Shown one piece after another: positions 1 to 64,000 of a stretch of DNA of 64,000 nucleotides; positions within the stretch are counted from its first letter, which is position 1; every line of letters begins with the position of its first letter. The translations under genes and the position numbers were made by a program. Source of the stretch: a virus; IMG/VR virus record IMGVR_UViG_3300028430_000572, positions 4,354 to 68,353 of that record; one strand, given 5' to 3'. A model generated the notes under the pieces. That model saw nothing but the letters and a program-made list of their open reading frames with translations, was not told the origin of the DNA and made no database searches.

Positions 1-100
1 CGGGCGACCCGAGCGACATATCTCGTGAAAGGTAAGTCGTCGAAATGACTGTGCCCGTTCCGCCTGATCGACGAACGAACTTGTAGATGCCGTTCATTGT

Positions 101-3100
101 TTATCGTCCTTCGATCGTGTTCGTAAGCCCGTCGATGTTTGCTCGCTTGAGTCGCTGGTCGATGTTCTCAACGCGACTGGCGACTTCGCTGAGTTTGTCG
201 GCAACTTTCGTGAATGTCGATTGTACCGTCTCGGCCAAATTCGCGTTGGCGTTTGCAAGACGATCGGAAGCGGACGACAGCGACGAGGCCGCCGTATCGA
301 TCGCCACGGCTGGCGACGATCGCCCGGGTTGCGTTCCTGCGCCCGACTCCGGCAAGTCCAGCGGCTTCGTGCTAATAAGTCCCCCGGACGATCCACGGAT
401 GATCCGCGATCCGGCGGGAGATCGAGTGTTGGCAATCGCAATCTGTTCCTCGATCGTGCGAGCACGCTGGCCGATCCTGTCCGCAGCGCCAGTGTTACCG
501 AGTCGCCGCTGGCGTTCTTCGGCTGCACGCAACGATCCCGCTTCGCCGACGCGAGCATTCGCCCGCGTTTCGCGTTCTTGCTTCTGTCGCGCCTCTCGCT
601 CTGCGGCGACACGGCGCTGCCGCTCGGCGTTGTACTCTTCGGCGATGATTCGCTCGCGGGAGTTGAGTTCTCCGATTTCTTCGTCGATACGGATTCGTTC
701 TTCTTGCGAACGCGCGCGACGGCGAGCCTGCACAAGCAAGCGACGTTCGGCGGTCAAGAGTTCTTGCGTCGTCTGTCCGAGTTGATCGAATGCTTGATTA
801 CCGGCAGCACCCTGAAACGCAGCACGCGCCGGTTGCCTTGCCGTTGCTGCGGATCGAACACCGAGGATGTCAGACAACGCAACGCGAGTGGCGGATACGC
901 CAGCAAGCGGATCGCGAGTTACCGCGATTGCGTCGCGGACGTTTTCGCGGGCCGTCGTTGCGATGTCGCGGACTTCGCGTGCTTGGATCTGGTCGAGCCT
1001 GACCGATCGCTCTTTAGCGTTGTTGATTTGATTGAGCGTGTCGAGAATATCGCGGCGCAGTCGCCTTTCAAGTTCGAGATTGCCTTGAGCAGCAGCGCGA
1101 GCGGCTTCTCCGGCGAGACGATCGACTTCGGCGATTCGCTCGCGGTCTTGCTTGGCTTCTTCGTTGCGACGCTTTTCGGCTTTGCCCGCTTCCGATGCCT
1201 CGAACTCGGCGCGTTGCACGCCTTCGATTTCGCTACGAAATCGGTCGTTCGCTGCTGCGATTGCGGCATTGATTTGCTCTTCGCTTCGCTTGCCTCGCTG
1301 TTCTTCGATTTGAGCGAGTCGCTCGATCCTTGATTGTTCGATTTCGGCTCGCTGCGCTGCGGAACTCGATCCTTCGCCACCGGCTCGCAATGCGGCGATT
1401 CTGTCGGATGCGATTGACGCGGCGAAGCGTCGGTCTTCTTCGCGACGCTTGCGGTTCTCTTCGTCGATTTGCTTTTTGCGTTCTTCGGACGCTTCTGCGT
1501 CGGCCTTGAGTTTTGCGTCCTTCGCGTCTTCGATCGCTTCGATCTCTGCGGCGTAGTTGGCTTGGATGGTTGCGAGTTTGGCTGCTCGAATTTCACGGTC
1601 TTTCTCCTTGTTTGCGTCGGCGATTTCTTGAATGAGCCGAGCCTCGGCCTCAAGTCTCGCTGCGGCTGTTTCGTCATCATACCGACGCTCGTTCGCCGCA
1701 CGCTCAAGCAATCCCTGAATTTGGATTTGCGTGCGGGCAGCCTGCTCCCGTTCGGCGCGGTTGCGTTCGATATCGGCAACGCCCCGATTGAAGTCGTCGA
1801 TAGCAGACTGACGGCGACTGGACGCGGCAGATGAGTTGGGGTCGAGTTGCCCTTCGGAGATTTGCTGTGCGATCTTCGCGAGTTCTTCTCGTCGCTTGAT
1901 CGTAAGTTCAAGCAACGCCGCTTCGTCTTCGTTGCCTTTGCGGCGAGCGTCGCGTATCTTGCGTTCGAGTTCCTCAAAGCCTTCGACGCGAGCACGATTG
2001 AATGCGTCGATTGAATTCAGTTCCGCTTCGCGGGCAGCGCCAGTGAAATCAGAATCACCGAGCCGCCCTTCTGACGATTGCTGAAACAAGATTCGGGGAT
2101 TAAATGCAATCGCCGCTCCGGTTGTTACCGCATTGAAAATGTCGCCAAGGCTTGTGCTGGTGCCGGTAACGGCACGAATAGCCGAGTTCGCTCCGCGAGT
2201 GATTGCGTCAAACGCTTTGGCAGCAGGATCAACAATTGCATTGAGCGAACCCGCGAGGCCCTCAAGTGCCGAGTTGAGCCCCGTTCCGCGACGCGAGCCG
2301 GCAACACCGAGCGACTCGCCAAGCGATCGGAACGATGCCGCAAGCCGATTTGTTTCTGTGAACGACTGACCATAAACTGCGCGAGCCTCTGCGAGTTGTC
2401 GCGTGAGCGTTCTAACGCCGATCGCGGCAACGCCGAGCACCGCTCCGCCAATGCCGAACAATCGAAAGAATGCGGACAGTCGGGTGCCTTGCGCCGTCGC
2501 CGATTGTCCAAGAACGCCGATGGCTTCGCTCTGCTCTCGCACGGCGCGAGTTGTTTGCTGGATCGTCGATGCGTTGCCAGACGATCCGGCAGCGTCACGC
2601 AATGATCGTCCGCCAAGCGCGCCTTGCTCGGCTTGCTGGATAAGAAACAAGTCGCGGCGACTCAGCGACGATCCGGCGACTCCGAGTTGCGAAGAAATAG
2701 CGCCGCCGCGAGTCGAACCAAAGTCGTCGATTGACAAAGCATCTTCGCGACTCAGAAATCGACCAGTGCGACGATTGACGGGGCGACCGCCTCTGTCCTC
2801 GATGTCCTCAAAGAGAACATTAAATCGCCCGGTGCTGGGATTTCGCGGACGCGATGCGTTTGCAATGCGAGAAGCGGCGGCCTCAGCCTTGCCAGCGTCT
2901 TGCTGCAACTGTCTGACCGCGTTCGAGATTTGATTCGTCGATGCGGTAGCGTTCTGCGCGACAGACTGGAACGCCTGTGATGCTGCACGAAGCGAGTTCG
3001 CAACAGAAGCAAATGCGGACTTAGCCGTCGTATCGACGCTCGAAACATCGCGCGTCACCCTGTCCGTTGTTTCACGGACGGTCTTTCGCAATCCTTCGCT

Positions 3101-3163
3101 GCTGACGACCGCCTGCCGCGTGTCGGCGGTAAACCTGACATTGATTGATCCGATTTGCGACAC
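101..3163 (-). CDS. Tail tape measure protein
   Basis: 1020 aa, Ala/Arg/Glu-rich helical protein with a TMP-type N-terminus (MSQIGSINVRFTADT); lies directly downstream of the tail tube and chaperone genes. Confidence 0.8.
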   Translation of the reverse strand: MSQIGSINVRFTADTRQAVVSSEGLRKTVRETTDRVTRDVSSVDTTAKSAFASVANSLRAASQAFQSVAQNATASTNQISNAVRQLQQDAGKAEAAASRIANASRPRNPSTGRFNVLFEDIEDRGGRPVNRRTGRFLSREDALSIDDFGSTRGGAISSQLGVAGSSLSRRDLFLIQQAEQGALGGRSLRDAAGSSGNASTIQQTTRAVREQSEAIGVLGQSATAQGTRLSAFFRLFGIGGAVLGVAAIGVRTLTRQLAEARAVYGQSFTETNRLAASFRSLGESLGVAGSRRGTGLNSALEGLAGSLNAIVDPAAKAFDAITRGANSAIRAVTGTSTSLGDIFNAVTTGAAIAFNPRILFQQSSEGRLGDSDFTGAAREAELNSIDAFNRARVEGFEELERKIRDARRKGNEDEAALLELTIKRREELAKIAQQISEGQLDPNSSAASSRRQSAIDDFNRGVADIERNRAEREQAARTQIQIQGLLERAANERRYDDETAAARLEAEARLIQEIADANKEKDREIRAAKLATIQANYAAEIEAIEDAKDAKLKADAEASEERKKQIDEENRKRREEDRRFAASIASDRIAALRAGGEGSSSAAQRAEIEQSRIERLAQIEEQRGKRSEEQINAAIAAANDRFRSEIEGVQRAEFEASEAGKAEKRRNEEAKQDRERIAEVDRLAGEAARAAAQGNLELERRLRRDILDTLNQINNAKERSVRLDQIQAREVRDIATTARENVRDAIAVTRDPLAGVSATRVALSDILGVRSAATARQPARAAFQGAAGNQAFDQLGQTTQELLTAERRLLVQARRRARSQEERIRIDEEIGELNSRERIIAEEYNAERQRRVAAEREARQKQERETRANARVGEAGSLRAAEERQRRLGNTGAADRIGQRARTIEEQIAIANTRSPAGSRIIRGSSGGLISTKPLDLPESGAGTQPGRSSPAVAIDTAASSLSSASDRLANANANLAETVQSTFTKVADKLSEVASRVENIDQRLKRANIDGLTNTIEGR

Positions 3164-3213
3164 GATGATGCTCCCGATTTCGTGGCGAAATCGGCGGGGT
3201 CTTGTATCTTACG

Positions 3214-3465
3214 TCACAACGTCGCATGACCCAAGAATTTGTCTTGATCTTCGAGCGACATCGATCGGAGATCGACTGCGCCCGGGGAGCGAGCCATTGA
3301 TTCGAGTGCTGCCGACGCTTCGGATTCTGTGAGTTGTTCTGCCCCGAACGATCGCGCTGACTTGCGGGATGGCCTGTGAAAGTCGGCGTGCTGATCCGCC
3401 ATGATGATGAGCCATCTCATCGGCAGTTCCGCGAGTTCGCTCGGCGTGCGAGCAAGACGCAGCAC
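3214..3465 (-). CDS. Tail assembly chaperone, C-terminal (GT-like) part, probably made by -1 frameshift
   Basis: Lies between the chaperone gene and the TMP gene; its open frame extends up to about 3542 in the -1 frame of the upstream gene. Confidence 0.55.
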   Translation of the reverse strand: MLRLARTPSELAELPMRWLIIMADQHADFHRPSRKSARSFGAEQLTESEASAALESMARSPGAVDLRSMSLEDQDKFLGHATL

Positions 3466-3512
3466 TTGATTTGCAACGTACGCGATTTGCGCCCAGTCCG
3501 TTCGCTTGCTCT

Positions 3513-3959
3513 TTACTGAACGGGCTGGGCGTGAGTAGGGTTAATCGCGTCCTCAACGACCGCTTGGATCGCGGCGAAGTTGCAAAGCGGCATGGCCTCT
3601 TGGATTTCCTCTGACGTAACGGAATCGGTGTGCGTGCTGATGAGCACTGCGAGAATATCGCAGAGTTGGCGAATCGAAAGCAAGAAACGATCCTGCCCCG
3701 AATCGATGGCGGCTTTCGACTCTTGCTCGTGCCGGTCAAGAATCGGCTTGAGCCTGACGTATTGCCCGACAGTGACAGGCCGCACTCGGAGTTGCCTTCC
3801 GGCGATTTCAAGCGGGATCGGCGTATCGAGACAAAGCACTTGCGCCAAGGTAATCTCTCGCCCAAGTTCGCTGACGTTGCCAGCGGCAATCTTGTCGGCG
3901 AGTTCTTTGAGTTTGGCAGCCTGCGCCGGGTCGTTTCGATTGATGAGCATCGCGGGCAT
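3513..3959 (-). CDS. Tail assembly chaperone (G-like)
   Basis: Position between tail tube and TMP; GGAG RBS before ATG 3959; motif IAGRQLRVRPVTVGQY is typical of tail chaperones. Confidence 0.65.
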   Translation of the reverse strand: MPAMLINRNDPAQAAKLKELADKIAAGNVSELGREITLAQVLCLDTPIPLEIAGRQLRVRPVTVGQYVRLKPILDRHEQESKAAIDSGQDRFLLSIRQLCDILAVLISTHTDSVTSEEIQEAMPLCNFAAIQAVVEDAINPTHAQPVQ

Positions 3960-3973
3960 TGTCTGGCTCCGTG

Positions 3974-4006
3974 AAAGCCCCGTATCGGCATGACTCGATA
4001 CGGGGC
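3974..4006 (-). terminator. Hairpin after the major tail gene (weak terminator or attenuator)
   Basis: GCCCCGTATCG-N8-CGATACGGGGC followed by a short TTT on the minus strand. Confidence 0.5.
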
Positions 4007-4045
4007 GAGTGGGGACATTCTTGCCGAGTCGATTTCGACACGAAA

Positions 4046-4588
4046 TCAATCGACAAGCGTGATTCGTGCGTACTGCTGGCCGACCGTCTTGCTTTCGTCG
4101 GCCTGAGCCGTGAAGTTGACGGGGTAGGTAATGAACTCTTCTTCGGCAAAGTTCAGCGTCACTTCGCCGCCGACGATCGACTTGAAGACTTCGATTTGGA
4201 TGATCTTGCCGTCGGATCGCGTGTGCTCAAAGAGTACGTTGTACTCGGTGATAACGCGACCGCCGCCGAACGTGATGCGGTTGTTCGTGCCGGGAGTGGC
4301 GTTGCTGAGCGTGCTCGGGATCAGCCTGTTGAGTGTCGCGATGTTAACTTCCGCCGCCGTTACGTTCATGGAAAACGTATCGCGGAAAACAAGTTGCTTG
4401 ATGAGCACGCCGCCCGACTCGAAATTGCGGAGTTCGCGGTTGTACGAAATGCCGCAACCCTTGATGTATCCGATGTCGGCGAACGCAGCGGGCGGGCTGC
4501 CCAGCGGGAGTGCTCGAATGCCGAGGATACCGAGGCCGAGAAGAATCGCGCTCGGAGTCTTGACTGACGTAATCGTGTTGACTGCCAT
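4046..4588 (-). CDS. Major tail (tube) protein
   Basis: 180 aa from ATG 4588; beta-rich with DIGYIKG and ITYPVNFTA motifs typical of siphovirus tube proteins; synteny. Confidence 0.75.
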   Translation of the reverse strand: MAVNTITSVKTPSAILLGLGILGIRALPLGSPPAAFADIGYIKGCGISYNRELRNFESGGVLIKQLVFRDTFSMNVTAAEVNIATLNRLIPSTLSNATPGTNNRITFGGGRVITEYNVLFEHTRSDGKIIQIEVFKSIVGGEVTLNFAEEEFITYPVNFTAQADESKTVGQQYARITLVD

Positions 4589-4646
4589 TTGTGCCCTTTC
4601 GGTCAAGTTCGCGTCTGCGCGGGCCTGTGGTTCTAACAGTAGGCAA

Positions 4647-5066
4647 TCAAACGTCAACAATCACAACGTCGAGTCGGATGATCGATTCCCAAAGGTTGTT
4701 CGTCGGCGATATCGAGTCAACGCCTGCCGCGGTCGAAACTCGTACGAATCGAACGGCGGGATTTGTTACCGCCCAGTTCTTTGACTTCGATCGATCCATT
4801 GCGCCGACGACCGAATAGTGCGATTTGTGTGCGTCGTCCCGAGTGCCGGACTTGATGCAACGAAGCGTCAACTGAACGCGAGACGAAAACTCGTCTTCGG
4901 GATTGGCGGTCGAGCCCGGGTCAATAAACACGCCTTGTCCAACGGGAGCGGATTGCAGTCCGCCAGAAAACACGACCGGCGATCCAAAATTCGCTCGCAC
5001 TTGCGAATCGCCCTTGAGGATTGCGACTACCCACATCCTGACATTGGCAACGATGTCGGCCATCAC
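4647..5066 (-). CDS. Putative tail terminator/completion protein
   Basis: 139 aa; position immediately upstream of the tail tube gene. Confidence 0.5.
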   Translation of the reverse strand: MMADIVANVRMWVVAILKGDSQVRANFGSPVVFSGGLQSAPVGQGVFIDPGSTANPEDEFSSRVQLTLRCIKSGTRDDAHKSHYSVVGAMDRSKSKNWAVTNPAVRFVRVSTAAGVDSISPTNNLWESIIRLDVVIVDV

Positions 5067-5626
5067 AATCCTCCCGTTCGAGCAAGTTCTTTGACGCGAG
5101 TAACAAAGATAGGCGTAGTCGATCGGAACGCGGGAACAAGAAACGGTCGAGGGGCAATACCGAAGTTGGCGATCTTGCGAGAAACAAGAAACGCGACAGA
5201 TCGAACATCGTCGCGAGTCGGCTTACGTGCTCGCCCCGACCGCGTTCTTCCGCTCGGCGCAAAGTCGCGATACTTGCGACGGACCCACGACTCGATAGCG
5301 CCGACGTTGGGCCATGCCGCAGTTGCCGCGAGCGGCGAAGCGTTTACGCCGGGCGGAGAAACAATCAGTCCACGACGACCGAACTCTACCCACGGGGCAT
5401 GACGCGAAGATGCAAAGACGGTCCCTTCGATGCCTTGCGAAGTTCGGCGAATCGAATAGTCGATAGACGCTCGCAGGAGTCCCGTGTCGATAGCACCATT
5501 ACCAAGAATGTTCTGCTTCGCAGTCGATGCGCACGCGATGCACGCTTCTTCGACTGCGGCGTAGATGCCGCGTTCAATGCGAGCAACGGCTTGAGCGATG
5601 CGTTGGGATGGATCGTTGTTTGCCAC
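5063..5626 (-). CDS. HK97 gp10-like neck/tail-completion protein
   Basis: Motifs IDTGLLRASI, HAPWVEFG and PRPFLVPA are characteristic of this family. Confidence 0.8.
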   Translation of the reverse strand: MANNDPSQRIAQAVARIERGIYAAVEEACIACASTAKQNILGNGAIDTGLLRASIDYSIRRTSQGIEGTVFASSRHAPWVEFGRRGLIVSPPGVNASPLAATAAWPNVGAIESWVRRKYRDFAPSGRTRSGRARKPTRDDVRSVAFLVSRKIANFGIAPRPFLVPAFRSTTPIFVTRVKELARTGGL

Positions 5627-5640
5627 GCATTATCGTAGCG

Positions 5641-5985
5641 TTATCCAACGGCAGTCACGAGATACGTTGCGTGATCGGCGCGACCAGAGATCGCGTAATA
5701 CACTTCTGCTGATCGAACCATGAATCGCTTATCTGTGCCGCCGTTGGCGATCGTTACAAAATCGCCAACGGCTCCCGTCAAAAACGATTCGCTAATCAGC
5801 CTCGTTGCAACTGACTTAATGCCGTTCTCATCTCGAAACGATGCCGACTGGCTATCGATCGAACAAAGTACCGAAGCAGGAAACCCCGGCGCGTTCGTTT
5901 GAACGCGATCGCCGTAAGCATCGGTGGCGGTTAGCGAAAACCGCTCCCAAGTAACTGACGATTGCGATGATCCGGGGAAGGACAT
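5641..5985 (-). CDS. Putative head-closure (stopper) protein
   Basis: 114 aa, beta-rich, N-terminal DAYGD motif; synteny with neck genes. Confidence 0.55.
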   Translation of the reverse strand: MSFPGSSQSSVTWERFSLTATDAYGDRVQTNAPGFPASVLCSIDSQSASFRDENGIKSVATRLISESFLTGAVGDFVTIANGGTDKRFMVRSAEVYYAISGRADHATYLVTAVG

Positions 5986-5988
5986 GTG

Positions 5989-6585
5989 TTACCTCACGCC
6001 GGTAGCGCCGCGACGCTCTCGGATTGCTTGCAGTTTCATCGAAACAACGTTAGCCGCGTTCAAGTCGAGATCATCACGATCGCCGTACTTGCGGACATCT
6101 TGGGCGATCATCGTCAACCAGATGTTGAGAACTTCGATTGTGTTCGACGCGGACGGCGACATCCTCGCGATGTATCGACGTTGCCCGCCGACAATAACGG
6201 GCTCGGCCTCGGGCTTGTCGGGATCGCCGGAAGTGCGGGGCAAAACGGGCTCACCCTCGATAAATCGCCAGCCGTCGAGATAGTTCTGTGCGAATCCGTC
6301 AACTCCGACTCCCGGGCCGACGTTGTAACTGATCGCAATCGGCGCAACGCGAGTGCCGCACGGGCTGAGCATTCGTACGAAAGGCTGGCCGTTGGAAATA
6401 GAGTCGAACGGTTCAACCTTGAACTCGCTTTGATTTCGTGGCGAAATCGTTTGATCGTTCGCGGTCGGTTCGGCGATCGCTTCTCGCCTCGGCTTGTTCG
6501 CCGGGCGAGGAATCTTGGGCGGCGACGCGATCCTGCTCGGGGCGGTCGGCAATTTGAAACGCTTGTCATTCTGCGATGCGGTCAT
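5989..6585 (-). CDS. Hypothetical protein
   Basis: 198-aa ORF with AGGAG RBS, packed tightly in the operon. Confidence 0.6.
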   Translation of the reverse strand: MTASQNDKRFKLPTAPSRIASPPKIPRPANKPRREAIAEPTANDQTISPRNQSEFKVEPFDSISNGQPFVRMLSPCGTRVAPIAISYNVGPGVGVDGFAQNYLDGWRFIEGEPVLPRTSGDPDKPEAEPVIVGGQRRYIARMSPSASNTIEVLNIWLTMIAQDVRKYGDRDDLDLNAANVVSMKLQAIRERRGATGVR

Positions 6586-6587
6586 GC

Positions 6588-7424
6588 TTACTTTCTCCTT
6601 GTGCGGGTCTTTGTGATCGATCGCAACGGCATCTCGTTCAAGAGATCATAGGGGTCGCCCTTGCGAATGTCGGGCACTTTGGAATCAATCGACAAGTTCA
6701 ACATATCGATCCCGAGTTCGCGCGCCTGCTTGTAAGCGTGAGAATACCCCGCGAGCATCATTTGGCCTTGCGGGTAGTTGCGGTGCTTCTCGTCTTGATA
6801 CCGCACGCCCCATGCGTGCGTCCGACCGCCGATAGTCGTCAGGTCGTGCCCGAGCAACGCAATCGAATCTACGCCAGCCCACATCGCCATTTGCGCGCCG
6901 AAGCATCCCGACGACTCGCCGTGGAAGCCGATGCCGGGCGTATATGGGGGATTGGCGTCTGCTGTCGCGTGCATCGCAACGGCAGCGGGCATGTAGTCGA
7001 TATCTTCATGCTCAGGATCAAAGGCAAGGCAAAGCACGGCATTCTTTGAGCGAACGTAGCCTTTGATTTCGTCACGAAATTGCTGCCAAAAAGGTTCATC
7101 GAGTACGACGTGGTAATGCACGTTGCGAACCAACTTGATCGAGTCGCACTTCCATGCTGCGTTGCAGGTGATGATAAGCGGGTCGTTTCGCCTGACCCAT
7201 ACCGAAACAAAGTCCGGGCATAGATCAGACGCAGACGGGCCATTTGCAACGCAAAGCGCGCTGCCGCCTCGATTCATCGCAAGCAACGTCGATAAGTGCT
7301 CGCTTCGACGATCGGGGAACGGATCAACTCGCCATCCTTCGGACTTGAGTCGATCAAGTGAAGCAATCGGGCAAGTTACCCTGCGATTGTCTGGCGAGAG
7401 AAGCCGTATGCCGGGATCGTTCAT
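6588..7424 (-). CDS. DUF115/Maf-like (sialyltransferase-like) glycosyltransferase-fold protein
   Basis: Motif pattern CVANGPS ... IITCN ... SSGCFGAQMAMWAGVDSIALLGHD ... NLS. Confidence 0.6.
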   Translation of the reverse strand: MNDPGIRLLSPDNRRVTCPIASLDRLKSEGWRVDPFPDRRSEHLSTLLAMNRGGSALCVANGPSASDLCPDFVSVWVRRNDPLIITCNAAWKCDSIKLVRNVHYHVVLDEPFWQQFRDEIKGYVRSKNAVLCLAFDPEHEDIDYMPAAVAMHATADANPPYTPGIGFHGESSGCFGAQMAMWAGVDSIALLGHDLTTIGGRTHAWGVRYQDEKHRNYPQGQMMLAGYSHAYKQARELGIDMLNLSIDSKVPDIRKGDPYDLLNEMPLRSITKTRTRRK

Positions 7425-7441
7425 GGTGTAATGCTATCCCC

Positions 7442-7478
7442 AAAAACAACGAGCCCCGGGCACAATGCCCGGGGCTCG
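7442..7478 (-). terminator. Intrinsic terminator after the major capsid gene
   Basis: 13-bp perfect stem CGAGCCCCGGGCA/TGCCCGGGGCTCG followed by TTGTTTTT on the minus strand. Confidence 0.8.
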
Positions 7479-7517
7479 GACCCGCCGATCGCGGACGAAT
7501 CCGCGTCAGACTTCGGA

Positions 7518-8414
7518 TTACGCCGCGAGGATGGTCGAGGGCAGGACGAACGCGAGGGCCGCGTCGAGCGTCTTGACACCCCAAACCGTGTCCACGACAG
7601 CGGTGTTGCGGAGTTTGTTGATGTCGTAGCCGGTCGTAAACCGGATGCTCAAGCCAGCATCCGGCTCATTGCGAACGATCTGCGTCACGCCGTTCGCGTT
7701 CGTCACCGGGAGCGGACGAACTGCGAGCGTAATCGCGTTGCGGTGCAATGCCATGTTGCGGCGCTGGGCGGGCGAGCCGACGCTCGCAACATTCGACGAA
7801 CGGGTTTGCTGGAAGCCCTTGATACGAGTAATCGCGCCGCCGGTCACACCAGCGGTCGGAGTCTCGTTCGATCGCTCGAACTGCGCGATGCCAGCCAGCG
7901 CACCCTCGTCGTCGTCGGACAGCACGAGGTAGCGATTGTCTTCCGGCACGAGGTTCTTGTTGAGCCGCGTCCGCGCGTTGTTGATCGCCGTCTTGAGTCC
8001 ACCGGCAGAAGCCGAAGACGCAAGAGCGGTAAAGTCAACGTAGCGGGCGAGGATCGAAGTGTCCACGGCCTTGGCGATCGCGAGCATCGCGGGGTCCATG
8101 TAGAGTTCGATGAGTTGGTTGATGGACTTGGACTGCTCAACATCGAACACATCGAAGGCAACGTGCTCGTGGTTGTTGAGGACGATCGGGATGTTCGTCG
8201 CCGTTGCATCCTGACGCACGATGTCATTGCCCATCGTAAGCGGATTGCTGACGAACTTGCCGGGCTTTCGCGTGTTGACAGTATCGCCGGGATTGGCGAA
8301 GTCGGGCTCAAAGTCCCGGTTGATGAGCCCCGGCATCACGCACTTCTCGCGAAGAATCGCGACCATGATGCGGCTCCAAGTCGTCGGGTTGAACGGGGTA
8401 AAACTGTTCGGCAT
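7518..8414 (-). CDS. Major capsid protein (P22 coat-like, HK97 fold)
   Basis: 298 aa; INRDFEPDFANPGDTVNTRKP, VPEDNRYLV and DTVWGVKTL motifs; follows the scaffold gene; AGGAG RBS; strong downstream terminator. Confidence 0.85.
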   Translation of the reverse strand: MPNSFTPFNPTTWSRIMVAILREKCVMPGLINRDFEPDFANPGDTVNTRKPGKFVSNPLTMGNDIVRQDATATNIPIVLNNHEHVAFDVFDVEQSKSINQLIELYMDPAMLAIAKAVDTSILARYVDFTALASSASAGGLKTAINNARTRLNKNLVPEDNRYLVLSDDDEGALAGIAQFERSNETPTAGVTGGAITRIKGFQQTRSSNVASVGSPAQRRNMALHRNAITLAVRPLPVTNANGVTQIVRNEPDAGLSIRFTTGYDINKLRNTAVVDTVWGVKTLDAALAFVLPSTILAA

Positions 8415-8474
8415 TGCTGATACTCCTGCTGCGGTGTTCTTGCGTTACCCGACGTTCACGCGAAAGCCGGGCGA

Positions 8475-9308
8475 TTACTTGTTGAACGCGCGGTGCTTGA
8501 TGCCAAGCGCTGCGCCAAACTGCTTGTCATCGAGGCGGTCGAGTTCTTCCGCCTTCATCTTGCTTGCGTCACGCGCCGATCCCGAGCCCGATCCCTGCGA
8601 AGGCTTGACAGTTTGCAGGTACGGGCGACTGGCAATGAACGTTTCGACAAGTCGCTGCGACGTGAGATCGGCGGTCGGCCTGTCGGGGTCTTGCGGAGCA
8701 CTGCCGTCGGGATTGGGGCGAACAACGATCTTGCCCTTGTCATCGACATCGAGAGACGCAGCGATCGAAGAGAGGAAGTCGGAAACGGGGAACGCGGTGA
8801 TTTGCTCCCACGCATTGCGAACAAACGAGTGGATTAGCAACTCGTTTCGGGAACGCTTCGCGGCCTCGGCTTCCGCCTTTGCTTCGGCGACCGTCTTCTC
8901 GGTCGTCTGGCGAAGTTTGTTGAGTTGCTCGTTGAGTACCGTAATCTCGCTCTGCTCGCGCTGGCGACGGGCCTCGGCCTCTTTCGCTTGATTGCGGAGC
9001 GCTTCGAGTTCCTCGGGGTTCGCCGATGTCTGCTTGAGCGATTCGATTTGCTTCTTGAGATCGGCGATTTCGCGACGACGTGCAGCCGACTCGGCGTTCA
9101 CATCGCTGAGTCGCTTCTTGAGCGAATCAACACTCTCATCATCGCCGCCGCCCGAATTGTCGTCGGGCGAAAATCGGATACGATCAAGCATCGATCCGTA
9201 AGCGAACAGAAACGCGGGAACATTGCCATTCTGGCGGGTCATACCGAAACTCCGATTACTTTGCGAACGAACTAGCCGTCGTTCAAGGCGAGCCTCGCGG
9301 CTCAACAT
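8475..9308 (-). CDS. Capsid scaffolding protein
   Basis: Coiled coil with VNAESAARRRE and a C-terminal SQGSGSGS; directly upstream of the capsid gene. Start uncertain. Confidence 0.7.
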   Translation of the reverse strand: MLSREARLERRLVRSQSNRSFGMTRQNGNVPAFLFAYGSMLDRIRFSPDDNSGGGDDESVDSLKKRLSDVNAESAARRREIADLKKQIESLKQTSANPEELEALRNQAKEAEARRQREQSEITVLNEQLNKLRQTTEKTVAEAKAEAEAAKRSRNELLIHSFVRNAWEQITAFPVSDFLSSIAASLDVDDKGKIVVRPNPDGSAPQDPDRPTADLTSQRLVETFIASRPYLQTVKPSQGSGSGSARDASKMKAEELDRLDDKQFGAALGIKHRAFNK

Positions 9309-9358
9309 GGCGCATCACACGCCGACAGTCTTGAGACTGGCTCGGGCAGACCGAGCAT

Positions 9359-9407
9359 GAGATAGTGTAGGCACTATTTAGATGTCAAATCAATTTCGCC
9401 ACGAAAT
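9359..9407 (-). promoter_or_regulatory. Putative sigma70-type promoter of the scaffold/capsid operon abutting a palindrome
   Basis: Minus strand reads CGAAATTGATTTGACA (perfect TTGACA at 9388-9383), then AT-rich sequence with TACACT/TATCTC candidates and an ATAGTG-TAGG-CACTAT inverted repeat. Confidence 0.45.
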
Positions 9408-9922
9408 CATCTTCGCAAGTTCGGTACTGCTGTCATTCCACCGCGACCGCCAAAAAGCAATCCAGCGTTCGCAAGGATTCGAGATGCCGCTGACGATCCG
9501 ACTTGATCCGCCGATGCCCCCGAAAGCGTCGCGGACTTTTGGCCGAACGAAAACGATTGGATGCCTTGTGCTGCCGCTGCTTCCGCTTCGCTCGGCGATG
9601 TGAGCATTCGACACGCTTCGGCGACTTGTGCTTGCTTGACGACATCGGGGATGTTGTCGTTGGCCCAAGTAAGTCCCGTGCCGAGTCGAGGAAACGCGAG
9701 TCGCTGGTCGGGGTCTTTCGGCGTGCCGATAAACGCAAACGCGGACACTGAATCAGCCGCGAACTTGAGTGCCGCCTCTCGCGTGTCATTGTTTGCGGAG
9801 TTCCACGCCGTAGCGCTTACGCGAAGATGAGAGATCGAAGAGAGAATCGAAGCGATGATCGTTGCTTCGGCAACTGAAACAAACGAATCGGCGAGCGGGT
9901 CTGGCGGGAGCGTAAGTGGCAT
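9407..9922 (-). CDS. Head-tail connector protein (DnaT-like phage family)
   Basis: Signature DSFVSVAEA ... FIGTPKDPDQRLAFPR ... IPDVVKQAQVAEA. Confidence 0.75.
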   Translation of the reverse strand: MPLTLPPDPLADSFVSVAEATIIASILSSISHLRVSATAWNSANNDTREAALKFAADSVSAFAFIGTPKDPDQRLAFPRLGTGLTWANDNIPDVVKQAQVAEACRMLTSPSEAEAAAAQGIQSFSFGQKSATLSGASADQVGSSAASRILANAGLLFGGRGGMTAVPNLRR

Positions 9923-9930
9923 GAGCGATA

Positions 9931-10989
9931 TTAGCCGCCGCGAATCTTTGCCGCCAATCGTTCGACTCTCGCTCGTTGCTTAGACGAAAGCGAAGCAAGC
10001 AAATCCGAATCGTCGATAGTGCTTGTGCCGTCGGCGTGAACCAATTTGTCGAGCGATGCAACGCGCGACTCGAAGGCTGCCCGCTTAATAATCGATGGGA
10101 AGAAGTCGGCCCTTCGCTCGGGCGGACCTTTGCGAAGCCATTGCGAGAAACTCGAACTTGGTCCAGCATCGGGATTGCGTTGCGACGCTCGGCGCACGTC
10201 ACGATCTACGTTTGCATTGCCGAAAACTGGAACCCACACGCACCGACAACCGGGATGAGCTGGGATCGCCGGAGCGTCATCGATCGGGAACTCCCGATCG
10301 TGATTGGACGCACACACGGGGCACGTTCGCGTATCAAACGTCGCATTCCATCGCAAGCCTACGACGCGCCCTGAGTCGCGATACGACTCGATTGCTGCCT
10401 CGTTGCTCGCGGCCATGAGCGTTGTTCTTGCGAGCGAAGCGGCTTCGTTGCTTGTCGATTGAATGATCGTCCGCAGTTGCGGGACGATTTCTCGCAGCGG
10501 CACCGATTCTGCGAGCGACTTTGCAAGCAAAGACCTTGCGCGTCGCTCCGCTTGTGCGCCGATGTTCCAAACCGTTTGCGATCCGGGGATGCGAGCACTC
10601 AACAACGCGCGGACTTGTCTTTGCGGGATCGCAGCAAACGACACGGCCAAAGAGCCGCCGCGAGATCGAGCAACGGACCTGCCCACGATTTCAGAGTATC
10701 GCGCCCTTTCGACCCTGAACGCATCGCGGCGAACGCGGGAAGCAATCCGCAAAGCCGCGTCTCGCTGAGCCTTCGTAATCTGCCCGATCATAAACAAGAC
10801 TTCGGCGCGTCTTGCTTGTTCCGTTTGATCGGTCGCAGTTCTGATAACGCGATTAAAATCGCGGACCCACTGCTTCGTGATTTTGTCGATCTGCGACTTT
10901 GCTCGATCGGATACGGCCTGCTCGCGAAGGATCAACCGCGATCGCTGAGCGAGAACATCTTGTCCGATCCTTCGTGCTGCCTTTGCCAT
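9931..10989 (-). CDS. Head morphogenesis protein (SPP1 gp7/MuF family)
   Basis: LARTT ... WNATFDTRTCPVC ... PAHPGCRC motifs. Confidence 0.85.
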   Translation of the reverse strand: MAKAARRIGQDVLAQRSRLILREQAVSDRAKSQIDKITKQWVRDFNRVIRTATDQTEQARRAEVLFMIGQITKAQRDAALRIASRVRRDAFRVERARYSEIVGRSVARSRGGSLAVSFAAIPQRQVRALLSARIPGSQTVWNIGAQAERRARSLLAKSLAESVPLREIVPQLRTIIQSTSNEAASLARTTLMAASNEAAIESYRDSGRVVGLRWNATFDTRTCPVCASNHDREFPIDDAPAIPAHPGCRCVWVPVFGNANVDRDVRRASQRNPDAGPSSSFSQWLRKGPPERRADFFPSIIKRAAFESRVASLDKLVHADGTSTIDDSDLLASLSSKQRARVERLAAKIRGG

Positions 10990-11000
10990 GAGCAATCGTA

Positions 11001-11243
11001 TTACGCTTGCAGTCGAGGATCGGAATGGTCGATGTTGTGCTTATCGCAAAGTTCTTGGATCGTCTTCGCAAGACGCGACGCGATTTCGTAATCGGGAGTT
11101 CCGATCTGACTTGCAAGCGGATGTTTCTTGACGAACATCGTCAGACGATCAATCGAAGAAACGATTTCGCCCGGAAGCGGGTCGCTCGCTTCATTCTGAT
11201 TCTCGCGTTCCGCGCTTGCGCCTGTAAACTCGGAGGTCTTCAT
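11001..11243 (-). CDS. Hypothetical protein
   Basis: Short ORF filling the gap before the gp7-like gene; start uncertain. Confidence 0.4.
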   Translation of the reverse strand: MKTSEFTGASAERENQNEASDPLPGEIVSSIDRLTMFVKKHPLASQIGTPDYEIASRLAKTIQELCDKHNIDHSDPRLQA

Positions 11244-11463
11244 CACGAGATGATAGCCATTGCTGAGCCATACCCATTTGTGCGTGCTGATTGCCGATCG
11301 TGCGATAGAGCGTGTAGGTCGTGCCTTCTTGATCCGTCGATGTAAACATGAGCACGGCATGGTCGATAAACGAGTCTTGTGCAGCCTCTTCGACACGATC
11401 GACGGCCTTCTCCATCTTGTCAACGAAGTCCTCGCTGTGCTGGCCATTATCTTCGTCGGACAT
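11191..11463 (-). CDS. Hypothetical protein (paralogue of 29876..30421)
   Basis: AAGGA RBS; 90 aa; similarity to the other ORF seen by eye. Confidence 0.6.
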   Translation of the reverse strand: MSDEDNGQHSEDFVDKMEKAVDRVEEAAQDSFIDHAVLMFTSTDQEGTTYTLYRTIGNQHAQMGMAQQWLSSRDEDLRVYRRKRGTRESE

Positions 11464-11523
11464 AGTTATCCTTTCGATTTCGTGGCGAAATTGGTTTGAC
11501 GATCATTCGATTTCGTGGCGAAA

Positions 11524-14500
11524 TCAAACGAGCAAGAGCGGCGACACTTGCGGCACGCGGGACGCACGGGAGGCAACGAGTTCTCCTGTCCATGAAACAG
11601 ACCGCACGATGTCGGCGAGTTCATTGATCGTGCTCGAATCGCCGATGCGGCACGTCCCGCCGCCGTACTGCATCCCGTCAACAACCGTGCGATCATTGTT
11701 GCTGCAACGAAACTCGTTGAAGTTCGCGGCGGCGAGTGCTGTCATCATCGCGCCGGTAATCGCTGGGGATGTCGCCGCCCCGATCGTCCGCGTGTGAACG
11801 GTTTGTCCGCCGCATTGCAGAGCGATGCGAAGTTCGCCAGCGGCGCGATCAAGACTCATCGCGAATTGTACTGACTGCTCTGCCTCGAACGAAACTCCGA
11901 GTGCAAAGTCGGTTACGTCGATCGTCGTGCCATTCGCGCGGATGCGAAGGCTGAAACGCGATTCGCGAGTGACGGTCGAGCCCGACATCGTGATAAACGG
12001 GCTGGGGCGGAGTTCGATCCAGTTGTTTGCATCGGCCCAAAGCGTACCGATGCACCAATCAGGAGCAGCGCCGTTACGAGGCGGGCCGAATTGATCCCAC
12101 CCGAAGCCTGCGGGCGACACGGCCATTGCCCATGCCGTCGTCCATGCTCCGGTAAGCCCAAGCCCCGTCACGGTTGCAATCTCGTCGGGGCCGGTGAACG
12201 TGCCGCCGATCGTCGCCGATCGCTGCAATGAATATGGGAACGCTCCTTGGCCTTCGATAACCTCAGTGCATCCGGTGAAATACAGGTCTTGCGGATACTT
12301 GAGATTCGCGAGCGTGCTATCCGCGAGCATCCATCCGTCGTTTGTGTTCGGGCTGTTTCGTTGAATCAGATCGGCGAACGTGATCGGGAACCACTCATTG
12401 CTTGTCGGAACCGTGATAGCGCCGCTTGGCCGATTGTCGTAGGGCGGGCCAGACTCGGATCGAAGGAACAACGGCGAGTTGCCCGTTGCAGCGTCGCCCA
12501 TGTTTCCTCCGGTCGCTGATCGAATCCACGACTCGGACAATCCATGTCGATGAGCGGCCCAGCAGCGAACGCGGACGTGCGTAGCCGTCAAAGCAAAGTT
12601 GGTCGAATATTGGTTCGCGCCGACGAGCGAGTTGGAAGCGAATGAGCATCGCACAAGTCCGGTCGAAGACAACGAAGTTCCTTGCGTGAGCCCGAAGAAT
12701 ATTGCCATAACTCGCGGCGAGTTCTGATTCGACGAGTCGTGCCAAAACGGTGGCGGCGAGAAGTCGCCGACCGACTGCCCGACCGAGCCCGACGCAGAAT
12801 CGTTCGCGATCTTGAATCGTTGCAGATTGCCGCCGATCTTTCGCTGGCCGCTCGATGCAAACGCAATCCCGTTCCTGCCAGCGAGCGAAGCAATCGAAAA
12901 CGCGGAGTCCGCGAGCCCATCGTTAGCGCGATTTACGCCGCCGCACGAAACGTTGAGAAGTCGCGCAGATCGAACATCGGGGAGTCGCTGGCGGACGATG
13001 CGATTGTCGGATTGCCGCCGGTAGTAAATAAAGCCGTTTGCAATGTTCGATCCAAGGGAGAACGGCTCGCGAGTGAATCCGCAGAAAGCCCACGTCCGCC
13101 CGCCGTCGCGAGAAATGACGGCTTGATCGATGCCGGTGACGTTGCGCGAGTTGAGTTGCTGATTGGCCGACCATTCGCCGAGAATGTCGAAGTTGCCGCT
13201 CGCGTCGCCTTCGGGCCTGTCCGCTTGAATTACAAGCGTGAGCGTACCTTGCGATCCCCAATTTGCGAGATTGACATCGACACCAGACACGGCCCCGGAG
13301 ATACCCGATCGAGCATTGCGAACGCCGCCAGCGACGCGAGCGATGCGCGGAACGTAATTCGTCGCCGAAGTACCGACGATGTATTCGCAAAGAAACGAGT
13401 TGACAGCATCCGGCCCGAGAATGAGTTTGTTCGTTTCGACGTGCGGGGCCATGCCGACCCAATTCGATCCTTGGAACTGCGTGCCGCGAATGCGACCGGC
13501 AACGCCAGTGCTCGTCAGTACGCCGTTGGTAAACACACCCGAGTCTTGTACGCCATCGCGATTGTAAGAAACCTCGAAGTCGTCGTACGAATCGGGCTGG
13601 AATCGAACTTCGGTAATTGATGAGTAACCGATGTCCGACTCGTGCTGCAACAAAGCGATTTTGCCGTCGTCTCGAAGAACCATGCCCACGCCCTGCGGCT
13701 GGCAGTTCTGCGGGCCAATGTTCTGCCATCGAGTGCCGATCGTCGCGGGCGCGTCACTCTCGGGCGGCGTTGCGTTCGCGCTATGCGCCACAAAGCAAGC
13801 GTACACCTTGCCATTCGGTCGGCTGACAAGATCCCCGACGATGTAGTTTGTCGCCGCTGACCATGCGGGCGGTCTCGTAATGCCGTTGCCGCTCGGGCCG
13901 ATATCTCGCCAGTTCGTCGGATCGGACAGAGGGGCAGTCGTGCCTGAGCCGTTTGTTCTCCGCTCGTATCCGCGACCGACGGACGCAACGCGATCGCCGA
14001 TCGCGTAACTGCGACCAGACTCCCAAGCAAACAGAGTTGCCGCCGCCTTGCTGAATCGGCCCCACTTGATTTGATTTGGCGTGCCGGTTTGATCGGGCAC
14101 AAATCGCGACGCTGCATCGGGTCGCGTCATCCTGAACCAGTACGACGTGCCGCCATCGGGCTCAACGTTCGCACCTTCGCCGCTGCCCGGGTTGTTGAAG
14201 TAATCCTGAGCACACAACCAAACTTCGGTGAGCGGCTGACCGATCGTGCGGCGAGGGCACCAGTACGACTGGAACGACCACATATTGCCGCGAGCCTTGC
14301 CCTTGTTCGTCGGCGTAAGGCGATCGTCAATCGTGTATTGCCACGTCTGGCCGTAATCGTTGCTGACAGCGAACGCGCAGCCGATTGTCTCGTCGCCGGT
14401 CCAGTTCGTTGCTGTGCCGCCCGTACGCTCAACGATGCGGCAGAATGCAACGATCGTGCCGTGGACGATCTGTGCTCGGATGAGTTGATACAGGAACCCG

Positions 14501-14931
14501 TCATCGTTTGCCGTGCCTGCAATGCGACGCAAGTCGGGGCCGCGAGAGCCTGTCGCCCGCACATACGAAAGGTTAGTCAAGAGCGTTTCTTGGCCGGTCT
14601 GCTCGTTGATGCGAACGACTTTGATCGTGCCGGTCGAGTTGTCGCCCGAAAGAAGTCGATTGAAGACAAGCGTTGTGCCGTCGATATCGCGACCGACAGC
14701 GATAGCGGCATCGCTCGTCGTGTCGCCGCTGACGATGTTCGCAATCGTTTCAACCGGACCCGGAGCGCCAGCGATCGAAATGCGGCGACCGTATCGCGGG
14801 ACGTTTGCGGCGACTCGTTCGCCAACGGGCGACATCGTTTCAACGTTGCGAGAGAACTGCAAGTATGACGGAGTGCCGGTGCCCGCGCGCTGGGTGAGAT
14901 CAAAGTTGCGAATCGAAGTAAATTGGCTCAA
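11524..14931 (-). CDS. Large virion-associated protein with Asp-box (BNR) repeats and carbohydrate-binding modules
   Basis: 1135 aa; Asp-boxes SNDYGQTW and SRDGGRTW; two CBM5/12-like repeats AWESGRSYAIGDRV and AWSAATNYIVGDLV; beta-rich C-terminus. Confidence 0.7.
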   Translation of the reverse strand: MSQFTSIRNFDLTQRAGTGTPSYLQFSRNVETMSPVGERVAANVPRYGRRISIAGAPGPVETIANIVSGDTTSDAAIAVGRDIDGTTLVFNRLLSGDNSTGTIKVVRINEQTGQETLLTNLSYVRATGSRGPDLRRIAGTANDDGFLYQLIRAQIVHGTIVAFCRIVERTGGTATNWTGDETIGCAFAVSNDYGQTWQYTIDDRLTPTNKGKARGNMWSFQSYWCPRRTIGQPLTEVWLCAQDYFNNPGSGEGANVEPDGGTSYWFRMTRPDAASRFVPDQTGTPNQIKWGRFSKAAATLFAWESGRSYAIGDRVASVGRGYERRTNGSGTTAPLSDPTNWRDIGPSGNGITRPPAWSAATNYIVGDLVSRPNGKVYACFVAHSANATPPESDAPATIGTRWQNIGPQNCQPQGVGMVLRDDGKIALLQHESDIGYSSITEVRFQPDSYDDFEVSYNRDGVQDSGVFTNGVLTSTGVAGRIRGTQFQGSNWVGMAPHVETNKLILGPDAVNSFLCEYIVGTSATNYVPRIARVAGGVRNARSGISGAVSGVDVNLANWGSQGTLTLVIQADRPEGDASGNFDILGEWSANQQLNSRNVTGIDQAVISRDGGRTWAFCGFTREPFSLGSNIANGFIYYRRQSDNRIVRQRLPDVRSARLLNVSCGGVNRANDGLADSAFSIASLAGRNGIAFASSGQRKIGGNLQRFKIANDSASGSVGQSVGDFSPPPFWHDSSNQNSPRVMAIFFGLTQGTSLSSTGLVRCSFASNSLVGANQYSTNFALTATHVRVRCWAAHRHGLSESWIRSATGGNMGDAATGNSPLFLRSESGPPYDNRPSGAITVPTSNEWFPITFADLIQRNSPNTNDGWMLADSTLANLKYPQDLYFTGCTEVIEGQGAFPYSLQRSATIGGTFTGPDEIATVTGLGLTGAWTTAWAMAVSPAGFGWDQFGPPRNGAAPDWCIGTLWADANNWIELRPSPFITMSGSTVTRESRFSLRIRANGTTIDVTDFALGVSFEAEQSVQFAMSLDRAAGELRIALQCGGQTVHTRTIGAATSPAITGAMMTALAAANFNEFRCSNNDRTVVDGMQYGGGTCRIGDSSTINELADIVRSVSWTGELVASRASRVPQVSPLLLV

Positions 14932-14994
14932 GGGACAACTCCCAATTTCGTGGCGAAATCGAACGACGAGTGATTCGACTGTTTGTGATTGTGA

Positions 14995-15351
14995 TTACGG
15001 CAGCTCGATGCCGTAGCCGTACCTTGCCGCCCCGCCGACCCCGCGAACGAAAAGGGCTTGCACGTTGCCGACTGCGAGCGGATCGCCGTTGCTTACGACT
15101 GCACCGAACGCGCGACGCTCGCCAGCCTTGAGTCGCTCCCAATATTCTTCGACCACAACGCCATTGCGAACGCGGTCGTAGGCAGGAATGCGAACCTCAA
15201 GCGGGAAGTTGCTGTCGAGTTCGCAAACGACCCACACGGCGCGAGGCGGCTCGCCATCGGGTCGAATCGATCCTGCGGTCGAGCGACAATCGAGAGGGGT
15301 AGAGAACGACGGAGAAACGGCGCTTGTCAAATCGCGGCCCGTAGATGCCAT
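14995..15351 (-). CDS. Hypothetical (possibly structural) protein
   Basis: 118 aa, GGGAG RBS, between the portal and the large virion gene. Confidence 0.55.
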   Translation of the reverse strand: MASTGRDLTSAVSPSFSTPLDCRSTAGSIRPDGEPPRAVWVVCELDSNFPLEVRIPAYDRVRNGVVVEEYWERLKAGERRAFGAVVSNGDPLAVGNVQALFVRGVGGAARYGYGIELP

Positions 15352-15387
15352 GACGATGCTCCCATGTTACGGGCGGGTCGATTGATG

Positions 15388-17172
15388 CTAGGCGTTGTCG
15401 CCGCCGTCTTCTTCGTCGTTATCTTCGTCGTCCTGCGATTCGATGCTTTCGTATTCGGAATCGTCGTCTTGCATTTCAGGATCGCCGACATCGCCGACGA
15501 GTTGCGATGTTTCTGTTGCCGCGTTGTGAAGTGCCATTCGCGAGAGCAAAGCGGACTTGAGATCGTCGGGCATACCCATTGCACGGACGAGCATCTCGGC
15601 CGTGAGGATACCTTCTCGCTGCAACTCCGAGATCGAAGAAACAAGCGACGGCGTGATATTGAACTGCCGCGCGACTTCTTCTGCGTACTCACGATCGTCG
15701 GAAAACGGTTCGAGTTTGGCGATGATGCGCTCGATTACGCGACGAAGCAATGTCGGGGGAACGAACGGGGCGGTCGCAAGTTCTTTGGCAATCGAGATCA
15801 TCTCGCCGATTGAAGCAACGTCGAACTGCCGCGAGTATGTCGTATGCGATGCGAGTTCCGACTTATCGCCAAGAATCCCGAGCATCGTGGCGAGCCAGTT
15901 GTCAATCGTTTCGATCGAATCGGTAGCCTGCTCAAGGTACTTGTAGAGCGGCTCCATATCTCGAATCTTCTTCGTCGCCGCTTCTGCAACGTTCTTGCTT
16001 GCGGTGTTGTCGAGGCACGCGACTTCGTACATCTCGGTCACGATTGCGTCCGCACTTTCGGCGAGCGATCGAGCCTGATCGGGATCAGCGCCGAACGATC
16101 CGACTTTGGCGTTTTCGTTGGAAATGAAAATCGTGTTGCCGGGTCCTGACGCAATCGACGAGTTGCCCTGCCCTTCAACGCCGACGATGTACCTCTGCGT
16201 AAACGTTGCTTGTGCGTGCTCTTCGTTCTTGTACGAGATGAGATTCGTGTGCGTCCGCTGCATGTTCGCCAGCGGCATCGAAGGGAACATCACATCGAGA
16301 AACGCCCACGGGCAAGCCGGGAAGTTGTGCGTCTGCACTTCGACAATCTTGAGCACGGTCTTGGCTACTTGCGACTTGCCTTCGCCCGAAACTTCGATTT
16401 CTTCGATGTACTTCGCCCACCACTGATCGGTCCATTCGATCCAGAACTTGCTTTCGACTTCGGGGCTTGCAAACGACTCGCGGGATCGCTGCGTGTACTC
16501 AATGACAACGCGATACACGCGACCTTGTTTGAACGTGCTTTTGTCGTCGTAATCGACAGAGTAATCGACGATCGAATCGGGCTCGGCAGAGACGATGTAC
16601 GGCCTGCCTTGATTCTCGGGGTCTTGCTGACGTGCAGCCGCTGCCGTTACGATCGGCTGGCCGCGAGCATCGCGGGAGTCTGGCTCGATTCGCTTCGAGT
16701 CAACGCCGATCCATGCTCTGCCAAACTTGAGCGAGTCGTAGACAGTCGCCGCGATCCATTCGTCCATCTTGACGCGAGCAAACTCGGACGCGAGCGATTC
16801 GGCACGCTTGGGCTTTGCAGACGTGAGATAACCGGCAACTTGTGACACAATCGAGCGAAAGTGCGGGACGGGACTCGCCATCGAAACGCGGCGACGATAC
16901 CGAAGCGATCCGGCGGCGCTGCCTTGCGCCATCGACTGCTGCACAGTCGTAGCGGTGCCTGTCGCGCCGCCGATTTGCGCTTCGCCTTCGTGCGGCAAAA
17001 TAATCGGCTCGCCGAACTGATCCAACCCGCGACGATAATCGTCGTCGCAGTTGTAAGACATCCTCAAGAATCGAACGTTGTTCTTGTTGGCGTACGCCCA
17101 CGATGCGAACGTAGCACCGTTTGAGCCGGGGACAACGCCGACTTGCGGCAGAGGGAGTTGCTTGATCTTCAT
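15388..17172 (-). CDS. Portal protein
   Basis: 594 aa, one gene downstream of the terminase; portal-like C-terminal half (AEAATKKIRD, YSRQFDV) and an acidic tail. Confidence 0.7.
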   Translation of the reverse strand: MKIKQLPLPQVGVVPGSNGATFASWAYANKNNVRFLRMSYNCDDDYRRGLDQFGEPIILPHEGEAQIGGATGTATTVQQSMAQGSAAGSLRYRRRVSMASPVPHFRSIVSQVAGYLTSAKPKRAESLASEFARVKMDEWIAATVYDSLKFGRAWIGVDSKRIEPDSRDARGQPIVTAAAARQQDPENQGRPYIVSAEPDSIVDYSVDYDDKSTFKQGRVYRVVIEYTQRSRESFASPEVESKFWIEWTDQWWAKYIEEIEVSGEGKSQVAKTVLKIVEVQTHNFPACPWAFLDVMFPSMPLANMQRTHTNLISYKNEEHAQATFTQRYIVGVEGQGNSSIASGPGNTIFISNENAKVGSFGADPDQARSLAESADAIVTEMYEVACLDNTASKNVAEAATKKIRDMEPLYKYLEQATDSIETIDNWLATMLGILGDKSELASHTTYSRQFDVASIGEMISIAKELATAPFVPPTLLRRVIERIIAKLEPFSDDREYAEEVARQFNITPSLVSSISELQREGILTAEMLVRAMGMPDDLKSALLSRMALHNAATETSQLVGDVGDPEMQDDDSEYESIESQDDEDNDEEDGGDNA

Positions 17173-17945
17173 GTGACAAGTCTAGGCAGCGGCGATTTCG
17201 TGTCGAAATTGAGCAACACATCTTGTAGCCTGCGTTTCGACACCTCGAAATATCGATCGTCGAGTTCGATGCCGATAAACCTGCGATTGGTCTTGATAGC
17301 GACCTCGCCCGTCGTGCCGGAGCCCATGAAGCAATCGAGCACGGTGCCTCGATTAAACGGTTCACATCTGTCGATGATCCATCGCATGAAATCGATAGGC
17401 TTCGCGCACGGGTGAGTGTGCTTCGGAGCAGATGGACTCATTGTTCTAAATATCAATGTATCGCTTCTGGCTCCGAGTCCGTTCGCGAGATATGGGTCAG
17501 GGCCATATACAACCACCGGATGAGTGTTCTGCCATCCCCACGAACACCGACTGCCCGCTGCTGGCGATGAGACGCTAAGTACCCAAGTCGGCATCGGATA
17601 AAGCCACTCGGAAAGACGACCGGGAGTGAAAACAACGATCGGAGCAATTCTGCGGGCTTGCGGTAGCCATAGTCGAGCGAGAGCGGCAACATTCTCGCGC
17701 GTGTCATCGAACGATCTGTAATCAAGCCCTACGCCGTAGGGAGGATCGGTGCAGACAAGATCGACGCATCCATCTGGCATTGCCGACATTACCTCTTCGC
17801 ACTTGCCGCGATAGATCGTGACCCGCCCGCAGTCGCTCTGCCATTTGTCTTGCGTTGAATAAACGACCGGGCCGACATTCTTCCACCAGAGCGAAGAAAT
17901 GCGTTCGGGCTTACGAGAGATTTTTTTGGTGTTCCGTTTAGCCAT
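17169..17945 (-). CDS. DNA methyltransferase (beta class, N6A/N4C)
   Basis: Motif IV TDPPY, HPCAKP and motif I DCFMGSGTTG. Confidence 0.9.
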   Translation of the reverse strand: MAKRNTKKISRKPERISSLWWKNVGPVVYSTQDKWQSDCGRVTIYRGKCEEVMSAMPDGCVDLVCTDPPYGVGLDYRSFDDTRENVAALARLWLPQARRIAPIVVFTPGRLSEWLYPMPTWVLSVSSPAAGSRCSWGWQNTHPVVVYGPDPYLANGLGARSDTLIFRTMSPSAPKHTHPCAKPIDFMRWIIDRCEPFNRGTVLDCFMGSGTTGEVAIKTNRRFIGIELDDRYFEVSKRRLQDVLLNFDTKSPLPRLVT

Positions 17946-17967
17946 TTGATTTCGCCACGAAATTGAA

Positions 17968-19395
17968 TCAAGTCCACCCGATACGCAGCGTGCTCGCGTT
18001 GCGTGACTTCGGCACGGGATACTTCTTGACGATGTAGTACGACACCGCATCGCTCATGTGCGTGAGCCGCCGATCGGGTCCGGGGTCGAGTTCGCCCGAA
18101 CCTTTCTTGTATGCCACTTGCTCAAAGTCTTGGATGAGCGTCTTGCATTTTGACGAAACGATAATCCTCGGTTGTCCTGCCGCTGGCTTGAGCGATCCGT
18201 TTACCGCTGCGATGCGCTCTTGTATCGCCGGGTTCGCTTTGCTCCACGCGGGAACAAACCTTGACCCGAAAGACGACGACATTTTGATCGAAATCATGTC
18301 GTAATCCGAGTGATTGCTTTTCGTGTTGCGCTGATTGCCGCTCGCGTCGCCGTACACGCTTACGACGGAAGGCGACAGGGCATTCACGCGACGCGCGACC
18401 TCATCGAACATCGAAGGCGTGTCGGCACCATCCATGACGATTTCATCGAACGCAATCGACTTGTCTGGCAACTCGCAAAGCAAACACACGCAGTACGGCG
18501 AACGGTTGAAGTCAACCGCGACGACGATACGCAGCGATCCGGGATCGGGCAGTTTGAACTCGCTCGGCTGGACAACATGCAACTTGCGATCAAACGAACG
18601 GTAAACATGCCCTTTGCGGAGCGATACAAATTTGCCGTCTACTTCCTGAGCCAAGAACGTTTCGTCGTATGACTCTTCCAATCGCTGAACGAATGACTTT
18701 GGCAGATAGTCATTGTCCCGCGTCGTCATTTGAATCATGCGATGATCGGCGGTCTGTCGAGTCGCGAACCGATCGTAAATCCAGTCATACCCGTTGGGAG
18801 TCGTCGTCAGTCGGATAATGCGACGCCTAGCCTTCGGGCATCGCAATCGACCAATAACAATGTCATACGTGCCCTGCACGATATCGCGCGCTTCGTCGAG
18901 CACCGCCCACCCGAGATCAAGTCCGCGAATCGCGTCGGGGTTATCAAGCGACCGAGCGACCGCTTGGCCCCATGCGCGAACCGTAAGCACGCCGTCGTGT
19001 TTCTTGAAGTTGCTTGCAAATCCCCACTCGGCAGGCGGCTGTCGATTGAACACCCAATCGATGCCCTGCTCAAGCCCCATCTCTGACAAAAACGCCCAGA
19101 GTCGAGGCAAGACCGACTGATGCAACTGCGAGTAAGTGTTGGCGAAGATGCCGCCGATCGTCCCTGTCCCTGCCTCGGATTGCATGATGATCGTAACCGC
19201 ACGCATGAGCGCATGGGTCTTACCAGAGCCGATGCCACCAACGCCAGCGATTGCGAACGTATCGAGATCGGTCAAGAACTCGTATTGCCAAGGCAAGCAA
19301 GCGAATCGATGCTCGCGGATGATCGGCCCCGTATCGCTCGCCTGCTGCTGCGTGTCGATTTCGATATTGCCGATTGTGCTTTTGCCGAAAATCAT
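17968..19395 (-). CDS. terL: Terminase large subunit
   Basis: Walker A GGIGSGKT, Walker B AVLDEA, TTTPNG, nuclease motifs VDFN, GDASG and HMSDAVSY. Confidence 0.92.
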   Translation of the reverse strand: MIFGKSTIGNIEIDTQQQASDTGPIIREHRFACLPWQYEFLTDLDTFAIAGVGGIGSGKTHALMRAVTIIMQSEAGTGTIGGIFANTYSQLHQSVLPRLWAFLSEMGLEQGIDWVFNRQPPAEWGFASNFKKHDGVLTVRAWGQAVARSLDNPDAIRGLDLGWAVLDEARDIVQGTYDIVIGRLRCPKARRRIIRLTTTPNGYDWIYDRFATRQTADHRMIQMTTRDNDYLPKSFVQRLEESYDETFLAQEVDGKFVSLRKGHVYRSFDRKLHVVQPSEFKLPDPGSLRIVVAVDFNRSPYCVCLLCELPDKSIAFDEIVMDGADTPSMFDEVARRVNALSPSVVSVYGDASGNQRNTKSNHSDYDMISIKMSSSFGSRFVPAWSKANPAIQERIAAVNGSLKPAAGQPRIIVSSKCKTLIQDFEQVAYKKGSGELDPGPDRRLTHMSDAVSYYIVKKYPVPKSRNASTLRIGWT

Positions 19396-19925
19396 GGCAC
19401 CGCCGCCTGCGGCTTGCCGCGATACCGCTCAAGTTCGCGCTGGGCTTTGAGGAGTCGCAGCGTTGCTTCGACGTGATCGGCCCGCGCCGATACAACCATT
19501 TGTGCAATCGGTCGAGTGATGAGTTCGGATACGTCAGACACGACCGAGCCGTTCGGAAGGATGATGCCCGATTCTGTTGCTTTGCGAATCACAAACAACG
19601 CAGACGGGATCGGGATGTTTGCAAGCGAAACCGCCCGCTCAACAAGTGCGTCCGCGTCTTGCTTCGTGCGTTCCCACAAGTACCACAATCGAGAGTCGGT
19701 CGTGAGTCGTTGCCAGTCGCGGATCGAAACGGGACCGTAATCCTTCGCGACCATATCGGCACTTACCGACATCCACGCAGACAGAACGACCGACCACTTC
19801 GATTCGCTTTTGACAACGCCGAATCGATACGACTCGGACGATACGGCTTTGCTGAGTTGCCCGATCGCAGTAATCCAAGGTATCGACGGGACAGCAATCG
19901 CTGGCTTGGAGTTTGATTTCGTCAC
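19392..19925 (-). CDS. Hypothetical protein (terminase small subunit candidate by position)
   Basis: Overlaps the terL start (ATGA); its GTG start lies inside a palindrome copy with AGGA upstream. Confidence 0.5.
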   Translation of the reverse strand: MTKSNSKPAIAVPSIPWITAIGQLSKAVSSESYRFGVVKSESKWSVVLSAWMSVSADMVAKDYGPVSIRDWQRLTTDSRLWYLWERTKQDADALVERAVSLANIPIPSALFVIRKATESGIILPNGSVVSDVSELITRPIAQMVVSARADHVEATLRLLKAQRELERYRGKPQAAVP

Positions 19926-19940
19926 GAAATCGCTTTCCTG

Positions 19941-20444
19941 TTAGAACTTGTAGACTCGATCCGAACCTGCGATTTCGTCAAGCCCCGGCAGCACGTCGGA
20001 GACTTTGGCGGCTTCACGCCGACCATTTGATTCAATCGACCCGGCGACTCCCATCGCCGATCCCATCGCGGGATAGGTTGAGTAAAGATACGCTCGCTCG
20101 AACTCCGAGAAGTGAGCACGAACGAAATCGGCTCGCGGCATCTTGATATCGAGCCGCCCCGTCATCATCGCTTGTACGGTCGCGGCGATTTGCGTCCGAC
20201 GCAGGAAGTCTTTGATTGATTGCGTCGTAGCGCTCGCACACTCGGCGCAAACATCGAATCGCCCCGTCACGTCGAAGATGCGGACCTGATACATCGCTGA
20301 CGGGCTGACAAGTTCGGCGAGTTTATCGTCCGTCGATTCGTGCGTTGCAAATGAGAACTTGTTGAGTGCCCCCGGGATGAGCACAATCGAAATCGAGAAC
20401 TTGCCGACGGGGCGGCGAAACGTCTGATCGTTGATCGGGGTCAT
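19941..20444 (-). CDS. Hypothetical protein
   Basis: 167-aa ORF between two palindrome copies. Confidence 0.55.
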   Translation of the reverse strand: MTPINDQTFRRPVGKFSISIVLIPGALNKFSFATHESTDDKLAELVSPSAMYQVRIFDVTGRFDVCAECASATTQSIKDFLRRTQIAATVQAMMTGRLDIKMPRADFVRAHFSEFERAYLYSTYPAMGSAMGVAGSIESNGRREAAKVSDVLPGLDEIAGSDRVYKF

Positions 20445-20471
20445 GCAACAACGATAGGCGCTTCGATTTCG

Positions 20472-21272
20472 TCACGAAATCGACTGAGCGAAACGGGCGA
20501 TCTTGGCTTGCCACGGGGCGAGCGCTTCGGCGATTCGCTTCGTCGCAACATCGTGGTACTCGGGCAGGATTTCGCTGCCGATAAATGAGCGACCTACGTT
20601 AATCGCGGCAACGCCCGTCGTGCCGCTGCCTGCAAACGGATCGCAGACGATCCCGCCCGGCGGCGCTGCGCGGCAGAGTCGTTCCATGAGCGGCACGGGT
20701 TTGGTCGCGGGGTGATCCCAAAAAGAATCCCGACGATTATGTATATTTTCGGTCATTACGTCCGAATGCACGACAAGTTTGTGCTCGCCCTTGCCGGGCT
20801 TAGCGAACGAGCCGACTCGCCAAACGTAAATCGTTTCAAACTTGTAAAACACATTATTTGAAGAAACCGGAAGTCCTCGGTATTTCGGTGCCCAAATCAT
20901 TACACGATCGGGCTTGAGTATCGCGAGATCGCGATGGAGCGTCGCCGACGCTCCAAACCAAAACACAGGGCCTCGCGACACACGGAGCATTTCGGGCAGC
21001 AAGTACGCGATTCTTGCTTCCCATCCATCACGGCGATCGTCATACTTCGAGTTCGACTCGTGATCTACGCCGTAAGGCGGATCGGTAATCACCGCATCGA
21101 CCGACTTATCTCCGAGCGACGCAAGCAACTCGCGAGCGTCGCAAAGTTTGACATCCGCGGATATCGGCTTTGTACTTGCGTCGCTGGAAGCGACAGCACG
21201 CGACCAGAGATCGCTCATCGTCCGGGGCTTGCGCTTCGGGTCGGGACGCTTGCGAACTTGTGTTGTGCTCAT
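20472..21272 (-). CDS. DNA methyltransferase (beta class, N6A/N4C)
   Basis: ITDPPY, HPATKP and DPFAGSGTTG motifs. Confidence 0.9.
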   Translation of the reverse strand: MSTTQVRKRPDPKRKPRTMSDLWSRAVASSDASTKPISADVKLCDARELLASLGDKSVDAVITDPPYGVDHESNSKYDDRRDGWEARIAYLLPEMLRVSRGPVFWFGASATLHRDLAILKPDRVMIWAPKYRGLPVSSNNVFYKFETIYVWRVGSFAKPGKGEHKLVVHSDVMTENIHNRRDSFWDHPATKPVPLMERLCRAAPPGGIVCDPFAGSGTTGVAAINVGRSFIGSEILPEYHDVATKRIAEALAPWQAKIARFAQSIS

Positions 21273-21419
21273 GGTGATTCTGCGATTGATTCTTCGCACT
21301 CATCCGCGCCTTCGATAATGAACGGCGGAACGTACGCTCCCCAAGACGAACGATGCGTAGTGCTCATGCACAATATACGAAATCGCCCGCGCCGCTTTCG
21401 CTTCGCGGGCAACGATTAA

Positions 21420-22337
21420 TTACAGTCGGTCTTCGCGCTTGATCTCGGTGATCGTGTCGGCATCGCCGGGATCAGCCTGCTTGCCGATTTCTTGCTTCGC
21501 GGCCTCGTAAGCGTCCGGGGATTGATCCTTGAGCGATGCAACGCCGCCGACGACCGCTCGCAGGGCTTCCTTGTATTGTCCGCCCTTGCGGGCGTTCCAT
21601 TCGGCCCAAACGTACACGCCGCCAGCGATAGCGGCAGCCAAGCCGATCATCACCCACGCCCACGCGGGTAGGAACGATGCAACGATCAGCGAGCCGCCGA
21701 CGACTCCGGCGACGATCGCAGCACGACGCAATCCGAAGTAGAAGCACGTGCCAGCGCCGAGCACGCACGCTATACCGGCGACAAGCAACCAATTGAACTC
21801 GGGCAGAGGCGTGCTGGCCTTCGACTTGCTCTTTGCATCGCCGCCGGTCGCACCGCCGCCGCCCGGGATGTCAATGCTCGGCGCTGAGCCGGTAAAGTCG
21901 CCCGAGATGTCAGTCCCGCGAGCAATCGCAGACGCGCCGGTCGCGTCGGCGTTGAACTCAATTTCTCGCGATGTAAGTTGATCCTGCACGATCGTTCGAG
22001 TCGTGCGCGACACGGGCTTGCCGCTTTCGTCGAGTTGCTCGGTGACGACAACCTGCTTCGCTGCGGGCTCGATCGGCTTGATGCGTTCGATGTTCGATAC
22101 CGTCGTCTTCGCGGGCTTGATCTCGGTAAACGACTGCGGGGCCGAGCACCCGGCAAGCACGATCGCCAGCACGAACACAATCGCCGTCAAGACAGCACCG
22201 ACGATCGCCCCTTCGATGCGATATCGCGTCTGCACGCGATCCCAAGCACCGAGTCCCGTCTCGTTGACCGCACGCCGCACGCTCGGCGAAATCGGCGACA
22301 GGACAGAATCAAGAATCTTGTCGAGCAACTTCCACAT
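21420..22337 (-). CDS. Membrane protein with lipobox and C-terminal transmembrane helices (lysis-related candidate)
   Basis: AAAGGAG RBS; hydrophobic stretch ending VLAGC; three hydrophobic segments near the C-terminus. Confidence 0.6.
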   Translation of the reverse strand: MWKLLDKILDSVLSPISPSVRRAVNETGLGAWDRVQTRYRIEGAIVGAVLTAIVFVLAIVLAGCSAPQSFTEIKPAKTTVSNIERIKPIEPAAKQVVVTEQLDESGKPVSRTTRTIVQDQLTSREIEFNADATGASAIARGTDISGDFTGSAPSIDIPGGGGATGGDAKSKSKASTPLPEFNWLLVAGIACVLGAGTCFYFGLRRAAIVAGVVGGSLIVASFLPAWAWVMIGLAAAIAGGVYVWAEWNARKGGQYKEALRAVVGGVASLKDQSPDAYEAAKQEIGKQADPGDADTITEIKREDRL

Positions 22338-22385
22338 AACTGTCTCCTTTGTGTTGACGTAATCGACAACGACTGATGATAGGTC

Positions 22386-22422
22386 AAACGAAAAGCCCCG
22401 CAACACTTTCGCGCAGCGGGGC
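22386..22422 (-). terminator. Intrinsic terminator
   Basis: Minus strand GCCCCGCTGCGC-GAAA-GTGTTGCGGGGC followed by TTTTCGTTT. Confidence 0.7.
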
Positions 22423-22466
22423 AGAGGAGAAAGAGATGCGATGTTTCGATTTCGCCGCGAAATCGA

Positions 22467-23033
22467 TTAGATCGGGAACTGCCTTGATCGCGCGTTGTTC
22501 GCGTGCACAACGAAGTCACCGAGGCAACCAATCGCACGCTCGATGTCTTGCAGGTACTCGTCCGAATAAGACTCGGGCGCTGACACGATCTCGGCGTAAG
22601 CACGCGCGACGATTGCTTGTGCGATTCGCTCGAACGTCGCCCCGTCTTGACCCATCGGGTGAGTCGAGAAGTGCAGCACGATGCCATTGCCGACGATTTC
22701 GCCACCGCTCGGGCGACCATCGACGACCGTTGTAACGCGCGGGCGGAACTGGTTGAGATCGGGATTCTCTTTGAGTTGCATCGTGATCTGCTCGATGAAC
22801 TCGGCGCGGTCGAACTCCGGCTCTTCCTGCGGCAACGGTTCGACAGCCGGGGCGGGATCGACTGGCAGGACAGGGGCTGACGGATAGATCGGATTGGCGG
22901 TTGCGGGCTCCTGTTCGGCGGTCCAAGTCGAGTTCGCCCACTTGTCATTCGGGGCAGCAGCGGCGGAACCCTTCGCAACGTTCGGTCGCGCAGGTCGGGG
23001 CGGTCGATTGGGGCTCTTACTCTGGTCGTTCAC
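22467..23033 (-). CDS. Hypothetical protein, Pro-rich N-terminus
   Basis: GTG at 23033 with AAGGA RBS. Confidence 0.55.
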   Translation of the reverse strand: MNDQSKSPNRPPRPARPNVAKGSAAAAPNDKWANSTWTAEQEPATANPIYPSAPVLPVDPAPAVEPLPQEEPEFDRAEFIEQITMQLKENPDLNQFRPRVTTVVDGRPSGGEIVGNGIVLHFSTHPMGQDGATFERIAQAIVARAYAEIVSAPESYSDEYLQDIERAIGCLGDFVVHANNARSRQFPI

Positions 23034-23088
23034 TTTGATTCCTTGTGCTCGCCTTTGCTCGTGTTCGTAATCGCGGGCGATGTCGCGA

Positions 23089-23340
23089 CTACGGCTTTGC
23101 TTGCATCTTGTCTTGCAGTCGCTCGACTTCTCGAAGTCGAGCGTTGTACGAATCAAACGTCTTCTCGATTTTGCCGTCGATCGAATCAACACGCGATTCG
23201 ATCGTTTCGATGGATTGCGCGATGCGGCCAAACAAATAGGCGACTGATAAAACCGCTGCGAGCATCGACACAACGCCGACAATCATTCCGATCGTTGCAT
23301 AACTGACTTGCTGTTTCGACTCATCGGACGACATACGCAC
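23089..23340 (-). CDS. Small single-TM coiled-coil protein (holin-like candidate)
   Basis: One TM helix (IGMIVGVVSMLAAVLSVAYLFG) followed by a heptad coil. Confidence 0.5.
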   Translation of the reverse strand: MRMSSDESKQQVSYATIGMIVGVVSMLAAVLSVAYLFGRIAQSIETIESRVDSIDGKIEKTFDSYNARLREVERLQDKMQAKP

Positions 23341-23399
23341 TCCCGTCTGTCTGTTGATTGTGTAGATCGGCGGGCCGTGCGTGAGTTTATGCCGAGCGA

Positions 23400-23798
23400 T
23401 TAATCGACGATGCCGAGTATTTCATCGCAAACGATAACGGCGTACTTGGCTGTCTTTCCCGAATCGTCGGCGAACAACATATCGTGTCCGCACAAGCGGT
23501 CGATTACAACGATGTCGCCGGGGCACGGCATCGCGTCAGGGCGGGCTGCGTGTCCTTCATCGATCGGCGGCAGACCGCACGCGACAACTCGCGCCTTAGA
23601 CCGCGTGCGTCGCTTCTGGTCGTACGTCTGCACGATAGCGATCGGGCCTGAGTCGGGCGAGTCGATGCGTTGCACGAGCACGCGACCACGCGCGGGCTTG
23701 AACTGGCTCGCGGGAACGCTGCTCAAGTCAATGAACGGCTTACGCAACTGCGCGAGTGTGTTACTGTCGATGTGTTCGGGGATGTTCTCAAAGCACAC
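23400..23798 (-). CDS. groES: GroES-like co-chaperonin
   Basis: FKPARGRVLVQR ... ARVVACG ... PGDIVV ... DEILGIVD match the Cpn10 pattern. Confidence 0.8.
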   Translation of the reverse strand: MCFENIPEHIDSNTLAQLRKPFIDLSSVPASQFKPARGRVLVQRIDSPDSGPIAIVQTYDQKRRTRSKARVVACGLPPIDEGHAARPDAMPCPGDIVVIDRLCGHDMLFADDSGKTAKYAVIVCDEILGIVD

Positions 23799-24152
23799 TG
23801 TCGTTCTCCTGATTCGATTTCGCTACGAAATCAACAAGGCCCGAGACAAGCCACAATGACTTATCCCGGGCCTGTGTGTTTAATGTCGCCGTTGGCGATG
23901 CTGGCATTACTTGGTGGTCGCGTAAGTGTTGGAACTCTTCATAGGCCACACTCCTTTCTTGATAATTGCTAATTGGTTCAAGTCGTGCTGCGGGTGGTAC
24001 TCACCGAACGATCGCAACAACGAACAGGACGCACAACATACCGACAAGCATCGCATCGACGATCAGCAAAACGATCGAAGACTTCGTATTGCTTGCTGGC
24101 CTTCGGATCATCGGAACGTGCCGAGTGATTGCTGACATCGAAGAACTCCTGT

Positions 24153-24983
24153 TTAGATTGATCGAACGCGGTCGCCGAAGAACGTCGGCGATGATGATAC
24201 GTTCGGCTGATCGCTGACGACTGCCGTGCTGATGGTTTGATTTCGTGGCGAAATCGCCCGACGCGATGTAAACACGATGTCCCGTTGGAAGTCGGGCTCG
24301 GCGCTTGTCTCGTGGGCGTAATGCCATCCGTTGATGTCGCTTGATGCTTCGTACGGCAAGCCGCGAAAGAACTCCCGCCACGCGCTAACGGCGTTTGTGA
24401 CTTCGCCGAACTCTTCGGGCCAGCCGGTGTAGTGCGGCACGTAGTCGTGATCGACTTCGCATTGCATGTGCTCGATCTCGCCGTTCACGAGCCACTGGCG
24501 GACGCTCTTGACGATCGAGAGATCGAGCCCCTGACAATCGGTGATGAGTGCAACGATGCGGAATCTTTGTTGCAGTCGAGATGCGTTGTGCGCGATCATC
24601 GCGATTTCGTTTGGGAGATCAGTCGTGATTACGTTCTCGAAGCCTCGAAGGGAGAAGTGGCCTCGCGGGTACTTCGTTGATTCGAGTACCGCTCGCGACT
24701 GCTCCGATACTTCTTGTGCAAGTGAGTCCGATCCGTGCTGATACCCGAAGTGATGTAGTCTTGCTTGCTTGACCTTCGAGCGGTCTGGCACGACTGCGTT
24801 CGGGCAGATCATCACTCGGGGGTGATTGCGAAATCGGTTGGCGAGTTCGGCGACGTTCTCGCTCGCCGGTTCGTAAACGTACCAGTGTGCATCGGGGAAC
24901 ATTTCGATGTGACTCGCAACACCATCGCCGCGATGCCCGCCGACGTATAAGCCGATCTGCTGGTCTGGTTGGTTGTGCTTCAT
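24153..24983 (-). CDS. FkbM-family SAM methyltransferase
   Basis: YVGGHRG, YVYEP and ITDCQGLDLSIV motifs. Confidence 0.75.
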   Translation of the reverse strand: MKHNQPDQQIGLYVGGHRGDGVASHIEMFPDAHWYVYEPASENVAELANRFRNHPRVMICPNAVVPDRSKVKQARLHHFGYQHGSDSLAQEVSEQSRAVLESTKYPRGHFSLRGFENVITTDLPNEIAMIAHNASRLQQRFRIVALITDCQGLDLSIVKSVRQWLVNGEIEHMQCEVDHDYVPHYTGWPEEFGEVTNAVSAWREFFRGLPYEASSDINGWHYAHETSAEPDFQRDIVFTSRRAISPRNQTISTAVVSDQPNVSSSPTFFGDRVRSI

Positions 24984-25342
24984 TGGATGAACGGGTCTAC
25001 TTGAGGTTGTGAGTCCACGAGATCATACTCGCCCCATCTGTCGGGCATGTAGTTCGACGGCCAAGATTTGTGCTCTTTTCTCGCGTTCACAAGCATCATC
25101 TCAACGTCCATCGGCACCGTGCCTTGATAGTTGCACTTGAGCAACATGCGCCTGAGAACCGGGCTATCAGCCTTGGCCTTCTTGATAACAACCGATTTGG
25201 TCTTCGTAATCGAAAGGAAAAATCCCTGATAACGCCAAGTCGATCGCTCTCGGCTGTAGACCTTCCAAGCGTGCCATTGGCTAATCGGCTTGACCGAGAG
25301 TTGTGTTTGTGCGAGTTGTGGCGAGGGTTCGAGTTGTGTCAT
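24980..25342 (-). CDS. Hypothetical protein
   Basis: 120 aa; ATGA overlap with the FkbM-like gene. Confidence 0.55.
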   Translation of the reverse strand: MTQLEPSPQLAQTQLSVKPISQWHAWKVYSRERSTWRYQGFFLSITKTKSVVIKKAKADSPVLRRMLLKCNYQGTVPMDVEMMLVNARKEHKSWPSNYMPDRWGEYDLVDSQPQVDPFIQ

Positions 25343-25400
25343 TGCTTGTTCCCGTAAATCGATTTCGTGGCGAAATCGGTTAGGCGTATGATCGGCGTAG

Positions 25401-25682
25401 TTAGCCCCCGAGTTTTTTGCGCTTCGCGTCCCATGCTTCGTCGGTCGGTGACTCGATAAGGCCTATTGCATGAAACACTTTTAGTTGTATATCCCGTGCG
25501 CCACGGCACAAATGCGTTGATTGCGGCCATCCCGTTGAGTGGCACATTTGCGATGCTTCGGTGAGCACGCGCTCGGTTACTTTGGCCGCGAGTTGTGGGT
25601 CGTTGCGGAACGGACATGTCTTGCACTTTTCGGGCATGACCGGCAATTTGCTGATGTCATACTTCGGCTTGTGCTGCGTCAT
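25401..25682 (-). CDS. Cys-rich hypothetical protein
   Basis: CKTCPF, CHST and LCRG motifs suggest metal binding. Confidence 0.6.
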   Translation of the reverse strand: MTQHKPKYDISKLPVMPEKCKTCPFRNDPQLAAKVTERVLTEASQMCHSTGWPQSTHLCRGARDIQLKVFHAIGLIESPTDEAWDAKRKKLGG

Positions 25683-25695
25683 GCGTCGCTCTTTG

Positions 25696-25992
25696 CTATC
25701 GCGGGAAGTGTGCTTCGAGCCCGTGTTTTGCCGCTTCTTCGATTGGGGCAAGATCGCCAACGTCGATGTAGGCATACCAGTTGTGCGAGCCTCTCATGCC
25801 CTTGTCCGCAATCGTCACCATCATCGCGCGATGGCTTACGTTCGACCGCATCGCGACGCAACATATCACCCCAGCGCCGAACCTGCGAGTGCGACCGCTA
25901 AGCGTCGGCGGGAATTCGCCGATGTCGTGTGAGGCGTACCAAACGCCAGCGGTCTTTGTGACGTACGACTTGCCGGGCTTCACTCTGTTCAC
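25696..25992 (-). CDS. Hypothetical protein
   Basis: GTGA overlap with the upstream gene. Confidence 0.5.
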   Translation of the reverse strand: MNRVKPGKSYVTKTAGVWYASHDIGEFPPTLSGRTRRFGAGVICCVAMRSNVSHRAMMVTIADKGMRGSHNWYAYIDVGDLAPIEEAAKHGLEAHFPR

Positions 25993-26510
25993 GTTGTCGC
26001 CTTTCGCTGGCTCGTGTCGGGGTTCTGTGGCTGAACGCGGAGTTGCCAATAAGCAAAAGCTGCATTGGGCGGACGATGCGAATTCTGGATCGAAATTTCA
26101 GAAACAGGCACCCCGATCGAATCCGCGAATTGCTTAGCGACGATATTGATGGCCACGCGATCGAATAGCATGTCAGGACCGAGCCCGGGGTCAACGTGCT
26201 TGCCCGGATCGATCCAGTACGAAAGAGTCGGGAGAGTTGTCGCTCGCGCAAGAACTTCGCGGGCGGCTTCGATTGCAGCATCCGTATCAACGCGCTTGTT
26301 TCCGTCTGCGTCACGCGGAACAAAGCCGTCATCGCAAAGGCGCACAAACTCCCGAACAACCGAAAGCAAATCTGGGGCAGCCCGCACGACTAGGCTTTCG
26401 CGGGCAACTTTTTCGGCAAAAGCCGCTTGCTCGGCGGCGATTGCCGCCCAGTCAGTGCCGGGAGCGGTGGCGAGAATTGCGGGCGCGTGTTTCGGGCGTG
26501 GATTACTCAT
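25989..26510 (-). CDS. Hypothetical protein (leaderless start)
   Basis: ATG 26510 follows TATATT-N5. Confidence 0.6.
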   Translation of the reverse strand: MSNPRPKHAPAILATAPGTDWAAIAAEQAAFAEKVARESLVVRAAPDLLSVVREFVRLCDDGFVPRDADGNKRVDTDAAIEAAREVLARATTLPTLSYWIDPGKHVDPGLGPDMLFDRVAINIVAKQFADSIGVPVSEISIQNSHRPPNAAFAYWQLRVQPQNPDTSQRKATT

Positions 26511-26567
26511 GCCGCAATATATCACGATCGCGGCGCTATCGTGCATCGCTCAATTTCGTGGCGAAAT
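26511..26567 (-). promoter_or_regulatory. Class A promoter: palindrome + TATATT + leaderless ATG
   Basis: Palindrome 26553-26567; ATG 43 bp from its edge. Confidence 0.65.
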
Positions 26568-26759
26568 CGACGCGACCCTCCTGCACGCCCCCGCCGCCAA
26601 CTCCAAGCACGTCGGGCACAACCCGCCGCCGGAGACCGTCTCCCGCTCGCACGCCTCGCACGGGCCGGGCTGGCTGCACCTGGCGCGGTCCGTGGCGGTT
26701 GCCCGCTCCTGCCGTGCGAAGTCGTCGAGGATCGCGGCGATGCGGGTGTAGACGGTCAT
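26550..26759 (-). CDS. Small zinc-finger-like protein
   Basis: CEAC and CPTC pairs; ends ISPRN* inside the palindrome. Confidence 0.5.
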   Translation of the reverse strand: MTVYTRIAAILDDFARQERATATDRARCSQPGPCEACERETVSGGGLCPTCLELAAGACRRVASISPRN

Positions 26760-27148
26760 TCGCCCGCCTCCTTCATCACCGCCTCCGCCGCCAGCAGGTA
26801 GCGGTCGCGGGTTTCGTCGCCGGTGTCGGGGACAGTGACAACTCCCCACCTGTTTGCGCCGATCTGCATCGCAGACCACTTCAGCAGAAGCCCTTGCGGG
26901 TTGGGAGTGGGTCCGCCGTCCCGCGTCCACCACCACCCCTCCGGCATCGCGGACGCGGCACCGTCGAGGGTGGGAGGGAAGGGGTGTTCGTACTGCGAAC
27001 CGTCAGGATGATCGTGGCCGCGTTGCCAGTTGGCGTCCCGCTTGTGCCACACCGGGTCGCCTTCAACGCCGGGTTCATACTTCCACCCCGCCCGCTCTGC
27101 GTGCCAGTCGCAGAGTTGGGCCGTGGTCATGGTGTCGAGGTCGGTCAT
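26756..27148 (-). CDS. Hypothetical protein
   Basis: ATGA-coupled to both neighbours; AGGAG RBS. Confidence 0.6.
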   Translation of the reverse strand: MTDLDTMTTAQLCDWHAERAGWKYEPGVEGDPVWHKRDANWQRGHDHPDGSQYEHPFPPTLDGAASAMPEGWWWTRDGGPTPNPQGLLLKWSAMQIGANRWGVVTVPDTGDETRDRYLLAAEAVMKEAGE

Positions 27149-27453
27149 GCCTTCTCCTCTCTCGCCGCCTCGGCGGCTTCGCGGGTGGAGTACCAAACAG
27201 AATGATCAGTCCTTGATCCCTCCATCCGGAGATAGGGCACACCAGTTACCGATCCGATGTGATACTGAGCGTGGATGCCTTGCCCGACTATGCACCCATC
27301 CGCCGTCACCGGCAGCGTCCCCAGCACGCGGCGAATCTTGCCATCGGGCCCGATCAACCCCGCCGCCTTCGCGTCGGCTTCGATCTTGCGGAGGCGGGCG
27401 AGTTCGGCTTCGAGTTTCATCGACATCTCTGCCATGTCGGCGTACTTGCTCAT
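27145..27453 (-). CDS. Hypothetical protein (paralogue of 27986..28507)
   Basis: Shares the ARLRxIEADAKAAxLIGPDGK and YSTxxAAxxAAR blocks. Confidence 0.65.
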   Translation of the reverse strand: MSKYADMAEMSMKLEAELARLRKIEADAKAAGLIGPDGKIRRVLGTLPVTADGCIVGQGIHAQYHIGSVTGVPYLRMEGSRTDHSVWYSTREAAEAAREEKA

Positions 27454-27989
27454 TGGGGCTCCTTCGATTCGATGCCTCGTCTCTTCATCACAGCCAACAA
27501 AGCCGGGACAATCGCCTTGTAGTCGTCGTGTTCCGGCGCGTCGGTCAGTCTCGCCATAAACTCGGACACGCTGCCTGAGAAGCAACCCGTGTTGATTCGC
27601 AGGCCGATCTTGCGGTCTTTGTGCAGCGTGATGAAGTCATTGCGAGAACCGATCGGGCCGACGCAGATGTAGTCAGTGGTCTTTTGAATGTCGCCGTAGC
27701 CGCAGACCCGTGCCGAGTCGCAGACTAGTGCCGAGCCGCAGACCCGTGCCGAGTCGTAGACCCGTGCCGAGCCGCAGACTAGTGCCGAGCCGTAGACCTG
27801 TGCCGAGCCGCAGACTAGTGCCGAGCCGTAGACCTGTGCCGAGCCGCAGACCCGTGCCGAGTCGTAGACCTGTGCCGAGCCGCAGACTAGTGCCGAGCCT
27901 TCTATAAAAGATGTCGGCCACCCATCGGGCGACTTCCATCCGTGCTCGCTTGAGAATGGCGGGGTGCTTGCGCAGTCAACGAGTCTCAT
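27450..27989 (-). CDS. Hexapeptide-repeat (left-handed beta-helix-like) phage protein
   Basis: About 11 tandem [GD]SA[LQR]V[CY] repeats followed by GPIGSR ... TGCFSGS. Confidence 0.75.
   Translation of the reverse strand: MRLVDCASTPPFSSEHGWKSPDGWPTSFIEGSALVCGSAQVYDSARVCGSAQVYGSALVCGSAQVYGSALVCGSARVYDSARVCGSALVCDSARVCGYGDIQKTTDYICVGPIGSRNDFITLHKDRKIGLRINTGCFSGSVSEFMARLTDAPEHDDYKAIVPALLAVMKRRGIESKEPQ
27703..27899. repeat. 18-bp tandem repeat encoding the hexapeptides
   Basis: Units such as GTGCCGAGCCGCAGACTA / GTGCCGAGTCGTAGACCC repeated about 11 times. Confidence 0.9.
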
Positions 27990-28507
27990 GTGTGATCCTT
28001 CCTTGCCGCTTCGATCGCGGCGAGGGCGGTGGAGTAGCAGTTGTTGAGTGGCAGATCAAAGTCGTCAAACTCAAACACCCAACCTTGGGATGTCCAAACT
28101 ATCCTGATGCCCTCAACGCAGACATTTCTGAACGGGTGGCCAGCAACGCAGTGCCACACACGACCGTTGTTTACGTACAACGAGCCGTCGCCAAGCAGCG
28201 GCAGCGGGTGCCGCGCATCGACGCACAGTTCCCGAAACTTGCCGTCAGGCCCGATCAAGTTCGCCGCCTTCGCGTCGGCCTCGATCTGGCGGAGGCGGGC
28301 GTTCTCAGTGCGGAGGTGGGCAAGTTCGGCGAGTTGAGTCTCGATAATGAAGAGGGAGTCGATAGCGTGGCGGTTCTCGTTGCCCCAGCTCAACTTTGCC
28401 GCCCACGTTCGGATGTTCTGCGAACAATGCGGGCTTGGGATGATGTGCTTGCAATGCGGGCACTGATCTGTGGTCCCGATAACGCCCTTCGATTCGATGT
28501 TGCTCAT
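27986..28507 (-). CDS. Hypothetical protein (paralogue of 27145..27453)
   Basis: AAGGAG RBS; shared blocks as above. Confidence 0.65.
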   Translation of the reverse strand: MSNIESKGVIGTTDQCPHCKHIIPSPHCSQNIRTWAAKLSWGNENRHAIDSLFIIETQLAELAHLRTENARLRQIEADAKAANLIGPDGKFRELCVDARHPLPLLGDGSLYVNNGRVWHCVAGHPFRNVCVEGIRIVWTSQGWVFEFDDFDLPLNNCYSTALAAIEAARKDHT

Positions 28508-28645
28508 TGGGGCTCCTTCTGTGCCCTTACCGCTTCGATCGCGGCGCGGGCGATGTCAATGTGACTGTTCAAGCGGCTCCAGTCTGCCGCCGTGCGATGC
28601 GCCTTTGATTGGCCGTCACGGCTTGAGATTGCGCTGGCCGATCAT

Positions 28646-28702
28646 GCCCCAATATATCGCGATCATCGCGATACGAGCGATCAGTCGATTTCGTGGCGAA
28701 AT
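28646..28702 (-). promoter_or_regulatory. Class A promoter
   Basis: Palindrome 28688-28702; TATATT-N5-ATG (28645), 43 bp spacing. Confidence 0.6.
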
Positions 28703-28830
28703 TGATTGATCGTCGCGATGATCGCACAAGTCGCCATCGGGACGATTAACGCAAATGCGAGCACGCACGCAAAGCCGACGGCGACCGTAATGACAAGATT
28801 GATAATCGGCTCCATAGTTTCTTCTTCAAA

Positions 28831-28903
28831 CTGGCTGACTCGGGCTCGAACCGAGAACCACTCGCTTCAAAGGCGAGCGCACTGCCAATTGTGCTATCAG
28901 CCA
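28831..28903 (-). tRNA. tRNA-Gln(TTG)
   Basis: Full cloverleaf TGGCTGA/TCAGCCA, anticodon loop CTTTGAA, T-loop TTCGAGC, discriminator G; CCA not encoded. Confidence 0.88.
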
Positions 28904-28904
28904 A

Positions 28905-28976
28905 CATGCCGAAAGGGACTCGAACCCGTACTTGCTGATTTGGAATCAGCCGTGCTACCGTTAACACTATCGGCAT
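28905..28976 (-). tRNA. tRNA-Trp(CCA)
   Basis: Acceptor ATGCCGA/TCGGCAT, anticodon loop TTCCAAA, T-loop TTCGAGT with one T-stem mismatch; CCA not encoded. Confidence 0.82.
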
Positions 28977-28992
28977 TCTGATATCGATCTAA

Positions 28993-29141
28993 TCCCTCGG
29001 GCCGGAGTCGAACCGGCTGATTCGCACTTGCAGTCTTCTCGACTGGTCAACGCACTAGATCGGCCTTTTATGTGCTTGATACGGCCAGCAACATCAGCCT
29101 CAAGTCTGGGCCTCGCGTGTCACCGTCCACGCCGCCGAGAG
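28993..29141 (-). ncRNA. tRNA-like RNA with about 95-nt insert replacing the anticodon arm
   Basis: Acceptor CTCTCGG/CCGAGGG-A, D-like arm GCGTG-GACGGTGA-CACGC, perfect T arm GCCGG-TTCGACT-CCGGC. Confidence 0.6.
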
Positions 29142-29149
29142 AGTTATCT

Positions 29150-29866
29150 TTACGGATTGTCCCATGCCTTGCGAGCGTAATCAAGATTGTGGTTGTAAAC
29201 GTCGATCGGTGTCGCGTCTTCAATCGAGATCGGGCAGACTACACCGATGCCAGACACCGACTGCTCGATGTTATCAAACTGCGACCACCCGACGACTTTC
29301 GCTTGCTTGTTCGGTTCGCCAACGATGATCGTCACACACTCAGCGCCAAGGAACTCAGCGACACGCACAAGTTCCGAAATCTTGAACGTGATGTGCTTAT
29401 GCGTCATCGGCGACGCTGCTTGCATCGCTTCTGCAAGAGGCGGGAATGTCGCGTCTAAACACTCCGCTTCTTTCGATACCCCGTTGCGATAAGCGCGAGC
29501 AACGCCGTTGGAAAGTTGCAACGGATTCCGCTTTCGGTCGGACTTCTGCAACAAACCGGCAGGAACAATCGATCCGATCGACTTGTTTTCGCCACCGGGA
29601 GTCTTGCCGGACTCCTTGTGCTTGCGACGATCGTTGATGTTCGATTCGTCGCCTTCGATTACAGGCGCGAACATGATCGCGCCAGACGTGCCGACGCTTG
29701 CGCAAACAATGCACTGGCGAGTCGCGTCTCGCTCGATCGATGTCGGGCGAATGTAAACGCCGCTCATTGCGAAAGAGCACGAGCCCGTCGTTCCGGGCTT
29801 CATGGAAATTTGGTGCAGCGGACGAGGAGGCAGATCGATTGTGACGGACGTTGCGTTGTCGAACAT
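29150..29866 (-). CDS. Hypothetical protein, weak resemblance to sliding-clamp domains
   Basis: SFAMSGVYI and ATFPPLAEAM recall beta-clamp motifs; weak evidence. Confidence 0.4.
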   Translation of the reverse strand: MFDNATSVTIDLPPRPLHQISMKPGTTGSCSFAMSGVYIRPTSIERDATRQCIVCASVGTSGAIMFAPVIEGDESNINDRRKHKESGKTPGGENKSIGSIVPAGLLQKSDRKRNPLQLSNGVARAYRNGVSKEAECLDATFPPLAEAMQAASPMTHKHITFKISELVRVAEFLGAECVTIIVGEPNKQAKVVGWSQFDNIEQSVSGIGVVCPISIEDATPIDVYNHNLDYARKAWDNP

Positions 29867-29875
29867 GGTTACCTT

Positions 29876-30421
29876 TCAGATAAAGAGCGACGCGACAATA
29901 TACAAAGCGAATCCGATGTTGATAATAGCGCAGCAGAAAACAACCCAAGTGACGGCAAGATGCTTAATGCGATCGCGATAATCTTTGATTCGATCGTTCG
30001 TCGGGCGAACATCTGGCTCCGCGTCAGGCTCATCGGAATCAGAGTCGATGTTTCGATCGTTCCCGTCCGAAAGTCGGAACGTCGGATCGTCGAACGTTTC
30101 GCTCCAGTTGACCGATCGAAAATCAGATGCAACGTAATTGTCCGCAAACTCTGATCTCTCGGCATCGAGAATGCGGGCGTAGTTGTCGAACAACCCTTCT
30201 TGCATGAGCGACGATCCAAAGCGAAACCGGAACATGCGATCGTGGCCGTGCTCATCCTGCGAAGAAAACATGAGTATCGCACAATCAGCGCCGTGAGCAC
30301 GAAGCGTTCCGAGCGAACTCAAGGCAATGCGGTTCATCGCGTTCGACTTCCGACTGTCGAACGACGTTGTCTCCGGCATGTCGTCATCTTCGTGATCTTG
30401 CTTGTTCAAGTGATGCTCCAC
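29876..30421 (-). CDS. Hypothetical protein with C-terminal TM anchor
   Basis: Leaderless GTG after TATATC-N5; hydrophobic C-terminus. Confidence 0.6.
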   Translation of the reverse strand: MEHHLNKQDHEDDDMPETTSFDSRKSNAMNRIALSSLGTLRAHGADCAILMFSSQDEHGHDRMFRFRFGSSLMQEGLFDNYARILDAERSEFADNYVASDFRSVNWSETFDDPTFRLSDGNDRNIDSDSDEPDAEPDVRPTNDRIKDYRDRIKHLAVTWVVFCCAIINIGFALYIVASLFI

Positions 30422-30478
30422 GCTGCGATATATCAGGCTCGCAGCGTTATCGTGCGTCGGTCAATTTCGTGGCGAAAT
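30422..30478 (-). promoter_or_regulatory. Class A promoter
   Basis: Palindrome 30464-30478; start codon 43 bp from its edge. Confidence 0.65.
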
Positions 30479-30681
30479 CAAGTGAAGTCGTCGGCATCGT
30501 CCGAAAAGTCGTCCAGTGAAGTGCTCGCGATGCAATCGTCTACATCGTGGTTGTTGGCGAAGCACCTTTCACAAAACGGCTTATGGCATCCCTCGCAATC
30601 TTGCCAATCGCCCATCTTGCCGCATCGAGAGCAAGCGCAGTCGCCGAACATTTGATCGCAATCGTTTTCGTGATCGCTCAT
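30478..30681 (-). CDS. Small Cys-rich zinc-finger-like protein
   Basis: CSRC, CEGC and CERC motifs; ATGA overlap with thyX. Confidence 0.55.
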   Translation of the reverse strand: MSDHENDCDQMFGDCACSRCGKMGDWQDCEGCHKPFCERCFANNHDVDDCIASTSLDDFSDDADDFT

Positions 30682-31541
30682 CGCAATGCGCCCGTTGTAA
30701 GTTGACCAGCGAGAATCTCGCGCTTGAGCAAATGCTCTTGGAACTCGCCGCGACTCATGCCTATCGAGTTCGTGTAATTCATCATTGATTCGGACAGATA
30801 CGACGTTCCGATCGGAAACGAAACGATCGTCTTGATGTCGAGCGCTGACAGGGTGATCGAGTTCAGCACGTAATCGCAAAACGCAGTTACGGCGATCGGG
30901 AAGTGCTCACGCGCGACATCGAGCATGAGCCTCGCGACTTCTGCCGTTTCTTGTTGAGCGTCAGCGTTGATTCGCAATCGAATGAAGTTGAACAAGTTGT
31001 GCAGGTCTATGCAGAACCTCATGCGGGTAAACGTGCCGAGCGGCAAGCACGATCTCGCCTGCTCGCGCGACACGCCCGCAGTTCTGCGGTTGAAATATTC
31101 GATGCCGCAAATTGCTTCTGCCGAAAGCCCGCCCACTTCGTTTGTCGAGTATTCCCCGGGCTTGTAATTTACAATGCCGCTGCTGGCCTGACGATTGCTT
31201 TTGGATTGCCCGCGCCATGGATACTTTTCGCTGCCGGGTCGATAGCAATCGAACTCTTCTGGAAGGTCGCTGTATCGCTGCGAGAACTCGTTGACGTTTG
31301 CCGTGCGATGCCTGATTACTTGTCTTGCAACGAAGATCGGGCACTCGATCTCGAAGTGCAACTTGCCGAACTCAAACGGCGAAGTGTGACGATGGCGAAT
31401 CAGGTATCGAATCAGCGACGCGATCGATGCCGGATCTTCTTTCGATTGCGACTGCTGATCGTTCTTGTTTGATGTCAATCGGGCTGCTCGCACGATCGAC
31501 AAGTCCGACCCCATCTTCTCGATCAAAGTTACGCTCGTCAT
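30678..31541 (-). CDS. thyX: FAD-dependent thymidylate synthase
   Basis: HTSPFEF, RHRTANVNEFSQRY (RHRX7S) and REQARSCLP motifs. Confidence 0.95.
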   Translation of the reverse strand: MTSVTLIEKMGSDLSIVRAARLTSNKNDQQSQSKEDPASIASLIRYLIRHRHTSPFEFGKLHFEIECPIFVARQVIRHRTANVNEFSQRYSDLPEEFDCYRPGSEKYPWRGQSKSNRQASSGIVNYKPGEYSTNEVGGLSAEAICGIEYFNRRTAGVSREQARSCLPLGTFTRMRFCIDLHNLFNFIRLRINADAQQETAEVARLMLDVAREHFPIAVTAFCDYVLNSITLSALDIKTIVSFPIGTSYLSESMMNYTNSIGMSRGEFQEHLLKREILAGQLTTGALR

Positions 31542-31818
31542 TCAATATCCCTTCGTCAAGAGAAAAGTCTGCGCTCGCGGCGTAATCAGTCACGCGGCGA
31601 GCAAGTTTGTTGAGTTGAATGGTCGTCGGGCCTTCGCGGCGACTGTGATACCGTTCGACGATTTCATTCGCAACGATCGCCATTTCGTTGGCCGATCGAA
31701 TAAGCATCCTGAGTTTGACAAGTTCCGCAGAAGCGGATCGATTGCTTTTAGCGAGTGCTCGCATTGCACGGTCGATCGTGGCATATCGCGACTCGTCGAT
31801 TGATTTTGATTTCGCCAC
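31372..31818 (-). CDS. Hypothetical protein
   Basis: GTG start inside a palindrome with AAGGA RBS; 3' part overlaps thyX. Confidence 0.45.
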   Translation of the reverse strand: MAKSKSIDESRYATIDRAMRALAKSNRSASAELVKLRMLIRSANEMAIVANEIVERYHSRREGPTTIQLNKLARRVTDYAASADFSLDEGILNDERNFDREDGVGLVDRASSPIDIKQERSAVAIERRSGIDRVADSIPDSPSSHFAV

Positions 31819-31839
31819 GAAATCAATCCTTGAACGGGT

Positions 31840-32280
31840 TTAGAACGGGTCTACTTCTTGGTCGTCGATATCGATGAGATCGAGTAACGAAACGATCGCG
31901 GCCCGATCGATTCGATCGCTAACGTCTACGGCATACTTCGGACACAATCCGCTTTCGATCGTTGATATCGAAGCAATAGCAATCGACTTGACGGCGCAGA
32001 ACGAAAGAACGCACGCAAGGTTTTCATTTGACGACACGACGACAGCACGCGGGCTTTGCTTGGCGGGAGGATCGACAAGTTGCCCGCAGTCGATTGCTTT
32101 GATCTGGTCAAGTAAGATCGACTTGACGTTTCGCAATTTTTGCTCGGATGTCAGGCTTTTGCGCATTCGAGCAAAATGGTCGTCGAGTTCTTCGACGATT
32201 TCTTGGCACTGGTCGCGCACCGATTCGGCGCGAACGATTCGACCTTGTATGTATTCTCGATCGTTTTGAGTGCTGCTCAT
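31840..32280 (-). CDS. Hypothetical protein
   Basis: GGAG RBS before ATG 32280; downstream of a TATATT box. Confidence 0.55.
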   Translation of the reverse strand: MSSTQNDREYIQGRIVRAESVRDQCQEIVEELDDHFARMRKSLTSEQKLRNVKSILLDQIKAIDCGQLVDPPAKQSPRAVVVSSNENLACVLSFCAVKSIAIASISTIESGLCPKYAVDVSDRIDRAAIVSLLDLIDIDDQEVDPF

Positions 32281-32321
32281 ACTGCGCTCCGTGTTCGCCC
32301 AATATATCGACCTCGGCAAAA

Positions 32322-32621
32322 CTACGCTTCGGTTTGATTTCGTGGCGAAATCGAGCCTTTGGGCTTGCGCTTACGGACCTGATCGATGTCGAACGTGCTG
32401 CGAAATACGTCGGTCGGATAGGTCAACACTTCACTCGGCAGATGAGTCTCGCCGGGGACAGAGAACTCGTCAGGCACGCAGAGTCGAACCCTGACGAACG
32501 ATCCGCCGATTGCTTTGACGTGCTCAAGCACGATTACCGAAGCCATCCCAGACTTCTGCTTCCATCGACTGCCGACGCGAATCGATTGCACTTTCTTGCC
32601 GGTCGCCTTGCTGCCAGCCAT
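32322..32621 (-). CDS. Hypothetical protein
   Basis: 99 aa; AAGGA RBS; packed in the operon. Confidence 0.5.
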   Translation of the reverse strand: MAGSKATGKKVQSIRVGSRWKQKSGMASVIVLEHVKAIGGSFVRVRLCVPDEFSVPGETHLPSEVLTYPTDVFRSTFDIDQVRKRKPKGSISPRNQTEA

Positions 32622-32623
32622 GC

Positions 32624-33550
32624 TTATCCTTGTAAAGAGGGATATAGGGTTGCTTGCATGACGAGCCCGCGCGTGATCGCCGCTCGCCTTTCATTGTCCA
32701 TTTTGACGTTGTATCGCTCAAAAAACGAAAACAACTTGCCTTTGCGAGACTGATAAATGCCTTGATCGTGAAACGCATAGTCCTGCACATGATTCAAATA
32801 TGCGGGACGCGGGAACCCGTGCCTTGACCAGTGATGATGATAGTGCATCATCGTGGCATCGACTTTGAGTATCTTGCGTTTGGATGCGATATCGAACAAC
32901 TCCCGGTCGCAATACAAATGGCGATAAATGTCGTAATACGGGCCGCACCCAGCATCGGCCCGAAGCCCGACGGCTGCCGCACGATTGAATATCGGCGATC
33001 CGCAGATGCCTTTCGTCTCGCCGAACGAGTCGCCCGTCGGCTGATAGATCCCGGGATCGCAATTGCGAGGACCGATCGGCAACCTGATTACATCCGACGC
33101 GAGCGCCCCGATGTCTTGATACGGGCCACCGATCGGCGCGCCGACTGGTTGCAGAGGGTCCATATCGTCGCCAGCAACGGCGATCAGTTCGCAATACGGG
33201 TCGCGCAACGCAATGCGTATGCCTTGATTGGCGAGCCTCGCAAACGAGTATTGGCCTGATCGAACAACTTGGAAGTCGCAATCTTTGCCGCTTTGTGGCT
33301 CGTGGTTCGGTTCAACAATCGCAAGCACCATCCATCCGGCCCGAGCCCACCGCGAATAGAACCTTGCAAGGTTCGCAGGGTTGGCCGACGGAACAACGAC
33401 GATGGCGTTCCAATTTCGTCGCGAAATCGGCTGAGCGTTGTGACACAATGGGAGCGGATTGCGGTGCAGCACTACTTCGCCGTCGATTTCGCCGGAAGGC
33501 GTTTCGATCGGATCGAGATTGACGTAGCGAGTGAACGGCGATCTTGTCAT
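32624..33550 (-). CDS. GT-A fold (family 2-like) glycosyltransferase
   Basis: VVVPS, GDDMD (DxD-like), YRHLYCDREL and HHHW motifs. Confidence 0.7.
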   Translation of the reverse strand: MTRSPFTRYVNLDPIETPSGEIDGEVVLHRNPLPLCHNAQPISRRNWNAIVVVPSANPANLARFYSRWARAGWMVLAIVEPNHEPQSGKDCDFQVVRSGQYSFARLANQGIRIALRDPYCELIAVAGDDMDPLQPVGAPIGGPYQDIGALASDVIRLPIGPRNCDPGIYQPTGDSFGETKGICGSPIFNRAAAVGLRADAGCGPYYDIYRHLYCDRELFDIASKRKILKVDATMMHYHHHWSRHGFPRPAYLNHVQDYAFHDQGIYQSRKGKLFSFFERYNVKMDNERRAAITRGLVMQATLYPSLQG

Positions 33551-34656
33551 TTCGGAATCTCCGGGATTGGGCCACCGATGATCGTCGAAACGCCGTGCTC
33601 TTTGTCGATTGAAACGATGATGCCATCGGCGTTGATGAGCACAACTTGGTTGTCTTGCACGACTTCGTTTGCAACATCGATGAGCCGATGGAGTGCAACG
33701 ATCGTCTGCTCTTGTCGAGCATCGAACCCGACCCCGTTCCTGCCCGCCAACATCGCAGCGTGAAGCGTCGTGCCGCTCCCCGAGAACGGGTCGAAAACTG
33801 TTCCGTTCGGCGGACAGAATGACCGAATGAATCGATCTGGCAACGCCACGGGATACGGGGCCTCATTACGATGAGCAAGCGGATGCCCGAGATGCCCGCC
33901 ACCGACAGCGCCGCAGTCGATGATCGATCCGGGGTTCGTTTTCGCGGGCTGCTTGAACGCCCGTCCGCTCACGCGCGATCCATTGCGTTTGCGAGACGAC
34001 GGATTGCCGCCGACAGGGAACTTCGGCGGCGAGCCGCACGCGGTCACGTCTGACCATTGCATCTTGCCTCGGGCAGTTACGACGATGATCGGCTCGTGAT
34101 CGGCGCGGAAGTAATCGGGTCCGCCGCTGCCCGGAATGCCAAACCGCTTGTAGACGAGCGGGCGACGGACGCACATCCGCAAGTCTTGACAAGCAACGGC
34201 AAGGCGTTCCGGCGCGAGCGAGTATTCGTAATGCCGGGTCACGCCAGATACAACGTACGCGATCGTCTTGATGCCGCTGGTCAAGTAGCATCGGATCATG
34301 CAAGCGTGCTGCATCGCCCACTCTTGCCCCGTCGCCAGCACGAACTCCGATCGAATGCCGTAGGTTCGCGAGTTTTCGTAGGGCGGCGAAGTGACAACGA
34401 GATCGGCGTGCGGCGCAAGTGCTGGCTTGTGCCACCCGTGCGTGATCGTGCGAAGTTCGTAAGTATTGACATCGCGACCCGACTGCTTTGCTTTGTCGAT
34501 GATCGACTGAAAGTAAGCCGAAGGCATGTATCGATCAAAATGGAACTTCGCAATCCCTGCTTCTGCAATCGATCTGGCAACCGAATTGATCGAACGGTTT
34601 TTCATTCGCGCCGCCACGATCTTCGCAGCCTGTTTCGCCGACGGTTTTGCTTTCAT
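33547..34656 (-). CDS. DNA methyltransferase (beta class, probably N4-cytosine)
   Basis: TSPPY, EAPYPVALP and DPFSGSGTT motifs. Confidence 0.88.
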   Translation of the reverse strand: MKAKPSAKQAAKIVAARMKNRSINSVARSIAEAGIAKFHFDRYMPSAYFQSIIDKAKQSGRDVNTYELRTITHGWHKPALAPHADLVVTSPPYENSRTYGIRSEFVLATGQEWAMQHACMIRCYLTSGIKTIAYVVSGVTRHYEYSLAPERLAVACQDLRMCVRRPLVYKRFGIPGSGGPDYFRADHEPIIVVTARGKMQWSDVTACGSPPKFPVGGNPSSRKRNGSRVSGRAFKQPAKTNPGSIIDCGAVGGGHLGHPLAHRNEAPYPVALPDRFIRSFCPPNGTVFDPFSGSGTTLHAAMLAGRNGVGFDARQEQTIVALHRLIDVANEVVQDNQVVLINADGIIVSIDKEHGVSTIIGGPIPEIPK

Positions 34657-34969
34657 GGTTTCTCCTGTTTGCCTCTTGCAAGTTGTCGAGCATCGTCATC
34701 GGGACAAGATGCTTTGGGTTCACACACCTTGGGTTGTTGCAGGTGTGATGGATCGTCATCGACTCGGGAATTTGGCCGACAAACATTCGGTACGATACCC
34801 GATGAGCAAGGTACATCTTGCCTTGCATCTTGAAAACGCAATACCCGCGACTGTTGGAAGAGCCCTTGTAGATGATGCAGCCCGATAGCCAGTTTTCGCA
34901 CTTGCGAAGAAACCTTCGATAGTCTTGCATCGAAGGATCGGGGATCGGGATAGGGTGCTTGAATTGCAT
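34535..34969 (-). CDS. HNH homing endonuclease
   Basis: YLAHRVSY ... IHHTCNNPRCVNPKHL. Confidence 0.88.
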   Translation of the reverse strand: MQFKHPIPIPDPSMQDYRRFLRKCENWLSGCIIYKGSSNSRGYCVFKMQGKMYLAHRVSYRMFVGQIPESMTIHHTCNNPRCVNPKHLVPMTMLDNLQEANRRNHESKTVGETGCEDRGGANEKPFDQFGCQIDCRSRDCEVPF

Positions 34970-35784
34970 TACGCGACGATATCAATCGGGCGACGGATGT
35001 TGAGCGGCGTGCTCATCGGATTGCGCCAGGTGTTAACCCATTCGCAAATAGCAGGAACGCGATATCGAGCATCTAGCATTGCTTGAATCACCGACTGCGT
35101 AGCACTTAGCCGACGCATAAGACTGATTCGATTCCATTCGATGAGATTATTATCTACGCATCCCGGCGAAGAATTGGCGGGACCGCCCGTCATCCAACTT
35201 CGCTCGCAGAACGCATCGCCGATCAGCAAAGACACGTCGCCGAACAGTTTGCTCATCGCTTTCTCACTTGAAAGCAATCCCGACACCTTGGCCGTTTCGA
35301 CAACTCGATTGTTGACGCGAAAGTAATCCGATTGCTCGGCGGTGAACGCGAGCACTTCCATTTCATCGTTGCCCTTGAGTGCGTGACGGAACGCTCGGTG
35401 ATTGCCATCGATGAGCAACACGGAGCCGTCGGGTTCGATTACAACGAACGGCGGGCCGTCGCTCAGTTCGCCGGATACCGCGTGAGTCAAGTCGATATGC
35501 TGCCGTCCCGAAGAAACGCTTTCGAGGAACGGAGCAAGTTTGATTCGGCCAAGTTCGCCGTAGCCCGACTTCGCCATCGCTGCTGCGGTGTTGATGCAGT
35601 AGATTCGATGGTCTTTGTCGTAGGTCGATGAGGAAGCTTGTCGTGATTGCAGGATCGAAGCGAAGCCTTCGGGCGTGTCGATAGTGGCGAGACATGGGCA
35701 AGGCAAGAACCCTTGGCCGACGGGCCAGTTTGCGCCGACCGGCAAGAGTTTGATCGGATTGCGTGATTGCGGAAGTGTGCTCAT
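34969..35784 (-). CDS. Hypothetical protein with ParB/Srx-like motif
   Basis: PPFVVIEPDGSVLLIDGNHRA; leaderless start. Confidence 0.55.
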   Translation of the reverse strand: MSTLPQSRNPIKLLPVGANWPVGQGFLPCPCLATIDTPEGFASILQSRQASSSTYDKDHRIYCINTAAAMAKSGYGELGRIKLAPFLESVSSGRQHIDLTHAVSGELSDGPPFVVIEPDGSVLLIDGNHRAFRHALKGNDEMEVLAFTAEQSDYFRVNNRVVETAKVSGLLSSEKAMSKLFGDVSLLIGDAFCERSWMTGGPANSSPGCVDNNLIEWNRISLMRRLSATQSVIQAMLDARYRVPAICEWVNTWRNPMSTPLNIRRPIDIVA

Positions 35785-35841
35785 GCCGCGATATATCGAA
35801 CTCGCGGCGATATCGGTAGCCGTTCAATTTCGTGGCGAAAT
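35785..35841 (-). promoter_or_regulatory. Class A promoter
   Basis: Palindrome 35827-35841; TATATC-N5-ATG, 43 bp spacing. Confidence 0.65.
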
Positions 35842-36570
35842 CGACCCGCCCGAATCGACCACTTCTCGCATCGTGCGGGATGCTTGATGATGCACGACGA
35901 TCGGCTCTACGACGCTCGGCATGAGATCGGGGATGCAGCACAACTCGGGGCACATCGGCGAAACGATACCCTTGGCGACATCCCAGAGCGATTCTTGGTC
36001 AAGTTGTTCAGGGTCGGCGGCGCATCGAGTCGCCCATGCAACGAGTATCGATTCGCCCGTGCGGCCTTCGCCGACCCAAAGCGTGCCTGAGCAAAGATTG
36101 GAGTTGATGAGCGGGAATCGCTTTTTGTAAGACGGCGACAATGCGGGGCAGAATGCCGCGATCGTCGCGCCGCCGATCCCGCTCTTGCCGTCAGCCAGTC
36201 GAGCGATAGCCTCGTGTGCGGCTTTCGTGTTTGGGATTTCGCTGTCAGCGTCGAGCCAAAGTATCGGCATTCCAAACATCTGAGCCGCCTTGAGCATTAC
36301 GAGCGGCTTGAGTGCACAGTTGCGAGCCCATCCGCCGAGCGACTGGCCCCGAAACCTTGCGATCGGCAATGTCGCTTCGCCACGCTTGACGCGACGGCAA
36401 GACGATGCAAGCCGGTCGTCTACGCCAGCGTACTCGGGCGTAGTCATTGTGACAACGGCGAAGCCGAAGATGTCACGCGCGAGATCGAAGTATTCGGACA
36501 GGATGGGTCTTTGGGAAACTACGTTTGATTCCAGCAGCGGTCGCTTGCCGAACGACATTGGCGTTGTCAT
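35824..36570 (-). CDS. Nucleotide-diphospho-sugar transferase-like glycosyltransferase
   Basis: LKPLVM, ILWLDADS (DxD), SGTLW, DQESL and HHQASR motifs. Confidence 0.72.
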   Translation of the reverse strand: MTTPMSFGKRPLLESNVVSQRPILSEYFDLARDIFGFAVVTMTTPEYAGVDDRLASSCRRVKRGEATLPIARFRGQSLGGWARNCALKPLVMLKAAQMFGMPILWLDADSEIPNTKAAHEAIARLADGKSGIGGATIAAFCPALSPSYKKRFPLINSNLCSGTLWVGEGRTGESILVAWATRCAADPEQLDQESLWDVAKGIVSPMCPELCCIPDLMPSVVEPIVVHHQASRTMREVVDSGGSISPRN

Positions 36571-37348
36571 GCTCTTTCGCCTGATTGTCGTCGCGGCTCC
36601 AAGCAACGGCGGCGATGCGGTACTTGCGTTGAGGGTATCCTGCCCCTGACTTGTTCCATCCGTAAATATACGTCGGCCAAGTTACCCACGAATCAACAAT
36701 TTCGCAAGTCAGGCTATTGCCGACGTTGATAACCGCTGGCACTCTCGCCATCGATAGTTGCAGGTACGCCATCTTGCAGCACAACGGATCAACGTCTTGC
36801 AGCGTTGCGAAGAGTTGTGTTTCAATGTGCAATCCTCGATCTCTCGCGGCCATCGCTGCTGCGAGCATTGTGCCGCCAGCGCCGCACGCGGGATCGCCGA
36901 TGTGAGCAAACCGTTTCTTGCTCTTTGTGATCCATTCGATGCCCGGCATGGTCATCGATGCCATAAGGCGGGAGATGCAATCGGGCGTGAAGAACTGCCC
37001 GCGATTGGAATTCGACACTTCCATGCTCATGTAGAGCCCGCCGAGATGATCTGCGAAACGATCAGCGTCGAAACAACGCGAAAGCAACGCGAGGCATTCG
37101 CAAAACTTGTCTACGCAATCGCGATCGTACTTTTTGACGATGCGAAGATACTCGTCTTCGCGAGACTTGCGAACGTCGGGCGGGCTCGGCCATCGATTCG
37201 CTATTGCGACAGCAGACATCGAAACGAAGTCGCCGAACAACTCCCACGGCGATCGACCGCACGAACGGGAAATGCTGTAAATGGCATCTGCGATCGGTCG
37301 CCAGTGCTCTTGCTTCGATCCGTGCTTCTGCGCGTGAGTTCGTCCCAT
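36473..37348 (-). CDS. N-6 DNA methylase-like protein (HsdM-like, lacking NPPF/Y)
   Basis: GQFFTP, DPACGAG and GNSL present; no motif IV after GNSL. Confidence 0.75.
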   Translation of the reverse strand: MGRTHAQKHGSKQEHWRPIADAIYSISRSCGRSPWELFGDFVSMSAVAIANRWPSPPDVRKSREDEYLRIVKKYDRDCVDKFCECLALLSRCFDADRFADHLGGLYMSMEVSNSNRGQFFTPDCISRLMASMTMPGIEWITKSKKRFAHIGDPACGAGGTMLAAAMAARDRGLHIETQLFATLQDVDPLCCKMAYLQLSMARVPAVINVGNSLTCEIVDSWVTWPTYIYGWNKSGAGYPQRKYRIAAVAWSRDDNQAKEHDNANVVRQATAAGIKRSFPKTHPVRILRSRA

Positions 37349-37405
37349 GCGCCAATATACGGGATCGGGAGCGGCGAAGTGAGTCGGTCGATTTCGTCAC
37401 GAAAT
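37349..37405 (-). promoter_or_regulatory. Class A promoter
   Basis: Palindrome 37391-37405; TATATT-N5-ATG, 43 bp spacing. Confidence 0.65.
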
Positions 37406-38116
37406 CGCTTTGCCGTACAACTTCTTGTAGAACTCGCACTTTTTGATTCGGCGACGGGCAGACGCACACATAGGCATTGCGAATCGGTACTTGATCGCAT
37501 CTTGTATCAGTTGCGCATTCGGGTCCACGTTCGCACGAATCTTGGCGATCGCAGCATAACCATACCGAGCCCCGACGCTTCTAACGTGAACCTTGACACC
37601 ATGTATCATCATCGAGGTAGCATTTGATTCGCCGAGATATATCCACCCGCCCGCCTTGTAAATGCCGCCGCGATGATTTTGTCCGCTGTCTGCATAGGAC
37701 ATAATGGCATCGATTTCCGGCTTGATTTTGCGAAGCGATCGAAGTGCGAGTTTCACAAACGCAGAAACCTGAGTGGTGTGATCTTTCATTGCCACACGCA
37801 CAAGTTCCCACGCAACGTCCACATTTAGCGCGACTGCATAGCCGTTTCTCGATAGCGAGCCCGTACCAAAGGCAATGATGCCCACTCGCTTGCCGAACTC
37901 GATACACTCAAACACAATCGCGTTCATCGGGAGAGTTCCCGAGTAATGAAAGTTCTTGCACCACCATGACGCAACTCTGACATCGACTCGTTCGACATAG
38001 TAATCGAACTTGCCGCGAGATCCGAGTAGCGACATCGATTGCTTCGTTTCCCCGATACGGGAGACAACGCTCGACAACTTCTCGGGCTTATGTGAGAGAG
38101 GACGCATCGAGGACAT
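37397..38116 (-). CDS. mom: Mom-family adenine modification enzyme (GNAT fold)
   Basis: HYSG, GIIAFG, WELVRV and SYADSGQNHRGGIYKAGGWIYLG motifs. Start may be 38116 or 38035. Confidence 0.8.
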   Translation of the reverse strand: MSSMRPLSHKPEKLSSVVSRIGETKQSMSLLGSRGKFDYYVERVDVRVASWWCKNFHYSGTLPMNAIVFECIEFGKRVGIIAFGTGSLSRNGYAVALNVDVAWELVRVAMKDHTTQVSAFVKLALRSLRKIKPEIDAIMSYADSGQNHRGGIYKAGGWIYLGESNATSMMIHGVKVHVRSVGARYGYAAIAKIRANVDPNAQLIQDAIKYRFAMPMCASARRRIKKCEFYKKLYGKAIS

Positions 38117-38117
38117 A

Positions 38118-38190
38118 AGCGGATGGACAGGGATCGAACCTTCCTCCCTCACTTGGTAAGTGAGTGCATCGCCGTTGATGCTTCATCCGC
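38118..38190 (-). tRNA. Non-canonical tRNA-Gly(ACC)-like RNA
   Basis: GCGGATG/CATCCGC-U73, D stem GCAT/ATGC, anticodon arm CTCAC-TTACCAA-GTGAG, T-loop TTCGATC; A8, C14 and a bulged T stem. Confidence 0.72.
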
Positions 38191-38226
38191 ACATTGGTTA
38201 CTGACTGCGAATCGATTAACGAGAAA

Positions 38227-38946
38227 TCAGTCTTTCGACCGACGCATGAGTGAGTCGCAGATTCCGACGATGGCCGATGCGTCATCCTCAAACTCATTTC
38301 CGTCAGCGACCCATGCCGCGATCGCCGCCTTGATCTTGCCGTATTGCTCCGCCGTGAAGTCAACGCGCGTAGCCTCGGCGATCTTCGATTGTTTGTCAGG
38401 AGCAGAGATGGTCGGATCGACGGGAGCGAGAGTCGCCGGATCATCGCCCGGCACGTCGAGCATCTTCGCAAGTTCCTCCGACGACCAGCCGAGCCCGAGG
38501 CGATCGTCGGGGTCAATGGATTGCATGGCAACCTTCAACGCTTCGTCATCGAACTCGGAGAGGTCCGCAAGTCGGTTGTCGGCGATTGCGAATCGCTTGA
38601 GATCGTGCTTGGCCGGGTCTACCTTGATCGCCGCAATGTGCGTCCAACCGTTCTTCGCTGCGGCAGCAAACGTCGCATTGCCAGCAGCCACAACTCCGGT
38701 CTTGGCATTGACAACGATCGGCTTGAGTTGACCAATGCTCGCGAGCGACGCGGACAACTCGGCAATCTGAAACTCCGAGTGCAGTCGCGCGTTGTCGGGA
38801 TCGAGTTGCAAGTCGCCGACAGGAACGAGCATTGATTTCAAGCCGTCTGCGACTTTGCACACGACATCGGGATCGTTCTTCGGTTGCTCGGGCGGCCTGC
38901 GTGTAGGCTTGACGGGCGGGCGAGGCTTCGGCAATGGCGTGCTCAA
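38227..38946 (-). CDS. ParB N-terminal domain protein
   Basis: LDPDNARLH, GQLKPIVV, VAAGN and AIADNRLADLS motifs; TTG start with GGAG RBS. Confidence 0.8.
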   Translation of the reverse strand: MSTPLPKPRPPVKPTRRPPEQPKNDPDVVCKVADGLKSMLVPVGDLQLDPDNARLHSEFQIAELSASLASIGQLKPIVVNAKTGVVAAGNATFAAAAKNGWTHIAAIKVDPAKHDLKRFAIADNRLADLSEFDDEALKVAMQSIDPDDRLGLGWSSEELAKMLDVPGDDPATLAPVDPTISAPDKQSKIAEATRVDFTAEQYGKIKAAIAAWVADGNEFEDDASAIVGICDSLMRRSKD

Positions 38947-39003
38947 TGAATTACTCCGCTTGATTTCGTGGCGAAATTGATGCGACTGCAAACGATCATA
39001 GCA

Positions 39004-39813
39004 CTATTGCGGATCGGGAATCGACTTGAACACTGGGCGAGGCGGCGAAGTTGGAACGAGTTTGATTTTCGCAGCGTCGAGTTGAGCACTGGTATTTCGC
39101 ATTGACACTTCGGCACGATTGAGCGTCTTGTTGGCTTGCTTGATCGGGGGGGGTTCGTGCTGCTGCGTTGCTCGGCTCGGAACTTCGGGGATTGCTTTGA
39201 CTTCTTCGCGTCGCTTGTCAGCGCCCGTAATTCGCATGAGGTGCCCGAGATCAACCGCACACTCGGTCAGTGACTTGAGCGTGCGAGCGATGTTGGCCCC
39301 TTCCGTCGTTGTCAGTTCCGTATTTGGAATGGCCTGCCCGTCATGCACACGCTCCGAAATCGCCGCTGTCCATTGGGACATCACTTGCGCCGACTGCGTA
39401 AGCCTTTTGACGAGCGTTACGAATGCTTCATTGCCGACCTTTGGATTCGTTTCGGTGGCGTAGAGGTAATTGACTTTGCGAGCGGTCGAAATGCCGCCGT
39501 CGATAATCGCGGCCTGCTTCGCGACGGTACGCAAACCGCCAGCCTCGTATGCGGTCCAGAACGGGATATGGAAATGCCAGCAGAAGTCTTTGAGCGAAAA
39601 CGTCGGCCACATATTCCATTGTCTGCGAATCTCTGGCCAGTTGTAGACCATGCCCTTTGGCGAAACTTGAGCGAACCCCCAAAGCACGCACCGGCGAGTG
39701 CCCGGAAACGGCAAATCGTTTTCGAGCGGGTTGTGCTTCGGATATGTAGCCGTTTCGATGCCGATGGGCTTCTTTGATTCGCCAGCGGTATTGAACTTGC
39801 GACGCTTCGGCAT
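39004..39813 (-). CDS. Hypothetical protein
   Basis: 269 aa; TAATG coupling with the upstream nuclease gene. Confidence 0.55.
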   Translation of the reverse strand: MPKRRKFNTAGESKKPIGIETATYPKHNPLENDLPFPGTRRCVLWGFAQVSPKGMVYNWPEIRRQWNMWPTFSLKDFCWHFHIPFWTAYEAGGLRTVAKQAAIIDGGISTARKVNYLYATETNPKVGNEAFVTLVKRLTQSAQVMSQWTAAISERVHDGQAIPNTELTTTEGANIARTLKSLTECAVDLGHLMRITGADKRREEVKAIPEVPSRATQQHEPPPIKQANKTLNRAEVSMRNTSAQLDAAKIKLVPTSPPRPVFKSIPDPQ

Positions 39814-40898
39814 TACGCGCACTCCGAGATGATTTTCTTCGCGCGACGATGAGCGTCGCTGCCGGACTTGCTCATCGTAGTAGCAATGCTATCCAGCAGC
39901 GTAACGGGCGAATCGCCGCCGATCGTTTGCTCGCGAATCTGCCTGACGATTTCGTTGATTTCCATTTCGTCGAGCGGAGCGGCCTGCTCTTTCTCTTCTG
40001 CGAACGCGAGCGACGACTCAGTTCTCGGCAACGCAATGCGAGACACGCGACACTTTTCGCCGATGATGCACAGTCGCGTCATCGTGGGCGAGTGATGATC
40101 CTCGCCTTTACCGACGATGATCGAAGTTCCGACTTGCAAAAACAGCCCGCGACCAGCGCCAAACTTGTCGGCGTAATCGACTTTGCCCGAGCCGGTCTGA
40201 TCGTGCAAGTGCCCATTGCAAACGACCGACGATCGAGCGAGCATCCCGCCGTGAGAAGCGACTACGAGTTCGTGTGCTTCAGTCGTTGCGATGTAAGCAT
40301 CGGCATGTGACAATCCTACAACGAACGTCGCCACACCGTGCTTCATGCACGCCGCCGCCGAACGCTCCATTGCAGATACCGCCATACCGTGCGAAGTCTT
40401 GTATCCAGCGCCGATAATGCCGACAGCCGTATTGCCAACTTTGATACGCGCTGGATCAAGTTCAGCGTCTCGAACGAGTCCCGATTGCAGCAGCACGCCG
40501 AACGCCTGAGACAATCGCGATGTCGAAGGGTCGCCAGCGAACTGGTCGTGATTGCCGTCGATGCCGAGGATAGGGCCGGTCATCTTGACAATCGGACGAA
40601 GCAGTTGCATAAGTGCAATGGCTTCCGCACACGACGCGCCCTTGCGATGGAACCAATCTCCGACGCAGCACACGATCGGGTATTGCCCGCTCGCAGCGTG
40701 CTCTTTGGAGACTTGTTCGGCCACGAACTTGAGCACCGATACAAGGTCTTTGGCGTAAGTATCGTTTCGTCCCGAAGGCGGATTGATCGAGAAGTGCAGA
40801 TCGCCAAGAACGTAAACAATCACTTCGTCGGCATCGATATTGGCGACGGGAGCGGCTGGTCGATTTCGTGGCGAAATTGATTGCTTACTTGTGGGCAT
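39813..40898 (-). CDS. sbcD: SbcD/Mre11-like metallophosphoesterase nuclease
   Basis: GDLH, GDWFH, GNHD and GHLH motifs. Confidence 0.85.
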   Translation of the reverse strand: MPTSKQSISPRNRPAAPVANIDADEVIVYVLGDLHFSINPPSGRNDTYAKDLVSVLKFVAEQVSKEHAASGQYPIVCCVGDWFHRKGASCAEAIALMQLLRPIVKMTGPILGIDGNHDQFAGDPSTSRLSQAFGVLLQSGLVRDAELDPARIKVGNTAVGIIGAGYKTSHGMAVSAMERSAAACMKHGVATFVVGLSHADAYIATTEAHELVVASHGGMLARSSVVCNGHLHDQTGSGKVDYADKFGAGRGLFLQVGTSIIVGKGEDHHSPTMTRLCIIGEKCRVSRIALPRTESSLAFAEEKEQAAPLDEMEINEIVRQIREQTIGGDSPVTLLDSIATTMSKSGSDAHRRAKKIISECA

Positions 40899-41895
40899 GT
40901 TGATTGTCCATCGGGCGACCGCACGTTGGGCACTTGCGCGACATCGCCGCGAGTTGATTGTTCAATTCGGCAATGCGAAGCAACAATTGATCGCTCCGCG
41001 ACTCGGCATCTTCTGGAATCGCGGTAAGCGATAACAAAAACGATTCGACTGCTTCATGCTTCGATTTCGCTGCCTTGATTTTATCGAGCAGCGATTTGAT
41101 ATCGGCAATCGACTTTGACAACTCATCATGCCGCCGACTCATGCTTTCGATGTCGATGCTGCTATCGAACGTCGCGACAATATCGAGTGCTGCATCGCGA
41201 GCCTTCGCGTCGCGAGCGATGTCGCGTTCGGTCGATTCGATATCGGTAACAAGCGACTCGATTTTGTCGGCGTTGATAATCGCCGGGTCGGACTCGGCGG
41301 CAGACAGTCGCGATTCGGCATCTTGCATCATTTTCGATTTCGTATCGAAATCGCGAGCAGCGGACGCGGCATCCGTCTTTGCTCGCCCGGACGCTTCCAT
41401 CGCAATCGAAGCCCCTGACGCAGCGCCGATAATCTTGGCGACACGGCCAGCAGGATCATCGACAAGAATCGCGGCCTCGCGTTGTGTTTGGATGTTGAGC
41501 AAAATATCGATCCCGGCGATACGAGTCGGGCCGAGGCCGACAGTTGCAATCCAATCGTCGGGCAAGGACCGCCCCGGGTTCGTGAGGGATCGACGAGACA
41601 CTTTGCCCGTTTTCGCGTCTTTTGTCGATGCAACGTATTCGCCTTTGCCGTCAGACTTGCGAACGACCGATATTTGCTTGCCGTCTGCGAAGTCAACAAC
41701 GATCTTGCCTTCTTCAAATCCGTCCCTGACAAACGATGCGGCTGGCGAAGGATGTGAGCACGCCACAAGCGAGCGAACGATGTTGCTTTTGCCTGAGTCG
41801 GACGACCCGAAGATTACGCTCAGCCCTGGGCTAAGCGCAATGTCGGTCGATTCGTGCGAACGTACGTTCGTCAGTCTGATTCGCGAGATCGTCAT
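40885..41895 (-). CDS. SbcC/Rad50-like ATPase, N-terminal half
   Basis: LTNVRSH, Walker A GSSDSGKS, coiled coil ending in zinc hook CPTCG; no Walker B. Confidence 0.8.
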   Translation of the reverse strand: MTISRIRLTNVRSHESTDIALSPGLSVIFGSSDSGKSNIVRSLVACSHPSPAASFVRDGFEEGKIVVDFADGKQISVVRKSDGKGEYVASTKDAKTGKVSRRSLTNPGRSLPDDWIATVGLGPTRIAGIDILLNIQTQREAAILVDDPAGRVAKIIGAASGASIAMEASGRAKTDAASAARDFDTKSKMMQDAESRLSAAESDPAIINADKIESLVTDIESTERDIARDAKARDAALDIVATFDSSIDIESMSRRHDELSKSIADIKSLLDKIKAAKSKHEAVESFLLSLTAIPEDAESRSDQLLLRIAELNNQLAAMSRKCPTCGRPMDNQHAHK

Positions 41896-43053
41896 TTAGT
41901 CGTCCATCCCCGCGAGCATTACGCGACCCTTGACTTGCTGCTGCGACTTAATGCCTTTTGCTTCGTTCGATGCGACGGTTCGCTCCATCGCGTCGCGGAA
42001 CTTTTTGTCCGATCGCAGTCGCTCGATTACCTTGATCGCGCTGCCAAGATTGACCGCCTCGCGTCCCGGAGCAGCGATCGTGCAAGTGCGACCGTTCTTG
42101 ATTACGCCTGCTTCGACTGCGCGATCGAATAGTTCGACTTCGGCACTGATGCCTACACCGTGCCCGAGTTCATATGTCGCGACGTTGCCGCGAAGTCCTG
42201 TGACTTTGTTCTTCATGCAACGAATGTTGCAAATCTTCCCGGCAGAGAAGTATCCGGGCTTGTGCGATCCCGATACGTCGAGTTTGATTGCGTCGAAGTA
42301 TTCGGTCGCCTTGCCGCCGGGCGTTGTGCGAGGATCGCCGAACGCAACGCCAATCTTATCTCGCCACTGATTAATGAGAATGGTCGTGCATCCATTCCGA
42401 GCCATCGAGCCGGTCATGCGGCGGAACATTTTGTTGAGTTGTCGCGGGAGCAGTCCGACAGTGTTGCTCGCCATTGACAAGTCTTGCTCAGCGGCAGACA
42501 GCATCGCCGGGATCGAGTCTACAACGACGAGTCCGAACTCGCCGGTGTCACACAATGCAACGGCGATGTCTACGCCTTCTTCGAGCGTGGCCGGAGAATG
42601 CACAAAGAGATTGGCGCTATCGATATTTGCAATCTTCCCGTTCGTGTCGGCGACTGCAACGACGGCACTCGGAGCACACGCTTTGAGATACGTCATATCA
42701 AGCGTGTGCTCGAAGTCGAGGTAGAGCACTTTGCGAGGCACGGGCGTTGTCTTCATGCCTTCGGCAGAAGGCGACACGAACGTTGCGTCGGCGGGCTGCG
42801 ACATCACCGCCTCCGCGAGCGTGAACGCAAGAGTCGTCTTGCCGCTCGCGGCGTTGCCGACAATTTCAATCCAGTATCCAGAAGGGAGACCCGGGGATTG
42901 CTCGCCGCCGAGCAGCACGCCGAGCGACTTGTGACGCATCGGAACGATGCGCCGAGACGACGGCATAAACAGCGGCACGTCGAGTTGCTTGCGAAGCGCG
43001 TTGATTACGCCGTCGAGAGAATGACCGGCGACCTTGACTCGTTCTTTGCTCAT
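41896..43053 (-). CDS. recA: RecA recombinase
   Basis: GNAASGKT, VVVDSI, ILINQWRDKIGVAFGDPRTTPGG and KNKV motifs. Confidence 0.92.
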   Translation of the reverse strand: MSKERVKVAGHSLDGVINALRKQLDVPLFMPSSRRIVPMRHKSLGVLLGGEQSPGLPSGYWIEIVGNAASGKTTLAFTLAEAVMSQPADATFVSPSAEGMKTTPVPRKVLYLDFEHTLDMTYLKACAPSAVVAVADTNGKIANIDSANLFVHSPATLEEGVDIAVALCDTGEFGLVVVDSIPAMLSAAEQDLSMASNTVGLLPRQLNKMFRRMTGSMARNGCTTILINQWRDKIGVAFGDPRTTPGGKATEYFDAIKLDVSGSHKPGYFSAGKICNIRCMKNKVTGLRGNVATYELGHGVGISAEVELFDRAVEAGVIKNGRTCTIAAPGREAVNLGSAIKVIERLRSDKKFRDAMERTVASNEAKGIKSQQQVKGRVMLAGMDD

Positions 43054-43109
43054 GCTTGATATACCCCGAACTGCGAGCGATTATCGATGGTTTGATTTCG
43101 TCACGAAAT
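43054..43109 (-). promoter_or_regulatory. Class A promoter of recA
   Basis: Palindrome 43095-43109; TATATC-N4-ATG, 42 bp spacing. Confidence 0.6.
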
Positions 43110-43112
43110 TGA

Positions 43113-43769
43113 TTACTTGTTACGGGCGATTTCGTCCGCGTGAACTCGATTGGCGCACGTCAAGGCGATCGCGATTGCATCTACCGCGTGCTCGCCGAGC
43201 GTGTTGATGTTGCCGTTGTAAGTATGCCCGTAATCGCGGGCAAGTGCTCGCTGCACCGATACCTTGTCGGGCATCGAAGACTTGTATTTGATGCCGCGAT
43301 GTGCGGGCGATGCGAGCCAGTTTGCTTTCGACAATCCCGGCCATTGGGGGCAACAGAATACCTTGTGCTGGCGAGGGGTAATCGCGACTTTGTTTGCCGC
43401 GTCGAACGCTCGCGACATGCCCGAAGCGCGAGACGACCACCACGCCTTGATACCGAGCATTGCACAAGCAAGACCGATCCCGGCTTCTTCGCGTCGATTC
43501 ATAAAGCCGCGAGCGAATCCTTCGTACGCGATTACGTCGATGTGTGCTGGCGATCCGTTCTGCCGAAGGATCGAGATAGCGCGATTGCAAGATACCGTGA
43601 TTCTGTCAGGCAGATTGATCTTGGCCCATGCCGAGTGTTCGACCGATTGATCGGCCCAAAGAACTTTCGTCGTGTTGACATACGAATCGCAATCGATACG
43701 AACAAGCGCCATGCCGACGGACTTGATCGAGTGATCTACGCCGAGAACGTACTTGTAATTGGTCGCCAT
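43113..43769 (-). CDS. RuvC-like Holliday junction resolvase
   Basis: VLGVDHSIKSVGMALV, IAYEG and HAVDAIAIA motifs. Confidence 0.75.
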   Translation of the reverse strand: MATNYKYVLGVDHSIKSVGMALVRIDCDSYVNTTKVLWADQSVEHSAWAKINLPDRITVSCNRAISILRQNGSPAHIDVIAYEGFARGFMNRREEAGIGLACAMLGIKAWWSSRASGMSRAFDAANKVAITPRQHKVFCCPQWPGLSKANWLASPAHRGIKYKSSMPDKVSVQRALARDYGHTYNGNINTLGEHAVDAIAIALTCANRVHADEIARNK

Positions 43770-43818
43770 AAAGCGCCGGAATCGCTTTCGCAATCCCGGA
43801 GCCGATTTCGTCACGAAA

Positions 43819-44982
43819 TCAATCGAGCAGTTCGTCGTCAGTGCTCGCAGGCCGCGCGGTCGGCTTTGAGGGGCCGGGCCTGACAGCGGGCTTGGCGACG
43901 GGCTTACCGGGAGCGGGTCGCGCGACAGGCTTGGCGACCGGCTTAGCGACAGGCTTGGCGGGAGCGGGGCGAGCGGCGGGCTTCGGAGCAGGAGCAGGCT
44001 CGCCGAGCAAGTCGGCATCATCGTCGCCCGATTCCGCTTCGTCGCCGGTGTCGTCCGCTTCGTCGCCGGTGTCGTCCGCAACATCGCCGAGCAAGTCGGC
44101 GGCTTCGTCATCGGTGATTTCGGCCTCGGGCTCCGGCTCGGCCTGCTTCGCCGAGCGAGCATTGCGACGCGACGGAGCGGGAGCCTCGTCCTGCACGAGA
44201 TCGGACTCGTCGCCCTCGCTCGCCCCGCCGCCCATCATGCGAGCAATCGACGCTTCGAGTGAAGCCGCAGGCTCGGGCGCGATGTAATCGGCGAGCACTT
44301 GCCAAAGGCCCGGGTGCCACGGATCGCCGTCGGGGATGTCGGCATCGGACTCGGGATCGCGACTGCGGAGCATGTTGTTTTCCCGCACGATCGCAACGAC
44401 ATCTTTGAGCGAAGCAGTCGGGTTAGCGGCGACTTGGAAGTTCAACTCCTTGAACTTCTCTTTGCCGGGCACAAGCGACGCGACAAGTTCGACTTGTCGC
44501 AAGTGCTTCTTGCCTCCCTTGACGGGATCGGGAATCGAGTTGCGAAGAATCTCCCGCAACTGCACGAACTTGCCGCCAGCGAACCCCCAAGGGAGAATCT
44601 GATTGACCTTCTGCGTCCGCCCTTTGCTTGTCGTGGCGACGTGCGCAACGACCGTCGCGTAGCGCTTGGCGCGAGCAACGTTGGCGGGCGTGATAAGCCC
44701 GAGACGGAACAACGGGCAGCCAGCCTTGAGCGTGTCCCAATCGTTGTTCTGCAAAGCCTCATCGATCGCCCCCGCGTCCAGCACGGAATGGGCGAAGAAC
44801 CCGCTCGTGTCATCGGGCGACGAAACGCGCGTGCCGTAGTAGATAACGGGGTCGGCCAAGATGCGGAAGTGGTAGGTGCTGCCCTTGGTGCTCGGGTCGA
44901 ACGCCTCGGGACGCTCGATGTACCCGCCAGCGGTCACACTGTCATCGTCGAATCCGGTCGTCTTGATGTTCGGCTTACCCAT
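43819..44982 (-). CDS. Putative ssDNA-binding protein (gp32-like) with acidic and Pro/Ala/Lys-rich tail
   Basis: YHFRIL N-terminal domain; long acidic tract, KPVA repeats and terminal DDELLD; located in the recombination block. Confidence 0.6.
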   Translation of the reverse strand: MGKPNIKTTGFDDDSVTAGGYIERPEAFDPSTKGSTYHFRILADPVIYYGTRVSSPDDTSGFFAHSVLDAGAIDEALQNNDWDTLKAGCPLFRLGLITPANVARAKRYATVVAHVATTSKGRTQKVNQILPWGFAGGKFVQLREILRNSIPDPVKGGKKHLRQVELVASLVPGKEKFKELNFQVAANPTASLKDVVAIVRENNMLRSRDPESDADIPDGDPWHPGLWQVLADYIAPEPAASLEASIARMMGGGASEGDESDLVQDEAPAPSRRNARSAKQAEPEPEAEITDDEAADLLGDVADDTGDEADDTGDEAESGDDDADLLGEPAPAPKPAARPAPAKPVAKPVAKPVARPAPGKPVAKPAVRPGPSKPTARPASTDDELLD

Positions 44983-45003
44983 CGTTCTTGCCTTTCGATT
45001 GAA

Positions 45004-45498
45004 TCAAACACGGTACCCGGACACGCTGCCCGGGGATTGCTCATTCATGCGGCGAATCGCGTTGAGCGTTTCCTTCATTTGCTCATTGGATTTGATCGCC
45101 GAGTCTATTTGCTCCATGACCATTGCGAGATCAGTGACGCGAGCGCGGGCGACCGCCAACTGTGCTGCCACGTCTTGCGTAATCGCGTCAACTTCTGCCA
45201 TCTTGTCGGATCGATTTCGCAGCGAAATCACAACGGGATCGGACATCGCCTTGCTACGTTCAACTCGATTAAGTTCGGAGAGCAGATGTACCCTGCGCCG
45301 CGCTTCGGCGAGCAGCGGGGCGGTCTTGAGTTTCAGTGCGTCGAGCGATTGTCGCTTCGACATGCAATCGAGCATTTGGACGGCCAGCCCTGCGAAGTCG
45401 ATTTCTTCGCCCGGCTGAGGCGTGCGGACTCGCGGGACGAGCGACGCGAGCCGCTGCGCGAGTTTCGTCCAGTTCACTTTTGGTATGGCTTGGCTCAT
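45004..45498 (-). CDS. Helical protein, UvsY-like recombination mediator candidate
   Basis: 164 aa, all-helical; adjacent to the SSB and RecA genes. Confidence 0.4.
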   Translation of the reverse strand: MSQAIPKVNWTKLAQRLASLVPRVRTPQPGEEIDFAGLAVQMLDCMSKRQSLDALKLKTAPLLAEARRRVHLLSELNRVERSKAMSDPVVISLRNRSDKMAEVDAITQDVAAQLAVARARVTDLAMVMEQIDSAIKSNEQMKETLNAIRRMNEQSPGSVSGYRV

Positions 45499-46118
45499 TG
45501 CACAGTGACGCGAGAAACGTTGTTCGTCCGGGTGACAAATATACGAGTCGAAGCGGACGCGGCGAGTTCTGGTTCGTGAGAAACAACGATGATCTGTACT
45601 TTGAGTTCGTCCGCGAGCCTGCGAACCATTTGCGCGACGTAGCCCATTCGATCAGAAGACACGTGCCGGAACGGCTCATCCGCGATGATGATCGGCGCAA
45701 CCGTGCGGCGGCTCATCGCAACGACCGACAATCGCAGTGCGAACGCCACGACATCGACAACGCCGCCGCCGACATCAGCGAGCGAACGCCACGCGATCGA
45801 CTTGCCGACGGTGTAGCCGACGAGCGGGGTCATTTCGATTTGGCCCCGACGCTGGGCGACTTCGAGTTGGAAATGCACGCCTTGCCCAAACGCGATCGCG
45901 AGCGCGAGCCCGACCACTCGCTCGATCCGCTGCCTGATCGCCGATCGGGACGCATCGGCGACGGCGAGTAGCATCGCTGCGGCATCGGCGGCAACAGCGG
46001 CCTCGTGTTCGGCGGTGTCGCGCGCAGCACGGGCCGCGTCCGCGTCGCGTCGTGCTGCCGCAACGGCCCCGCGTGCCGCTGCGACGATATCAAGCGCCCG
46101 TCGCGTTGTCGTGCTCAT
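45495..46118 (-). CDS. SbcC/Rad50-like ATPase, C-terminal half
   Basis: Coiled coil, signature VGGG, Walker B IIIADEPF and H-loop VVSHE. Confidence 0.82.
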   Translation of the reverse strand: MSTTTRRALDIVAAARGAVAAARRDADAARAARDTAEHEAAVAADAAAMLLAVADASRSAIRQRIERVVGLALAIAFGQGVHFQLEVAQRRGQIEMTPLVGYTVGKSIAWRSLADVGGGVVDVVAFALRLSVVAMSRRTVAPIIIADEPFRHVSSDRMGYVAQMVRRLADELKVQIIVVSHEPELAASASTRIFVTRTNNVSRVTVQ

Positions 46119-46423
46119 GGGTGCCCCGACCTGCCCGCCTCATCGCGTGCGGCGGCGATGTCGGTAAGCGTCGCGTCAAGTGCTGCGGCCATCTTGGCGA
46201 GCCTGCCCTCGGCTGCGGCAATACGCTCGCCGAGCGTTGTCGCGGCTGCCCCGATCGCGGCCACGGGATCGTCGCCCGGATCGATACTCATCCGTTGGCA
46301 GAAATCGCTCGCTCGCTTGCGGTCGGATTCGTGGGCGCGAAGCGTCGCCGTGATCTCGGCGAGTTCCCGTTCGGCGGCGGCGATGCTTCGCCGCACGCTG
46401 TCGGTTTGTATCGGAGTGCTCAT
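46115..46423 (-). CDS. Small coiled-coil protein
   Basis: Leaderless ATG 46423; ATGA overlap with the SbcC C-terminal gene. Confidence 0.6.
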   Translation of the reverse strand: MSTPIQTDSVRRSIAAAERELAEITATLRAHESDRKRASDFCQRMSIDPGDDPVAAIGAAATTLGERIAAAEGRLAKMAAALDATLTDIAAARDEAGRSGHP

Positions 46424-46480
46424 GCCACGATATATCGGGCTCGCGTGCTTATCGTGCGTCGGTCGATTTCGTGGCGAAAT
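46424..46480 (-). promoter_or_regulatory. Class A promoter (near-identical to 62693..62749)
   Basis: 53 bp identical to the copy near 62.7 kb; 43 bp spacing. Confidence 0.7.
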
Positions 46481-46481
46481 G

Positions 46482-46513
46482 AAAACCGCCCGGCGTGGCG
46501 ACGCGCCGGGCGG
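46482..46513 (-). terminator. Intrinsic terminator
   Basis: Minus strand CCGCCCGGCG...CGCCGGGCGG followed by TTTT. Confidence 0.7.
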
Positions 46514-46550
46514 CGATGCGGGGCTCAGCCCCGGACAGGATCGGCGTAGG

Positions 46551-46868
46551 TCATTCGTCGTCGGACTCAGGATCGGGCGAGATGTCCAGTTGCTCGTTCG
46601 CCCGGCGGTACAAAGTGTGCCCCAGCGATTCGAGCACGGTCCGCGCGTTGCGTTGCACGCTGCCCTCGGTGCCCGGGGCGTTGAGTCGGGCAAGGCATCC
46701 CTCGATCAAGTCCTGCTCGTTGTGGCCCGACCAGACGTTGAGATCGTGCGATTCTCGCCAGTCTTCGCCGTAGTGCTTCTCGGGGTCGCTGCAAACCCGG
46801 CCCCTCATCGCGCAGTGGTCGGCGTAGATCGCGACTTCCACCCTGCTGTCGTTGTTCGGCGTGCTCAT
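46551..46868 (-). CDS. Hypothetical protein
   Basis: AGGAG RBS at the end of a repeated leader element. Confidence 0.6.
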   Translation of the reverse strand: MSTPNNDSRVEVAIYADHCAMRGRVCSDPEKHYGEDWRESHDLNVWSGHNEQDLIEGCLARLNAPGTEGSVQRNARTVLESLGHTLYRRANEQLDISPDPESDDE

Positions 46869-46877
46869 TCGTCGTGC

Positions 46878-46962
46878 TCCTGTCAGTTTGCCCGATCGGC
46901 CCGGGCGTGCCTTGGGGCGTTGTGCCTCGGAATCCGCCCGGGGCGCTTTCGCGCCCCGGGCG
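46878..46962 (-). repeat. Structured intergenic leader repeat, copy 1
   Basis: Near-identical to 53483..53566; hairpins ending in GACAGGA (RBS). Confidence 0.8.
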
Positions 46963-46982
46963 TTCGTGTCCTTCGTCCCGCG

Positions 46983-48119
46983 TTAGGCCAGCGACTTGCG
47001 GATGTTCTCCAACTCGGTCGCCACGTCCGTGGCACTCACCTTGGCGAAGGCCTTGGCGATCGCCTTGGCGAGATCGAACTTGGCGAAGTCGGCGGGATCC
47101 GTGTGGATCGAGATGCGGGCCGTGATCGTGTGGCCGCCCTTACCGCCCTTGTCCGTACCCGTCTCGCGCTTGAGTGTGACGGCGATGCCGGTCGCGTCGA
47201 AGTTCAGCGACGCGGGCGACACCGAGCCTACGCTCGGCTTCCGCCCGGCCTTGCCCGCCGCGCGGCGGGTGCCAGACGACTGCACCGCCGAGTTCGCGGC
47301 GGCGGCGGTGACGGCCTTGCCGTTGCTCGCCTCAAGCAGCGTGCGGAGCATGGATTCGAGTTCGGCGGCGGTGCTGGCCTTCGTCGCGAGACGATACGCG
47401 ACTTCGGGCGAGATCAGGCCATCCGCGAGCATCTGCTCCAACAACTTGCCGGACTTCGCGGCGAGGGAGATCGCCTTGCTGATCTGCGCGGTCGAGATAC
47501 CGAGGGCCTTCGCCGCGTCGGCTTGGTCGGTAAACATTTTCGTGGCGATAGCGTCTTGCACCTGCTTCGCGAGTTCGAGCGGGGAGATGTCGGTCCGCGC
47601 GACGTTTTCGGCGATGGTCATGGCGAGCGTCGCGGCCTCGGTGCTCGCGAGCACTTCGCCGGTCTTCGGATGTACGGCGTACTGGGCCGGAATCTTGTCG
47701 TAGCCGAGCAACTTGTAGGCCGCGAGTCGGCCATCGCCGCAGACAACTCGATTGTCGCTACCGATCGTGATCGCGTGCCGCAGGCCGGTCGCCTTGATCG
47801 ACTTAGCCAGCATCTTGATCGACTCTTCGGAGTGATTGCGGCTGCCGTTGGGCGCGATCGACGCGACCGGGAACATCTGCCCCATGTGCGGGCCGGACCA
47901 CTCAACTTCGCCGCCCTCGTCCGTGCCCTCGGGCTGGGCCTCCTCGTTGGCCTCGTCGTTGGCCTCGTCGCTGGCCTCGTCGCCGCCCTCGGGCTGGGAC
48001 TCGTCCTGCGTCGGCTCGTCGCCGCCGAGCAGAGCATCCGCGTCCTCGTCGTCGATGAGCGTGGACTGCGAGTCCTGCTGGGCCTGATTCTTGCGGCTGC
48101 CGTTAGTCTTCTTCGCCAT
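46983..48119 (-). CDS. ParB/Spo0J-family DNA-binding protein with HTH
   Basis: LAKSIKATGLRHAITI, VCGDGRLAA, ENVARTDISPLE, HTH DQADAAKALGISTAQISKAI; acidic N-terminal extension. Confidence 0.85.
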   Translation of the reverse strand: MAKKTNGSRKNQAQQDSQSTLIDDEDADALLGGDEPTQDESQPEGGDEASDEANDEANEEAQPEGTDEGGEVEWSGPHMGQMFPVASIAPNGSRNHSEESIKMLAKSIKATGLRHAITIGSDNRVVCGDGRLAAYKLLGYDKIPAQYAVHPKTGEVLASTEAATLAMTIAENVARTDISPLELAKQVQDAIATKMFTDQADAAKALGISTAQISKAISLAAKSGKLLEQMLADGLISPEVAYRLATKASTAAELESMLRTLLEASNGKAVTAAAANSAVQSSGTRRAAGKAGRKPSVGSVSPASLNFDATGIAVTLKRETGTDKGGKGGHTITARISIHTDPADFAKFDLAKAIAKAFAKVSATDVATELENIRKSLA

Positions 48120-48236
48120 TGTCGTCTCCTGCGGGTCGACCCGCGTCAGTTTGCCCGAGTCGCTCGGGCGAGCGTTGGGGCATCGCGCCCCGAATCCGCC
48201 CGATGGCTCGCTTCCGCGAGCGGGGCGGGATGTGCG

Positions 48237-48521
48237 TCAGTGCACGACGATTTCGATATCCATCATCCCGGCCACGCTCACGGTCACGCTGCCGCCTTTG
48301 ATCGCGTCGCCCTTGACGCTCATGGCCTGCCCGTTTTCGATCGACACCCGAGCGATCTGCACAAGATCGGTCGCGGGGATCTTGACCCCGAAAGCCCCGT
48401 TGGTAGTGCCGGTGATGTCGGCGGTCTGAGTCTTGCCGCCGACCGTCACATTCACGCGGTTGGCCTTGTCGAGCATGAGGACCACGCGGCGGGTCATCTT
48501 CGTGCTGGTCTTGGTCGTCAT
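48237..48521 (-). CDS. Hypothetical protein
   Basis: AGGAG RBS; 94 aa, beta-rich. Confidence 0.6.
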   Translation of the reverse strand: MTTKTSTKMTRRVVLMLDKANRVNVTVGGKTQTADITGTTNGAFGVKIPATDLVQIARVSIENGQAMSVKGDAIKGGSVTVSVAGMMDIEIVVH

Positions 48522-48587
48522 TCGTCTGCTCCTGTCGTGCCCTGTCCGCCGGGCTCGCGTGTCGGGGTCATTCGCCCCGACCCCATA

Positions 48588-48671
48588 AAGATACCCGACA
48601 TTCACGCATCGGGCGACAAATCGGGGCTCGATTTCGTGGCGAAATTGCCAAATCCCCCATTTGCGGGGGTC
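48588..48671 (-). promoter_or_regulatory. Class B promoter repeat
   Basis: GACCCCCGCAAATGGGGGATTTGGC + palindrome + TATCTT 43 bp from the palindrome; shared with 51306..51389. Confidence 0.65.
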
Positions 48672-49336
48672 GTACCCCGGTTATTCGTGCGATATCCGGG
48701 GGCGGGTCGGGGCGGGCGACGATGCCCCGCGACCGGCGACGATGCCCCGGGGCGGGCCGATGTGCGGGGCGACCCGCTGCACGCATCGGGATCGGGAGCG
48801 AGCCACGGCGAGTCGTCGGGCGGCAGGACGAGCCGTACTCCTGCCGCATCCTCAGCATCGAGCGTTTCGGCTCGCGTGAGCCTCACGCCGAGTTCGTGCG
48901 GATACCAGTGCCAGCCGCGAGCATCGCGCAAGGTCGGCCCGAGCGGCAAATCCATCCCGCTCGGCGTGTGGCCTTCGGGCACGCGACCCGTCGCGATCGC
49001 GGCGACGTTCAAGAATCGAAGCCACTGCATTTCCCGCCACGATGTCGGCGAGTCGCTATGGCTTTGCAGCGCAAACATCCCGACGGGCAGCCTCGCCGTC
49101 TCGATCGTCTGCCCGTCGGCATCGACGCGCGCGACGCGCAGCACTTGGGAGTCGTTGTCGGGCTGGGACTCGGTAACGATCATCGCCACGGCGAATCGCA
49201 CGCCGTACTGGATCGGATGCACGAGCGGGATTCGTCGCCCGATCAACTTGCCGCGCGACTCGGCGACGGCTTGACGCTCGGCGGCGCTGGCGGCGACAGT
49301 ATCGAAATCGCGATAGGCGGTCTGCTGCATGGTCAT
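48602..49336 (-). CDS. Hypothetical protein
   Basis: AAGGAG RBS; C-terminus runs through the promoter repeat. Confidence 0.55.
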   Translation of the reverse strand: MTMQQTAYRDFDTVAASAAERQAVAESRGKLIGRRIPLVHPIQYGVRFAVAMIVTESQPDNDSQVLRVARVDADGQTIETARLPVGMFALQSHSDSPTSWREMQWLRFLNVAAIATGRVPEGHTPSGMDLPLGPTLRDARGWHWYPHELGVRLTRAETLDAEDAAGVRLVLPPDDSPWLAPDPDACSGSPRTSARPGASSPVAGHRRPPRPAPGYRTNNRGTTPANGGFGNFATKSSPDLSPDA

Positions 49337-49362
49337 GCTCCTTGGGTGTGCGGAAAGATTCG

Positions 49363-49611
49363 TCAGCGAATCGGACGCTCATCGCGAGCGGCGGTGTCGG
49401 TCGCGTTCAGGATCAGCCCGGCAGCGAGCACGGACAACGCGAGCAAGCCGAACGCCACGCCAGCGACGACGAACGCGACGCGAGGCCCGTAGATCGCGAA
49501 TGCGAGCAGCAGGGCAAGCGTCGCGCCAATGGCGAGGCCGACAACGGGATTTTGGATGCGAGCGGGACGAACGGGGCGGCGAAGTCGAATCCGTGCGATG
49601 CGATGGCTCAT
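49363..49611 (-). CDS. Small two-TM membrane protein
   Basis: Two hydrophobic helices; AGGAG RBS. Confidence 0.55.
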   Translation of the reverse strand: MSHRIARIRLRRPVRPARIQNPVVGLAIGATLALLLAFAIYGPRVAFVVAGVAFGLLALSVLAAGLILNATDTAARDERPIR

Positions 49612-49713
49612 GGCCGATCTCCTGTGGCCCCTGTCCGCCGGGGCTCGCGTCTGCCCAATATACGAGCAATCCGCCGCGAGCGCGTCAGCACGCGCGGCGA
49701 TTTCGTGGCGAAA

Positions 49714-51243
49714 TCAGAGCGAGTCGTAGATATCGGCGACCGGGGCATCCTCGAAGCACGACGACGACCAAACCTTATCGGCGAAGGTGCGGGTCTGCTT
49801 CGCCATGTGATCGGAGCAACCGATTAGCATCGCGAAGATCGAAGCGCCGCGCGTAGCCCGTAGCGAGTTGAGGCGATCGATTGTGGACTTGCCGATCGGC
49901 CCTTCGCCGTCGGTCAGCATGAGCACGTCGGCGCGTTCGTACTTGGCCGAGGCGATCATGTCCGCCGCGCGGCAAAGCGGCGGGTCGAAGTTTGTCCCGC
50001 CGCCTGTACCCCGGCGAGCGAAGGCGGCAAGCGTCCGATCGGCGAGCGAGATACCCGCCGATCGCGTCGAAGCGTCGCGAGCGAGCACCGAAAATTCGGC
50101 AGTGACCGAACCTTGGAAGCACACGCACGCCCAGTCACGATTCTGACGCGCGGCGACATTCGCCAGCGCGAGCGAGATGGCCTTGGCCTTCGCCTCGTTC
50201 TGCCCGCTCATAGATCCCGACTCATCGAGCAGCACGATAATCGGCCCGCGACCTTGCGGCTCTTTGTGCTCAACTTCGTATGAAGCGGCAGCAGCATCGG
50301 CAAGGCGAGCCATTGCGAGCAATCGGCGCGGGCGAGACGGCGAGCAGAGTTCGACCAATTCCTCGTCAAGCAGTCGGGCGGGATCATCGCCCAGCGTGAT
50401 ATCGACGATGGCCCCGGCATCGTGCCGGCACTTCGCGGCCTGCTTGTCAAGCGCCGTCGAAGTCTCGCGCCCCAAGATTTCGAGCAGCCGCCGAAACTTC
50501 GGCCCGGCGTTCTTTACGGCATTGGCAAGTCGAATCTTCTCGGACACGGGCAGCCCGCCCATAGCCTCAGAGGAGCCGAGCCCGAACAATCGCGCGGCCT
50601 GCTTGACGGCCTGAGCATCGTCCACGGCCTTGCCCATCGCGCGATCGACTACCTTCGCCATGCTCGCGCCGTTCTCGCTGATCGCACGACCGAGATCGCT
50701 CGCGGCGGCGTTGGCACGGGCCTCAGCACGCTCGGCGTTTTCGCGCTGGTCGATGATGTCGCTCGGGTCCGCGTTTTCGTCGCTCGCCATCATCTCGGCA
50801 AGAGCCTTCGCATCATCGGCCTCGGCCTTCGCCTCGGCGGCGTTCTTCGCGGCCTTCTGCACTTCGTCGGGAGTCGCTTGGCACACTTCGCAAGCGATCG
50901 AAGCCACGCCGAGCGCTGCGGCGAGATCGTCGCCAACCGTGTGCTGGCGGAGCGTGTAGTACTGGTCATGCTTGCGGAGCCGGTTCGCGAGATCGCGAGC
51001 GAGCGCCGATCCGTTGCCCGAATCCTGCGGGCGATGCTTGGCGAGCAAGTTGAACGCATCGAAGCCGAAAGATTCAACGACCGGGCCGGGGAGTTTGGTA
51101 CGATACTGCGATTCAAGGGCCTCGTTCATCGCGCCGCACGAGTCGCGTGCGGCGGCGAATGAGATTTCGTCTACCCGCGTGTGCTTTATCGCTTGCCCGT
51201 TCGGGTCGAATCGCTTGGCGGGCGTTTGTGTCGGCGTGTCCAT
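49714..51243 (-). CDS. VWA-domain protein (ViaA-like)
   Basis: MIDAS DESGS, GGTNF and LTDGE motifs. Confidence 0.88.
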   Translation of the reverse strand: MDTPTQTPAKRFDPNGQAIKHTRVDEISFAAARDSCGAMNEALESQYRTKLPGPVVESFGFDAFNLLAKHRPQDSGNGSALARDLANRLRKHDQYYTLRQHTVGDDLAAALGVASIACEVCQATPDEVQKAAKNAAEAKAEADDAKALAEMMASDENADPSDIIDQRENAERAEARANAAASDLGRAISENGASMAKVVDRAMGKAVDDAQAVKQAARLFGLGSSEAMGGLPVSEKIRLANAVKNAGPKFRRLLEILGRETSTALDKQAAKCRHDAGAIVDITLGDDPARLLDEELVELCSPSRPRRLLAMARLADAAAASYEVEHKEPQGRGPIIVLLDESGSMSGQNEAKAKAISLALANVAARQNRDWACVCFQGSVTAEFSVLARDASTRSAGISLADRTLAAFARRGTGGGTNFDPPLCRAADMIASAKYERADVLMLTDGEGPIGKSTIDRLNSLRATRGASIFAMLIGCSDHMAKQTRTFADKVWSSSCFEDAPVADIYDSL

Positions 51244-51305
51244 CGTCGTCTCCTGTCTGCCCGATCCGCTCGGGCGTGCGTCGTCGCGTGCATCGCGACA
51301 CCATG

Positions 51306-51389
51306 AATGTACCCGCCATTCGCGACCCGGGCGACAAATCGGGGCTCGATTTCGTGGCGAAATCGCCAAATCCCCCATTTGCGGGGGTC
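51306..51389 (-). promoter_or_regulatory. Class B promoter repeat
   Basis: About 60 bp nearly identical to the 48.6-kb copy; TACATT 43 bp from the palindrome. Confidence 0.65.
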
Positions 51390-51395
51390 AAGTGT

Positions 51396-52004
51396 TTATC
51401 GATCTGAGCGTGCGGGCAAAGCGTGTCCGAGCCGCCCGTTTCGCCGCATCGTCGCGAGCGTGTCCGCGAGCACTCGCATCCGCCGCGTCGCCGTCGGCGG
51501 GTGTATACCCGCCATCTTCGCGGCGTGCGTGATCGAGCGCGCTCCGTGCGCAATCGCGTAGATGAGGGCATGGTCCTTGTCGTCTGCCATCGCGAGCACG
51601 GCCTCGGCTTCGGCGAATCGATCGGGGTCCGAACTCGCGAGCGTCGCCGAGATCATCGCGAGCGAATCGCCGCCCGGTTGCTCGCGCGTTCGCGGGCGAC
51701 GCTTGAGGAATTGCTTGTAGCGTGCGCAGATGAATTGTGCATCGGCGTTGCCGGTCGCCTTGCGCCGATCGAACCATGCCGACCAGACGCGGCGGCGATC
51801 CGCCATGAACTCCACGAACGCGGAAATCGATTCGTCAGCGTCAGTCCCGATCGGCGTGAGCGAAGCGAGCAACGCGCGATTGGCGGCGACCCACTCGAAG
51901 AACTGCACGATGGTCATGCTGGCCCACGCGGGCCGAGCGTGCCGCCGGATGATCGCGAGCAAGTTGTCGGTCGGGAAGTCGAGGCGAGAAAACGGGCGTG
52001 CCAT
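51396..52004 (-). CDS. Sigma-factor-like / C-terminal HTH transcription regulator
   Basis: C-terminal RSITHAAKMAGIHPPTATRRM resembles sigma region 4; 202 aa (ECF-like size). Confidence 0.55.
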   Translation of the reverse strand: MARPFSRLDFPTDNLLAIIRRHARPAWASMTIVQFFEWVAANRALLASLTPIGTDADESISAFVEFMADRRRVWSAWFDRRKATGNADAQFICARYKQFLKRRPRTREQPGGDSLAMISATLASSDPDRFAEAEAVLAMADDKDHALIYAIAHGARSITHAAKMAGIHPPTATRRMRVLADTLATMRRNGRLGHALPARSDR

Positions 52005-52118
52005 GTGCGATGTCCTGTCTCGCCCCGATCCGCCCGGGGCTCGCGTGCGGGGCGTTGTGCCCCGAAGCGAGCGGGACGGCGCTGGCCGTCCCGCTCGTGA
52101 TTTCGTCGCGAAATCGGC

Positions 52119-53474
52119 TTAGCCGATATTCATCGCGGCCAAGTCTTCGAGTGCCAACCCGCCGTCGCGTCCCTGCGCGACCTTCGCGATGATGCCGGTA
52201 AGTTCGTCGATAGCCGTCCGCGTATCGGCAAGCAGCACGCGGTCGTCCGCATCCTCGGCATCGCTTGCGAAGATGTCGAGTTTCGCGGCGGCGGAATTCA
52301 TGGCCGAGTGTGACTTGAGTGCCGCCGATGCCGCCGCGATCAGGTCCACCGACTTGCCCGGGTCGCGAGCCGGGCCGACGTTTGCAGCCTTGAGCAACGC
52401 CGCGCGCTCTTCGCGGACTTCTTCGAGCAGGCCGCGCACGCCGTGAGCGAAGGGCGACAGATACGCCGGGAGAACTTCGCGGATCGTGCCCGCGTCCTGG
52501 TCAGTGTTCCACGCGATCATGGCGAGCGGGGCAAGGTCTTTGCTGATCGCGGCAGTACGGCCCGCGAGCACGGCGTAGGCGCGAATGATGCGGATGGCCT
52601 GCACCCATCGGCGGTCGGAAATCTGCACGCCCTTCGTCGCGAGCGTGCGGCGAATCTGCCCGAGCGGCTCGATGATTCGCGACACATCGACCGCCGCCAC
52701 GAGCCGGTCCATTTCGGCGAGATCGGTATCGGTGAACTTCACAGGGCAGGCCGCAGGAGCGGGCGAAGAGACAGTGCCGAGCATCCGCGAGAAGTCGGCA
52801 TCGTCGAGCGGGCGGACTGTCAGTTTAATCGGGAATCGGTCGAAGAACGCCGCGAGCAGGGCGGGGTCTTCGGGGTATTCATTGGACATCCCAACAAGCG
52901 TGCGAGTCGGAGTCGCGTGCATCTGCCCGTTGTCGGCGAACTGCCGTTCATTCGCGATTCGGAGCAGCGCGTTCAAGATTGCAGACGAACCTTTGAATAC
53001 TTCGTCGAGGATGCCGACCTTGGCGCTGGGCAGGAAGCCCGCAGTCTTCGTACGAGTCTCGCCGCGCTCAAGTGCCGCGATGTCGATAGGGCCGAATACT
53101 TCGGCAGGCCGCGAGAACTTCGACAGCAGCACATCGAAAACATCGCCCGGCTGATCGGCGAAGGTGCTCGCCCACTTCTGGGCGACCATCGTCTTGCCGG
53201 TGCCGGGCGGGCCGAGCAGGAGCACGTTTGCTCGGGCGAGCACGCCGAGCGTCATGGCTCGCACCACTTCGTCGCGCCCGATGGCCTGAGATCGGACCCA
53301 CGCCTCGGCGGCTTTGATCCGCGCAACGAGATCGGGATTCGCGATCGCGGCGGGCTTCGGGGCGGCGGGCTTGGGCTGAGCCGTCGCGGCGGGCCTCGGC
53401 GTGCTGGGCAGCCGATGCTCAAGGGGAGTCGAGCCGGGCTTGCGGGTCGGGGGTTTGGGGAGATTTGTCGCCAT
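52119..53474 (-). CDS. MoxR/RavA-family AAA+ ATPase
   Basis: GPPGTGKT, ILDEVFKGSSAILNALL, SNE, FFDRF and ISDRRW motifs. Confidence 0.9.
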   Translation of the reverse strand: MATNLPKPPTRKPGSTPLEHRLPSTPRPAATAQPKPAAPKPAAIANPDLVARIKAAEAWVRSQAIGRDEVVRAMTLGVLARANVLLLGPPGTGKTMVAQKWASTFADQPGDVFDVLLSKFSRPAEVFGPIDIAALERGETRTKTAGFLPSAKVGILDEVFKGSSAILNALLRIANERQFADNGQMHATPTRTLVGMSNEYPEDPALLAAFFDRFPIKLTVRPLDDADFSRMLGTVSSPAPAACPVKFTDTDLAEMDRLVAAVDVSRIIEPLGQIRRTLATKGVQISDRRWVQAIRIIRAYAVLAGRTAAISKDLAPLAMIAWNTDQDAGTIREVLPAYLSPFAHGVRGLLEEVREERAALLKAANVGPARDPGKSVDLIAAASAALKSHSAMNSAAAKLDIFASDAEDADDRVLLADTRTAIDELTGIIAKVAQGRDGGLALEDLAAMNIG

Positions 53475-53482
53475 AGGTGATG

Positions 53483-53566
53483 TCCTGTCAGTTTGCCCGA
53501 TCGGCTCGGGCGTGCCTTGGGGCGTTGTGCCCCGAATCCGCCCGGCCTGCTTTCGCGGGCCGGGCG
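53483..53566 (-). repeat. Structured intergenic leader repeat, copy 2
   Basis: Near-identical to 46878..46962. Confidence 0.8.
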
Positions 53567-53576
53567 GGGCGTTGTG

Positions 53577-53954
53577 TCAGTCGATCGCGCTGCCAACTTC
53601 GGCCATGCTCGTCGTGCCGATTGTCCAACAACCCATCGCGTTTGCCGTAGCGATCATCGTGCCGACCGATTCGCGCAACGCACGATACTGCCCGGCGAGA
53701 TTTTCGATTTGCGGCATTCCTTGAAGGATGCCGTAGGGATTCAACTCGTGAGCATTTCCGGCGAGCACCCGCTCGGCGGCGCGATCGAGTTCGCGGCGTT
53801 CGCTGGCGATGCGGCGAGCGAGCGTCGCGGCGACGCGATCCATCTCGCGAAGCGTGAGATAGGTGCCGCTCAAGATATGCCCCTGCGGCGTGTCAATCTT
53901 GGTGTCGCCCATCATGGCCCGCACGGAGTCGCTCGTGATTTTCTTAGTCGTCAT
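53577..53954 (-). CDS. Hypothetical protein
   Basis: First gene after the class B promoter at 54.0 kb. Confidence 0.55.
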   Translation of the reverse strand: MTTKKITSDSVRAMMGDTKIDTPQGHILSGTYLTLREMDRVAATLARRIASERRELDRAAERVLAGNAHELNPYGILQGMPQIENLAGQYRALRESVGTMIATANAMGCWTIGTTSMAEVGSAID

Positions 53955-54020
53955 TTGTCGTCCCTGTCGTGTGCCCCTGTCCGCCGGGGCTCGCGTTGTC
54001 GGTCGATCGCCGACACCATG

Positions 54021-54104
54021 AATATACACCATATCGACGAGCCGGGGTACAAATCGCGGTCAATTTCGCCGCGAAATCGTCAATATCCCTCAATCGCGGG
54101 GGTC
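54021..54104 (-). promoter_or_regulatory. Class B promoter (diverged copy)
   Basis: GACCCCCGCGATTGAGGGATATTGAC + palindrome 54063-54077 + TATATT 42 bp away. Confidence 0.6.
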
Positions 54105-54164
54105 GATGCCGCGATGCGGGCAAAATATCGGCGATCGAGCACCCCCGCGATTGGGGGATACGGC

Positions 54165-55811
54165 TCACGCCCCATGCCCCAATTCTCGGGCGATCGCGTC
54201 CGCCGCCCGCTCCCGCGCGTTGCCGGAGATCGTCGAGCCCGTGGCCTCATCGATCGCCCCGAGGGCCTCGGCGGGATGCTCATCGGGATCTGAGCCCTCG
54301 GGCATATCGACGATCATCGATACGATCCCGCGAGCCCTGAGCGTCGCGGCGGACTCGCTCGCTCCGAGTCGGCCCGCCTCGTCGCCGTCGGCGAGCACTA
54401 CCGCTCGATCAATCTTGAGCCGACGCAGCCACTCGGCCTGCCGAGCCGTGAGTCGCGATGAGCCGACCGCGAGCACGGGCGGGCAAGCGCGACGAGCGGC
54501 GAGCGCGAGTCGCTTATCGAATCGCGCGGCGGGATACGGCGAGCGGAGTTTGTGCTGATCGCGCAGCACGCGGCGGAACATCGCCATCTCCACCGCCGCC
54601 GCATCGATCGGCCCCTCCACGAGCACGGCCACGCCATGAGCGGCGGCGCGGATCATCGTCTGCGGGCTTCGCCACTGGAACGATGAGCCCTTGGAGTAGA
54701 TCCATGAGTTCGGCGTAGACCACCATTTCGGCGTGCGGTCGCCGTCGAGATCGCGAGCACCGAAGCCGATTGGAGTGCGGCCCGAGATCGATAGGATCGG
54801 GACGACGAGCCGCCCCGCGAGTTTGTCGGCAAGCGCCCGGGTCATCGCGAGCGGCGGGGTCGAGCCGTTAATTTGTGCGCGGGCGCGCTCGGCCTGCTTG
54901 AAGAGTTGCTCGGCATCGCCGAACACTTGAAACGGCATCATCGGCGTATTGAGATCGTCGGACGGGATGCGGCGATCGATGATGTTCGGCGTGCCAAACT
55001 CGCGGAAGCCGACGTTGAATATCCGCTTGCGTGCCATATATCGCGAGAGCATGATGTCGGCGGTCTGCCGGTCATCGTCGAACCCGGACCTGCTCGGGCT
55101 GCCGAGTATCGCGTTGTCGAGAAGCCAAGATAGATATCGCTCTTGCAGAGATGCAATTGCGTTGTGATGCTCAAGTCCGACTGTTGATCCGTTGCCGGTC
55201 GCGTGCGACCATTTGAGGTTTGTATCGATCGGAAACGATTTCGTCACGAAATCGAATCCGGTCTTTGCGGACACGCATTCGAGCCTGTGAAACATCCCGG
55301 CCATTTTCGCTGGCTCGGGCCGCATCTGGCACTCTTCGCGATCGCGGACAATTTTGTCCCACGCGCGATCGATCGTTTGCATGATCGGCGGATCGTAACT
55401 GGCCTGCTTTCGATCTTCGATGATCGTACGAAATCGGTCGATAGCATCATCGATTACGTCGCCGTCGCTGTCGTCGGTGATGCCGAGTCGAGCGGCGAGG
55501 TTCGCGATGGCCTTGCCTTTCGCGAGCCCTTCGGCGTGCGCGATGTAGTCGATTACATCGCCGCCAACTGCGCACGAGAAGCAGTGCCAACGATCGTCGT
55601 AAAGGTGCAGCGTCGCCCTGCTCTTGCTTGTCTTCGAGCAGGCGGGGCACGGGTGGTTCGCTTCTTTGCGAGAGTAATCGAAGCCGTAAGCGATCGCGGC
55701 CTTGACGATATCGAGTCGCTGCTTGATAAGCCCGGCAACGCGAGAAATGTTGCGTATCGGCACTTCGCAGGTTATCGAGTCGTCATCGAATGAAGCCGTG
55801 TTGATCGACAT
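54165..55811 (-). CDS. dnaG: DNA primase
   Basis: Zinc finger CPAC ... WHCFSC-GGDVI, IGFGAR, TOPRIM VEGPID and DGDEAG. Confidence 0.9.
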   Translation of the reverse strand: MSINTASFDDDSITCEVPIRNISRVAGLIKQRLDIVKAAIAYGFDYSRKEANHPCPACSKTSKSRATLHLYDDRWHCFSCAVGGDVIDYIAHAEGLAKGKAIANLAARLGITDDSDGDVIDDAIDRFRTIIEDRKQASYDPPIMQTIDRAWDKIVRDREECQMRPEPAKMAGMFHRLECVSAKTGFDFVTKSFPIDTNLKWSHATGNGSTVGLEHHNAIASLQERYLSWLLDNAILGSPSRSGFDDDRQTADIMLSRYMARKRIFNVGFREFGTPNIIDRRIPSDDLNTPMMPFQVFGDAEQLFKQAERARAQINGSTPPLAMTRALADKLAGRLVVPILSISGRTPIGFGARDLDGDRTPKWWSTPNSWIYSKGSSFQWRSPQTMIRAAAHGVAVLVEGPIDAAAVEMAMFRRVLRDQHKLRSPYPAARFDKRLALAARRACPPVLAVGSSRLTARQAEWLRRLKIDRAVVLADGDEAGRLGASESAATLRARGIVSMIVDMPEGSDPDEHPAEALGAIDEATGSTISGNARERAADAIARELGHGA

Positions 55812-57223
55812 TACACGCCCACGATCGGGAGGATGGCAGCCGACTCGTAGCACCCGTGCGCAGGCCAGCCCTGCACGTCGCCGGGGCCACGACGATCCAG
55901 CATCACACTAATACGCACTTCGCCAAGGTCTTGCATTTGCTGATCGCGATAAATGCCGATCGCAACATCCGCCGAACGCTCGGCCTCAGACGACCCGCCG
56001 AGATCGCGAGGCAAGTAATAGCCGCCACGCTTCTCGGCGAAGTCGCGACCGTCGCGCGATATCTGATGGCACGCAACAACCCAAGCGCCGCGACCGTCCT
56101 TGAAGTCGAGCGAGAGTTGCTTGAGTTCGCGCAGCACTTCGGCCAACTTTGCAACGTCGGATCGCTGAGGATTCGTTGGTTCAAATAACATCGTGTGATC
56201 GACCATAATGAGATCGACCGGATGCTTGCGCGACACTTGCTCGGCGACCGCTGCAATGTCAGAAACGGTCGTGCCGCGCGACGCTTGCCAATACGAAATC
56301 GCCCCGCGACTGCCCGACGAAAGATCGGCGACCGATGCTCGAAGCGCCGACTCTTCGCTCGGCGATAGCGTTCCGCGATCGTATCGACGATGATCGATGC
56401 CGCCGTTAATAAAGTTGTGCGAATGCCTGAGAATCATCATCGTGCGAACGTCTGACCGCTGCTGCTCGGCGGTGACAACGAAGCATCCAAACTTGGCCTC
56501 GGACGCACCGTACACGAACTCTTTGGCGAGTTGCGTCTTGCCGTCTTTGGCATACCCCGCGACAAGCCACAAGCGGCCAGCACATCCGCCGCCCGTCAGA
56601 CTGTCGATGCGAACATGCCCGGTTGCAATACGACGCTTGCTGTCGCCGCGCTTAGCGTTGTCGTAATCGACGAGGGCTTGCGATGCGTCGTCGGAAAGCG
56701 TGCTGATCTCTTGGCCTGACGAGACAGACGCGATTTCGCTTGCAAGGTTCGCAATGTCTTTGGCGATGCCGCGAGCACCGTTCGACTTGAATCGCTTTGA
56801 AATGTCGAGAAGTCGCTGGGCTGCGATATCGTCTGCGGACGATTCGATAATCGCGTCTATCGCCGCACGAAACTCGTGATGAGTGATTGCATCGATCGAC
56901 TTCGACTCGATGCACATAATCGAGTCGATGCAAGATATCGTCGCTTCGGCAAGACGGCGGCGCGGTTTGTGTTCGGGGCTTGTCGATTTCAGCGTCTTGG
57001 CAAGTCGCTTGCGCGCGAGCGAAACAACGAGAGATGCAGGGGCAAATCGCCGCTTCCCGGCAAGCGAAGCCTGAATGCGATGCGACCGCATGACAGTCAA
57101 AACGATTTTGAGTTCATGCGATGTTGCGTGCTTGATGTCGATCGATTGCAATTCTTCGATTCGCTCGGGCGACTGTGCAAGGCCAAGCAAGATTGTCCGT
57201 TCGTCTGGCGGGAGATCGGTCAC
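55811..57223 (-). CDS. dnaB: Replicative DNA helicase
   Basis: AGYAKDGKT, IMVDH, HQISR and GSSEAERSAD motifs. Confidence 0.85.
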   Translation of the reverse strand: MTDLPPDERTILLGLAQSPERIEELQSIDIKHATSHELKIVLTVMRSHRIQASLAGKRRFAPASLVVSLARKRLAKTLKSTSPEHKPRRRLAEATISCIDSIMCIESKSIDAITHHEFRAAIDAIIESSADDIAAQRLLDISKRFKSNGARGIAKDIANLASEIASVSSGQEISTLSDDASQALVDYDNAKRGDSKRRIATGHVRIDSLTGGGCAGRLWLVAGYAKDGKTQLAKEFVYGASEAKFGCFVVTAEQQRSDVRTMMILRHSHNFINGGIDHRRYDRGTLSPSEESALRASVADLSSGSRGAISYWQASRGTTVSDIAAVAEQVSRKHPVDLIMVDHTMLFEPTNPQRSDVAKLAEVLRELKQLSLDFKDGRGAWVVACHQISRDGRDFAEKRGGYYLPRDLGGSSEAERSADVAIGIYRDQQMQDLGEVRISVMLDRRGPGDVQGWPAHGCYESAAILPIVGV

Positions 57224-57873
57224 GGCCTGCCTCCGAGTCGATGAATAGATTGCAAAGCAGCCTTGTCGCGAAGCACGCGGCTTGATGGCAAAGCCTTGAC
57301 GCGAGCGGCAAGCGTAGCACCGTATTTTGCGGGCATTTCTCGAATGTCATCTCTTGTAGCGATGATCGTCAAGCACGCCCGGCTCGATCGCTTGATAAGA
57401 ACGTCCGCAATGACTTGAGGCACGAACTTGCTCGCTGTGTCATCGTTCACGACGATCGCCAAAGCGTGAGCGTTACGAACGTCGATATTCCATCGCTCAG
57501 ACTCGGGTTCGTTCGGCTTGAAGATGGCGTTTACGCCGTCGTCCACGAGTCGATACCCGGCCTTGCGACCCGAGTCGATTGCGTGTCTGATCGGGTACGC
57601 CGCACAATCAATGCGAGTCTGCAAATGGGCAACGTGAATCCATACCAGTTCGTGCGATGCGTGAGTTACGATTTTGCGGAAGAAGATCGCAGCAGCGGTC
57701 GCAGACTTGGATTGCAAGTAATCTGCCCCGCAGCACACTTCGGGCAATCCGGCGCGATGATACTCGGCTCGCCGCGACGCTTCGAGCACGCACTCGCAGC
57801 GAACCGACTTGCCGCGATCGAACGTATATCCGCGTCCGCCGCATTTGACGCAAGTTGTGATAATCGAAGTCAT
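57220..57873 (-). CDS. DnaC/IstB-like helicase loader, degenerate
   Basis: CVKCGGRG ... CEC N-terminus, AGLP and TIIAT; no intact Walker A; adjacent to dnaB. Confidence 0.55.
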   Translation of the reverse strand: MTSIITTCVKCGGRGYTFDRGKSVRCECVLEASRRAEYHRAGLPEVCCGADYLQSKSATAAAIFFRKIVTHASHELVWIHVAHLQTRIDCAAYPIRHAIDSGRKAGYRLVDDGVNAIFKPNEPESERWNIDVRNAHALAIVVNDDTASKFVPQVIADVLIKRSSRACLTIIATRDDIREMPAKYGATLAARVKALPSSRVLRDKAALQSIHRLGGRP

Positions 57874-57930
57874 CGGCCAATATACCCGAACTGACGGTGA
57901 TTTGACGGACGATCAATTTCGTGGCGAAAT
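57874..57930 (-). promoter_or_regulatory. Class A promoter
   Basis: Palindrome 57916-57930; TATATT-N5-ATG, 43 bp spacing. Confidence 0.65.
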
Positions 57931-60900
57931 CGACGCGATGAGATCAGCCGAGATTCGATCTACCGAAACCGGCTTCGGTTCATTGGCAACAAGAACCTGC
58001 CCGTCCCGCTCAATCGAGCACGAGAAGATAATCACTGATCCGGGCTTGGCGACTGCGGCAAACGGCTTCCACGAGCCAGAGAAGCATGTCGCTCGCATGG
58101 GCGATCCAATGTGCGGTTGCAGCGTCAAGAATCCCATCGTCCTGCCGCGCTTGTCTTTGTGATTGCGTACAGACGAAACAAGAAACGCGCGACGGCCCGG
58201 CCCGCGATCGTTCGGCGAGCGAAGGCGGCCAGCAGCAACAAGGGCACGCACCTTGTCGATGCGTGAGTTGATTTTCCAAGGCGACACCCAATGAGAGAAG
58301 CCGAGCGCCTTGGCCTCGAAGATCGAAAACAGTTCCGGGTCGGCTACGGTGGTCTTGCAATCGTGATTCGGATTGTTGACAATCGAAGACATCATCGACG
58401 CAACATGGGTCGGCTTCGCCTTCGCTTCTTTGAGCATTGCGATAGCGTCGATGCTCAAAGCCCACGCCTGTTCGCCGCTCGGTATCGACGCATACGACTT
58501 GAGTAGCAGCGACCGCAAAGCGCCCGAGCACGCAAGCGAATCGAGCGACTTCGAGTTGCACAACTTTTTGTGAGACAACGCCCATCGAATGAACTCGCAG
58601 AACGGATCGGGCGTTGCGATAGCGGACTTCGCGGCATCGGAAATTGCTTTCGCCGACGTTTCGCTTACGCCGAGCAGCACGCAAAGCGGGGCACGAATGC
58701 CGCTGCGATCGATCGTCCATCGATCAGAAGATGCGCCGACCATCGGCGGGCGAATCCTGCACCCGAGCGACTCGGCGGCCTTCATCGTCAGTGCAAGTTT
58801 GCGGTCAGCGTCGGCACGCTTGGCGGATTGGTTCGGCGTGCGATTGAGCAGCGACAAGAAGAAATCGTCCCTTCGCGTCGCGCGAAGCATCGCCGTAATC
58901 CAAGACAACACGCCGTAAGAAGCCGCGTGAGCGGCGTTGAACGAATACCCGGCGAAGTCATACACGACACCGAAGATTCGCTCGGCGGCATCTTTGCGAA
59001 GCGGCGGCGACGCTTTCGTTGTCGAGTAAGCAATGAACCCGTCTTTAGCAGCAGCGATTTTCGCAGCGTCCTTCTTGGAGATTGCCTTGATGATGCCGTA
59101 TGCGTCACGCAGCGCCATGCCGCCGAGCGTCGATAGAAGCAGCATCACTTGCTCTTGATACACAAGAATGCCGTAGGTTCGCTTCGTGATTTCGTCGTAC
59201 TTCGGATGGATCGCTTCGACGTGCTCTTGCCCGTTCGCGCGTCGAATAAACGTCTCAACGAATTGCAGCGATCCCGGGCGATACAGCGCAATCGCAGCGA
59301 TCAAATCATCGACCGACTTCGGGCGAAGCGCCTTGACAATCGACGCGAGCCGCTGGTCTGACTCGGCAAGTTGGTGAATGCCGTGGCCGTCGCCCGACGA
59401 AAGTTCCTTGAGCACAACGGGGTTTTCGTAATCAATACCCCAGCAGTCGATCCCGTTCGGCAACAATGCGCCGACAACGGCGACAGTTTCGAGTCCGAGC
59501 AAATCGACTTTCATAAGCCCGGTCGGCGAGATGTGCTGTGCGGCTTGCCCTTCGATCCATGCGGTTACAACTTCGGCAGACCGACCGCCGATGCCACGAT
59601 CGACCGGGATGTGATTTTGCAAAGGATCGGGAGAAGCAACGAACCCGGCAGCGTGAGTCGCCTTGCCGCGAACGCGACCAACGAACGAAAGTGCCGCACG
59701 AATGGAATCGTCGTTGGAATCAATTTCGCCACGAAATCGCTCGGGGGCAACCGATCGGATAGCCTGCATTGCATCTTCGATAACATCGTCGCGATTCGCG
59801 ATCGTCATCGATTCGACTTTGGCGACGACTTCATCCGGCAGATCATCGGAGATGCGCGACAGTTCGTGTGCAAGTTTCGGATTGGCAGATCGAGCGAACA
59901 AAACATCCCGCAACGCAGACTTAATGCCGAACGTAGATAGCGCCCCGATTCGAGCAACGCAATCGCCGTTTGGCCCGCCGTACTTCTGACAGAACCACGC
60001 CGCGATTTCGTCGCGCCGGTCGGCGGCAATGTCAAGATCGAAGTCGGGTGCTCCCGGGCGGGACGGATCAACAAATCGCTCGAAAAGCAGTCCGAATCGA
60101 ATAGGGTCGATCGGCGTAATGCCAACGACAGCAGCGACAAGCGAAGCGCATCCAGATCCGCGAGTCCACACAAGAACGCCGCGACGACGGCACTCGCGCA
60201 CAATGTCGAGCGTCACAAGGAAGAACGCAGACATCTTGCACTTGTTGATAATCGACAACTCGTGCTCAAGCCTCGCGGTGTAAGTGTCGCGATCAAGTTC
60301 GGGATACTGAGCGAGTTTGCGATCGAGCCCAAGACGTGCAACACGAGCAAGCGTCGCATCGGTGTCAGCGACAACGCGACCGTCGGGCATTGCAAATCGC
60401 GGCGGCTTGAGTTCGCCAGACGGATAAATGTCGGCGCTGCAAGTCGAAGCGATTTCGCTTGATCGCGCAATGGCGGCGACGAGTTCGCTTCGAGACAGCG
60501 GGCAACCAATCGAGGTCGCATGGTCAACCGCCTCTTTGGCGTTCATGTAATACAACGAACGAACCGACAACTTGAACGCCTGCGGATCATCGACCGGAGT
60601 TCTTCGAGCGACAGCGATCATTTCATCTTGACGCTTGCAGTCGCCGGAGCAAGCGTAATGCACATCACACGCCCACACGATCGGCACACCAAGTTCTTTG
60701 GCGATCGGGATAAGATGCGAGTTTGCCTTGGCTTGCAAGTCGAGGTCCGACAAATGCAACTCGCAGAAGAATCGGCCCGGCATAGCATCGCGGAACGTCG
60801 CCATGAGTTCGCGGAGTTCTTTCGTTCGTCCGGCGATAGCGAGCCGACCAAACTTCGACGCGATGCAGGCCGTCGTAACAATCAGTCCGTCGCTATTGTT

Positions 60901-61329
60901 CAACACGAAATCGTGAGTCGTCCTCGGCTTGCGATAGAATCCTTGCTTGACCGAGTGATGGTTGATCGCGAGCAGGTTCGACCAGCCCGATTGCGATTGG
61001 CAAAGCGCAACAAGGTGGTAGTCCTTGTCTGCCTTGTGATCGTGCCCGCCAGCAACATCGCCATCCTCAGACGGTTCGAGTCGATCGGCAACGTACAACT
61101 CGCAGCCGTAAACGGGTTTGATGCCGAGCGACTGACACGCGCGACGATGCTCGGGAAGTCCGTGCAGTCCGCCGTGATCGGTAATCGCAATGTGAGTGTG
61201 GCCAGCCGCTTTCGCAAGTTCGGCGTACTCGGCAGACGTGCCTACGCCGTCAAGAAACGAATGGTCGGTGTGCAGATGAAGATGCGCAATCGGTACTTTC
61301 GTGCCCGCTCGTCCTGTCGGGATGTTCAT
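57913..61329 (-). CDS. dnaE: DNA polymerase III alpha subunit
   Basis: PHP HLHLHTDHSFLDG, RGSG, catalytic PDFDLD, KVDLLGL, YQEQVM, YSFNAAHA and a C-terminal OB fold. Confidence 0.95.
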   Translation of the reverse strand: MNIPTGRAGTKVPIAHLHLHTDHSFLDGVGTSAEYAELAKAAGHTHIAITDHGGLHGLPEHRRACQSLGIKPVYGCELYVADRLEPSEDGDVAGGHDHKADKDYHLVALCQSQSGWSNLLAINHHSVKQGFYRKPRTTHDFVLNNSDGLIVTTACIASKFGRLAIAGRTKELRELMATFRDAMPGRFFCELHLSDLDLQAKANSHLIPIAKELGVPIVWACDVHYACSGDCKRQDEMIAVARRTPVDDPQAFKLSVRSLYYMNAKEAVDHATSIGCPLSRSELVAAIARSSEIASTCSADIYPSGELKPPRFAMPDGRVVADTDATLARVARLGLDRKLAQYPELDRDTYTARLEHELSIINKCKMSAFFLVTLDIVRECRRRGVLVWTRGSGCASLVAAVVGITPIDPIRFGLLFERFVDPSRPGAPDFDLDIAADRRDEIAAWFCQKYGGPNGDCVARIGALSTFGIKSALRDVLFARSANPKLAHELSRISDDLPDEVVAKVESMTIANRDDVIEDAMQAIRSVAPERFRGEIDSNDDSIRAALSFVGRVRGKATHAAGFVASPDPLQNHIPVDRGIGGRSAEVVTAWIEGQAAQHISPTGLMKVDLLGLETVAVVGALLPNGIDCWGIDYENPVVLKELSSGDGHGIHQLAESDQRLASIVKALRPKSVDDLIAAIALYRPGSLQFVETFIRRANGQEHVEAIHPKYDEITKRTYGILVYQEQVMLLLSTLGGMALRDAYGIIKAISKKDAAKIAAAKDGFIAYSTTKASPPLRKDAAERIFGVVYDFAGYSFNAAHAASYGVLSWITAMLRATRRDDFFLSLLNRTPNQSAKRADADRKLALTMKAAESLGCRIRPPMVGASSDRWTIDRSGIRAPLCVLLGVSETSAKAISDAAKSAIATPDPFCEFIRWALSHKKLCNSKSLDSLACSGALRSLLLKSYASIPSGEQAWALSIDAIAMLKEAKAKPTHVASMMSSIVNNPNHDCKTTVADPELFSIFEAKALGFSHWVSPWKINSRIDKVRALVAAGRLRSPNDRGPGRRAFLVSSVRNHKDKRGRTMGFLTLQPHIGSPMRATCFSGSWKPFAAVAKPGSVIIFSCSIERDGQVLVANEPKPVSVDRISADLIASISPRN

Positions 61330-61347
61330 GTTGCCTTTCCAATTTCG

Positions 61348-62436
61348 CTACGAAATCGACACGCCGCAATGCTCCAGCATCGCAATCGTTGTGTCGCCAA
61401 AGTCCAGTTGCTCGCGAAGTTCTTCAATCGTTCCGGGACGAGCCTTGCGATGAATGCACGCCGCGCAAATAGCGGTATCGATCATACCCCAAGTCTTTGT
61501 CGGCCACTGATTGTCGCGGATGCGATACGCGGCAGCGTAATCAGACGGCGACTTGTAAAGCGTGCTGAGCAGCAGACTCAATCGTGCGTCTTGCTCGTGA
61601 GCGACGATCTTCCGCTCCATCGCGCGAGACTTGCCGGATGCAACCGCGTGCTTCGCTTCGGCGATGATCTTGTCGATAGTTTGATACATCGCGACTTGCG
61701 TTGCGGCGGTCTTGTCGCCGACACCGGGAACGCCCGGGATGTTATCGCCGCTCGCAGACTCGCCGCAGAGCGCTTTGTAATGCGCATAGTTCGACGGCGG
61801 AAACCCCATCGACTGTTGAAACTTGGGCAGATCAACAAGTTCCTGTTTGACCGGCCTCCAAACATGGACGCGCGGCGACAGCAGTTGAAGAACGTCTTTG
61901 TCATCCGTTACAACGACGGCCCGCTCGATGCCGTTGAGCTGCATGAGCAAGCCAGACGATGCGCCGTGTGCGATAAATCCTTCGATGTCGTCGGCTTCGC
62001 AAAGGTCTGGCCTGATCGATGGCAGCCCGAGCAATCCAGTCATTGCTTCGGCGCGGCGGATTGCGTTTTCGCGTCGCTCCGACTCCGCTTGATCCTCAGG
62101 GGTTTTGTCGCGAAGATGCCTGACTTTGTACCCCGCGTGCATCGCGCGCTTCGCGTCCAGCCGCCCGTCCCACGCGAGCACGATGCGGGTCGTGTCAGCA
62201 TCGCGACAGATGCCGGAGCACATCGTAATGATGCCGTGGATCGCGGACGTTGACTCGCCAGTTGAGTTCGTCAGGTCGCGGGTGTACCAAGCGCGGTACG
62301 CCATATGCCGTGCGTCAATCACAATCAGCGTCGAGTTCTTCGCCCACTTGCGTGCGCGACGCTCGATCGCGAGTTGCGACTCTTGAATAGGGGCTGTGAC
62401 ATCGGGCGAGTCGAACGGTACGACTTTCATTGGCAT
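61348..62436 (-). CDS. 5'-3' exonuclease / flap endonuclease (PolA N-terminal family)
   Basis: VIDA, GYK, EADD, DKDVLQL and DNIPGVPGVGDKTA motifs. Confidence 0.92.
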   Translation of the reverse strand: MPMKVVPFDSPDVTAPIQESQLAIERRARKWAKNSTLIVIDARHMAYRAWYTRDLTNSTGESTSAIHGIITMCSGICRDADTTRIVLAWDGRLDAKRAMHAGYKVRHLRDKTPEDQAESERRENAIRRAEAMTGLLGLPSIRPDLCEADDIEGFIAHGASSGLLMQLNGIERAVVVTDDKDVLQLLSPRVHVWRPVKQELVDLPKFQQSMGFPPSNYAHYKALCGESASGDNIPGVPGVGDKTAATQVAMYQTIDKIIAEAKHAVASGKSRAMERKIVAHEQDARLSLLLSTLYKSPSDYAAAYRIRDNQWPTKTWGMIDTAICAACIHRKARPGTIEELREQLDFGDTTIAMLEHCGVSIS

Positions 62437-62449
62437 ACGAGTTCTCGAT

Positions 62450-62692
62450 TTACTTTGCCTTTGACTTGCGATCGTCGGATCGCTCGATGGACACACTTTC
62501 GCGCGGCGCTTGAATCGTCATGCGTCCGGGCCGCTTGTGGCCGATCAAGCAAACAATCGGCTTGCCGCTCTTGATCGCCGCTTGCATTGATTCGACTGAT
62601 ATCACAAGCGCGACGACCGACTTCTTGTTGACCGTCAGCGTAAGGCCGGACAAAGCATCCGAAGTTTCAGGAATGAAGATTTGATCGCTCAT
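62450..62692 (-). CDS. Hypothetical protein
   Basis: Leaderless ATG 62692. Confidence 0.55.
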   Translation of the reverse strand: MSDQIFIPETSDALSGLTLTVNKKSVVALVISVESMQAAIKSGKPIVCLIGHKRPGRMTIQAPRESVSIERSDDRKSKAK

Positions 62693-62749
62693 GCCCCGAT
62701 ATATCGGGCTCGCGTGCTTATCGTGCGTCGGTCGATTTCGTGGCGAAAT
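62693..62749 (-). promoter_or_regulatory. Class A promoter
   Basis: Palindrome 62735-62749; 43 bp spacing. Confidence 0.7.
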
Positions 62750-64000
62750 CAAGGCGACCGCAGGAACGATCGCAAAGCGTCTACGTCGATGGCCCCGAGT
62801 TCGTCGCCGGAGTCATCACCTACGGCAGACAGCGAATCGGCTTGGCGACGCTTGACAAGCCCGATCATCCAATCGTCGAGCGACTTACGGCCCTGCAAAG
62901 TTCCCGCGAGCGAAACGGACAAGCAAGAAGATGCCTTTTGACCGATGCGACTAACGCGACCGACACGCTGGCGAAGTCGAGCATACGTCCAAGGCAAATC
63001 GAGATGCACAACGATCGACGCTGTTTGCAAGTTCATGCCGCGTTCGGCGGCTTCTGTACCGACGATAACTGATCCGGCAGATGACTCGTGCTCGAAAGCG
63101 CGACGAATGCGGGATCGCTCTGACATCGACTGATCGCCTGTTATAAGCCGCGCACGAACGCCGGCGCGATTGAGTCGAGCATGACAATCGCGCGCAATCG
63201 TGGCGAGCCGAGTAAATGCAACGATCCGCTCGCCTTTGAGTTCGCCCTTGATGAGGTCGAGTAAAGCGTCGAACTTGGCCGAAGGCGAGCACGGGTCTGA
63301 TTCGATCGCGGACCACAATGCGCGCTGCACGGCAGCGATCTTTGTCGCGGCGACGGCTCCCGTCTTTGAGTCGCCCAGAAGCGAATCAACTGCCGCATCG
63401 TACGCCTTGCGTTGTTTCGGACACAACTCAACGCGGCGGACGATCGCATCGACAGGAATCGATATTCCGCACTCTTCGCGAGTCCTGCGAAGTGTCGTAG
63501 ATGAGACACGCAATCGAAACTCGCCGAGATGCTTATGGCCGACAATCTTCTCGCCAAAGCGAGTAGGTATCGTCACGAGGTATCGATCTGCAAACAACGA
63601 TCGAGCGCCGAGACATCGATGATCCAGCGGCCTCATTTGCGACCAGAGATCGGCGGCATCGACTTCCATCGGCGTTGCGTTGAGCAGCAACTTGGCAGGC
63701 ACGCGGGATGCAAGTTCGACAAACGACTTGTGTGTTTTCGATGCTGTAGATTTGATGCGGCCCGACTCGTCGCCAACGACAAGCGACGCTCGCGAGAGCA
63801 ACGCAGACACTCCGGGTCGATATCGGTCGAGCGTGAGCAATTCCCATGTGAGGATAAACAAGTCGGCTTCTGCGTCTTGCAAAGCGTCTACTTTGCGTGC
63901 GCCGGTTCCCTGCACGAGGGATACGACCGGCTTATCTTTCAGGAACTTGAGCGATTCGTCTTTCCATTGCGAAGCGACAGACGCAGGAGCAAACACGACG
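62749..64000 (-). CDS. SNF2-family helicase (5' end outside window)
   Basis: PASVASQW, GDES, LNATP, GMNLQTA and QRVGRVSRIGQ motifs. Confidence 0.88.
   Translation of the reverse strand, partial: VVFAPASVASQWKDESLKFLKDKPVVSLVQGTGARKVDALQDAEADLFILTWELLTLDRYRPGVSALLSRASLVVGDESGRIKSTASKTHKSFVELASRVPAKLLLNATPMEVDAADLWSQMRPLDHRCLGARSLFADRYLVTIPTRFGEKIVGHKHLGEFRLRVSSTTLRRTREECGISIPVDAIVRRVELCPKQRKAYDAAVDSLLGDSKTGAVAATKIAAVQRALWSAIESDPCSPSAKFDALLDLIKGELKGERIVAFTRLATIARDCHARLNRAGVRARLITGDQSMSERSRIRRAFEHESSAGSVIVGTEAAERGMNLQTASIVVHLDLPWTYARLRQRVGRVSRIGQKASSCLSVSLAGTLQGRKSLDDWMIGLVKRRQADSLSAVGDDSGDELGAIDVDALRSFLRSP

What the first reader, a model, noticed from the sequence alone, without database searches (positions are those of the whole stretch)
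1227..62749. Genome-wide lattice of at least 42 ATTTCG-NNN-CGAAAT palindromes
Seen: 42 copies with both 6-bp arms perfect, read by eye (spacer TGG 20, TCA 7, CCA 4, CTA 3, others 8). A simple base-composition estimate at about 60% GC gives roughly 0.001 expected copies in 64 kb. Mean spacing is about 1.5 kb and the largest gap is about 3.4 kb. Copies also occur inside long conserved genes (tape measure 1227, primase 55238, DnaE 59723, SbcC-N 41337), forcing peptides such as FRGEI, DFVTKS or ISPRN. Inference: the even coverage and in-gene copies exceed what ordinary operators require. They suggest a protein that coats or organises the whole phage chromosome (segregation, compaction, shielding from host defence, or stoperator-like silencing as in mycobacteriophage L5, whose sites are however asymmetric).
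Basis: partly seen in the sequence, partly recalled or inferred. Interest (0 to 1): 0.92.

Follow-up and report, generated by a model that had tools for sequence, protein, structure and literature searches.

The report
Regular palindrome lattice with phage ParB
This phage carries one exact 15-base palindrome about every 1.5 kb along its whole genome, most likely as docking sites for its own ParB-like DNA-binding protein, and two distantly related phage lineages have the same arrangement with their own versions of the palindrome.

Summary
ATTTCG-NNN-CGAAAT occurs 42 times in the window (0.02 expected) and 47 times in the complete 68,353-bp phage record. No copy has one mismatch.

The spacing is far more even than chance. 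The CV of gaps is 0.49, against 0.98 for random placement, and 0 of 20,000 simulations reached it. The 10 in-gene copies sit in the largest gaps (P=0.0001).

Most copies lie at gene junctions. Thirteen lie 28-36 nt upstream of a GATATAT-type -10 box.

The phage encodes an orphan ParB/Noc/KorB-family protein. Distant relatives of the phage that carry the same ParB subfamily have their own regular lattices: 31 copies of ATTTC-N5-GAAAT, and 18 and 11 copies of ATTGC-N5-GCAAT.

Best reading, at about 0.6 confidence: these are a genome-wide array of binding sites for a dimeric phage ParB-like protein, working like KorB or Noc. Binding itself is inferred, not shown.

Earlier first-stage notes on this same window had already proposed the ParB reader and the promoter classes.

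The closest published case is the 17-bp repeat of Cluster O mycobacteriophages, whose function is unknown.

The parts
1227..1241 (.). palindrome copy, in-gene (1020-aa ORF 101-3163, tape-measure position); fills the gap between window -399 and 3177
3177..3191 (.). palindrome copy, 13 nt upstream of start codon 3163, directly before a GGGAG ribosome-binding site
4032..4046 (.). palindrome copy, fused to the upstream TGA stop and 13 nt upstream of start 4018
6433..6447 (.). palindrome copy, in-gene (198-aa ORF); fills the 4032-9393 gap
7066..7080 (.). palindrome copy, in-gene (278-aa ORF); fills the 4032-9393 gap
9393..9407 (.). palindrome copy, fused to the upstream TGA stop
11477..11491 (.). 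palindrome copy, 13 nt upstream of start 11463; forms a tandem pair with 11510 (33-bp gap)
11510..11524 (.). palindrome copy, fused to the TGA stop of the 1135-aa gene
14945..14959 (.). palindrome copy, 13 nt upstream of start 14931, before GGGAG
17195..17209 (.). palindrome copy, 22 nt upstream of start 17172, inside the last 26 nt of a DNA methylase gene
17949..17963 (.). palindrome copy squeezed between the terminase stop (17968) and the next start (17945)
19916..19930 (.). palindrome copy at a gene junction, 10 nt after a stop
20466..20480 (.). palindrome copy whose spacer TGA is the stop codon of methylase gene 20472-21299; 21 nt upstream of start 20444
22449..22463 (.). palindrome copy, intergenic, 3 nt after a stop
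23817..23831 (.). palindrome copy, 18 nt upstream of start 23798
24240..24254 (.). palindrome copy, in-gene, 87 nt before the stop of a 276-aa ORF
25362..25376 (.). palindrome copy, 19 nt upstream of start 25342
26553..26567 (.). palindrome copy that encodes the last codons (ISPRN) before a TGA stop; a -10 box lies 29 nt downstream, followed by a leaderless ATG
28688..28702 (.). palindrome copy with a -10 box 29 nt downstream (class A promoter)
30464..30478 (.). palindrome copy with a -10 box 29 nt downstream and leaderless GTG 30421
31809..31823 (.). palindrome copy, intergenic, 16 nt after a stop
32337..32351 (.). palindrome copy with a -10 box 28 nt downstream (leadered gene)
33413..33427 (.). 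palindrome copy, in-gene (308-aa ORF); fills the 32337-35827 gap
35827..35841 (.). palindrome copy fused to a stop (ISPRN*); -10 box 29 nt downstream, leaderless ATG 35784
37391..37405 (.). palindrome copy whose spacer TGA is the stop of the Mom-family gene; -10 box 30 nt downstream, leaderless ATG 37348
38963..38977 (.). palindrome copy, 16 nt upstream of the start of the second ParB_N-domain gene (38227-38946)
40863..40877 (.). palindrome copy at a gene junction, 7 nt after the SbcC-N stop
41337..41351 (.). palindrome copy, in-gene (SbcC/Rad50-like N part); fills the 40863-43095 gap
43095..43109 (.). palindrome copy with a -10 box 30 nt downstream and leaderless ATG 43053 (RecA-like gene)
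43805..43819 (.). palindrome copy fused to the upstream TGA stop
45214..45228 (.). palindrome copy, in-gene (157-aa ORF); fills the 43805-46466 gap
46466..46480 (.). palindrome copy with a -10 box 29 nt downstream and leaderless ATG near 46423
48631..48645 (.). palindrome copy with a GTATCTT box 36 nt downstream (class B). It heads the transcription unit that contains the ParB-like gene and is preceded by a terminator-like hairpin.
49700..49714 (.). palindrome copy fused to a stop; GTATATTG box 36 nt downstream (class B)
51349..51363 (.). palindrome copy with a GTACATT box 36 nt downstream (class B)
52100..52114 (.). palindrome copy, intergenic, 4 nt after the MoxR-like stop
54063..54077 (.). 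palindrome copy with a GTATATTC box 35 nt downstream (class B)
55238..55252 (.). palindrome copy, in-gene (primase); fills the 54063-57916 gap
57916..57930 (.). palindrome copy encoding the last five codons of DnaE (ISPRN*); -10 box 30 nt downstream, leaderless ATG 57873
59723..59737 (.). palindrome copy, in-gene (DnaE, peptide FRGEI). It lies in a stretch that aligns poorly with Thermus aquaticus DnaE, and it fills the 57916-61342 gap.
61342..61356 (.). palindrome copy whose spacer TAG is the stop of the 5'-3' exonuclease gene; 12 nt upstream of the DnaE start 61329
62735..62749 (.). palindrome copy fused to the TGA stop of the SNF2-type helicase gene; -10 box 29 nt downstream, leaderless ATG 62692
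46983..48119 (-). Candidate reader: an orphan ParB/Noc/KorB-family protein (P0001, 378 aa). It has a basic N-terminus, an acidic disordered stretch, a ParB N-domain with box II reading GDGRLAA, a ParB-type HTH and a distinctive C-terminal domain predicted to form a dimer.
38227..38946 (-). Second ParB_N-domain protein (239 aa). It has the N-domain only, of the kind often fused to phage DNA methyltransferases. Whether it belongs to the system is unknown.

Best explanation
The palindromes are double-stranded DNA binding sites for a dimeric, phage-encoded protein. The most likely candidate is the orphan ParB/Noc/KorB-family protein encoded at window 46983-48119. Each half of the dimer would read one ATTTCG half-site through its ParB-type helix-turn-helix, with the C-terminal domains holding the two halves together. 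Selection keeps a site roughly every 1.5 kb, and never more than 3.4 kb apart. Sites are placed in the short gaps between genes, often sharing bases with stop codons. Where a gene is too long, the site is placed inside it. The whole chromosome therefore carries a regular array of bound dimers. At about 16-17 sites the dimer would sit centred about 50 or 56 bp upstream of the inferred transcription start of a -10-only promoter. Occupancy there probably also controls transcription, as KorB does on plasmid RK2.

What is shown: the motif, its exactness, its regular spacing, its gene-junction placement, its phasing with -10 boxes, the family membership of the protein, and the recurrence of protein plus lattice in related phages with a changed site sequence.

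What is inferred: that this protein binds these sites, that transcription starts where I place it, and what the array is for.
For: (1) The arms are sequence-invariant rather than merely complementary: 47 perfect copies and 0 one-mismatch copies. The flanking positions are symmetric consensus bases that do not co-vary to keep pairing (at +-1: G:C 24, G:T 12, A:C 9, A:T 0). This is what half-site recognition by a dimer predicts.

(2) Of 23 G(A/T)TATA(T/C) boxes on the coding strand, 13 lie 28-36 nt downstream of a copy. The intervening sequences have diverged, so the spacing itself is kept. These copies lie upstream of the inferred transcription start.

(3) Spacing is regular. CV is 0.49 against 0.98 for uniform placement and 0.93 for random choice of junctions, and 0 of 20,000 simulations reached it in each case. 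The largest gap is 3435 bp against about 6400 (P about 0.001).

(4) The 10 in-gene copies fall in 8 of the 10 largest gaps left by the other 37. Random placement in gene interiors gave P(CV)=0.0001 and P(max gap)=0.012.

(5) P0001 belongs to the ParB family. phmmer against PDB hits Thermus Spo0J 1vz0 at E 3.6e-8 over residues 82-229. PHROG ParB-like families score E 6.6e-14. An AlphaFold model (mean pLDDT 79.5) matches ParB, Noc and KorB by Foldseek at E about 1e-8, with the best superposition on KorB 8qa9_B (TM by target 0.68, rmsd 4.0). Apart from a weak sub-threshold LysR-type HTH match in ORF 51396-52004 (E 0.0064), it was the only protein with a DNA-binding HTH match among the roughly 75 ORFs I scanned with Pfam.

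(6) The half-site ATTTC is identical to five bases of the Noc-binding site half (TATTTCCC), and TTTC is shared with parS (TGTTTCAC). Both consensus sites were read in PMC7383237.

(7) The C-terminal domain (residues 290-378) is predicted to form a homodimer. The score is 0.79 against a best control of 0.00. That mark was reached by 20 of 30 proteins solved as pairs and 1 of 23 solved as single chains. The runs agree in 100% of contacts and the partner pLDDT is 88.

(8) P0001 belongs to a distinct subfamily of about 28 representatives. Four IMG/VR records encode a relative. Three of them represent two lineages, because G003 and G004 are near-identical over the ParB region. All three carry their own exclusive lattice. 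G001 has 31 copies of ATTTC-N5-GAAAT (CV 0.57, P 0.0003). G004 has 18 copies of ATTGC-N5-GCAAT (CV 0.37, P<5e-5). G003 has 11 copies (CV 0.32, P 0.00025). Reversed-pattern controls gave 0 and no genome carries another genome's variant. Sites are depleted from ORF interiors in all of them. The recognition helix differs between the three lineages.

(9) The fourth record, G002, shares no other gene with this phage. Its relative is only 27% identical over part of the length, and it has no lattice. L141 encodes only a small ParB_N protein and has none either.
Against: No binding experiment exists and none can be computed here. The three lattice-bearing lineages belong to one phage clade: 33 of 76 and 21 of 76 of my ORFs have tblastn hits in G001 and G004.

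Box II of the CTP-binding motif is degenerate (GDGRLAA here; GNTRLAA as subfamily consensus). The sliding-clamp mechanism of ParB and KorB cannot simply be assumed.

The central trinucleotide is oriented with transcription. On the coding strand CCA occurs 22 times and TGG 6 times here. In G001 CCA occurs 23 times and TGG 2 times among 31 copies. A perfectly symmetric dimer does not explain this.

The fixed promoter phasing is clear only in this phage and in three G001 copies. It is not seen in G004, so transcription control may be secondary.

Pfam's own thresholds were not reached for ParB_N (17.4 against 26.3 bits) or HTH_ParB (16.8 against 22.6 bits).
Confidence: 0.6

Rival explanations
1. 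The element acts in RNA. Every copy is transcribed because all genes share one strand. It would fold into a 6-9 bp hairpin with a 3-nt loop that a phage or host protein or RNase recognises, either to cut the long transcripts into units or to stabilise and insulate neighbouring cistrons.
For: Many copies sit exactly between a stop codon and the next ribosome-binding site. The 21-nt unit folds at -6.3 to -10.4 kcal/mol. The loop is biased to CCA on the coding strand in two lineages, and that strand asymmetry is easier to explain in RNA than in duplex DNA.
Against: There are no compensatory changes. The arms never vary, and the flanks show A:C mismatches (9) but no A:T pairs. No U-tract follows the hairpin. 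In 70-nt contexts the fold is no better than shuffles (z -1.8 to +0.1). Copies inside long genes, placed so as to fill gaps, would cut or burden coding RNA. The fixed 28-30 nt distance to -10 boxes puts 13 or more copies upstream of the inferred transcription start. Rfam found nothing except tRNAs. The RNA contigs that were laid on the region were too sparse to show transcript ends.
Confidence: 0.12
2. The sites are protein-binding DNA sites, but the reader is not the ParB-like protein. It is another phage protein of unknown family shared by the clade, or a host factor.
For: The clade shares 20-30 other genes, many without a known family (Pfam blanks). A 202-aa protein (51396-52004) has a weak LysR-type HTH match (E 0.0064). 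The case for ParB rests on family analogy and on co-occurrence within one clade.
Against: The ATTTC half-site resembles known ParB-family sites. The ParB-like protein is the only confident HTH protein found. Its recognition helix changes where the site changes. A host factor would not explain three different site sequences, each exclusive to its own genome. The 21-mer is absent from 185,579 species genomes except for this phage itself and one chance hit.
Confidence: 0.18
3. The lattice serves a DNA transaction rather than regulation or organisation. Examples are lagging-strand priming or helicase loading signals, nicking sites, or recombination or packaging signals spaced at about the length of an Okazaki fragment.
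For: The spacing is regular at 1.5-3.6 kb. The phage carries its own DnaE, DnaB-like helicase, DnaG-like primase, RecA, SbcC-like proteins and 5'-3' exonuclease. The motif is all-or-none exact, as is typical of enzyme recognition sites.
Against: Nothing predicts the strong preference for gene junctions (33 of 47 centres within 45 nt of a gene end, against 15% of the genome, P 5e-17) or the phasing with -10 boxes. I know of no precedent for such signals in double-stranded DNA phages (recalled, not searched).
Confidence: 0.07
4. The copies are remnants of a small selfish repeat or of recombination, with no function of their own.
For: Eight of 12 class A promoters share a GATAAG-type box, and some are near-identical over about 60 bp. 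Some copies therefore spread by duplication of whole promoter cassettes.
Against: The unit is only 15-21 bp long and has no flanking repeats. No decayed copies exist. The regular spacing, the gap-filling and the conservation of the arrangement at 25-50% protein identity between genomes all require selection.
Confidence: 0.02

Closest known systems
17-bp repeat of Cluster O mycobacteriophages (Corndog and relatives), 5'-TGTTCGGNNNCCGAACA (PMC4351075; abstract, passages and section 8 read)
   Same: Both have invariant inverted arms around a variable 3-bp spacer and more than 30 copies spread over a roughly 70-kb phage genome. About a third to a half of the copies are intergenic and about a third lie inside genes. 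The motif is absent from the host. Both genomes carry a ParB-like domain protein and glycosyltransferases among the head genes. The authors likewise predict a dimeric DNA-binding protein and leave the function open. My own count in Corndog was 34 perfect copies and 3 one-mismatch copies.
   Different: The sequence differs. Corndog's copies are not regularly spaced (CV 1.07, largest gap 9.2 kb, P 0.77) and are concentrated in one arm. The authors find few copies near promoters. Corndog gp90 shows no BLAST similarity to P0001. Corndog genes run in both directions.
KorB and its OB operators on plasmid RK2 (PMC11790492 passages; PMC13768133 passages)
   Same: A ParB-family protein binds a short palindrome with an odd centre (OB core TTTAGCGGCTAAA) at many dispersed sites: twelve over about 60 kb. 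The sites lie from a few bp to more than a kb from the promoters they control, and the protein acts as a global regulator. The P0001 model superposes best on KorB.
   Different: KorB has an intact CTP switch and slides. It works with the partners KorA and TrbA, and with a ParA-type partner (IncC; recalled from memory, not from a call). It has 12 sites rather than 47. Regular spacing has not been reported as far as I read. It is carried by a plasmid, not a phage.
Noc and its NBS sites in Bacillus (PMC7383237 passages; PMC8429893 abstract only)
   Same: An orphan ParB paralogue without a ParA partner binds many copies of a palindrome scattered over a chromosome. The NBS half-site TATTTCCC shares ATTTC with this motif.
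   Different: The NBS is 14-16 bp with an even centre, so this site has one extra central base pair. Noc binds CTP and the membrane. It is a Firmicute chromosomal system for division-site control. P0001 lacks two of the three box II arginines.
Stoperators of mycobacteriophage L5 and Cluster A (as described in the discussion of PMC4351075)
   Same: Many copies of a short site are spread through a phage genome, including within and between genes, and are bound by one phage protein.
   Different: Stoperators are asymmetric, are oriented with transcription, and serve prophage silencing by the repressor. Here the site is a palindrome, and no repressor or integrase was found in the Pfam scans.

Membership tests
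ParB/Noc/KorB family (protein P0001) | N-terminal ParB/sulfiredoxin-like domain | tested here: met
   phmmer against PDB hits Spo0J 1vz0 at E 3.6e-8 over residues 82-229. PHROG ParB-like families score E 6.6e-14. Foldseek matches ParB, Noc and KorB at E about 1e-8 with probability 1.00. Pfam ParB_N scores only 17.4 bits against a cut-off of 26.3.
ParB/Noc/KorB family (protein P0001) | Box II GERRxRA arginine patch of the CTP switch | tested here: not met
   P0001 reads GDGRLAA. The subfamily consensus is G-N-T-R-L-A-A, with only G128, R131 and A134 invariant. Box III (N172, R175) is kept. Binding of some nucleotide is not excluded.
ParB/Noc/KorB family (protein P0001) | ParB-type helix-turn-helix DNA-binding domain after the N-domain | tested here: met
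   The PDB alignments run through the HTH. The model has helices at 180-264. Foldseek matches include DNA-bound ParB, Noc and KorB. Pfam HTH_ParB scores 16.8 bits against a cut-off of 22.6.
ParB/Noc/KorB family (protein P0001) | C-terminal dimerisation | tested here: inconclusive
   This rests on prediction only. For residues 290-378 in two copies, the score was 0.79 against a best control of 0.00. The mark was reached by 20 of 30 solved pairs and 1 of 23 single chains. Runs agree in 100% of contacts and pLDDT is 88. No solved homologue of this domain was found, because the PDB hits are C-terminally truncated.
ParB/Noc/KorB family (protein P0001) | Binds a short palindrome (parS, NBS or OB type) | not testable with these tools
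   The site is a 15-bp palindrome whose half-site shares ATTTC with the NBS. Site and protein recur together and change together in related phages. Binding itself was not tested.
ParABS partition system | Adjacent ParA ATPase and a ParA-stimulating N-terminal motif | tested here: not met
   No ParA-type ATPase appeared among the ORFs scanned with Pfam. The neighbours are MoxR-type AAA and VWA proteins. The N-terminus has no LG(K/R)GL-type motif.
Cluster O mycobacteriophage 17-bp repeat | Invariant inverted arms, 3-bp variable spacer, more than 30 copies genome-wide | tested here: met
   compared.
Cluster O mycobacteriophage 17-bp repeat | The sequence TGTTCGG-N3-CCGAACA and kinship with Cluster O phages | tested here: not met
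   The arms differ. gp90 against P0001 gave no significant BLAST hit. The listed best DnaE matches in the phage collection were all below 31% identity, and all 1,337 were below 60%.
L5-type stoperators | Asymmetric site oriented with transcription, bound by the prophage repressor | tested here: not met
   The site is palindromic and only its 3-bp centre is oriented. No repressor or integrase family was found (Pfam calls listed above).
Intrinsic terminator or structured RNA element | Stem kept by compensatory changes; U-tract for terminators; match to a known RNA family | tested here: not met
   No covariation, no U-tract and no Rfam match.

The most novel reading that the evidence does not exclude
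A clade of phages has turned ParB into a virus-encoded chromatin-like protein. This ParB has lost most of the arginine patch that lets ordinary ParB slide away from a single loading site. The phage compensates by writing a loading site into its genome every 1.5-3.6 kb, even inside essential genes, so that the whole chromosome is held in a regular protein array. The array would organise or protect the replicating genome, for example against host nucleases or silencing proteins, or for compaction and positioning. It would also set the transcription programme as a by-product. The same logic could explain the unexplained Cluster O repeats.
Probability: 0.3. Interest if true: 0.9.

Novelty: new variant of a known kind. 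Interest (0 to 1): 0.78.

Why it matters
Many-copy palindromes in phage genomes have been described, in the Cluster O mycobacteriophages, but have had neither a reader nor a function. Here the pattern comes with three things that make it testable. It has a statistically regular spacing with gap-filling copies, which points to a distance-limited action along DNA. It has a named candidate protein from a well-studied family. And it has natural specificity variants (ATTTCG, ATTTCA and ATTGCG) paired with variant recognition helices.

It would also give a natural example of a dense site lattice standing in for clamp sliding.

In my four literature searches on this point I found no paper linking a phage ParB-like protein to a genome-wide site lattice.

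Tried and rejected
Searches for the motif elsewhere. The 21-mer gave 0 hits in viral contigs and 2 in genome contigs. One of those two is this same phage at 99.98% identity, inside a MAG labelled Bacteroidota. The other is a chance copy in the loop of a larger hairpin. Metagenome contigs gave 1 unrelated hit.

Close relatives. P0001 alone found none in viral contigs. TerL found one 7-kb fragment (L005, 36% identity) with no palindrome. It is too short to count as a negative.

Two further ParB-subfamily alignments. A4 found nothing. A5 found only an unrelated phage with a small ParB_N protein and no lattice.

Sequencing runs. The phage DNA is present, essentially identical, in contigs of many runs. 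All the strong holders are flagged as possible sources, so I draw no habitat conclusion. The two RNA runs gave only scattered low-depth contigs with no usable ends. The 'joints' at palindrome positions have only 20-22 letters on the short side. I read them as assembly-graph branching at the repeat, not as rearrangements.

Host. The Atlas neighbours of P0001 are most often from Planctomycetota, and the MAG label is Bacteroidota. Neither is evidence of the host.

Ideas considered and dropped: RNase III sites (the stem is too short; recalled knowledge), N4-type hairpin promoters (too many copies and no virion RNA polymerase found; recalled), Chi-like sites (those are asymmetric; recalled), and a methyltransferase target (four methylases and a Mom-family gene are present, but nothing explains over-representation or spacing). 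I did not map the four ParB/Noc specificity residues onto P0001, because chain numbering in the PDB alignment could not be tied safely to the published residue numbers. Supplementary files of papers were closed. Fig. 8 and the tables of PMC4351075 were seen only as legends.

Full report
THE OBSERVATION

Dinucleotide-preserving shuffles give 0.02. The window is positions 4354-68353 of a 68,353-bp virus record with a 141-bp direct terminal repeat, rated complete. The whole record has 47 copies, and the reversed control pattern has none.

ANATOMY

A simple coding-potential gene call puts every gene on the minus strand, so I describe the motif on the coding strand. It is a 21-bp palindrome, T-Y-R-ATTTCG-Y-S-R-CGAAAT-Y-R-A. 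The twelve arm bases are all-or-none: 47 perfect copies, none with one mismatch, 3 with two (5 expected by chance) and 28 with three (46 expected). It is the only repeated palindrome of this kind in the genome.

The flanking positions are symmetric consensus bases but do not co-vary to preserve pairing. At +-1 the pairs are G:C 24, G:T 12, A:C 9 and A:T 0. At +-2 they are C:G 24, T:G 11, C:A 9 and T:A 2. The central trinucleotide on the coding strand is CCA 22, TGA 7, TGG 6, TAG 3, and others 9. The centre therefore has a preferred orientation relative to transcription.

PLACEMENT

Thirty-three of 47 copy centres lie within 45 nt of a called gene end, although only 15% of the genome does (P 5e-17). 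By an independent ORF-based count, only 12 of 47 lie deep inside ORFs that cover 81% of the genome (P 1e-16).

The copies are packed into very short intergenic gaps. In 15 the stop codon of the upstream gene lies in the 5' flank, in the 3' flank, or in the spacer itself. Examples of the last are the TGA of a methylase gene at 20466, the TGA of the Mom-family gene at 37391, and the TAG of the exonuclease gene at 61342. In 13 the next start codon follows within 25 nt, usually straight after a GGGAG or AGGAG site.

Thirteen of the 23 G(A/T)TATA(T/C) boxes on the coding strand lie 28-36 nt downstream of a copy. A looser pattern adds one, and two more class B copies have GTATCTT or GTACATT at +36. 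In nine of the thirteen an ATG or GTG follows the box after 4-5 nt. If the box is a -10 element, these genes are leaderless and the palindrome is centred near -50 (class A) or -56 (class B). No -35-like hexamer is seen at the usual place. One further copy lies 7 nt before a TATACT box in front of a tRNA-Met gene.

The transcription starts are inferred. The available RNA contigs were too sparse to test them. The first-stage notes on this window had already listed the promoter classes, the fusion to stop and start codons, and the ParB idea. I re-derived each from the sequence.

THE SPACING IS REGULAR

Treating the genome as a circle without the terminal repeat, the 47 gaps have a mean of 1451 bp, a CV of 0.49 and a maximum of 3435 bp. 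Uniform random placement gives a mean CV of 0.98 and a mean maximum of 6444 bp. Drawing the junction-associated copies at random from the 74 gene junctions gives 0.93 and 6340 bp. In both nulls, 0 of 20,000 simulations reached the observed CV, and the maximum gap had P about 0.0007-0.0009.

The ten clearly in-gene copies are not scattered. Nine of them fall in 8 of the 10 largest gaps left by the other 37 copies. The only top-six gap left unfilled is the 1135-aa gene, which is now the largest gap. Placing ten copies at random in gene interiors gives the observed CV in 0.01% of trials and the observed maximum gap in 1.2%. The DnaE copy encodes FRGEI in a stretch that aligns poorly with Thermus aquaticus DnaE.

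Selection therefore keeps a site within reach of every part of the chromosome, at some cost to coding sequence. This is the strongest argument that the element acts on DNA over a limited distance, and not only gene by gene.

THE CANDIDATE READER

Pfam scans of about 75 ORFs found:
- a replication and recombination set: DnaE, DnaB-like helicase, DnaG-like primase, RecA, a split SbcC/Rad50-like protein, 5'-3' exonuclease, SNF2 helicase;
- four DNA methylases, a Mom-family protein and ThyX;
- head and tail genes, and a MoxR-VWA pair.

They found no RNA polymerase, sigma factor, repressor, integrase or ParA.

The only confident sequence-specific DNA-binding domain is in P0001 (window 46983-48119, 378 aa). 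Pfam alone is below threshold (ParB_N 17.4 bits, HTH_ParB 16.8 bits). Other evidence is stronger:
- phmmer against PDB sequences gives Thermus Spo0J at E 3.6e-8 over residues 82-229, plus four other chromosomal ParBs.
- PHROGs gives ParB-like families at E 6.6e-14.
- An AlphaFold model built on 28 subfamily sequences (mean pLDDT 79.5; residues 80-378 mostly above 90) matches ParB, Noc and KorB structures at E about 1e-8. It superposes best on KorB in its DNA complex (8qa9_B, TM by target 0.68, rmsd 4.0) and on Noc (7nfu_A, 0.59, rmsd 5.0).

The protein has a basic N-terminus, about 60 acidic disordered residues, the ParB N-domain, the HTH region and an 80-residue C-terminal domain with no solved relative. 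That domain is predicted to form a symmetric dimer by strand pairing. The score was 0.79 against a best control of 0.00. The mark was reached by 20 of 30 proteins solved as pairs and 1 of 23 solved as single chains. Runs agree in 100% of contacts and pLDDT is 88. This supports dimerisation but does not show it.

Box II of the CTP site reads GDGRLAA instead of GERRxRA, so two of three arginines are missing. The gene lies in a transcription unit headed by the class B copy at 48631, so autoregulation is possible. A second protein (38227-38946) has only the ParB N-domain.

The site looks like a ParB-family site. The consensus parS is TGTTTCAC-GTGAAACA and the consensus Noc site is TATTTCCC-GGGAAATA (PMC7383237, methods passage). 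The present half-site ATTTCG shares ATTTC with the Noc site and TTTC with parS, and has one extra central base pair. KorB's operator also has an odd centre.

THE COMPARATIVE TEST

A HMMER search of 1.84 billion representatives found 1360 relatives at E<=0.001. Only about 28 (P0004-P0030, E 3e-50 to 1.6e-18, 28-38% identity) align over the full length, including the C-terminal domain. They share box II G-N-T-R-L-A-A, the basic N-terminus and the acidic stretch.

An alignment of ten of these found four IMG/VR records.

G001 (88.8 kb, rated complete, 64% GC) has 31 copies of ATTTC-N5-GAAAT, mostly ATTTCA-CCA-TGAAAT on the strand that carries most of the long ORFs and onto which the shared genes map. 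Neither the reversed pattern nor a one-mismatch variant occurs. The mean gap is 2.8 kb, CV is 0.57 (P 0.0003) and the largest gap is 5.4 kb against 11 kb expected (P 0.0002).

G004 (68.3 kb, rated complete, 47% GC) has 18 copies of ATTGC-N5-GCAAT, mostly ATTGCG-AGC-CGCAAT, with CV 0.37 (P<5e-5). G003 (41.5 kb) has 11 copies of the same pattern, with CV 0.32 (P 0.00025). Their ParB sequences are identical over the shared part, so I count them as one lineage.

Each genome has only its own variant. In all of them the copies avoid ORF interiors. They show the same habits: a TGA stop fused to the flank, start codons 6-35 nt downstream, and in G001 three copies 34 nt upstream of a GTATCATAT box.

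These phages are distant relatives of the window's phage. Thirty-three and 21 of my 76 ORFs have tblastn hits in G001 and G004, at 24-59% identity and in conserved order. The arrangement has therefore been kept while the DNA between sites has diverged beyond recognition.

The site changed together with the protein. The recognition helix reads S-T-A-Q-I-S-K in this phage, S-T-S-I-L-N-R in G001 and S-T-S-R-V-S-R in G003. The change from Q to R in the lineage whose half-site has G in place of T is suggestive but untested.

The fourth record, G002, has only a 27%-identical partial relative, shares no other gene and has no lattice. L141, with a small ParB_N-only protein, has none either.

The main caveat is that the lattice-bearing genomes form one clade. 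The link between ParB and lattice is therefore not independent of common descent.

WHAT IT MOST LIKELY IS

I commit to a genome-wide array of double-stranded DNA sites bound by a dimeric phage protein (about 0.85). The most likely reader is the ParB-like protein (about 0.65 given the first point). That gives about 0.6 for the combined statement.

The array has two readable consequences. The first is even coverage of the chromosome, which is conserved across the clade and is probably the primary function. The second is promoter-phased occupancy at about 16-17 sites in this phage, which is a KorB-like regulatory use. Because box II is degenerate, the sliding-clamp mechanism cannot be assumed. 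The dense lattice may be what replaces it. What the coverage is for (organisation, protection, positioning or silencing) remains open.

The oriented CCA centre, seen in two lineages, is not explained by this model. It may reflect descent by same-strand duplication. It is also the best argument for the RNA rival.

COMPARISON WITH WHAT IS KNOWN

The nearest published phenomenon is the Cluster O mycobacteriophage repeat. The authors report 34 invariant copies of a 7-N3-7 palindrome, predict a dimeric binding protein, note a ParB-like protein among three candidates, and consider transcription regulation unlikely (PMC4351075, section 8 and discussion passages). My count agrees (34 perfect copies plus 3 with one mismatch). 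But Corndog's copies are not regularly spaced (CV 1.07), and its gp90 shows no BLAST similarity to P0001.

Mechanistically the nearest systems are KorB with twelve OB sites on RK2 and Noc with its NBS sites.

A recent survey notes that orphan ParB-fold proteins are common on mobile elements and phages. In phages they are often fused to methyltransferases, and they bind various nucleotides (PMC12704722, passages). In the passages I read it does not describe site lattices.

Four literature searches turned up no paper that links a phage ParB-like protein to a genome-wide palindrome array. I therefore rate this a new variant of a known kind.

Noticed in passing
window 44000-56000: A 12-kb stretch has 64-65% GC, against 54-59% elsewhere. 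It holds the ParB-like gene, a MoxR-type AAA ATPase (52119-53474), a VWA protein (49714-51243) and the class B promoters with long structured leaders. Third-position GC of the ParB gene is 0.89. The region may have a different origin or expression class.
   Followed up: partly
window 17169-17945, 20472-21299, 33547-34656, 36473-37348, 37397-38152, 30678-31541: The phage has an unusually large DNA-modification set: four DNA methyltransferases, a Mom-family protein and ThyX. There is also a stand-alone ParB_N protein of the kind usually fused to phage methylases (38227-38946).
   Followed up: partly
coding-strand centre of the palindrome, all copies; also G001: The central trinucleotide is oriented with transcription: CCA 22 against TGG 6 here, and CCA 23 against TGG 2 among 31 copies in G001. 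In G001 the inner base next to the left arm is almost always A, while its partner varies (T, C or G). This is unexplained.
   Followed up: partly
window 26580-27760: In several public runs a second, diverged allele of this stretch co-exists with the reference sequence. There are 17 differences in a 150-nt piece and several replaced segments. It is a hypervariable spot in an otherwise invariant genome, and the adjacent palindrome at 26553 is unchanged.
   Followed up: no
L117 (genome contigs record): A 6.4-kb contig binned into a MAG labelled Bacteroidota is this phage at 99.98% identity and spans the junction of the record's two ends. This is a binning artefact or a host hint. It also shows the ends are joined in some molecules or assemblies.
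   Followed up: partly
P0001 residues 1-75 and the whole subfamily (alignment A1): Every subfamily member starts with a short lysine-rich peptide (MAKK...) followed by 40-150 residues of almost pure Asp/Glu, modelled as disordered. Possible roles are a partner-stimulating peptide and a DNA-mimicking or protein-recruiting tail.
   Followed up: no
window 21378 region (coding strand): A leaderless-type promoter box (GTATATTG followed by ATG) has no full palindrome at the usual distance. A single half-site (GATTTCG) abuts the box directly.
   Followed up: no
window 40885-41895 and 45495-46118: The SbcC/Rad50-like ATPase appears as two separate ORFs. The N-terminal half carries the zinc hook and the C-terminal SMC_N part lies 3.6 kb downstream, with RecA and other genes between them.
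   Followed up: no
window 28830-28976; genome 3862-3937 (outside the window): The phage has tRNA-Gln and tRNA-Trp genes and a tRNA-Met gene. The tRNA-Met gene starts 6 nt after a TATACT box that lies 7 nt after a palindrome copy.
   Followed up: partly
public runs: Near-identical copies of this phage (98-99% of sampled words) stand in contigs of 18 runs from about a dozen studies labelled freshwater or fungus metagenome. All are flagged as possible sources. Such uniformity across years could mean a very widespread clonal phage or a shared laboratory or reagent source.
   Followed up: no

What the first reader, a model, noticed from the sequence alone, without database searches (positions are those of the whole stretch)
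37397..38190. Non-canonical tRNA-Gly(ACC) directly abutting a Mom-like DNA-modification gene: a dedicated glycyl donor?
Seen: a 73-nt cloverleaf at 38190-38118, far from the tRNA cluster, ending 1 nt before the first ATG (38116) of a Mom-family gene. It keeps the bacterial GlyRS identity elements (G1-C72, C2-G71, G3-C70, C35, C36, U73) but has an ACC anticodon that is very rare in bacteria, has lost U8/A14 and has a bulged T stem. Established: the T stem carries EF-Tu affinity determinants; staphylococcal non-proteinogenic tRNA-Gly species feed FemXAB this way; Mu Mom makes N6-carbamoylmethyladenine, a glycinamide-like adduct. From memory, to be verified: Mom has been reported to use Gly-tRNA(Gly) as donor. 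Inference: the phage encodes a translation-evading tRNA reserved for DNA hypermodification (anti-restriction).
Basis: partly seen in the sequence, partly recalled or inferred. Interest (0 to 1): 0.9.

Follow-up and report, generated by a model that had tools for sequence, protein, structure and literature searches.

The report
Phage Mom gene with private tRNA-Gly
A freshwater phage carries an odd glycine-tRNA look-alike placed one base in front of its Mom DNA-modifying gene, and the same pairing recurs in most related Mom genes, so the RNA is probably the enzyme's own glycine carrier, although nobody has tested this at the bench.

Summary
Window 38118-38190 (-) is a 73-nt cloverleaf. It scores 33.3 bits on Rfam tRNA (cut-off 29). 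ARAGORN at default settings and a whole-window Rfam scan both miss it. It ends 1 nt before the ATG of a Pfam Mom gene (E 3e-28).

It keeps G1-C72, C2-G71, G3-C70, U73, C35 and C36. It also has A8, C14, an ACC anticodon and a bulged G in the T stem.

Mu Mom is published to take glycine from Gly-tRNA-Gly (PMC13219725).

- **Forward test of linkage:** 107 of 135 distinct Mom-homologue loci carry a tRNA-Gly-like element against mom on the same strand.
- **Reverse test:** 72 of 80 loci found only by the RNA's T-arm motif encode Mom on that strand.
- **Family features:** across 63 distinct RNAs the GlyRS identity elements are near-invariant, while U33 (29 of 63), U8 (5 of 63) and U55 (15 of 63) are mostly lost.

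Best reading (about 0.65): a phage-supplied glycyl carrier for Mom.

Translation evasion is well supported for the family. It is only partly supported for this copy, which keeps U33, G18G19 and TTC.

I found no paper describing the linkage. This scan has noted the same idea on other genomes. Nothing is shown experimentally.

The parts
38118..38190 (-). tRNA-Gly-like RNA gene, 73 nt, no encoded CCA. Anticodon ACC at 38157-38155. A8, C14. Bulged G at 38128 between T-stem pairs 51-63 and 50-64. GlyRS identity set present: G1-C72, C2-G71, G3-C70, U73, C35, C36.
   Evidence: Sequence. Rfam tRNA 33.3 bits with alignment. Fold z = -2.97. 54.7 bits on model R1 and 59.8 bits on model R3; both models were built without it. 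100% identical in relative L289.
37397..38116 (-). mom homologue, 239 aa from the ATG at 38116. It has a 38-residue N-terminal extension ahead of the Pfam match.
   Evidence: PF25680 E 3e-28. PDB 8bv8 Mu Mom E 5.4e-7, with equivalents of Mu H58, Y59, R111, D149 and Y159 conserved in the alignment. Relatives P0002-P0004 start at the same Met. Third-codon-position differences against L289 in the extension.
38227..38991 (-). ParB-N-like gene directly upstream. Its stop lies 36 nt before the RNA. It is probably in the same minus-strand transcription unit.
   Evidence: PF02195 E 4e-4, below the curated cut-off. A homologue lies directly upstream of mom in 38 of 135 loci. A ParB-like gene is annotated beside Mom in phages Wyborn, Phonegingi and phiEf11, and one gene away in BarretLemon.
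36473..37348 (-). N6 DNA-methylase-like gene directly downstream of mom.
   Evidence: PF02384 E 9.5e-8, 32.1 bits against a cut-off of 20.4.

Best explanation
The element is a phage-encoded tRNA-Gly-like RNA. It belongs to a large group of such RNAs that are physically coupled to mom genes, and it most likely serves as the glycyl donor for the adjacent Mom enzyme.

Proposed path:
1. It is transcribed with the ParB-like/mom/methylase-like genes on the minus strand.
2. It is cut out by host tRNA-processing enzymes.
3. It receives CCA from the host enzyme.
4. It is charged with glycine by host GlyRS, through the retained identity set.
5. Mom uses it to put glycine on N6 of adenine in double-stranded DNA. 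In Mu this rearranges to N6-carbamoylmethyladenine and protects DNA from restriction.

The non-canonical body (A8/C14, and a bulge inside the three T-stem pairs that set EF-Tu affinity) would lower its use by EF-Tu and the ribosome, leaving a private pool for Mom.

What is shown: the RNA fold, the identity elements, the Mom homology and the two-way genomic linkage. What is taken from the literature: the Mom chemistry and the T-stem/EF-Tu rule. What is inferred: transcription, processing, charging, use by Mom and reduced EF-Tu binding.
For: **Fold and identity.** The cloverleaf passes the Rfam cut-off. All GlyRS determinants named by Rietmeyer et al. (PMC7826273, passages) are present.

**Forward linkage.**
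- ARAGORN on 160 Mom loci found 26 tRNAs. 22 are tRNA-Gly, all on mom's strand.
- With covariance models R1 and R2, 107 of 135 distinct loci have an adjacent element: 104 downstream at a median 25 nt from the end of homology, and 3 upstream.
- In 730 kb the only non-adjacent hits were 3 ordinary tRNAs and 2 elements 0.5-0.6 kb away.

**Reverse linkage.** 72 of 80 loci retrieved by an 18-nt T-arm motif encode Mom, all 72 on the same strand. 11 are of the upstream type seen in the window. At least 5 of the 8 misses are cut by a contig end.

**The RNAs are under structural selection.**
- 98.3% of cells are paired, 17 of 21 pairs carry compensatory changes, and 0 of 500 shuffles reach the covariation score (for the 17-sequence set).
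- The tertiary pair 18-55 covaries: A-G in 41, G-U in 15.

**Constraint pattern across 63 distinct RNAs.**
- Invariant in 63 of 63: G1, C2, G71, C72, C35, C36. U73 in 62 of 63; G3-C70 in 60 of 63.
- U33 in only 29 of 63.
- Position 34: U 36, A 19, C 5, G 3.
- A8 in 57 of 63.
- G55 in 48 of 63.
- T-stem bulge in 40 of 63.

**Non-circular class test.**
- On R3 (47 bulged-class RNAs, window excluded) the window scores 59.8 bits against 46.9 for E. coli glyT.
- On Rfam tRNA it scores 33.3 against 64.9-69.1 for E. coli tRNA-Gly.

**Other points.**
- GGT is the rarest Gly codon in this phage: 200 of 1585.
- There is no tyrosine integrase, and the genome is complete with terminal repeats.
- One cultured case (Phonegingi) has the tRNA-Gly on the opposite strand, which fits a trans-acting RNA.
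- Mom's use of Gly-tRNA-Gly: PMC13219725.
Against: - There is no expression, charging or modification data. RNA-library contigs covered parts of mom and the ParB-like gene but not the RNA, and such contigs prove nothing either way.
- Mu Mom works with all three host isoacceptors and has no tRNA of its own, so a private tRNA is not required for the chemistry.
- 5 of 8 cultured Mom phages sampled have no element within 1-1.2 kb. 28 of 135 loci have none adjacent.
- Model scores alone do not separate mom-linked RNAs from ordinary tRNA-Gly. E. coli glyT scores 52.5 on R1 and 53.2 on R2, against 54.7 for the window on R1.
- This copy keeps U33, G18G19, T54-U55-C56, A37 and a 7-nt loop, so it could still decode GGU.
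- Mu's essential R151 aligns to Gly in this Mom, and the S124 equivalent is ambiguous. The chemistry may therefore differ.
- Many loci are related, so the counts are not independent events.
Confidence: 0.65

Rival explanations
1. It is an ordinary phage tRNA-Gly used in translation, decoding GGU or more. It sits near mom by descent or gene packing and has no special link to Mom chemistry.
For: - It keeps U33, A37, a 7-nt anticodon loop, G18G19 and TTCGATC.
- The phage carries other tRNAs: Met, Gln, Trp.
- E. coli tRNA-Gly scores about as well on R1.
Against: - The linkage with mom is strong in both directions: 107 of 135 and 72 of 80.
- 22 of the 26 ARAGORN tRNAs in Mom loci are Gly.
- GGT is the rarest Gly codon here.
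- It scores 33.3 Rfam bits against 55-65 for this phage's true tRNAs.
- A8/C14 and the T-stem bulge are shared with the mom-linked class, whose members largely lack U33 and U55.
Confidence: 0.12
2. It is a cis-acting tRNA-like element of the mom mRNA. Processing by RNase P/Z, or binding of GlyRS or Mom, would control mom translation. For example, cleavage after U73 would leave a near-leaderless UAUG mRNA, and in the downstream type it would remove the stop codon. On this reading the RNA need not act as a glycine donor.
For: - The RNA ends 1 nt before the ATG and no Shine-Dalgarno sequence precedes it.
- In 101 of 103 downstream-type loci the mom frame runs into the element, and in 84 it runs through the whole element.
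- In upstream-type loci the mom frame is open across the RNA.
- Mu mom is known for unusual translational control. This rests on the title of a reference seen; the rest is recalled.
Against: - A purely cis role does not explain near-invariance of exactly the GlyRS identity nucleotides, including C35, C36 and U73.
- It does not explain maintenance of the elbow pair 18-55.
- The element occurs upstream, downstream and, in Phonegingi, on the opposite strand.
- Both roles could coexist.
Confidence: 0.12
3. It is an extra tRNA-Gly that buffers the host Gly-tRNA pool drained by Mom, or a decoy against host tRNA-targeting defences. It would not be a reserved, translation-excluded donor.
For: - Silva et al. 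note possible adverse effects of co-opting the translation machinery (Discussion).
- This copy looks decoding-competent in its anticodon loop.
Against: - The family-wide loss of U33, U8 and U55 and the D-arm-less forms are hard to square with a role in feeding the ribosome.
- No defence-related evidence was obtained.
Confidence: 0.08
4. It is a remnant of a host tRNA-Gly gene at a phage attachment site, or a decaying tRNA pseudogene.
For: Many temperate phages integrate into tRNA genes (general knowledge). Default tRNA finders miss the element.
Against: - It is a full-length cloverleaf, not a 3' fragment.
- There is no PF00589 integrase in a complete 68-kb genome with terminal repeats.
- The exact 27-nt 3' part occurs in only 1 of the GTDB species genomes' contigs. 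That contig is a 3.5-kb relative of this phage, not a host tRNA gene.
- The family shows compensatory covariation.
Confidence: 0.03

Closest known systems
Bacteriophage Mu Mom with host Gly-tRNA-Gly (Silva et al., Nat Commun 2026, PMC13219725; PDB 8bv8; Pfam PF25680)
   Same: The same enzyme family. The published co-substrate is exactly the kind of molecule encoded next to the gene here. The target in Mu is N6 of adenine in dsDNA, giving restriction evasion.
   Different: - Mu encodes no tRNA and uses any host isoacceptor.
- The paper's main text treats tRNA as a host resource and does not mention phage-encoded or neighbouring tRNAs (supplements not seen).
- The window's Mom is only distantly related: E 5.4e-7 to 8bv8.
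- Mu R151 aligns to Gly.
Non-proteogenic tRNA-Gly isoacceptors of Staphylococcus aureus feeding FmhB/FemA/FemB (Rietmeyer et al., NAR 2021, PMC7826273)
   Same: The same logic. These are tRNA-Gly species that keep the GlyRS identity elements but have weak EF-Tu determinants in the first three T-stem pairs and altered D/T regions. They are reserved for a GNAT-fold aminoacyl-transferase outside translation (abstract and passages).
   Different: - They are cellular, not viral.
- The acceptor substrate is peptidoglycan precursor, not DNA.
- The paper describes the lineage as confined to staphylococci.
- The window RNA has G49-C65, A50-U64 and A51-U63 plus a bulge, rather than A49-U65, U50-A64 and A51-U63.
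- It is not a member of that lineage.
Ordinary phage-encoded tRNAs (codon-usage or defence-evasion tRNAs)
   Same: A phage-borne cloverleaf gene. This phage also has such tRNAs (Met, Gln, Trp).
   Different: - Those score 55-65 bits on Rfam tRNA, against 33.3 here.
- The Gly-like RNA is isolated from them.
- It matches the rarest Gly codon.
- It is tied to one enzyme gene across many lineages.
Aminoacylatable tRNA-like structures at the 3' ends of plant viral RNAs (recalled, not checked here)
   Same: A virus-encoded tRNA mimic kept chargeable by a host synthetase. In the downstream-type mom loci the element sits at the 3' end of an mRNA.
   Different: Those act in cis on an RNA genome and are not known as donors for an enzyme. 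Here the element is a DNA-phage gene that also occurs upstream of mom and on the opposite strand.

Membership tests
tRNA (Rfam RF00005) | Cloverleaf scoring at or above the curated gathering score | tested here: met
   33.3 bits against 29, full-length match. The scan of the 501-nt stretch reports it; the whole-window scan does not.
tRNA (canonical elongator) | Universal core nucleotides U8, A14, and a regular 5-bp T stem; called by a standard finder | tested here: not met
   A8, C14, and a bulged G between pairs 51-63 and 50-64. ARAGORN at default does not call it. U33, G18G19 and T54-U55-C56 are kept.
tRNA-Gly (substrate of bacterial GlyRS) | G1-C72, C2-G71, U73, C35, C36 (as listed in PMC7826273), plus G3-C70 | tested here: met
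   All are present in the sequence. Actual charging was not tested.
mom-linked tRNA-Gly-like RNAs (group defined here) | Lies directly against a Mom-family gene on the same strand | tested here: met
   It ends 1 nt before the mom ATG. The upstream arrangement is also seen in 3 of the 107 adjacent elements among 135 loci (L118, L138, L140) and in 11 of 72 motif-found loci.
mom-linked tRNA-Gly-like RNAs (group defined here) | Shared non-canonical body: A8 and a one-base bulge in the 3' strand of the T stem | tested here: met
   A8 is found in 57 of 63 and the bulge in 40 of 63, and the window has both. On R3, built without it, it scores 59.8 bits against 46.9 for E. coli glyT.
mom-linked tRNA-Gly-like RNAs (group defined here) | Loss of decoding-related invariants (U33, U55/G18) | tested here: not met
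   The window keeps U33, G18 and U55. The group has U33 in 29 of 63 and U55 in 15 of 63.
Mom family (Pfam PF25680) | Profile match above the cut-off, and the catalytic residues of Mu Mom | tested here: inconclusive
   The profile is met: 99.3 bits against 27.1. Equivalents of H58, Y59, R111, D149 and Y159 are conserved. R151 aligns to Gly, and S124 falls at an indel next to an invariant Ser.
Staphylococcal non-proteogenic tRNA-Gly | Weak T-stem set A49-U65, U50-A64, A51-U63, and membership of a staphylococcal lineage | tested here: not met
   The window has G49-C65, A50-U64 and A51-U63 plus a bulge. It comes from a freshwater phage. It works alike by inference but is not a member.
attP/tRNA remnant | A partial tRNA copy next to an integrase, identical to a host tRNA 3' part | tested here: not met
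   It is full length. There is no PF00589 match. The only exact match in the genome collection is a relative of the phage. Serine recombinases were not searched.

The most novel reading that the evidence does not exclude
Many phages carry a two-part DNA-hypermodification cassette: a Mom enzyme plus a private glycyl-carrier RNA that has left the translation system. The RNA would be chargeable by host GlyRS but unfit for EF-Tu and the ribosome.

Its gene overlaps the mom reading frame so tightly that cutting out the RNA and translating Mom from the same transcript exclude each other. In the upstream type seen here, cleavage would leave a leaderless mom mRNA. This would give a built-in ratio or timing control.

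Mom clades may have co-evolved with their own RNA class into orthogonal donor-enzyme pairs.
Probability: 0.3. Interest if true: 0.9.

Novelty: new variant of a known kind. Interest (0 to 1): 0.8.

Why it matters
If true, it would be the first case of a virus encoding a non-translational aminoacyl carrier RNA dedicated to modifying DNA.

- It would extend the staphylococcal 'non-proteogenic tRNA' principle to phage anti-restriction.
- It would explain how Mom can draw on Gly-tRNA without competing with EF-Tu.
- It would show that a whole class of small RNA genes is missing from phage annotation. The element is unannotated in the cultured Arthrobacter phages Wyborn and BarretLemon, and standard finders miss most members.
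- It would give a genomic marker for tRNA-dependent DNA hypermodification.
- It would offer compact chargeable RNAs, including 64-67-nt D-arm-less forms, for studying GlyRS, EF-Tu and Mom recognition.

Tried and rejected
- **Single-protein viral scan.** It found no relative.
- **Sequencing runs.** Two RNA libraries hold short contigs on mom and on the ParB-like gene but none on the RNA. This shows neither expression nor its absence. The DNA runs only showed a strain variant.
- **Promoter and terminator scan of 36300-41200.** 0 promoter-like sites and 7 terminator-like sites, against 5.2 expected. It was uninformative.
- **R1/R2 score as a membership test.** Rejected after the E. coli control: glyT scores 52.5 and 53.2 bits.
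- **att-site reading.** Rejected. Serine recombinases were not searched.
- **Covariation among close relatives.** Not possible, because the only DNA relative (L289) has an identical RNA.
- **Steps not taken.** I made no Mom tree, no structure prediction and no complex prediction. The complex tool takes no RNA partner.
- **Literature.** Searches found no paper linking a phage-encoded tRNA to mom. Supplements of PMC13219725 could not be seen, and they may hold neighbourhood data.
- **Limits of the counts.** R2 was run only on the 69 loci that R1 had missed, plus the window.
Full report
**1. What is there**

The genome is a single 68,353-bp record with a 142-bp terminal repeat and 58% G+C. It is rated complete. 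The window is bases 4354-68353 of it.

On the minus strand the order of features is:
- a ParB-N-like gene (38991-38227)
- a 36-nt spacer
- the 73-nt element (38190-38118)
- one T
- a Mom-family gene (38116-37397)
- a 48-nt spacer
- an N6-methylase-like gene (37348-36473)

The element folds as a cloverleaf and matches the whole Rfam tRNA model at 33.3 bits (cut-off 29). The alignment shows one inserted G in the 3' strand of the T stem. Its MFE z-score is -2.97.

ARAGORN at default does not call it. A whole-window Rfam scan lists only the phage's tRNA-Gln (65.2 bits) and tRNA-Trp (55.2 bits). So the element is real but clearly atypical.

Its features are G1-C72, C2-G71, G3-C70, U73, anticodon ACC with C35 and C36, A8, C14, G18G19, U33, and T loop TTCGATC. 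The T stem is G49-C65, A50-U64, a bulged G, A51-U63, G52-C62 and G53-C61.

**2. The neighbouring gene**

The ORF from the ATG at 38116 matches Pfam Mom at E 3e-28 and Mu Mom (PDB 8bv8) at E 5.4e-7.

In that alignment the equivalents of Mu H58, Y59, R111, D149 and Y159 are conserved. Silva et al. report these residues as important or essential (passages). R151 aligns to a glycine. S124 falls at a small indel beside a serine that is invariant in this clade.

Three relatives begin at the same methionine. Against the DNA relative L289, the differences within the N-terminal extension fall mainly on third codon positions. The ATG one base after the RNA is therefore the likely start.

**3. Literature**

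Silva et al. (Nat Commun 2026, PMC13219725) show the following. I read the abstract, passages and the Discussion.
- Mu Mom transfers glycine from Gly-tRNA-Gly to N6 of adenine in dsDNA.
- All three E. coli isoacceptors work.
- Gly-tRNA-Ala does not work.

The main text treats tRNA as a host resource. 'Phage-encoded tRNA', 'neighbor' and 'genomic context' each occur 0 times.

Rietmeyer et al. (PMC7826273; abstract and passages) give three relevant points:
- the glycine identity set
- the rule that the first three T-stem pairs set EF-Tu affinity, with glycine among the weakest esterified residues
- the staphylococcal precedent of non-proteogenic tRNA-Gly that escape EF-Tu

Three searches found no paper on a mom-linked tRNA.

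**4. Forward test of linkage**

From an alignment of the window's Mom and nine relatives, I fetched 80 viral and 80 metagenomic Mom loci at 26-42% identity. They make 135 distinct loci after removing identical mom DNA.

ARAGORN found 26 tRNAs in them:
- 22 tRNA-Gly (19 UCC, 3 ACC), all on mom's strand and nearly all starting within about 40 nt of the end of homology
- 1 of undetermined type, directly after mom
- 1 Met
- 2 Trp

The 17 regular tRNA-Gly gave model R1. Its structure is paired in 99.7% of cells, and 17 of 21 pairs carry compensatory changes.

R1 found many more elements that ARAGORN had missed. That raised the count to 72 of 135 loci.

A second model, R2, was built from 66 aligned hits. 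One of those hits is the window's tRNA-Trp, which I could not remove. R2 was run on the 69 loci without an R1 hit, and it raised the count to 107 of 135: 104 downstream and 3 upstream.

Of the 28 loci without an adjacent element:
- 18 belong to one clade at 27-28% identity
- 2 have the element 0.5-0.6 kb away
- 2 have under 70 nt of downstream sequence

**5. Reverse test of linkage**

80 loci were listed and examined.
- 72 of 80 encode a Mom homologue (tblastn E <= 1e-5), all 72 on the RNA's strand.
- In 39 the motif lies 0-250 nt after the Mom match.
- In 22 it lies 280-1320 nt after.
- In 11 it lies 7-97 nt before the match, which is the window's arrangement.
- At least 5 of the 8 misses are cut by a contig end on the side where mom would be.

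**6. What kind of RNA the family is**

I examined 63 distinct mom-linked RNAs, the window included.
- The four helices are paired in 98.3% of cells, and 0 of 500 shuffles reach the covariation score. This alignment was fitted to the model, which favours pairing.
- G1, C2, G71, C72, C35 and C36 are invariant. U73 is present in 62 of 63 and G3-C70 in 60 of 63.
- U33 survives in only 29 of 63.
- Position 34 is U in 36, A in 19, C in 5 and G in 3.
- Position 8 is A in 57.
- Position 55 is G in 48 and covaries with position 18: A-G in 41, G-U in 15.
- 40 carry a one-base bulge at the same place in the T stem as the window.

A further class of 64-67 nt lacks a D arm but keeps the acceptor stem, NCC loop and bulged T arm.

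This pattern shows strict keeping of what GlyRS reads and of the L-shape, with loss of what the ribosome needs. It is the main argument that the family does not decode.

**7. Controls on membership**

E. coli glyT scores 52.5 bits on R1 and 53.2 on R2, and glyVXY scores 47.7 on R1. The window scores 54.7 on R1. These models therefore recognise tRNA-Gly in general.

I then built R3 from 47 bulged-class RNAs without the window. Its scores were:

| Sequence | R3 bits |
|---|---|
| Window element | 59.8 |
| E. coli glyT | 46.9 |
| Window tRNA-Trp | 36.2 |

On the general Rfam tRNA model the order is reversed:

| Sequence | Rfam tRNA result |
|---|---|
| E. coli tRNA-Gly | 64.9-69.1 bits |
| Window element | 33.3 bits |
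| Phonegingi | 36.0 bits |
| L194 | 32.3 bits |
| Seven other mom-linked RNAs | not reported at E <= 0.01 |

So the window's RNA sits with the mom-linked class, by position and by its shared A8 and bulge. It is nevertheless one of the more tRNA-like members.

**8. Tests of the rival readings on this window**

- Gly codons in 64 crude ORFs are GGC 845, GGG 277, GGA 263 and GGT 200. An ACC anticodon therefore matches the rarest codon.
- There is no tyrosine integrase.
- The exact 27-nt 3' part occurs once in the species-genome collection. The hit is a 3.5-kb MAG contig that is a relative of this phage. There the ParB-like 3' end, the spacer and the whole RNA are identical to the window. Two bases are inserted after the RNA, and mom diverges right after its ATG.
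- A strain variant in a public DNA run shows the same sharp boundary.
- The promoter and terminator scans were uninformative.

**9. Cultured phages**

Arthrobacter phages Wyborn and BarretLemon each have an unannotated element (63.6 and 64.3 bits on R2). It overlaps the last 21 nt of the Mom gene.

Microbacterium phage Phonegingi has an annotated tRNA-Gly(tcc) 33 nt after Mom, but on the opposite strand.

Enterococcus phiEf11, Listeria A511, Vibrio 1.187.O, and Bacillus SplendidRed and SerPounce have none within 1-1.2 kb.

That makes 3 of 8 sampled cultured phages that carry the element.

**10. Verdict**

The most likely function is a phage-supplied glycyl carrier for Mom (about 0.65). Reservation from translation is well supported for the family and plausible, not shown, for this copy.

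This scan had already noted the same idea on other genomes. I saw those notes only after my own linkage result, and they are not independent evidence. By my searches the linkage is not in print.

No experiment supports any functional step.

Noticed in passing
L001-L160, downstream-type loci (e.g. L101 1106-1177, L005 1127-1199): In 101 of 103 downstream-type loci the mom reading frame has no stop before the RNA starts. In 84 it runs through the whole element, although only 173 of 312 frames of these elements are stop-free. Cutting out the RNA would leave a mom mRNA without a stop codon. This is unexplained.
   Followed up: partly
L169, L179, L187, L194, L201, L203, L205, L208, L223, L226, L228, L118, L138, L140: All upstream-type elements encode CCA after the discriminator, and many have U8, unlike the window. 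The mom frame is open across them, and several have no ATG/GTG/TTG between the RNA's end and the start of homology.
   Followed up: partly
window 38227-38991 (-); L161, L162, L163, L285: A ParB-N-like nuclease-domain gene precedes mom in the window and in 38 of 135 Mom loci. It also does so in phages Wyborn, Phonegingi and phiEf11, and it lies one gene away in BarretLemon. It may be a third part of the cassette.
   Followed up: partly
window 38117/38116; L289 460-470: There is a sharp mosaic joint exactly at the RNA/mom junction. Relative L289 and a strain variant in run X18 are identical to the window through the RNA and upstream. They diverge by tens of substitutions and indels from the mom start onward.
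   Followed up: partly
L002, L003, L007, L041, L061, L080 and others: A class of 64-67-nt mom-linked elements has no D arm. It keeps the GCG.../...CGCU acceptor, an NCC loop and the bulged T arm.
   Followed up: no
alignment A4, columns 19/60 and 20/61: Tertiary elbow pairs covary. Positions 18-55 are A-G in 41 and G-U in 15 of 63. Positions 19-56 are G-C in 54 and A-U in 4. The L-shape therefore seems to be kept even where U55 is lost.
   Followed up: partly
L161 1774-1844 (OR475274.1); L285 1550-1620 (NC_031252.1): The GenBank/RefSeq records of Arthrobacter phages Wyborn and BarretLemon do not annotate the tRNA-Gly-like element that overlaps the 3' end of their Mom gene.
   Followed up: yes
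window 28830-28976 (-); genome C1 3862-3937: tRNA-Gln(UUG) and tRNA-Trp(CCA) abut each other with no spacer. A tRNA-Met lies just outside the window.
   Followed up: no
L289 record title; P0004: The only genome-collection relative is a 3.5-kb contig binned into a Bacteroidota MAG. This is a weak hint at the host, or a binning artefact.
   Followed up: no

Follow-up and report, generated by a model that had tools for sequence, protein, structure and literature searches.

The window, i.e., the 64,000-nt stretch that was analysed from the 68,353-bp genome of an uncultured freshwater phage, carries on its minus strand an ORF at 46983..48119 (stop codon included) with the top coding score of its neighbourhood. 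By the open frame, coding score, profile and fold matches, the 378-aa product was recognized as an orphan ParB/Noc-like protein. In the Pfam search, ParB_N (E 0.0046, 17.4 bits vs a gathering score of 26.3) and HTH_ParB (E 0.0076, 16.8 bits vs 22.6) were both below the cut-off, and in PHROGs, ParB-like families were matched at 6.6e-14 and 1.6e-13. A profile of 29 members of this phage ParB family was compared with PDB structures. Noc (7nfu, 1.2e-24) was the best match among the solved structures, and Spo0J (1vz0, 1.6e-21), H. pylori ParB (4umk), and KorB (8qa8, 8.2e-7) were also matched. AlphaFold gave a poor model from the single sequence (pLDDT 51); with the family alignment, the pLDDT was 76.5 overall and about 85-95 across residues 80-378. 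The first Foldseek matches of this model were ParB, Noc, and KorB structures, with probability 1.00 for ParB and Noc and a TM of 0.69 (by target) for KorB 8qa9. These profile and fold matches support the assignment in the earlier note, i.e., a ParB/Spo0J-type protein with the N-domain and a helix-turn-helix (HTH).

The ParB N-domain, i.e., the ParB-CTPase fold, was assigned to residues about 80-176 (47592..47882, minus strand) by the family alignment A1 and the alignment with Noc and Spo0J. The HTH was placed at residues 199-221 (47457..47525, minus strand), where the model has helices at 199-206 and 210-221, and the family alignment extends across the HTH of Noc, Spo0J, and H. pylori ParB. 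The recognition helix, T210-A221 (TAQISKAISLAA), varies in sequence by lineage. The C-terminal domain (residues about 295-378; 46986..47237, minus strand) is conserved in A1, was modelled with pLDDT about 76-90, and has a fold of beta strands and two helices that is kept family-wide. It is the presumed dimerisation domain. Residues 1-75 (47895..48119, minus strand; pLDDT <50) comprise a basic tip (MAKK...) and an acidic disordered region, without a ParA-binding motif. The N-terminus of Noc carries a membrane helix, whereas the basic tip and acidic disorder of the phage protein appear in the model with no recognisable membrane helix.

Of the CTP pocket motifs, Box I keeps R94 and G112-L113, and Box III reads E171-N-V-A-R175. 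Box II reads G128-D-G-R131-L-A-A134 (family consensus GNTRLAA), as the first reading of GDGRLAA had it. In alignment A1, I108, G128, R131, and A134 are invariant, and R94, G112, L113, N172, and R175 are present in at least 90% of rows; of the GERRxRA form of Box II, only three positions are invariant, i.e., the initial G, the second R, and the last A. We take the catalytic residues of canonical ParB, from PDB titles, to be the Q of the QPR stretch and the E of Box II. Neither position is retained in the phage family, and the Q is a gap in its alignment with Noc. The minimal Box II core, GxxR, is present, and the nucleotide preference of ParBs is unpredictable from sequence or AlphaFold3 (PMC12704722). 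Because Box II is degenerate, CTP-clamp behaviour is doubtful on the sequence, and the protein may use some other nucleotide or no nucleotide at all. The earlier proposal of a clamp with CTP use is therefore not supported, since only GxxR is left of Box II and the catalytic Q and E positions are lost.

ParA was not found in the 68 of 79 ORFs that were scanned with PHROGs and Pfam. A six-frame search with PF13614 found it in 0/5 phage records and in 14/14 control genomes, so the absence of parA first noted beside the gene extends genome-wide. The ParA-binding motif LG(R/K)GL, searched as [LFI]G[KR]G[LFI], was in 0/29 family members. The adjacent ParA and the ParA-binding motif of canonical ParABS are thus both missing. 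The gene product is a partner-less ParB/Noc/KorB-type protein with the N-domain fold and HTH of the superfamily, and its family is a separate one, so far uncharacterised, which a group of uncultured phages carries as a core gene.

The palindrome ATTTCG-N3-CGAAAT, in its 17-bp form gATTTCG-N3-CGAAATc, is dispersed over the phage genome. Its 42 window copies span 1227..62749 (no strand assigned) with a median spacing of 1,486 bp, and ATTTC-N5-GAAAT was expected only 0.19 times in the window (largest shuffle 2). The whole genome has 47 copies, all exact. At 0, 1, and 2 mismatches, this phage (G000) has 47, 0, and 3 copies vs 0.03, 0.7, and 6.3 in shuffles. The palindromes of the relatives described below show the same all-or-none exactness, and one-base variants, even G-U-compatible ones, had 0 copies in G000, G005, and G001. 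The sites are real and strictly constrained. The consensus of the Noc site (NBS) is TATTTCCC-GGGAAATA (PMC7383237). The ATTTC/GAAAT arms are equal in NBS and the phage palindrome, with 4 vs 5 bases between them, as the earlier note had it, and the phage half-sites are 1 bp further apart than in every characterised ParB site compared.

The palindromes shun ORF interiors, which hold 15 of the 47 copies and make up 86% of the genome (p 1.5e-17); the same was found in three relatives. Many copies touch or overlap the preceding stop codon, 3-30 nt ahead of the next start. The copies are evenly distributed, with no cluster near the ParB gene, and the nearest ones lie 512 nt away on its upstream side and 503 nt away on its downstream side. 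Relative to transcription, the central triplet is strand-biased, i.e., CCA 22 vs TGG 6 in G000, and 24 vs 2 in G005. Elsewhere, the exact 16-mer was found in 19 IMG/VR contigs with a single copy each, i.e., at chance level, and the 17-mer pattern gave single scattered matches in bacterial genomes among the matches listed.

The ParB transcription unit is headed by a palindrome copy at 48631..48645 (minus strand), with TATCTT 37 nt later. Directly 5' of the ParB start is a GC-rich leader with three hairpins (48120..48225, minus strand; repeat families D12 and D14). This leader of about 95 nt has further copies 5' of the genes 46551..46868 and 52119..53474, and its consensus fold has 23 pairs, two with compensatory changes. 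One correction concerns the element directly before the gene, which is this separate three-hairpin leader and not the palindrome. The unit is closed by an intrinsic-terminator-like hairpin (46485..46514, minus strand) of 11 pairs followed by a T run. Straight after it lies a palindrome copy at 46466..46480 (minus strand), with TATATC 31 nt later and ATG 5 nt on, which is part of the next promoter-like cassette. The palindrome itself is not a terminator, because it has no T run and a proper terminator stands just ahead of the copy at 46480.

Cassettes of this kind recur in the genome. The coding strand has 16 TAYAYY-N4-8-RTG sites. A palindrome precedes 13 of them within 60 nt, at a distance to the box of 31 nt in nine cases and of 30, 36, 37, and 23 nt in one case each. 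About 15 palindromes are followed, after a constant 30-31 or 36-37 nt, by a TATATY box with a leaderless start codon. The spacers are constant in length and variable in sequence, and the palindrome ends 8 nt before the would-be -35 hexamer position. A sigma-70 consensus scan did not call the TATATY boxes, because they have no -35 element. We infer that the boxes are promoters, and in that case the palindromes lie at or near promoters across the replicon, as KorB operators do. Other roles for the palindrome were considered and rejected. An UP element, or a contact of host RNA polymerase, is unsuited to the all-or-none exactness. For an N4-type hairpin promoter, the virion RNA polymerase is not encoded. 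For a restriction or methylation site, the palindrome is too long, and it is enriched and not avoided.

Relatives of the phage were found in IMG/VR via the large terminase subunit, at 41-43% identity. A syntenic member of the ParB family is present in four of five records, the fifth being a fragment that stops before the region. In the four related lineages, the member is syntenic wherever the contig includes the region, and the co-occurrence of protein and motif, proposed as a check in the earlier note, was observed in all four lineages with palindromes. The palindrome differs by lineage while its geometry stays unchanged, i.e., tATTTCa (31 copies) in G005, tGTTTC-N5-GAAACa (15 copies) in G001, and aATTGCg (18 copies) in G002. 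In the consensus half-sites of parS and NBS, the six outermost bases are TGTTTC and TATTTC (PMC7383237), and the arms in two lineages equal them, plus one extra central bp. The recognition helices also differ among the four lineages (TAQISKAISL, TPIISKAVAI, TSILNRSVTI, and TSRVSRAISR), with arginines present in the lineage whose arm gains G. Arms and recognition helix thus both differ by lineage, which bears on the second check proposed, i.e., covariation of HTH and motif. This co-variation is a hint that rests on four lineages; about 28 family representatives lie on Logan, ENA, NCBI, and JGI contigs of up to 110 kb. The co-occurrence is confounded with phylogeny, as the lineages number only four and every core gene co-occurs equally.

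Among distant terminase relatives, the ParB family was in 0/45, and the loci are without such repeats (top counts 1-3). In tblastn against INPHARED, the ParB protein had no match and P0019 gave only ParB_N fragments. Single-protein scans of IMG/VR with the ParB, coat, and MoxR proteins gave nothing, and a word-based protein search returned only three near-identical proteins. The A2 pattern had no match in IMG/VR and hit two unrelated Parvibaculaceae ParBs in genome contigs, where P0014 had no match. The A5 pattern scan returned the same four records and two unrelated ParB_N proteins, and the metagenome scan only distant ParB_N proteins (L030-L036).

The DNA-contact residues of the superfamily are poorly kept. 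Six of them are common to ParB and Noc (PMC7383237), namely Q162, G170, K171, S172, N178, and R204, and four of the six are replaced in some or all lineages. In the phage family, S172 is kept in 4/4 lineages, G170 in 3/4 (C in G004), and Q162 in 2/4, whereas in all four lineages K171 is replaced by I/V, N178 by K/R, and R204 by Y/V/D. The specificity residue R/Q173 is changed to T. Noc recognizes NBS by the specificity residues Q173, K179, K184, and R201 (PMC7383237), at which the window protein has T, A, A, and E. Because the contacts are poorly kept, the parS/NBS-like sites are not explicable by inherited contacts. The likeness to the Noc site therefore stands for the site and fails for the protein.

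The best explanation, to which we give a probability of roughly 0.5, is that the ParB-like protein is the reader of the palindrome. An orphan protein of ParB fold and a real, specifically placed site co-occur and co-vary in four lineages, and it is because each related lineage carries a protein and a palindrome of its own that the protein probably reads the site. No other recognisable sequence-specific DNA-binding protein common to the four lineages was found. A 202-aa HTH-like protein is not common to them. The 'sigma-like' protein (51396..52004), named in the earlier note as an alternative binder, has no counterpart in the relatives and was rejected as the reader. A somewhat unlikely account is that the palindrome is a duplex-DNA operator of another reader, i.e., a host factor or a core protein of the phage that lacks annotation, and that the ParB-like protein serves a replication/recombination module. 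The loss of canonical contact residues agrees with this, as does the position of the ParB gene in a conserved replication/recombination block, with MoxR-VWA on one side and a split Rad50/SbcC-like ATPase and RecA on the other. About half of the ORFs have no family assignment, and one of the many core proteins without an assigned function could be the alternative reader. However, the arms of two lineages are the outer parS/NBS half-sites, and no other HTH protein is common to the lineages. Against a host factor, the geometry is kept across lineages of 47-68% GC that probably infect different hosts; therefore, a phage-encoded reader is favoured. The single scattered 17-mer matches in bacterial genomes, among the matches listed, are not decisive either way.

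It is unlikely that the palindrome acts as a single-stranded hairpin in mRNA or DNA at gene junctions, read by a non-ParB factor, e.g., an RNA-binding regulator, a processing nuclease, or REP/RAYT-like spreading, with an unrelated role for ParB. Such a hairpin would suit the many copies that abut or overlap the upstream stop within 3-30 nt of the next start, and the arm changes between lineages preserve pairing. The strand-biased triplet (22 vs 6 and 24 vs 2) is not what a symmetric dimer bound to duplex DNA would predict, and it hints at strand-specific reading of RNA or a single strand. However, the hairpin is weak and AT-rich in GC-rich genomes, with -3.4 kcal/mol in G005 vs -3.6 +/- 2.7 for random 23-mers, and in G001 and G005 the bases at position 6/10 often fail to pair. 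Even G-U-compatible one-base changes are absent from G000, G005, and G001. About 15 copies precede promoter-like boxes by a fixed distance and are therefore outside that transcript. Rfam gave no match, and in 68 of 79 ORFs PHROGs and Pfam recognised neither a Y1 transposase nor any RNA-binding protein. It is very improbable that the protein is a standard partition ParB from a plasmid-like prophage, with the palindromes as centromere sites. The fold with HTH and C-domain would fit, and phage N15 has four separate IR centromere sites (PMC7205306), whereas ParA is in 0/5 records (control 14/14) and the ParA-binding motif in 0/29 members. Moreover, genes for an integrase, a repressor, or plasmid replication were not recognised with PHROGs and Pfam in 68 of 79 ORFs, and the 15-47 sites are evenly scattered, not grouped by the gene.

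If the ParB-like protein is the reader, its dimers would bind the 17-bp gATTTCG-N3-CGAAATc via the HTH. The palindromes would be parS/NBS-like half-sites pushed 1 bp apart, at about one per 1.5 kb genome-wide. The likeliest role would be KorB-like genome-wide control of transcription, exerted from just 5' of the would-be -35 position and at gene boundaries, because the copies lie at gene junctions and about 15 are at a fixed distance from a TATATY box. Coating or marking of the phage DNA would be the second possibility. Part of the first reading is kept in this explanation, i.e., an orphan ParB, the palindrome, and their co-occurrence; the clamp and CTP use are unsupported, and the site likeness is not matched by the protein.

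KorB of the IncP plasmid RK2 is a ParB-family HTH protein which controls transcription from OB operators at many places of the replicon (PMC11790492). The phage system resembles it in the protein type (profile 8.2e-7) and in a palindrome dispersed on one replicon. KorB has a canonical CTP pocket, with R117A and N146A defective, has the partner KorA, and is part of a partition system. In contrast, the phage has a degenerate Box II, no ParA, 15-47 sites, and no sign of lysogeny. As for a KorA-like partner, the flanking small genes, 48237..48605 and 46551..46868, are without counterpart in the relatives. Noc of Bacillus is an orphan ParB with no ParA and dozens of dispersed NBS sites (PMC7383237 and PMC8429893). 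It is the best structure match (7nfu) and its site shares the ATTTC/GAAAT arms, whereas the phage site has 5 and not 4 central bases, and the Noc specificity residues, K171, N178, and R204 are lost in the phage protein. VirB of Shigella and BisD of ICEclc are ParB-like CTP clamps that regulate transcription, with CTP dependence shown (PMC10653881 and PMC12409273). They too are ParB-like, lack a partner, are encoded on mobile elements, and control genes from defined sites, but their sites are few, and they belong to plasmids or ICEs. The phage sites also resemble another phage system, the stoperators of Cluster A mycobacteriophages such as L5, which are discussed in PMC4351075. Stoperators are 13 bp long and asymmetric, and temperate phages bind them with their immunity repressor. 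In both systems, a single DNA-binding protein of the phage has dozens of sites, placed in short intergenic gaps and oriented with transcription, but the present site is palindromic, the phage has neither a repressor nor an integrase that was found, and its candidate reader is a ParB-like protein.

A published analogue is found in the Cluster O mycobacteriophages (Corndog), in which a ParB-like protein accompanies over 30 invariant palindromes of 17 bp with 7-3-7 geometry (PMC4351075). The authors describe no orientation bias and little promoter link, do not tie the repeats to gp90, and leave their function unknown. Like these phages, the present phage has 3 variable bases flanked by 7-bp arms, at least 30 invariant and mostly intergenic copies, a genome of about 70 kb, a ParB-like protein, neither integrase nor parAB, and no sign of a temperate life. 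The differences are the Cluster O arms (TGTTCGG), the lack of close genes in common, and a non-significant BLASTP of the two ParB-like proteins. By hhalign, Corndog gp90 was matched to the family profile over the N-domain and HTH with a probability of 94% (E 1.3e-7), and 21 repeat copies were counted in the right-hand 20 kb of Corndog. The earlier suggestion of a system possibly undescribed in a phage is thus tempered by the Cluster O palindromes with their ParB-like protein (PMC4351075).

Non-partition ParBs, i.e., Noc, KorB, VirB, and BisD, draw much interest at present, and many orphan phage ParBs without known job or site were listed in a survey of 2025 (PMC12704722). The present phage adds an orphan ParB family, a precise candidate site, and its promoter context. 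The four natural protein-site pairs are 1-3 arm bases apart, and with the promoter context they make specificity and function directly testable. We tentatively suggest, as a possible generalization, that orphan ParBs with lineage-specific genome-wide docking palindromes are a recurrent phage system not described experimentally. In such a system, one protein would load at dozens of exact sites (one per 1.5-3.5 kb), mark or coat the chromosome, and set transcription at -35-less promoters and junctions; the same logic might apply to the Cluster O repeats via gp90. These repeats, unexplained since 2015, occur in culturable phages and would gain a hypothesis. If the sites are operators of a genome-wide regulator in phages without signs of lysogeny, the control mode would be unlike the classical repressor, sigma-factor, and phage-polymerase schemes. 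In freshwater metatranscriptomes, whose contigs carry no information on transcript ends, strand, or level and where DNA carry-over is possible, contigs from four libraries lie on the ParB gene.

The interrupted palindrome ATTTC-N5-GAAAT has 42 copies in the window, where 0.19 would be expected, and 47 genome-wide. The longer form ATTTCG-N3-CGAAAT was present in all 47 copies, and in most of them the symmetry reaches TCGATTTCG-N3-CGAAATCGA. The copies are all-or-none, i.e., 47 exact, none with one mismatch, and three with two mismatches where about six were expected. The central triplet is the sole variable part and is strand-biased (CCA 22, TGA 7, and TGG 6 on the coding strand). The Rfam search assigned the palindrome to no family.

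Fifteen of the 47 copies were placed within ORF interiors, although these make up 86% of the genome. Several share bases with the stop codon of the preceding gene or sit 3–30 nt ahead of the next start. A TATATY-like box was found downstream of 14 copies, 11 at 30–31 nt and three at 36–37 nt, and a fifteenth cassette consists of the copy at 54077 with a TATATT box at 36 nt. The start codon follows the box by 5 nt in most cassettes. By the reverse count on the coding strand, 13 of 16 box-plus-start sites have the palindrome upstream. Because the palindrome-to-box spacers vary in sequence but not in length, the spacing is constrained, not copied. No -35-like element was found at the box-plus-start sites, and a sigma-70 consensus scan called none of them. 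The hairpin at 46514–46485, with its T run, resembles a canonical terminator and directly precedes a palindrome with its box. That palindrome was therefore rejected as a terminator and is taken as part of the downstream promoter-like cassette. The cassettes (TATATY, 5 nt, ATG) at many sites between 26521 and 62703 imply leaderless mRNAs without a -35 element. In some copies a local inverted repeat, e.g., GCCGCG...CGCGGC, encloses the TATATY box in its loop.

The ORF 46983..48119(-) encodes a ParB-like protein of 378 residues, in which ParB_N and HTH_ParB were matched below the Pfam threshold and ParB-like PHROGs families at 1e-13 to 1e-14. An exhaustive phmmer search with residues 75–378 against 1.84 billion cluster representatives gave 1477 matches at E <= 1e-3, 29 at <= 1e-10, and 14 at <= 1e-30. 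About 28 of them are alignable end to end at 25–41% identity and form a separate family, all metagenomic. The family architecture is, in order, a basic tip (MAKK...), an acidic low-complexity stretch, the ParB N-domain, the HTH, a basic linker (GRKP), and a conserved C-domain. Among solved structures, the family profile matched Noc (1.2e-24), Spo0J, and the ParB proteins of H. pylori, M. xanthus, and Caulobacter, and KorB more weakly (8.2e-7). The alignment-based AlphaFold model has high confidence for residues 80–378, and its fold search returned the same structures. In BFVD, the model found an uncultured Caudovirales phage protein, 89% identical, and many other phage ParB/Spo0J-HTH proteins.

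The arginine patch (Box II) given in the earlier note, GDGRLAA, was seen again in the sequence and in the family alignment (consensus GNTRLAA), where only G128, R131, and A134 are invariant. GxxR is described as the core P-motif of the fold (PMC12704722). Box I (R94, G112-L113) and Box III (N172, R175) are mostly retained, and the Q of the canonical QPR stretch is opposite a gap in the family alignment. The absence of parA beside the gene also held. A ParA-type ATPase was detected in none of five records, i.e., this phage and its relatives, by a search whose control was positive in 14 of 14 genomes, and the ParA-binding motif was found in none of 29 family members. Such proteins outside parAB operons are named orphan ParBs; in the cited passages, some bind ATP or GTP, and the nucleotide is not predictable (PMC12704722).

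Relatives were recovered by large-terminase alignment, whereas direct searches with the ParB protein found none. The related IMG/VR records (terminase identity 41–43%) are G001 (55 kb, 68% GC), G005 (89 kb, 64% GC), and G002, G003, and G004, overlapping pieces of one lineage with 47% GC. By six-frame profile search (E values of 1e-64 to 1e-112), G001, G004, and G005 each encode a family member, as does G002, where the contig start truncates it; G003 stops short of the region. In all records with the region, the ParB gene is syntenic, between MoxR-VWA and the C-half of a Rad50/SbcC-like ATPase, within a block of replication and recombination genes that is itself conserved. These related phages share the ParB family as a core gene. 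The family was absent from 45 more distant terminase relatives (8 records at least 90% complete), whose loci showed no such repeats.

De novo counting of interrupted palindromes showed that in each lineage a single dispersed palindrome prevails, with a geometry common to all and in numbers far above shuffles, i.e., gATTTCG-N3-CGAAATc in the present phage (47 copies), tATTTCa-N3-tGAAATa in G005 (31), tGTTTC-N5-GAAACa in G001 (15), and aATTGCg-N3-cGCAATt in G002 (18). Those of G005 and G001 are likewise all-or-none, and G002 has six one-mismatch copies against 2.7 expected. ORF interiors are avoided in all lineages. A fifth lineage, a 17-kb fragment without the ParB region (IMG/VR record G011, i.e., L168), carries GATTTG-N3-CAAATC at 374, 5114, 10632, and 13502. 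Co-occurrence of protein and motif was thus borne out, with a family member and its own palindrome in four lineages. In these four, a copy lies at the ParB ORF or within about 500 nt upstream, which is weak evidence because the sites are so dense.

The consensus parS is given as TGTTTCAC-GTGAAACA and the consensus Noc site (NBS) as TATTTCCC-GGGAAATA, with differences at half-site positions 1 and 6 (PMC7383237). The arms TGTTTC (G001) and TATTTC (G005) match the outer six bases of the parS/NBS half-sites exactly, and the commonest G005 left half, TATTTCAC, is one base off parS. In every phage site the centre is longer by one base pair. The shared Noc-site arms with a centre 1 bp longer, as noticed earlier, were therefore confirmed by the 47 copies and the NBS consensus. 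These arms, together with a ParB/Noc-like protein as the sole shared HTH protein, are the strongest single argument for that protein as reader. The argument is weakened by the contact residues. Of six DNA contacts common to ParB and Noc (Q162, G170, K171, S172, N178, and R204), S172 is retained in every lineage and G170 in three of the four, G004 having C instead. At R/Q173, the residue that discriminates G from A at site position 1, all four lineages have T regardless of which of the two bases their site carries. The recognition helices read TAQISKAISL in the present phage, TPIISKAVAI in G001, TSILNRSVTI in G005, and TSRVSRAISR in G004. The G001 and G005 proteins are 62% identical overall and 6/12 in the recognition helix by manual count, and their sites are one arm base apart. 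The helix has two more arginines in the lineage whose arm gains G. Helices and arms both vary by lineage, which is compatible with co-evolution of HTH and motif; with four lineages only, it is a hint, not a test.

The exact arms with a free centre, the half-site centres 10 bp apart, the fixed distance to the -10-like box, and the AT-rich sites retained in 47–68% GC genomes argue for a duplex-DNA operator read by a ParB-like dimer. The parS/NBS-like arms with a conserved, co-varying ParB were counted on the same side. The consistent CCA-over-TGG centre bias relative to transcription counts against it, since a symmetric dimer leaves the bias unexplained, and so do the unconserved contact residues. 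The bias is consistent with a hairpin element, single-stranded or RNA, read by another factor; the RNA hairpins of the palindrome are weak, however, which speaks against that reading and for the duplex operator. The duplex features may also belong to an operator read by another protein. For this role, the earlier note had named a 'sigma-like' protein (51396..52004, 202 aa), but it has weak HTH matches only and no counterpart in relatives, and is unlikely as the general reader.

The ParB-like protein is thus a candidate reader of the palindrome with a probability of about 0.5, and the hairpin element and the operator of another protein share the rest. Candidate reader and site are probably a pair. 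Of the earlier claim of a stand-alone ParB/Noc-like clamp protein reading dispersed sites, the observation was confirmed and the interpretation was partly supported: co-occurrence, co-variation, and the likeness of the arms agree with it, but the contact residues and the biased centre do not. The support is for the pairing of protein and site and does not extend to clamp behaviour, CTP use, or a Noc-like mode of reading.

The closest phage precedent is the Cluster O mycobacteriophage repeat TGTTCGG-N3-CCGAACA, which is likewise built as 7-3-7; Corndog carries 34 invariant copies, roughly one in three of them within genes (PMC4351075). In the cited passages, these phages have neither integrase nor parAB, the repeat is given no function, and a dimeric DNA-binding protein is predicted but none is named (PMC4351075). 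Across the N-domain and HTH, the present family is remotely related to Corndog gp90 (hhalign probability 94%). In Corndog (L037), 21 copies of the published repeat were found at 50000–69777. The 502-aa gp90 has ParB_N (Pfam, 2.7e-6) and an HTH-like stretch alignable to the present family, and is therefore a candidate reader of the Cluster O repeats. In the main texts of the open-access literature, no publication was found that connects an orphan ParB of a phage with palindromes spread over the genome. ParB-family regulators with dispersed sites are already known; the present phage group and protein family were not described before.

The window corresponds to positions 4354–68353 of an IMG/VR virus record that is 68,353 bp long with 141-bp direct terminal repeats, and every confidently coding ORF is on the - strand. 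Functions were assigned by PHROGs and Pfam scans of 68 of 79 ORFs. Replication and repair genes were DNA polymerase III alpha, DnaB, primase, 5'-3' exonuclease, SNF2 helicase, RecA, and two Rad50/SbcC-like ATPase halves. ThyX, two N6/N4 methyltransferases, and a Mom-like protein of DNA and nucleotide metabolism, a MoxR ATPase with a VWA partner, and virion and packaging genes, i.e., terminase, portal, MuF-like protein, and P22-type coat protein, were also identified. These scans of 68 of 79 ORFs recognised no ParA, integrase, repressor, or RNA polymerase. The terminase and coat protein are only about 30% identical to the nearest cultured phages, and freshwater metatranscriptome libraries contain near-identical sequence.

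A second ParB-like protein (38227–38991(-), 254 aa) has the ParB N-domain without the HTH (phrog_620, 2.3e-28). Its gene is directly upstream of the Mom-like DNA-modification gene at 37397–38152(-) (Pfam Mom, 3.5e-28), and the protein is kept in G001 and G005 but was undetected in the 47%-GC lineage. A GC-rich three-hairpin leader of about 95 nt with the conserved end GGGCAAACTGAC was found on the - strand at 46869–46970, 48120–48225, and 53475–53575, upstream of a 105-aa gene, the ParB gene, and the MoxR gene. Its consensus fold has 23 pairs, two with compensatory changes. A GC-rich island at about 44000–56000 (62–67% GC, against 53–60% over most of the window) contains the ParB, MoxR, and VWA genes and the 36–37-nt spacing class of the cassettes.

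The Rad50/SbcC-like halves are separate genes about 3.6 kb apart, the N-terminal half (AAA_23/SMC_N) at 40885–41895(-) and the C-terminal half (SMC_N) at 45495–46118(-). RecA and three unknown genes lie between them, and the order is the same in relatives. An 18-nt unit is repeated 11 times in tandem at 27662–27935, within a gene (27450–27989) matching the YdcK beta-solenoid repeat. Two neighbouring tRNA genes were found at 28831–28976(-) (Rfam, 65 and 55 bits). A tRNA-like sequence was seen by eye in the region of genome position 3968, outside the window, and upstream of it are a palindrome copy, 7 nt, and a TATACT box.
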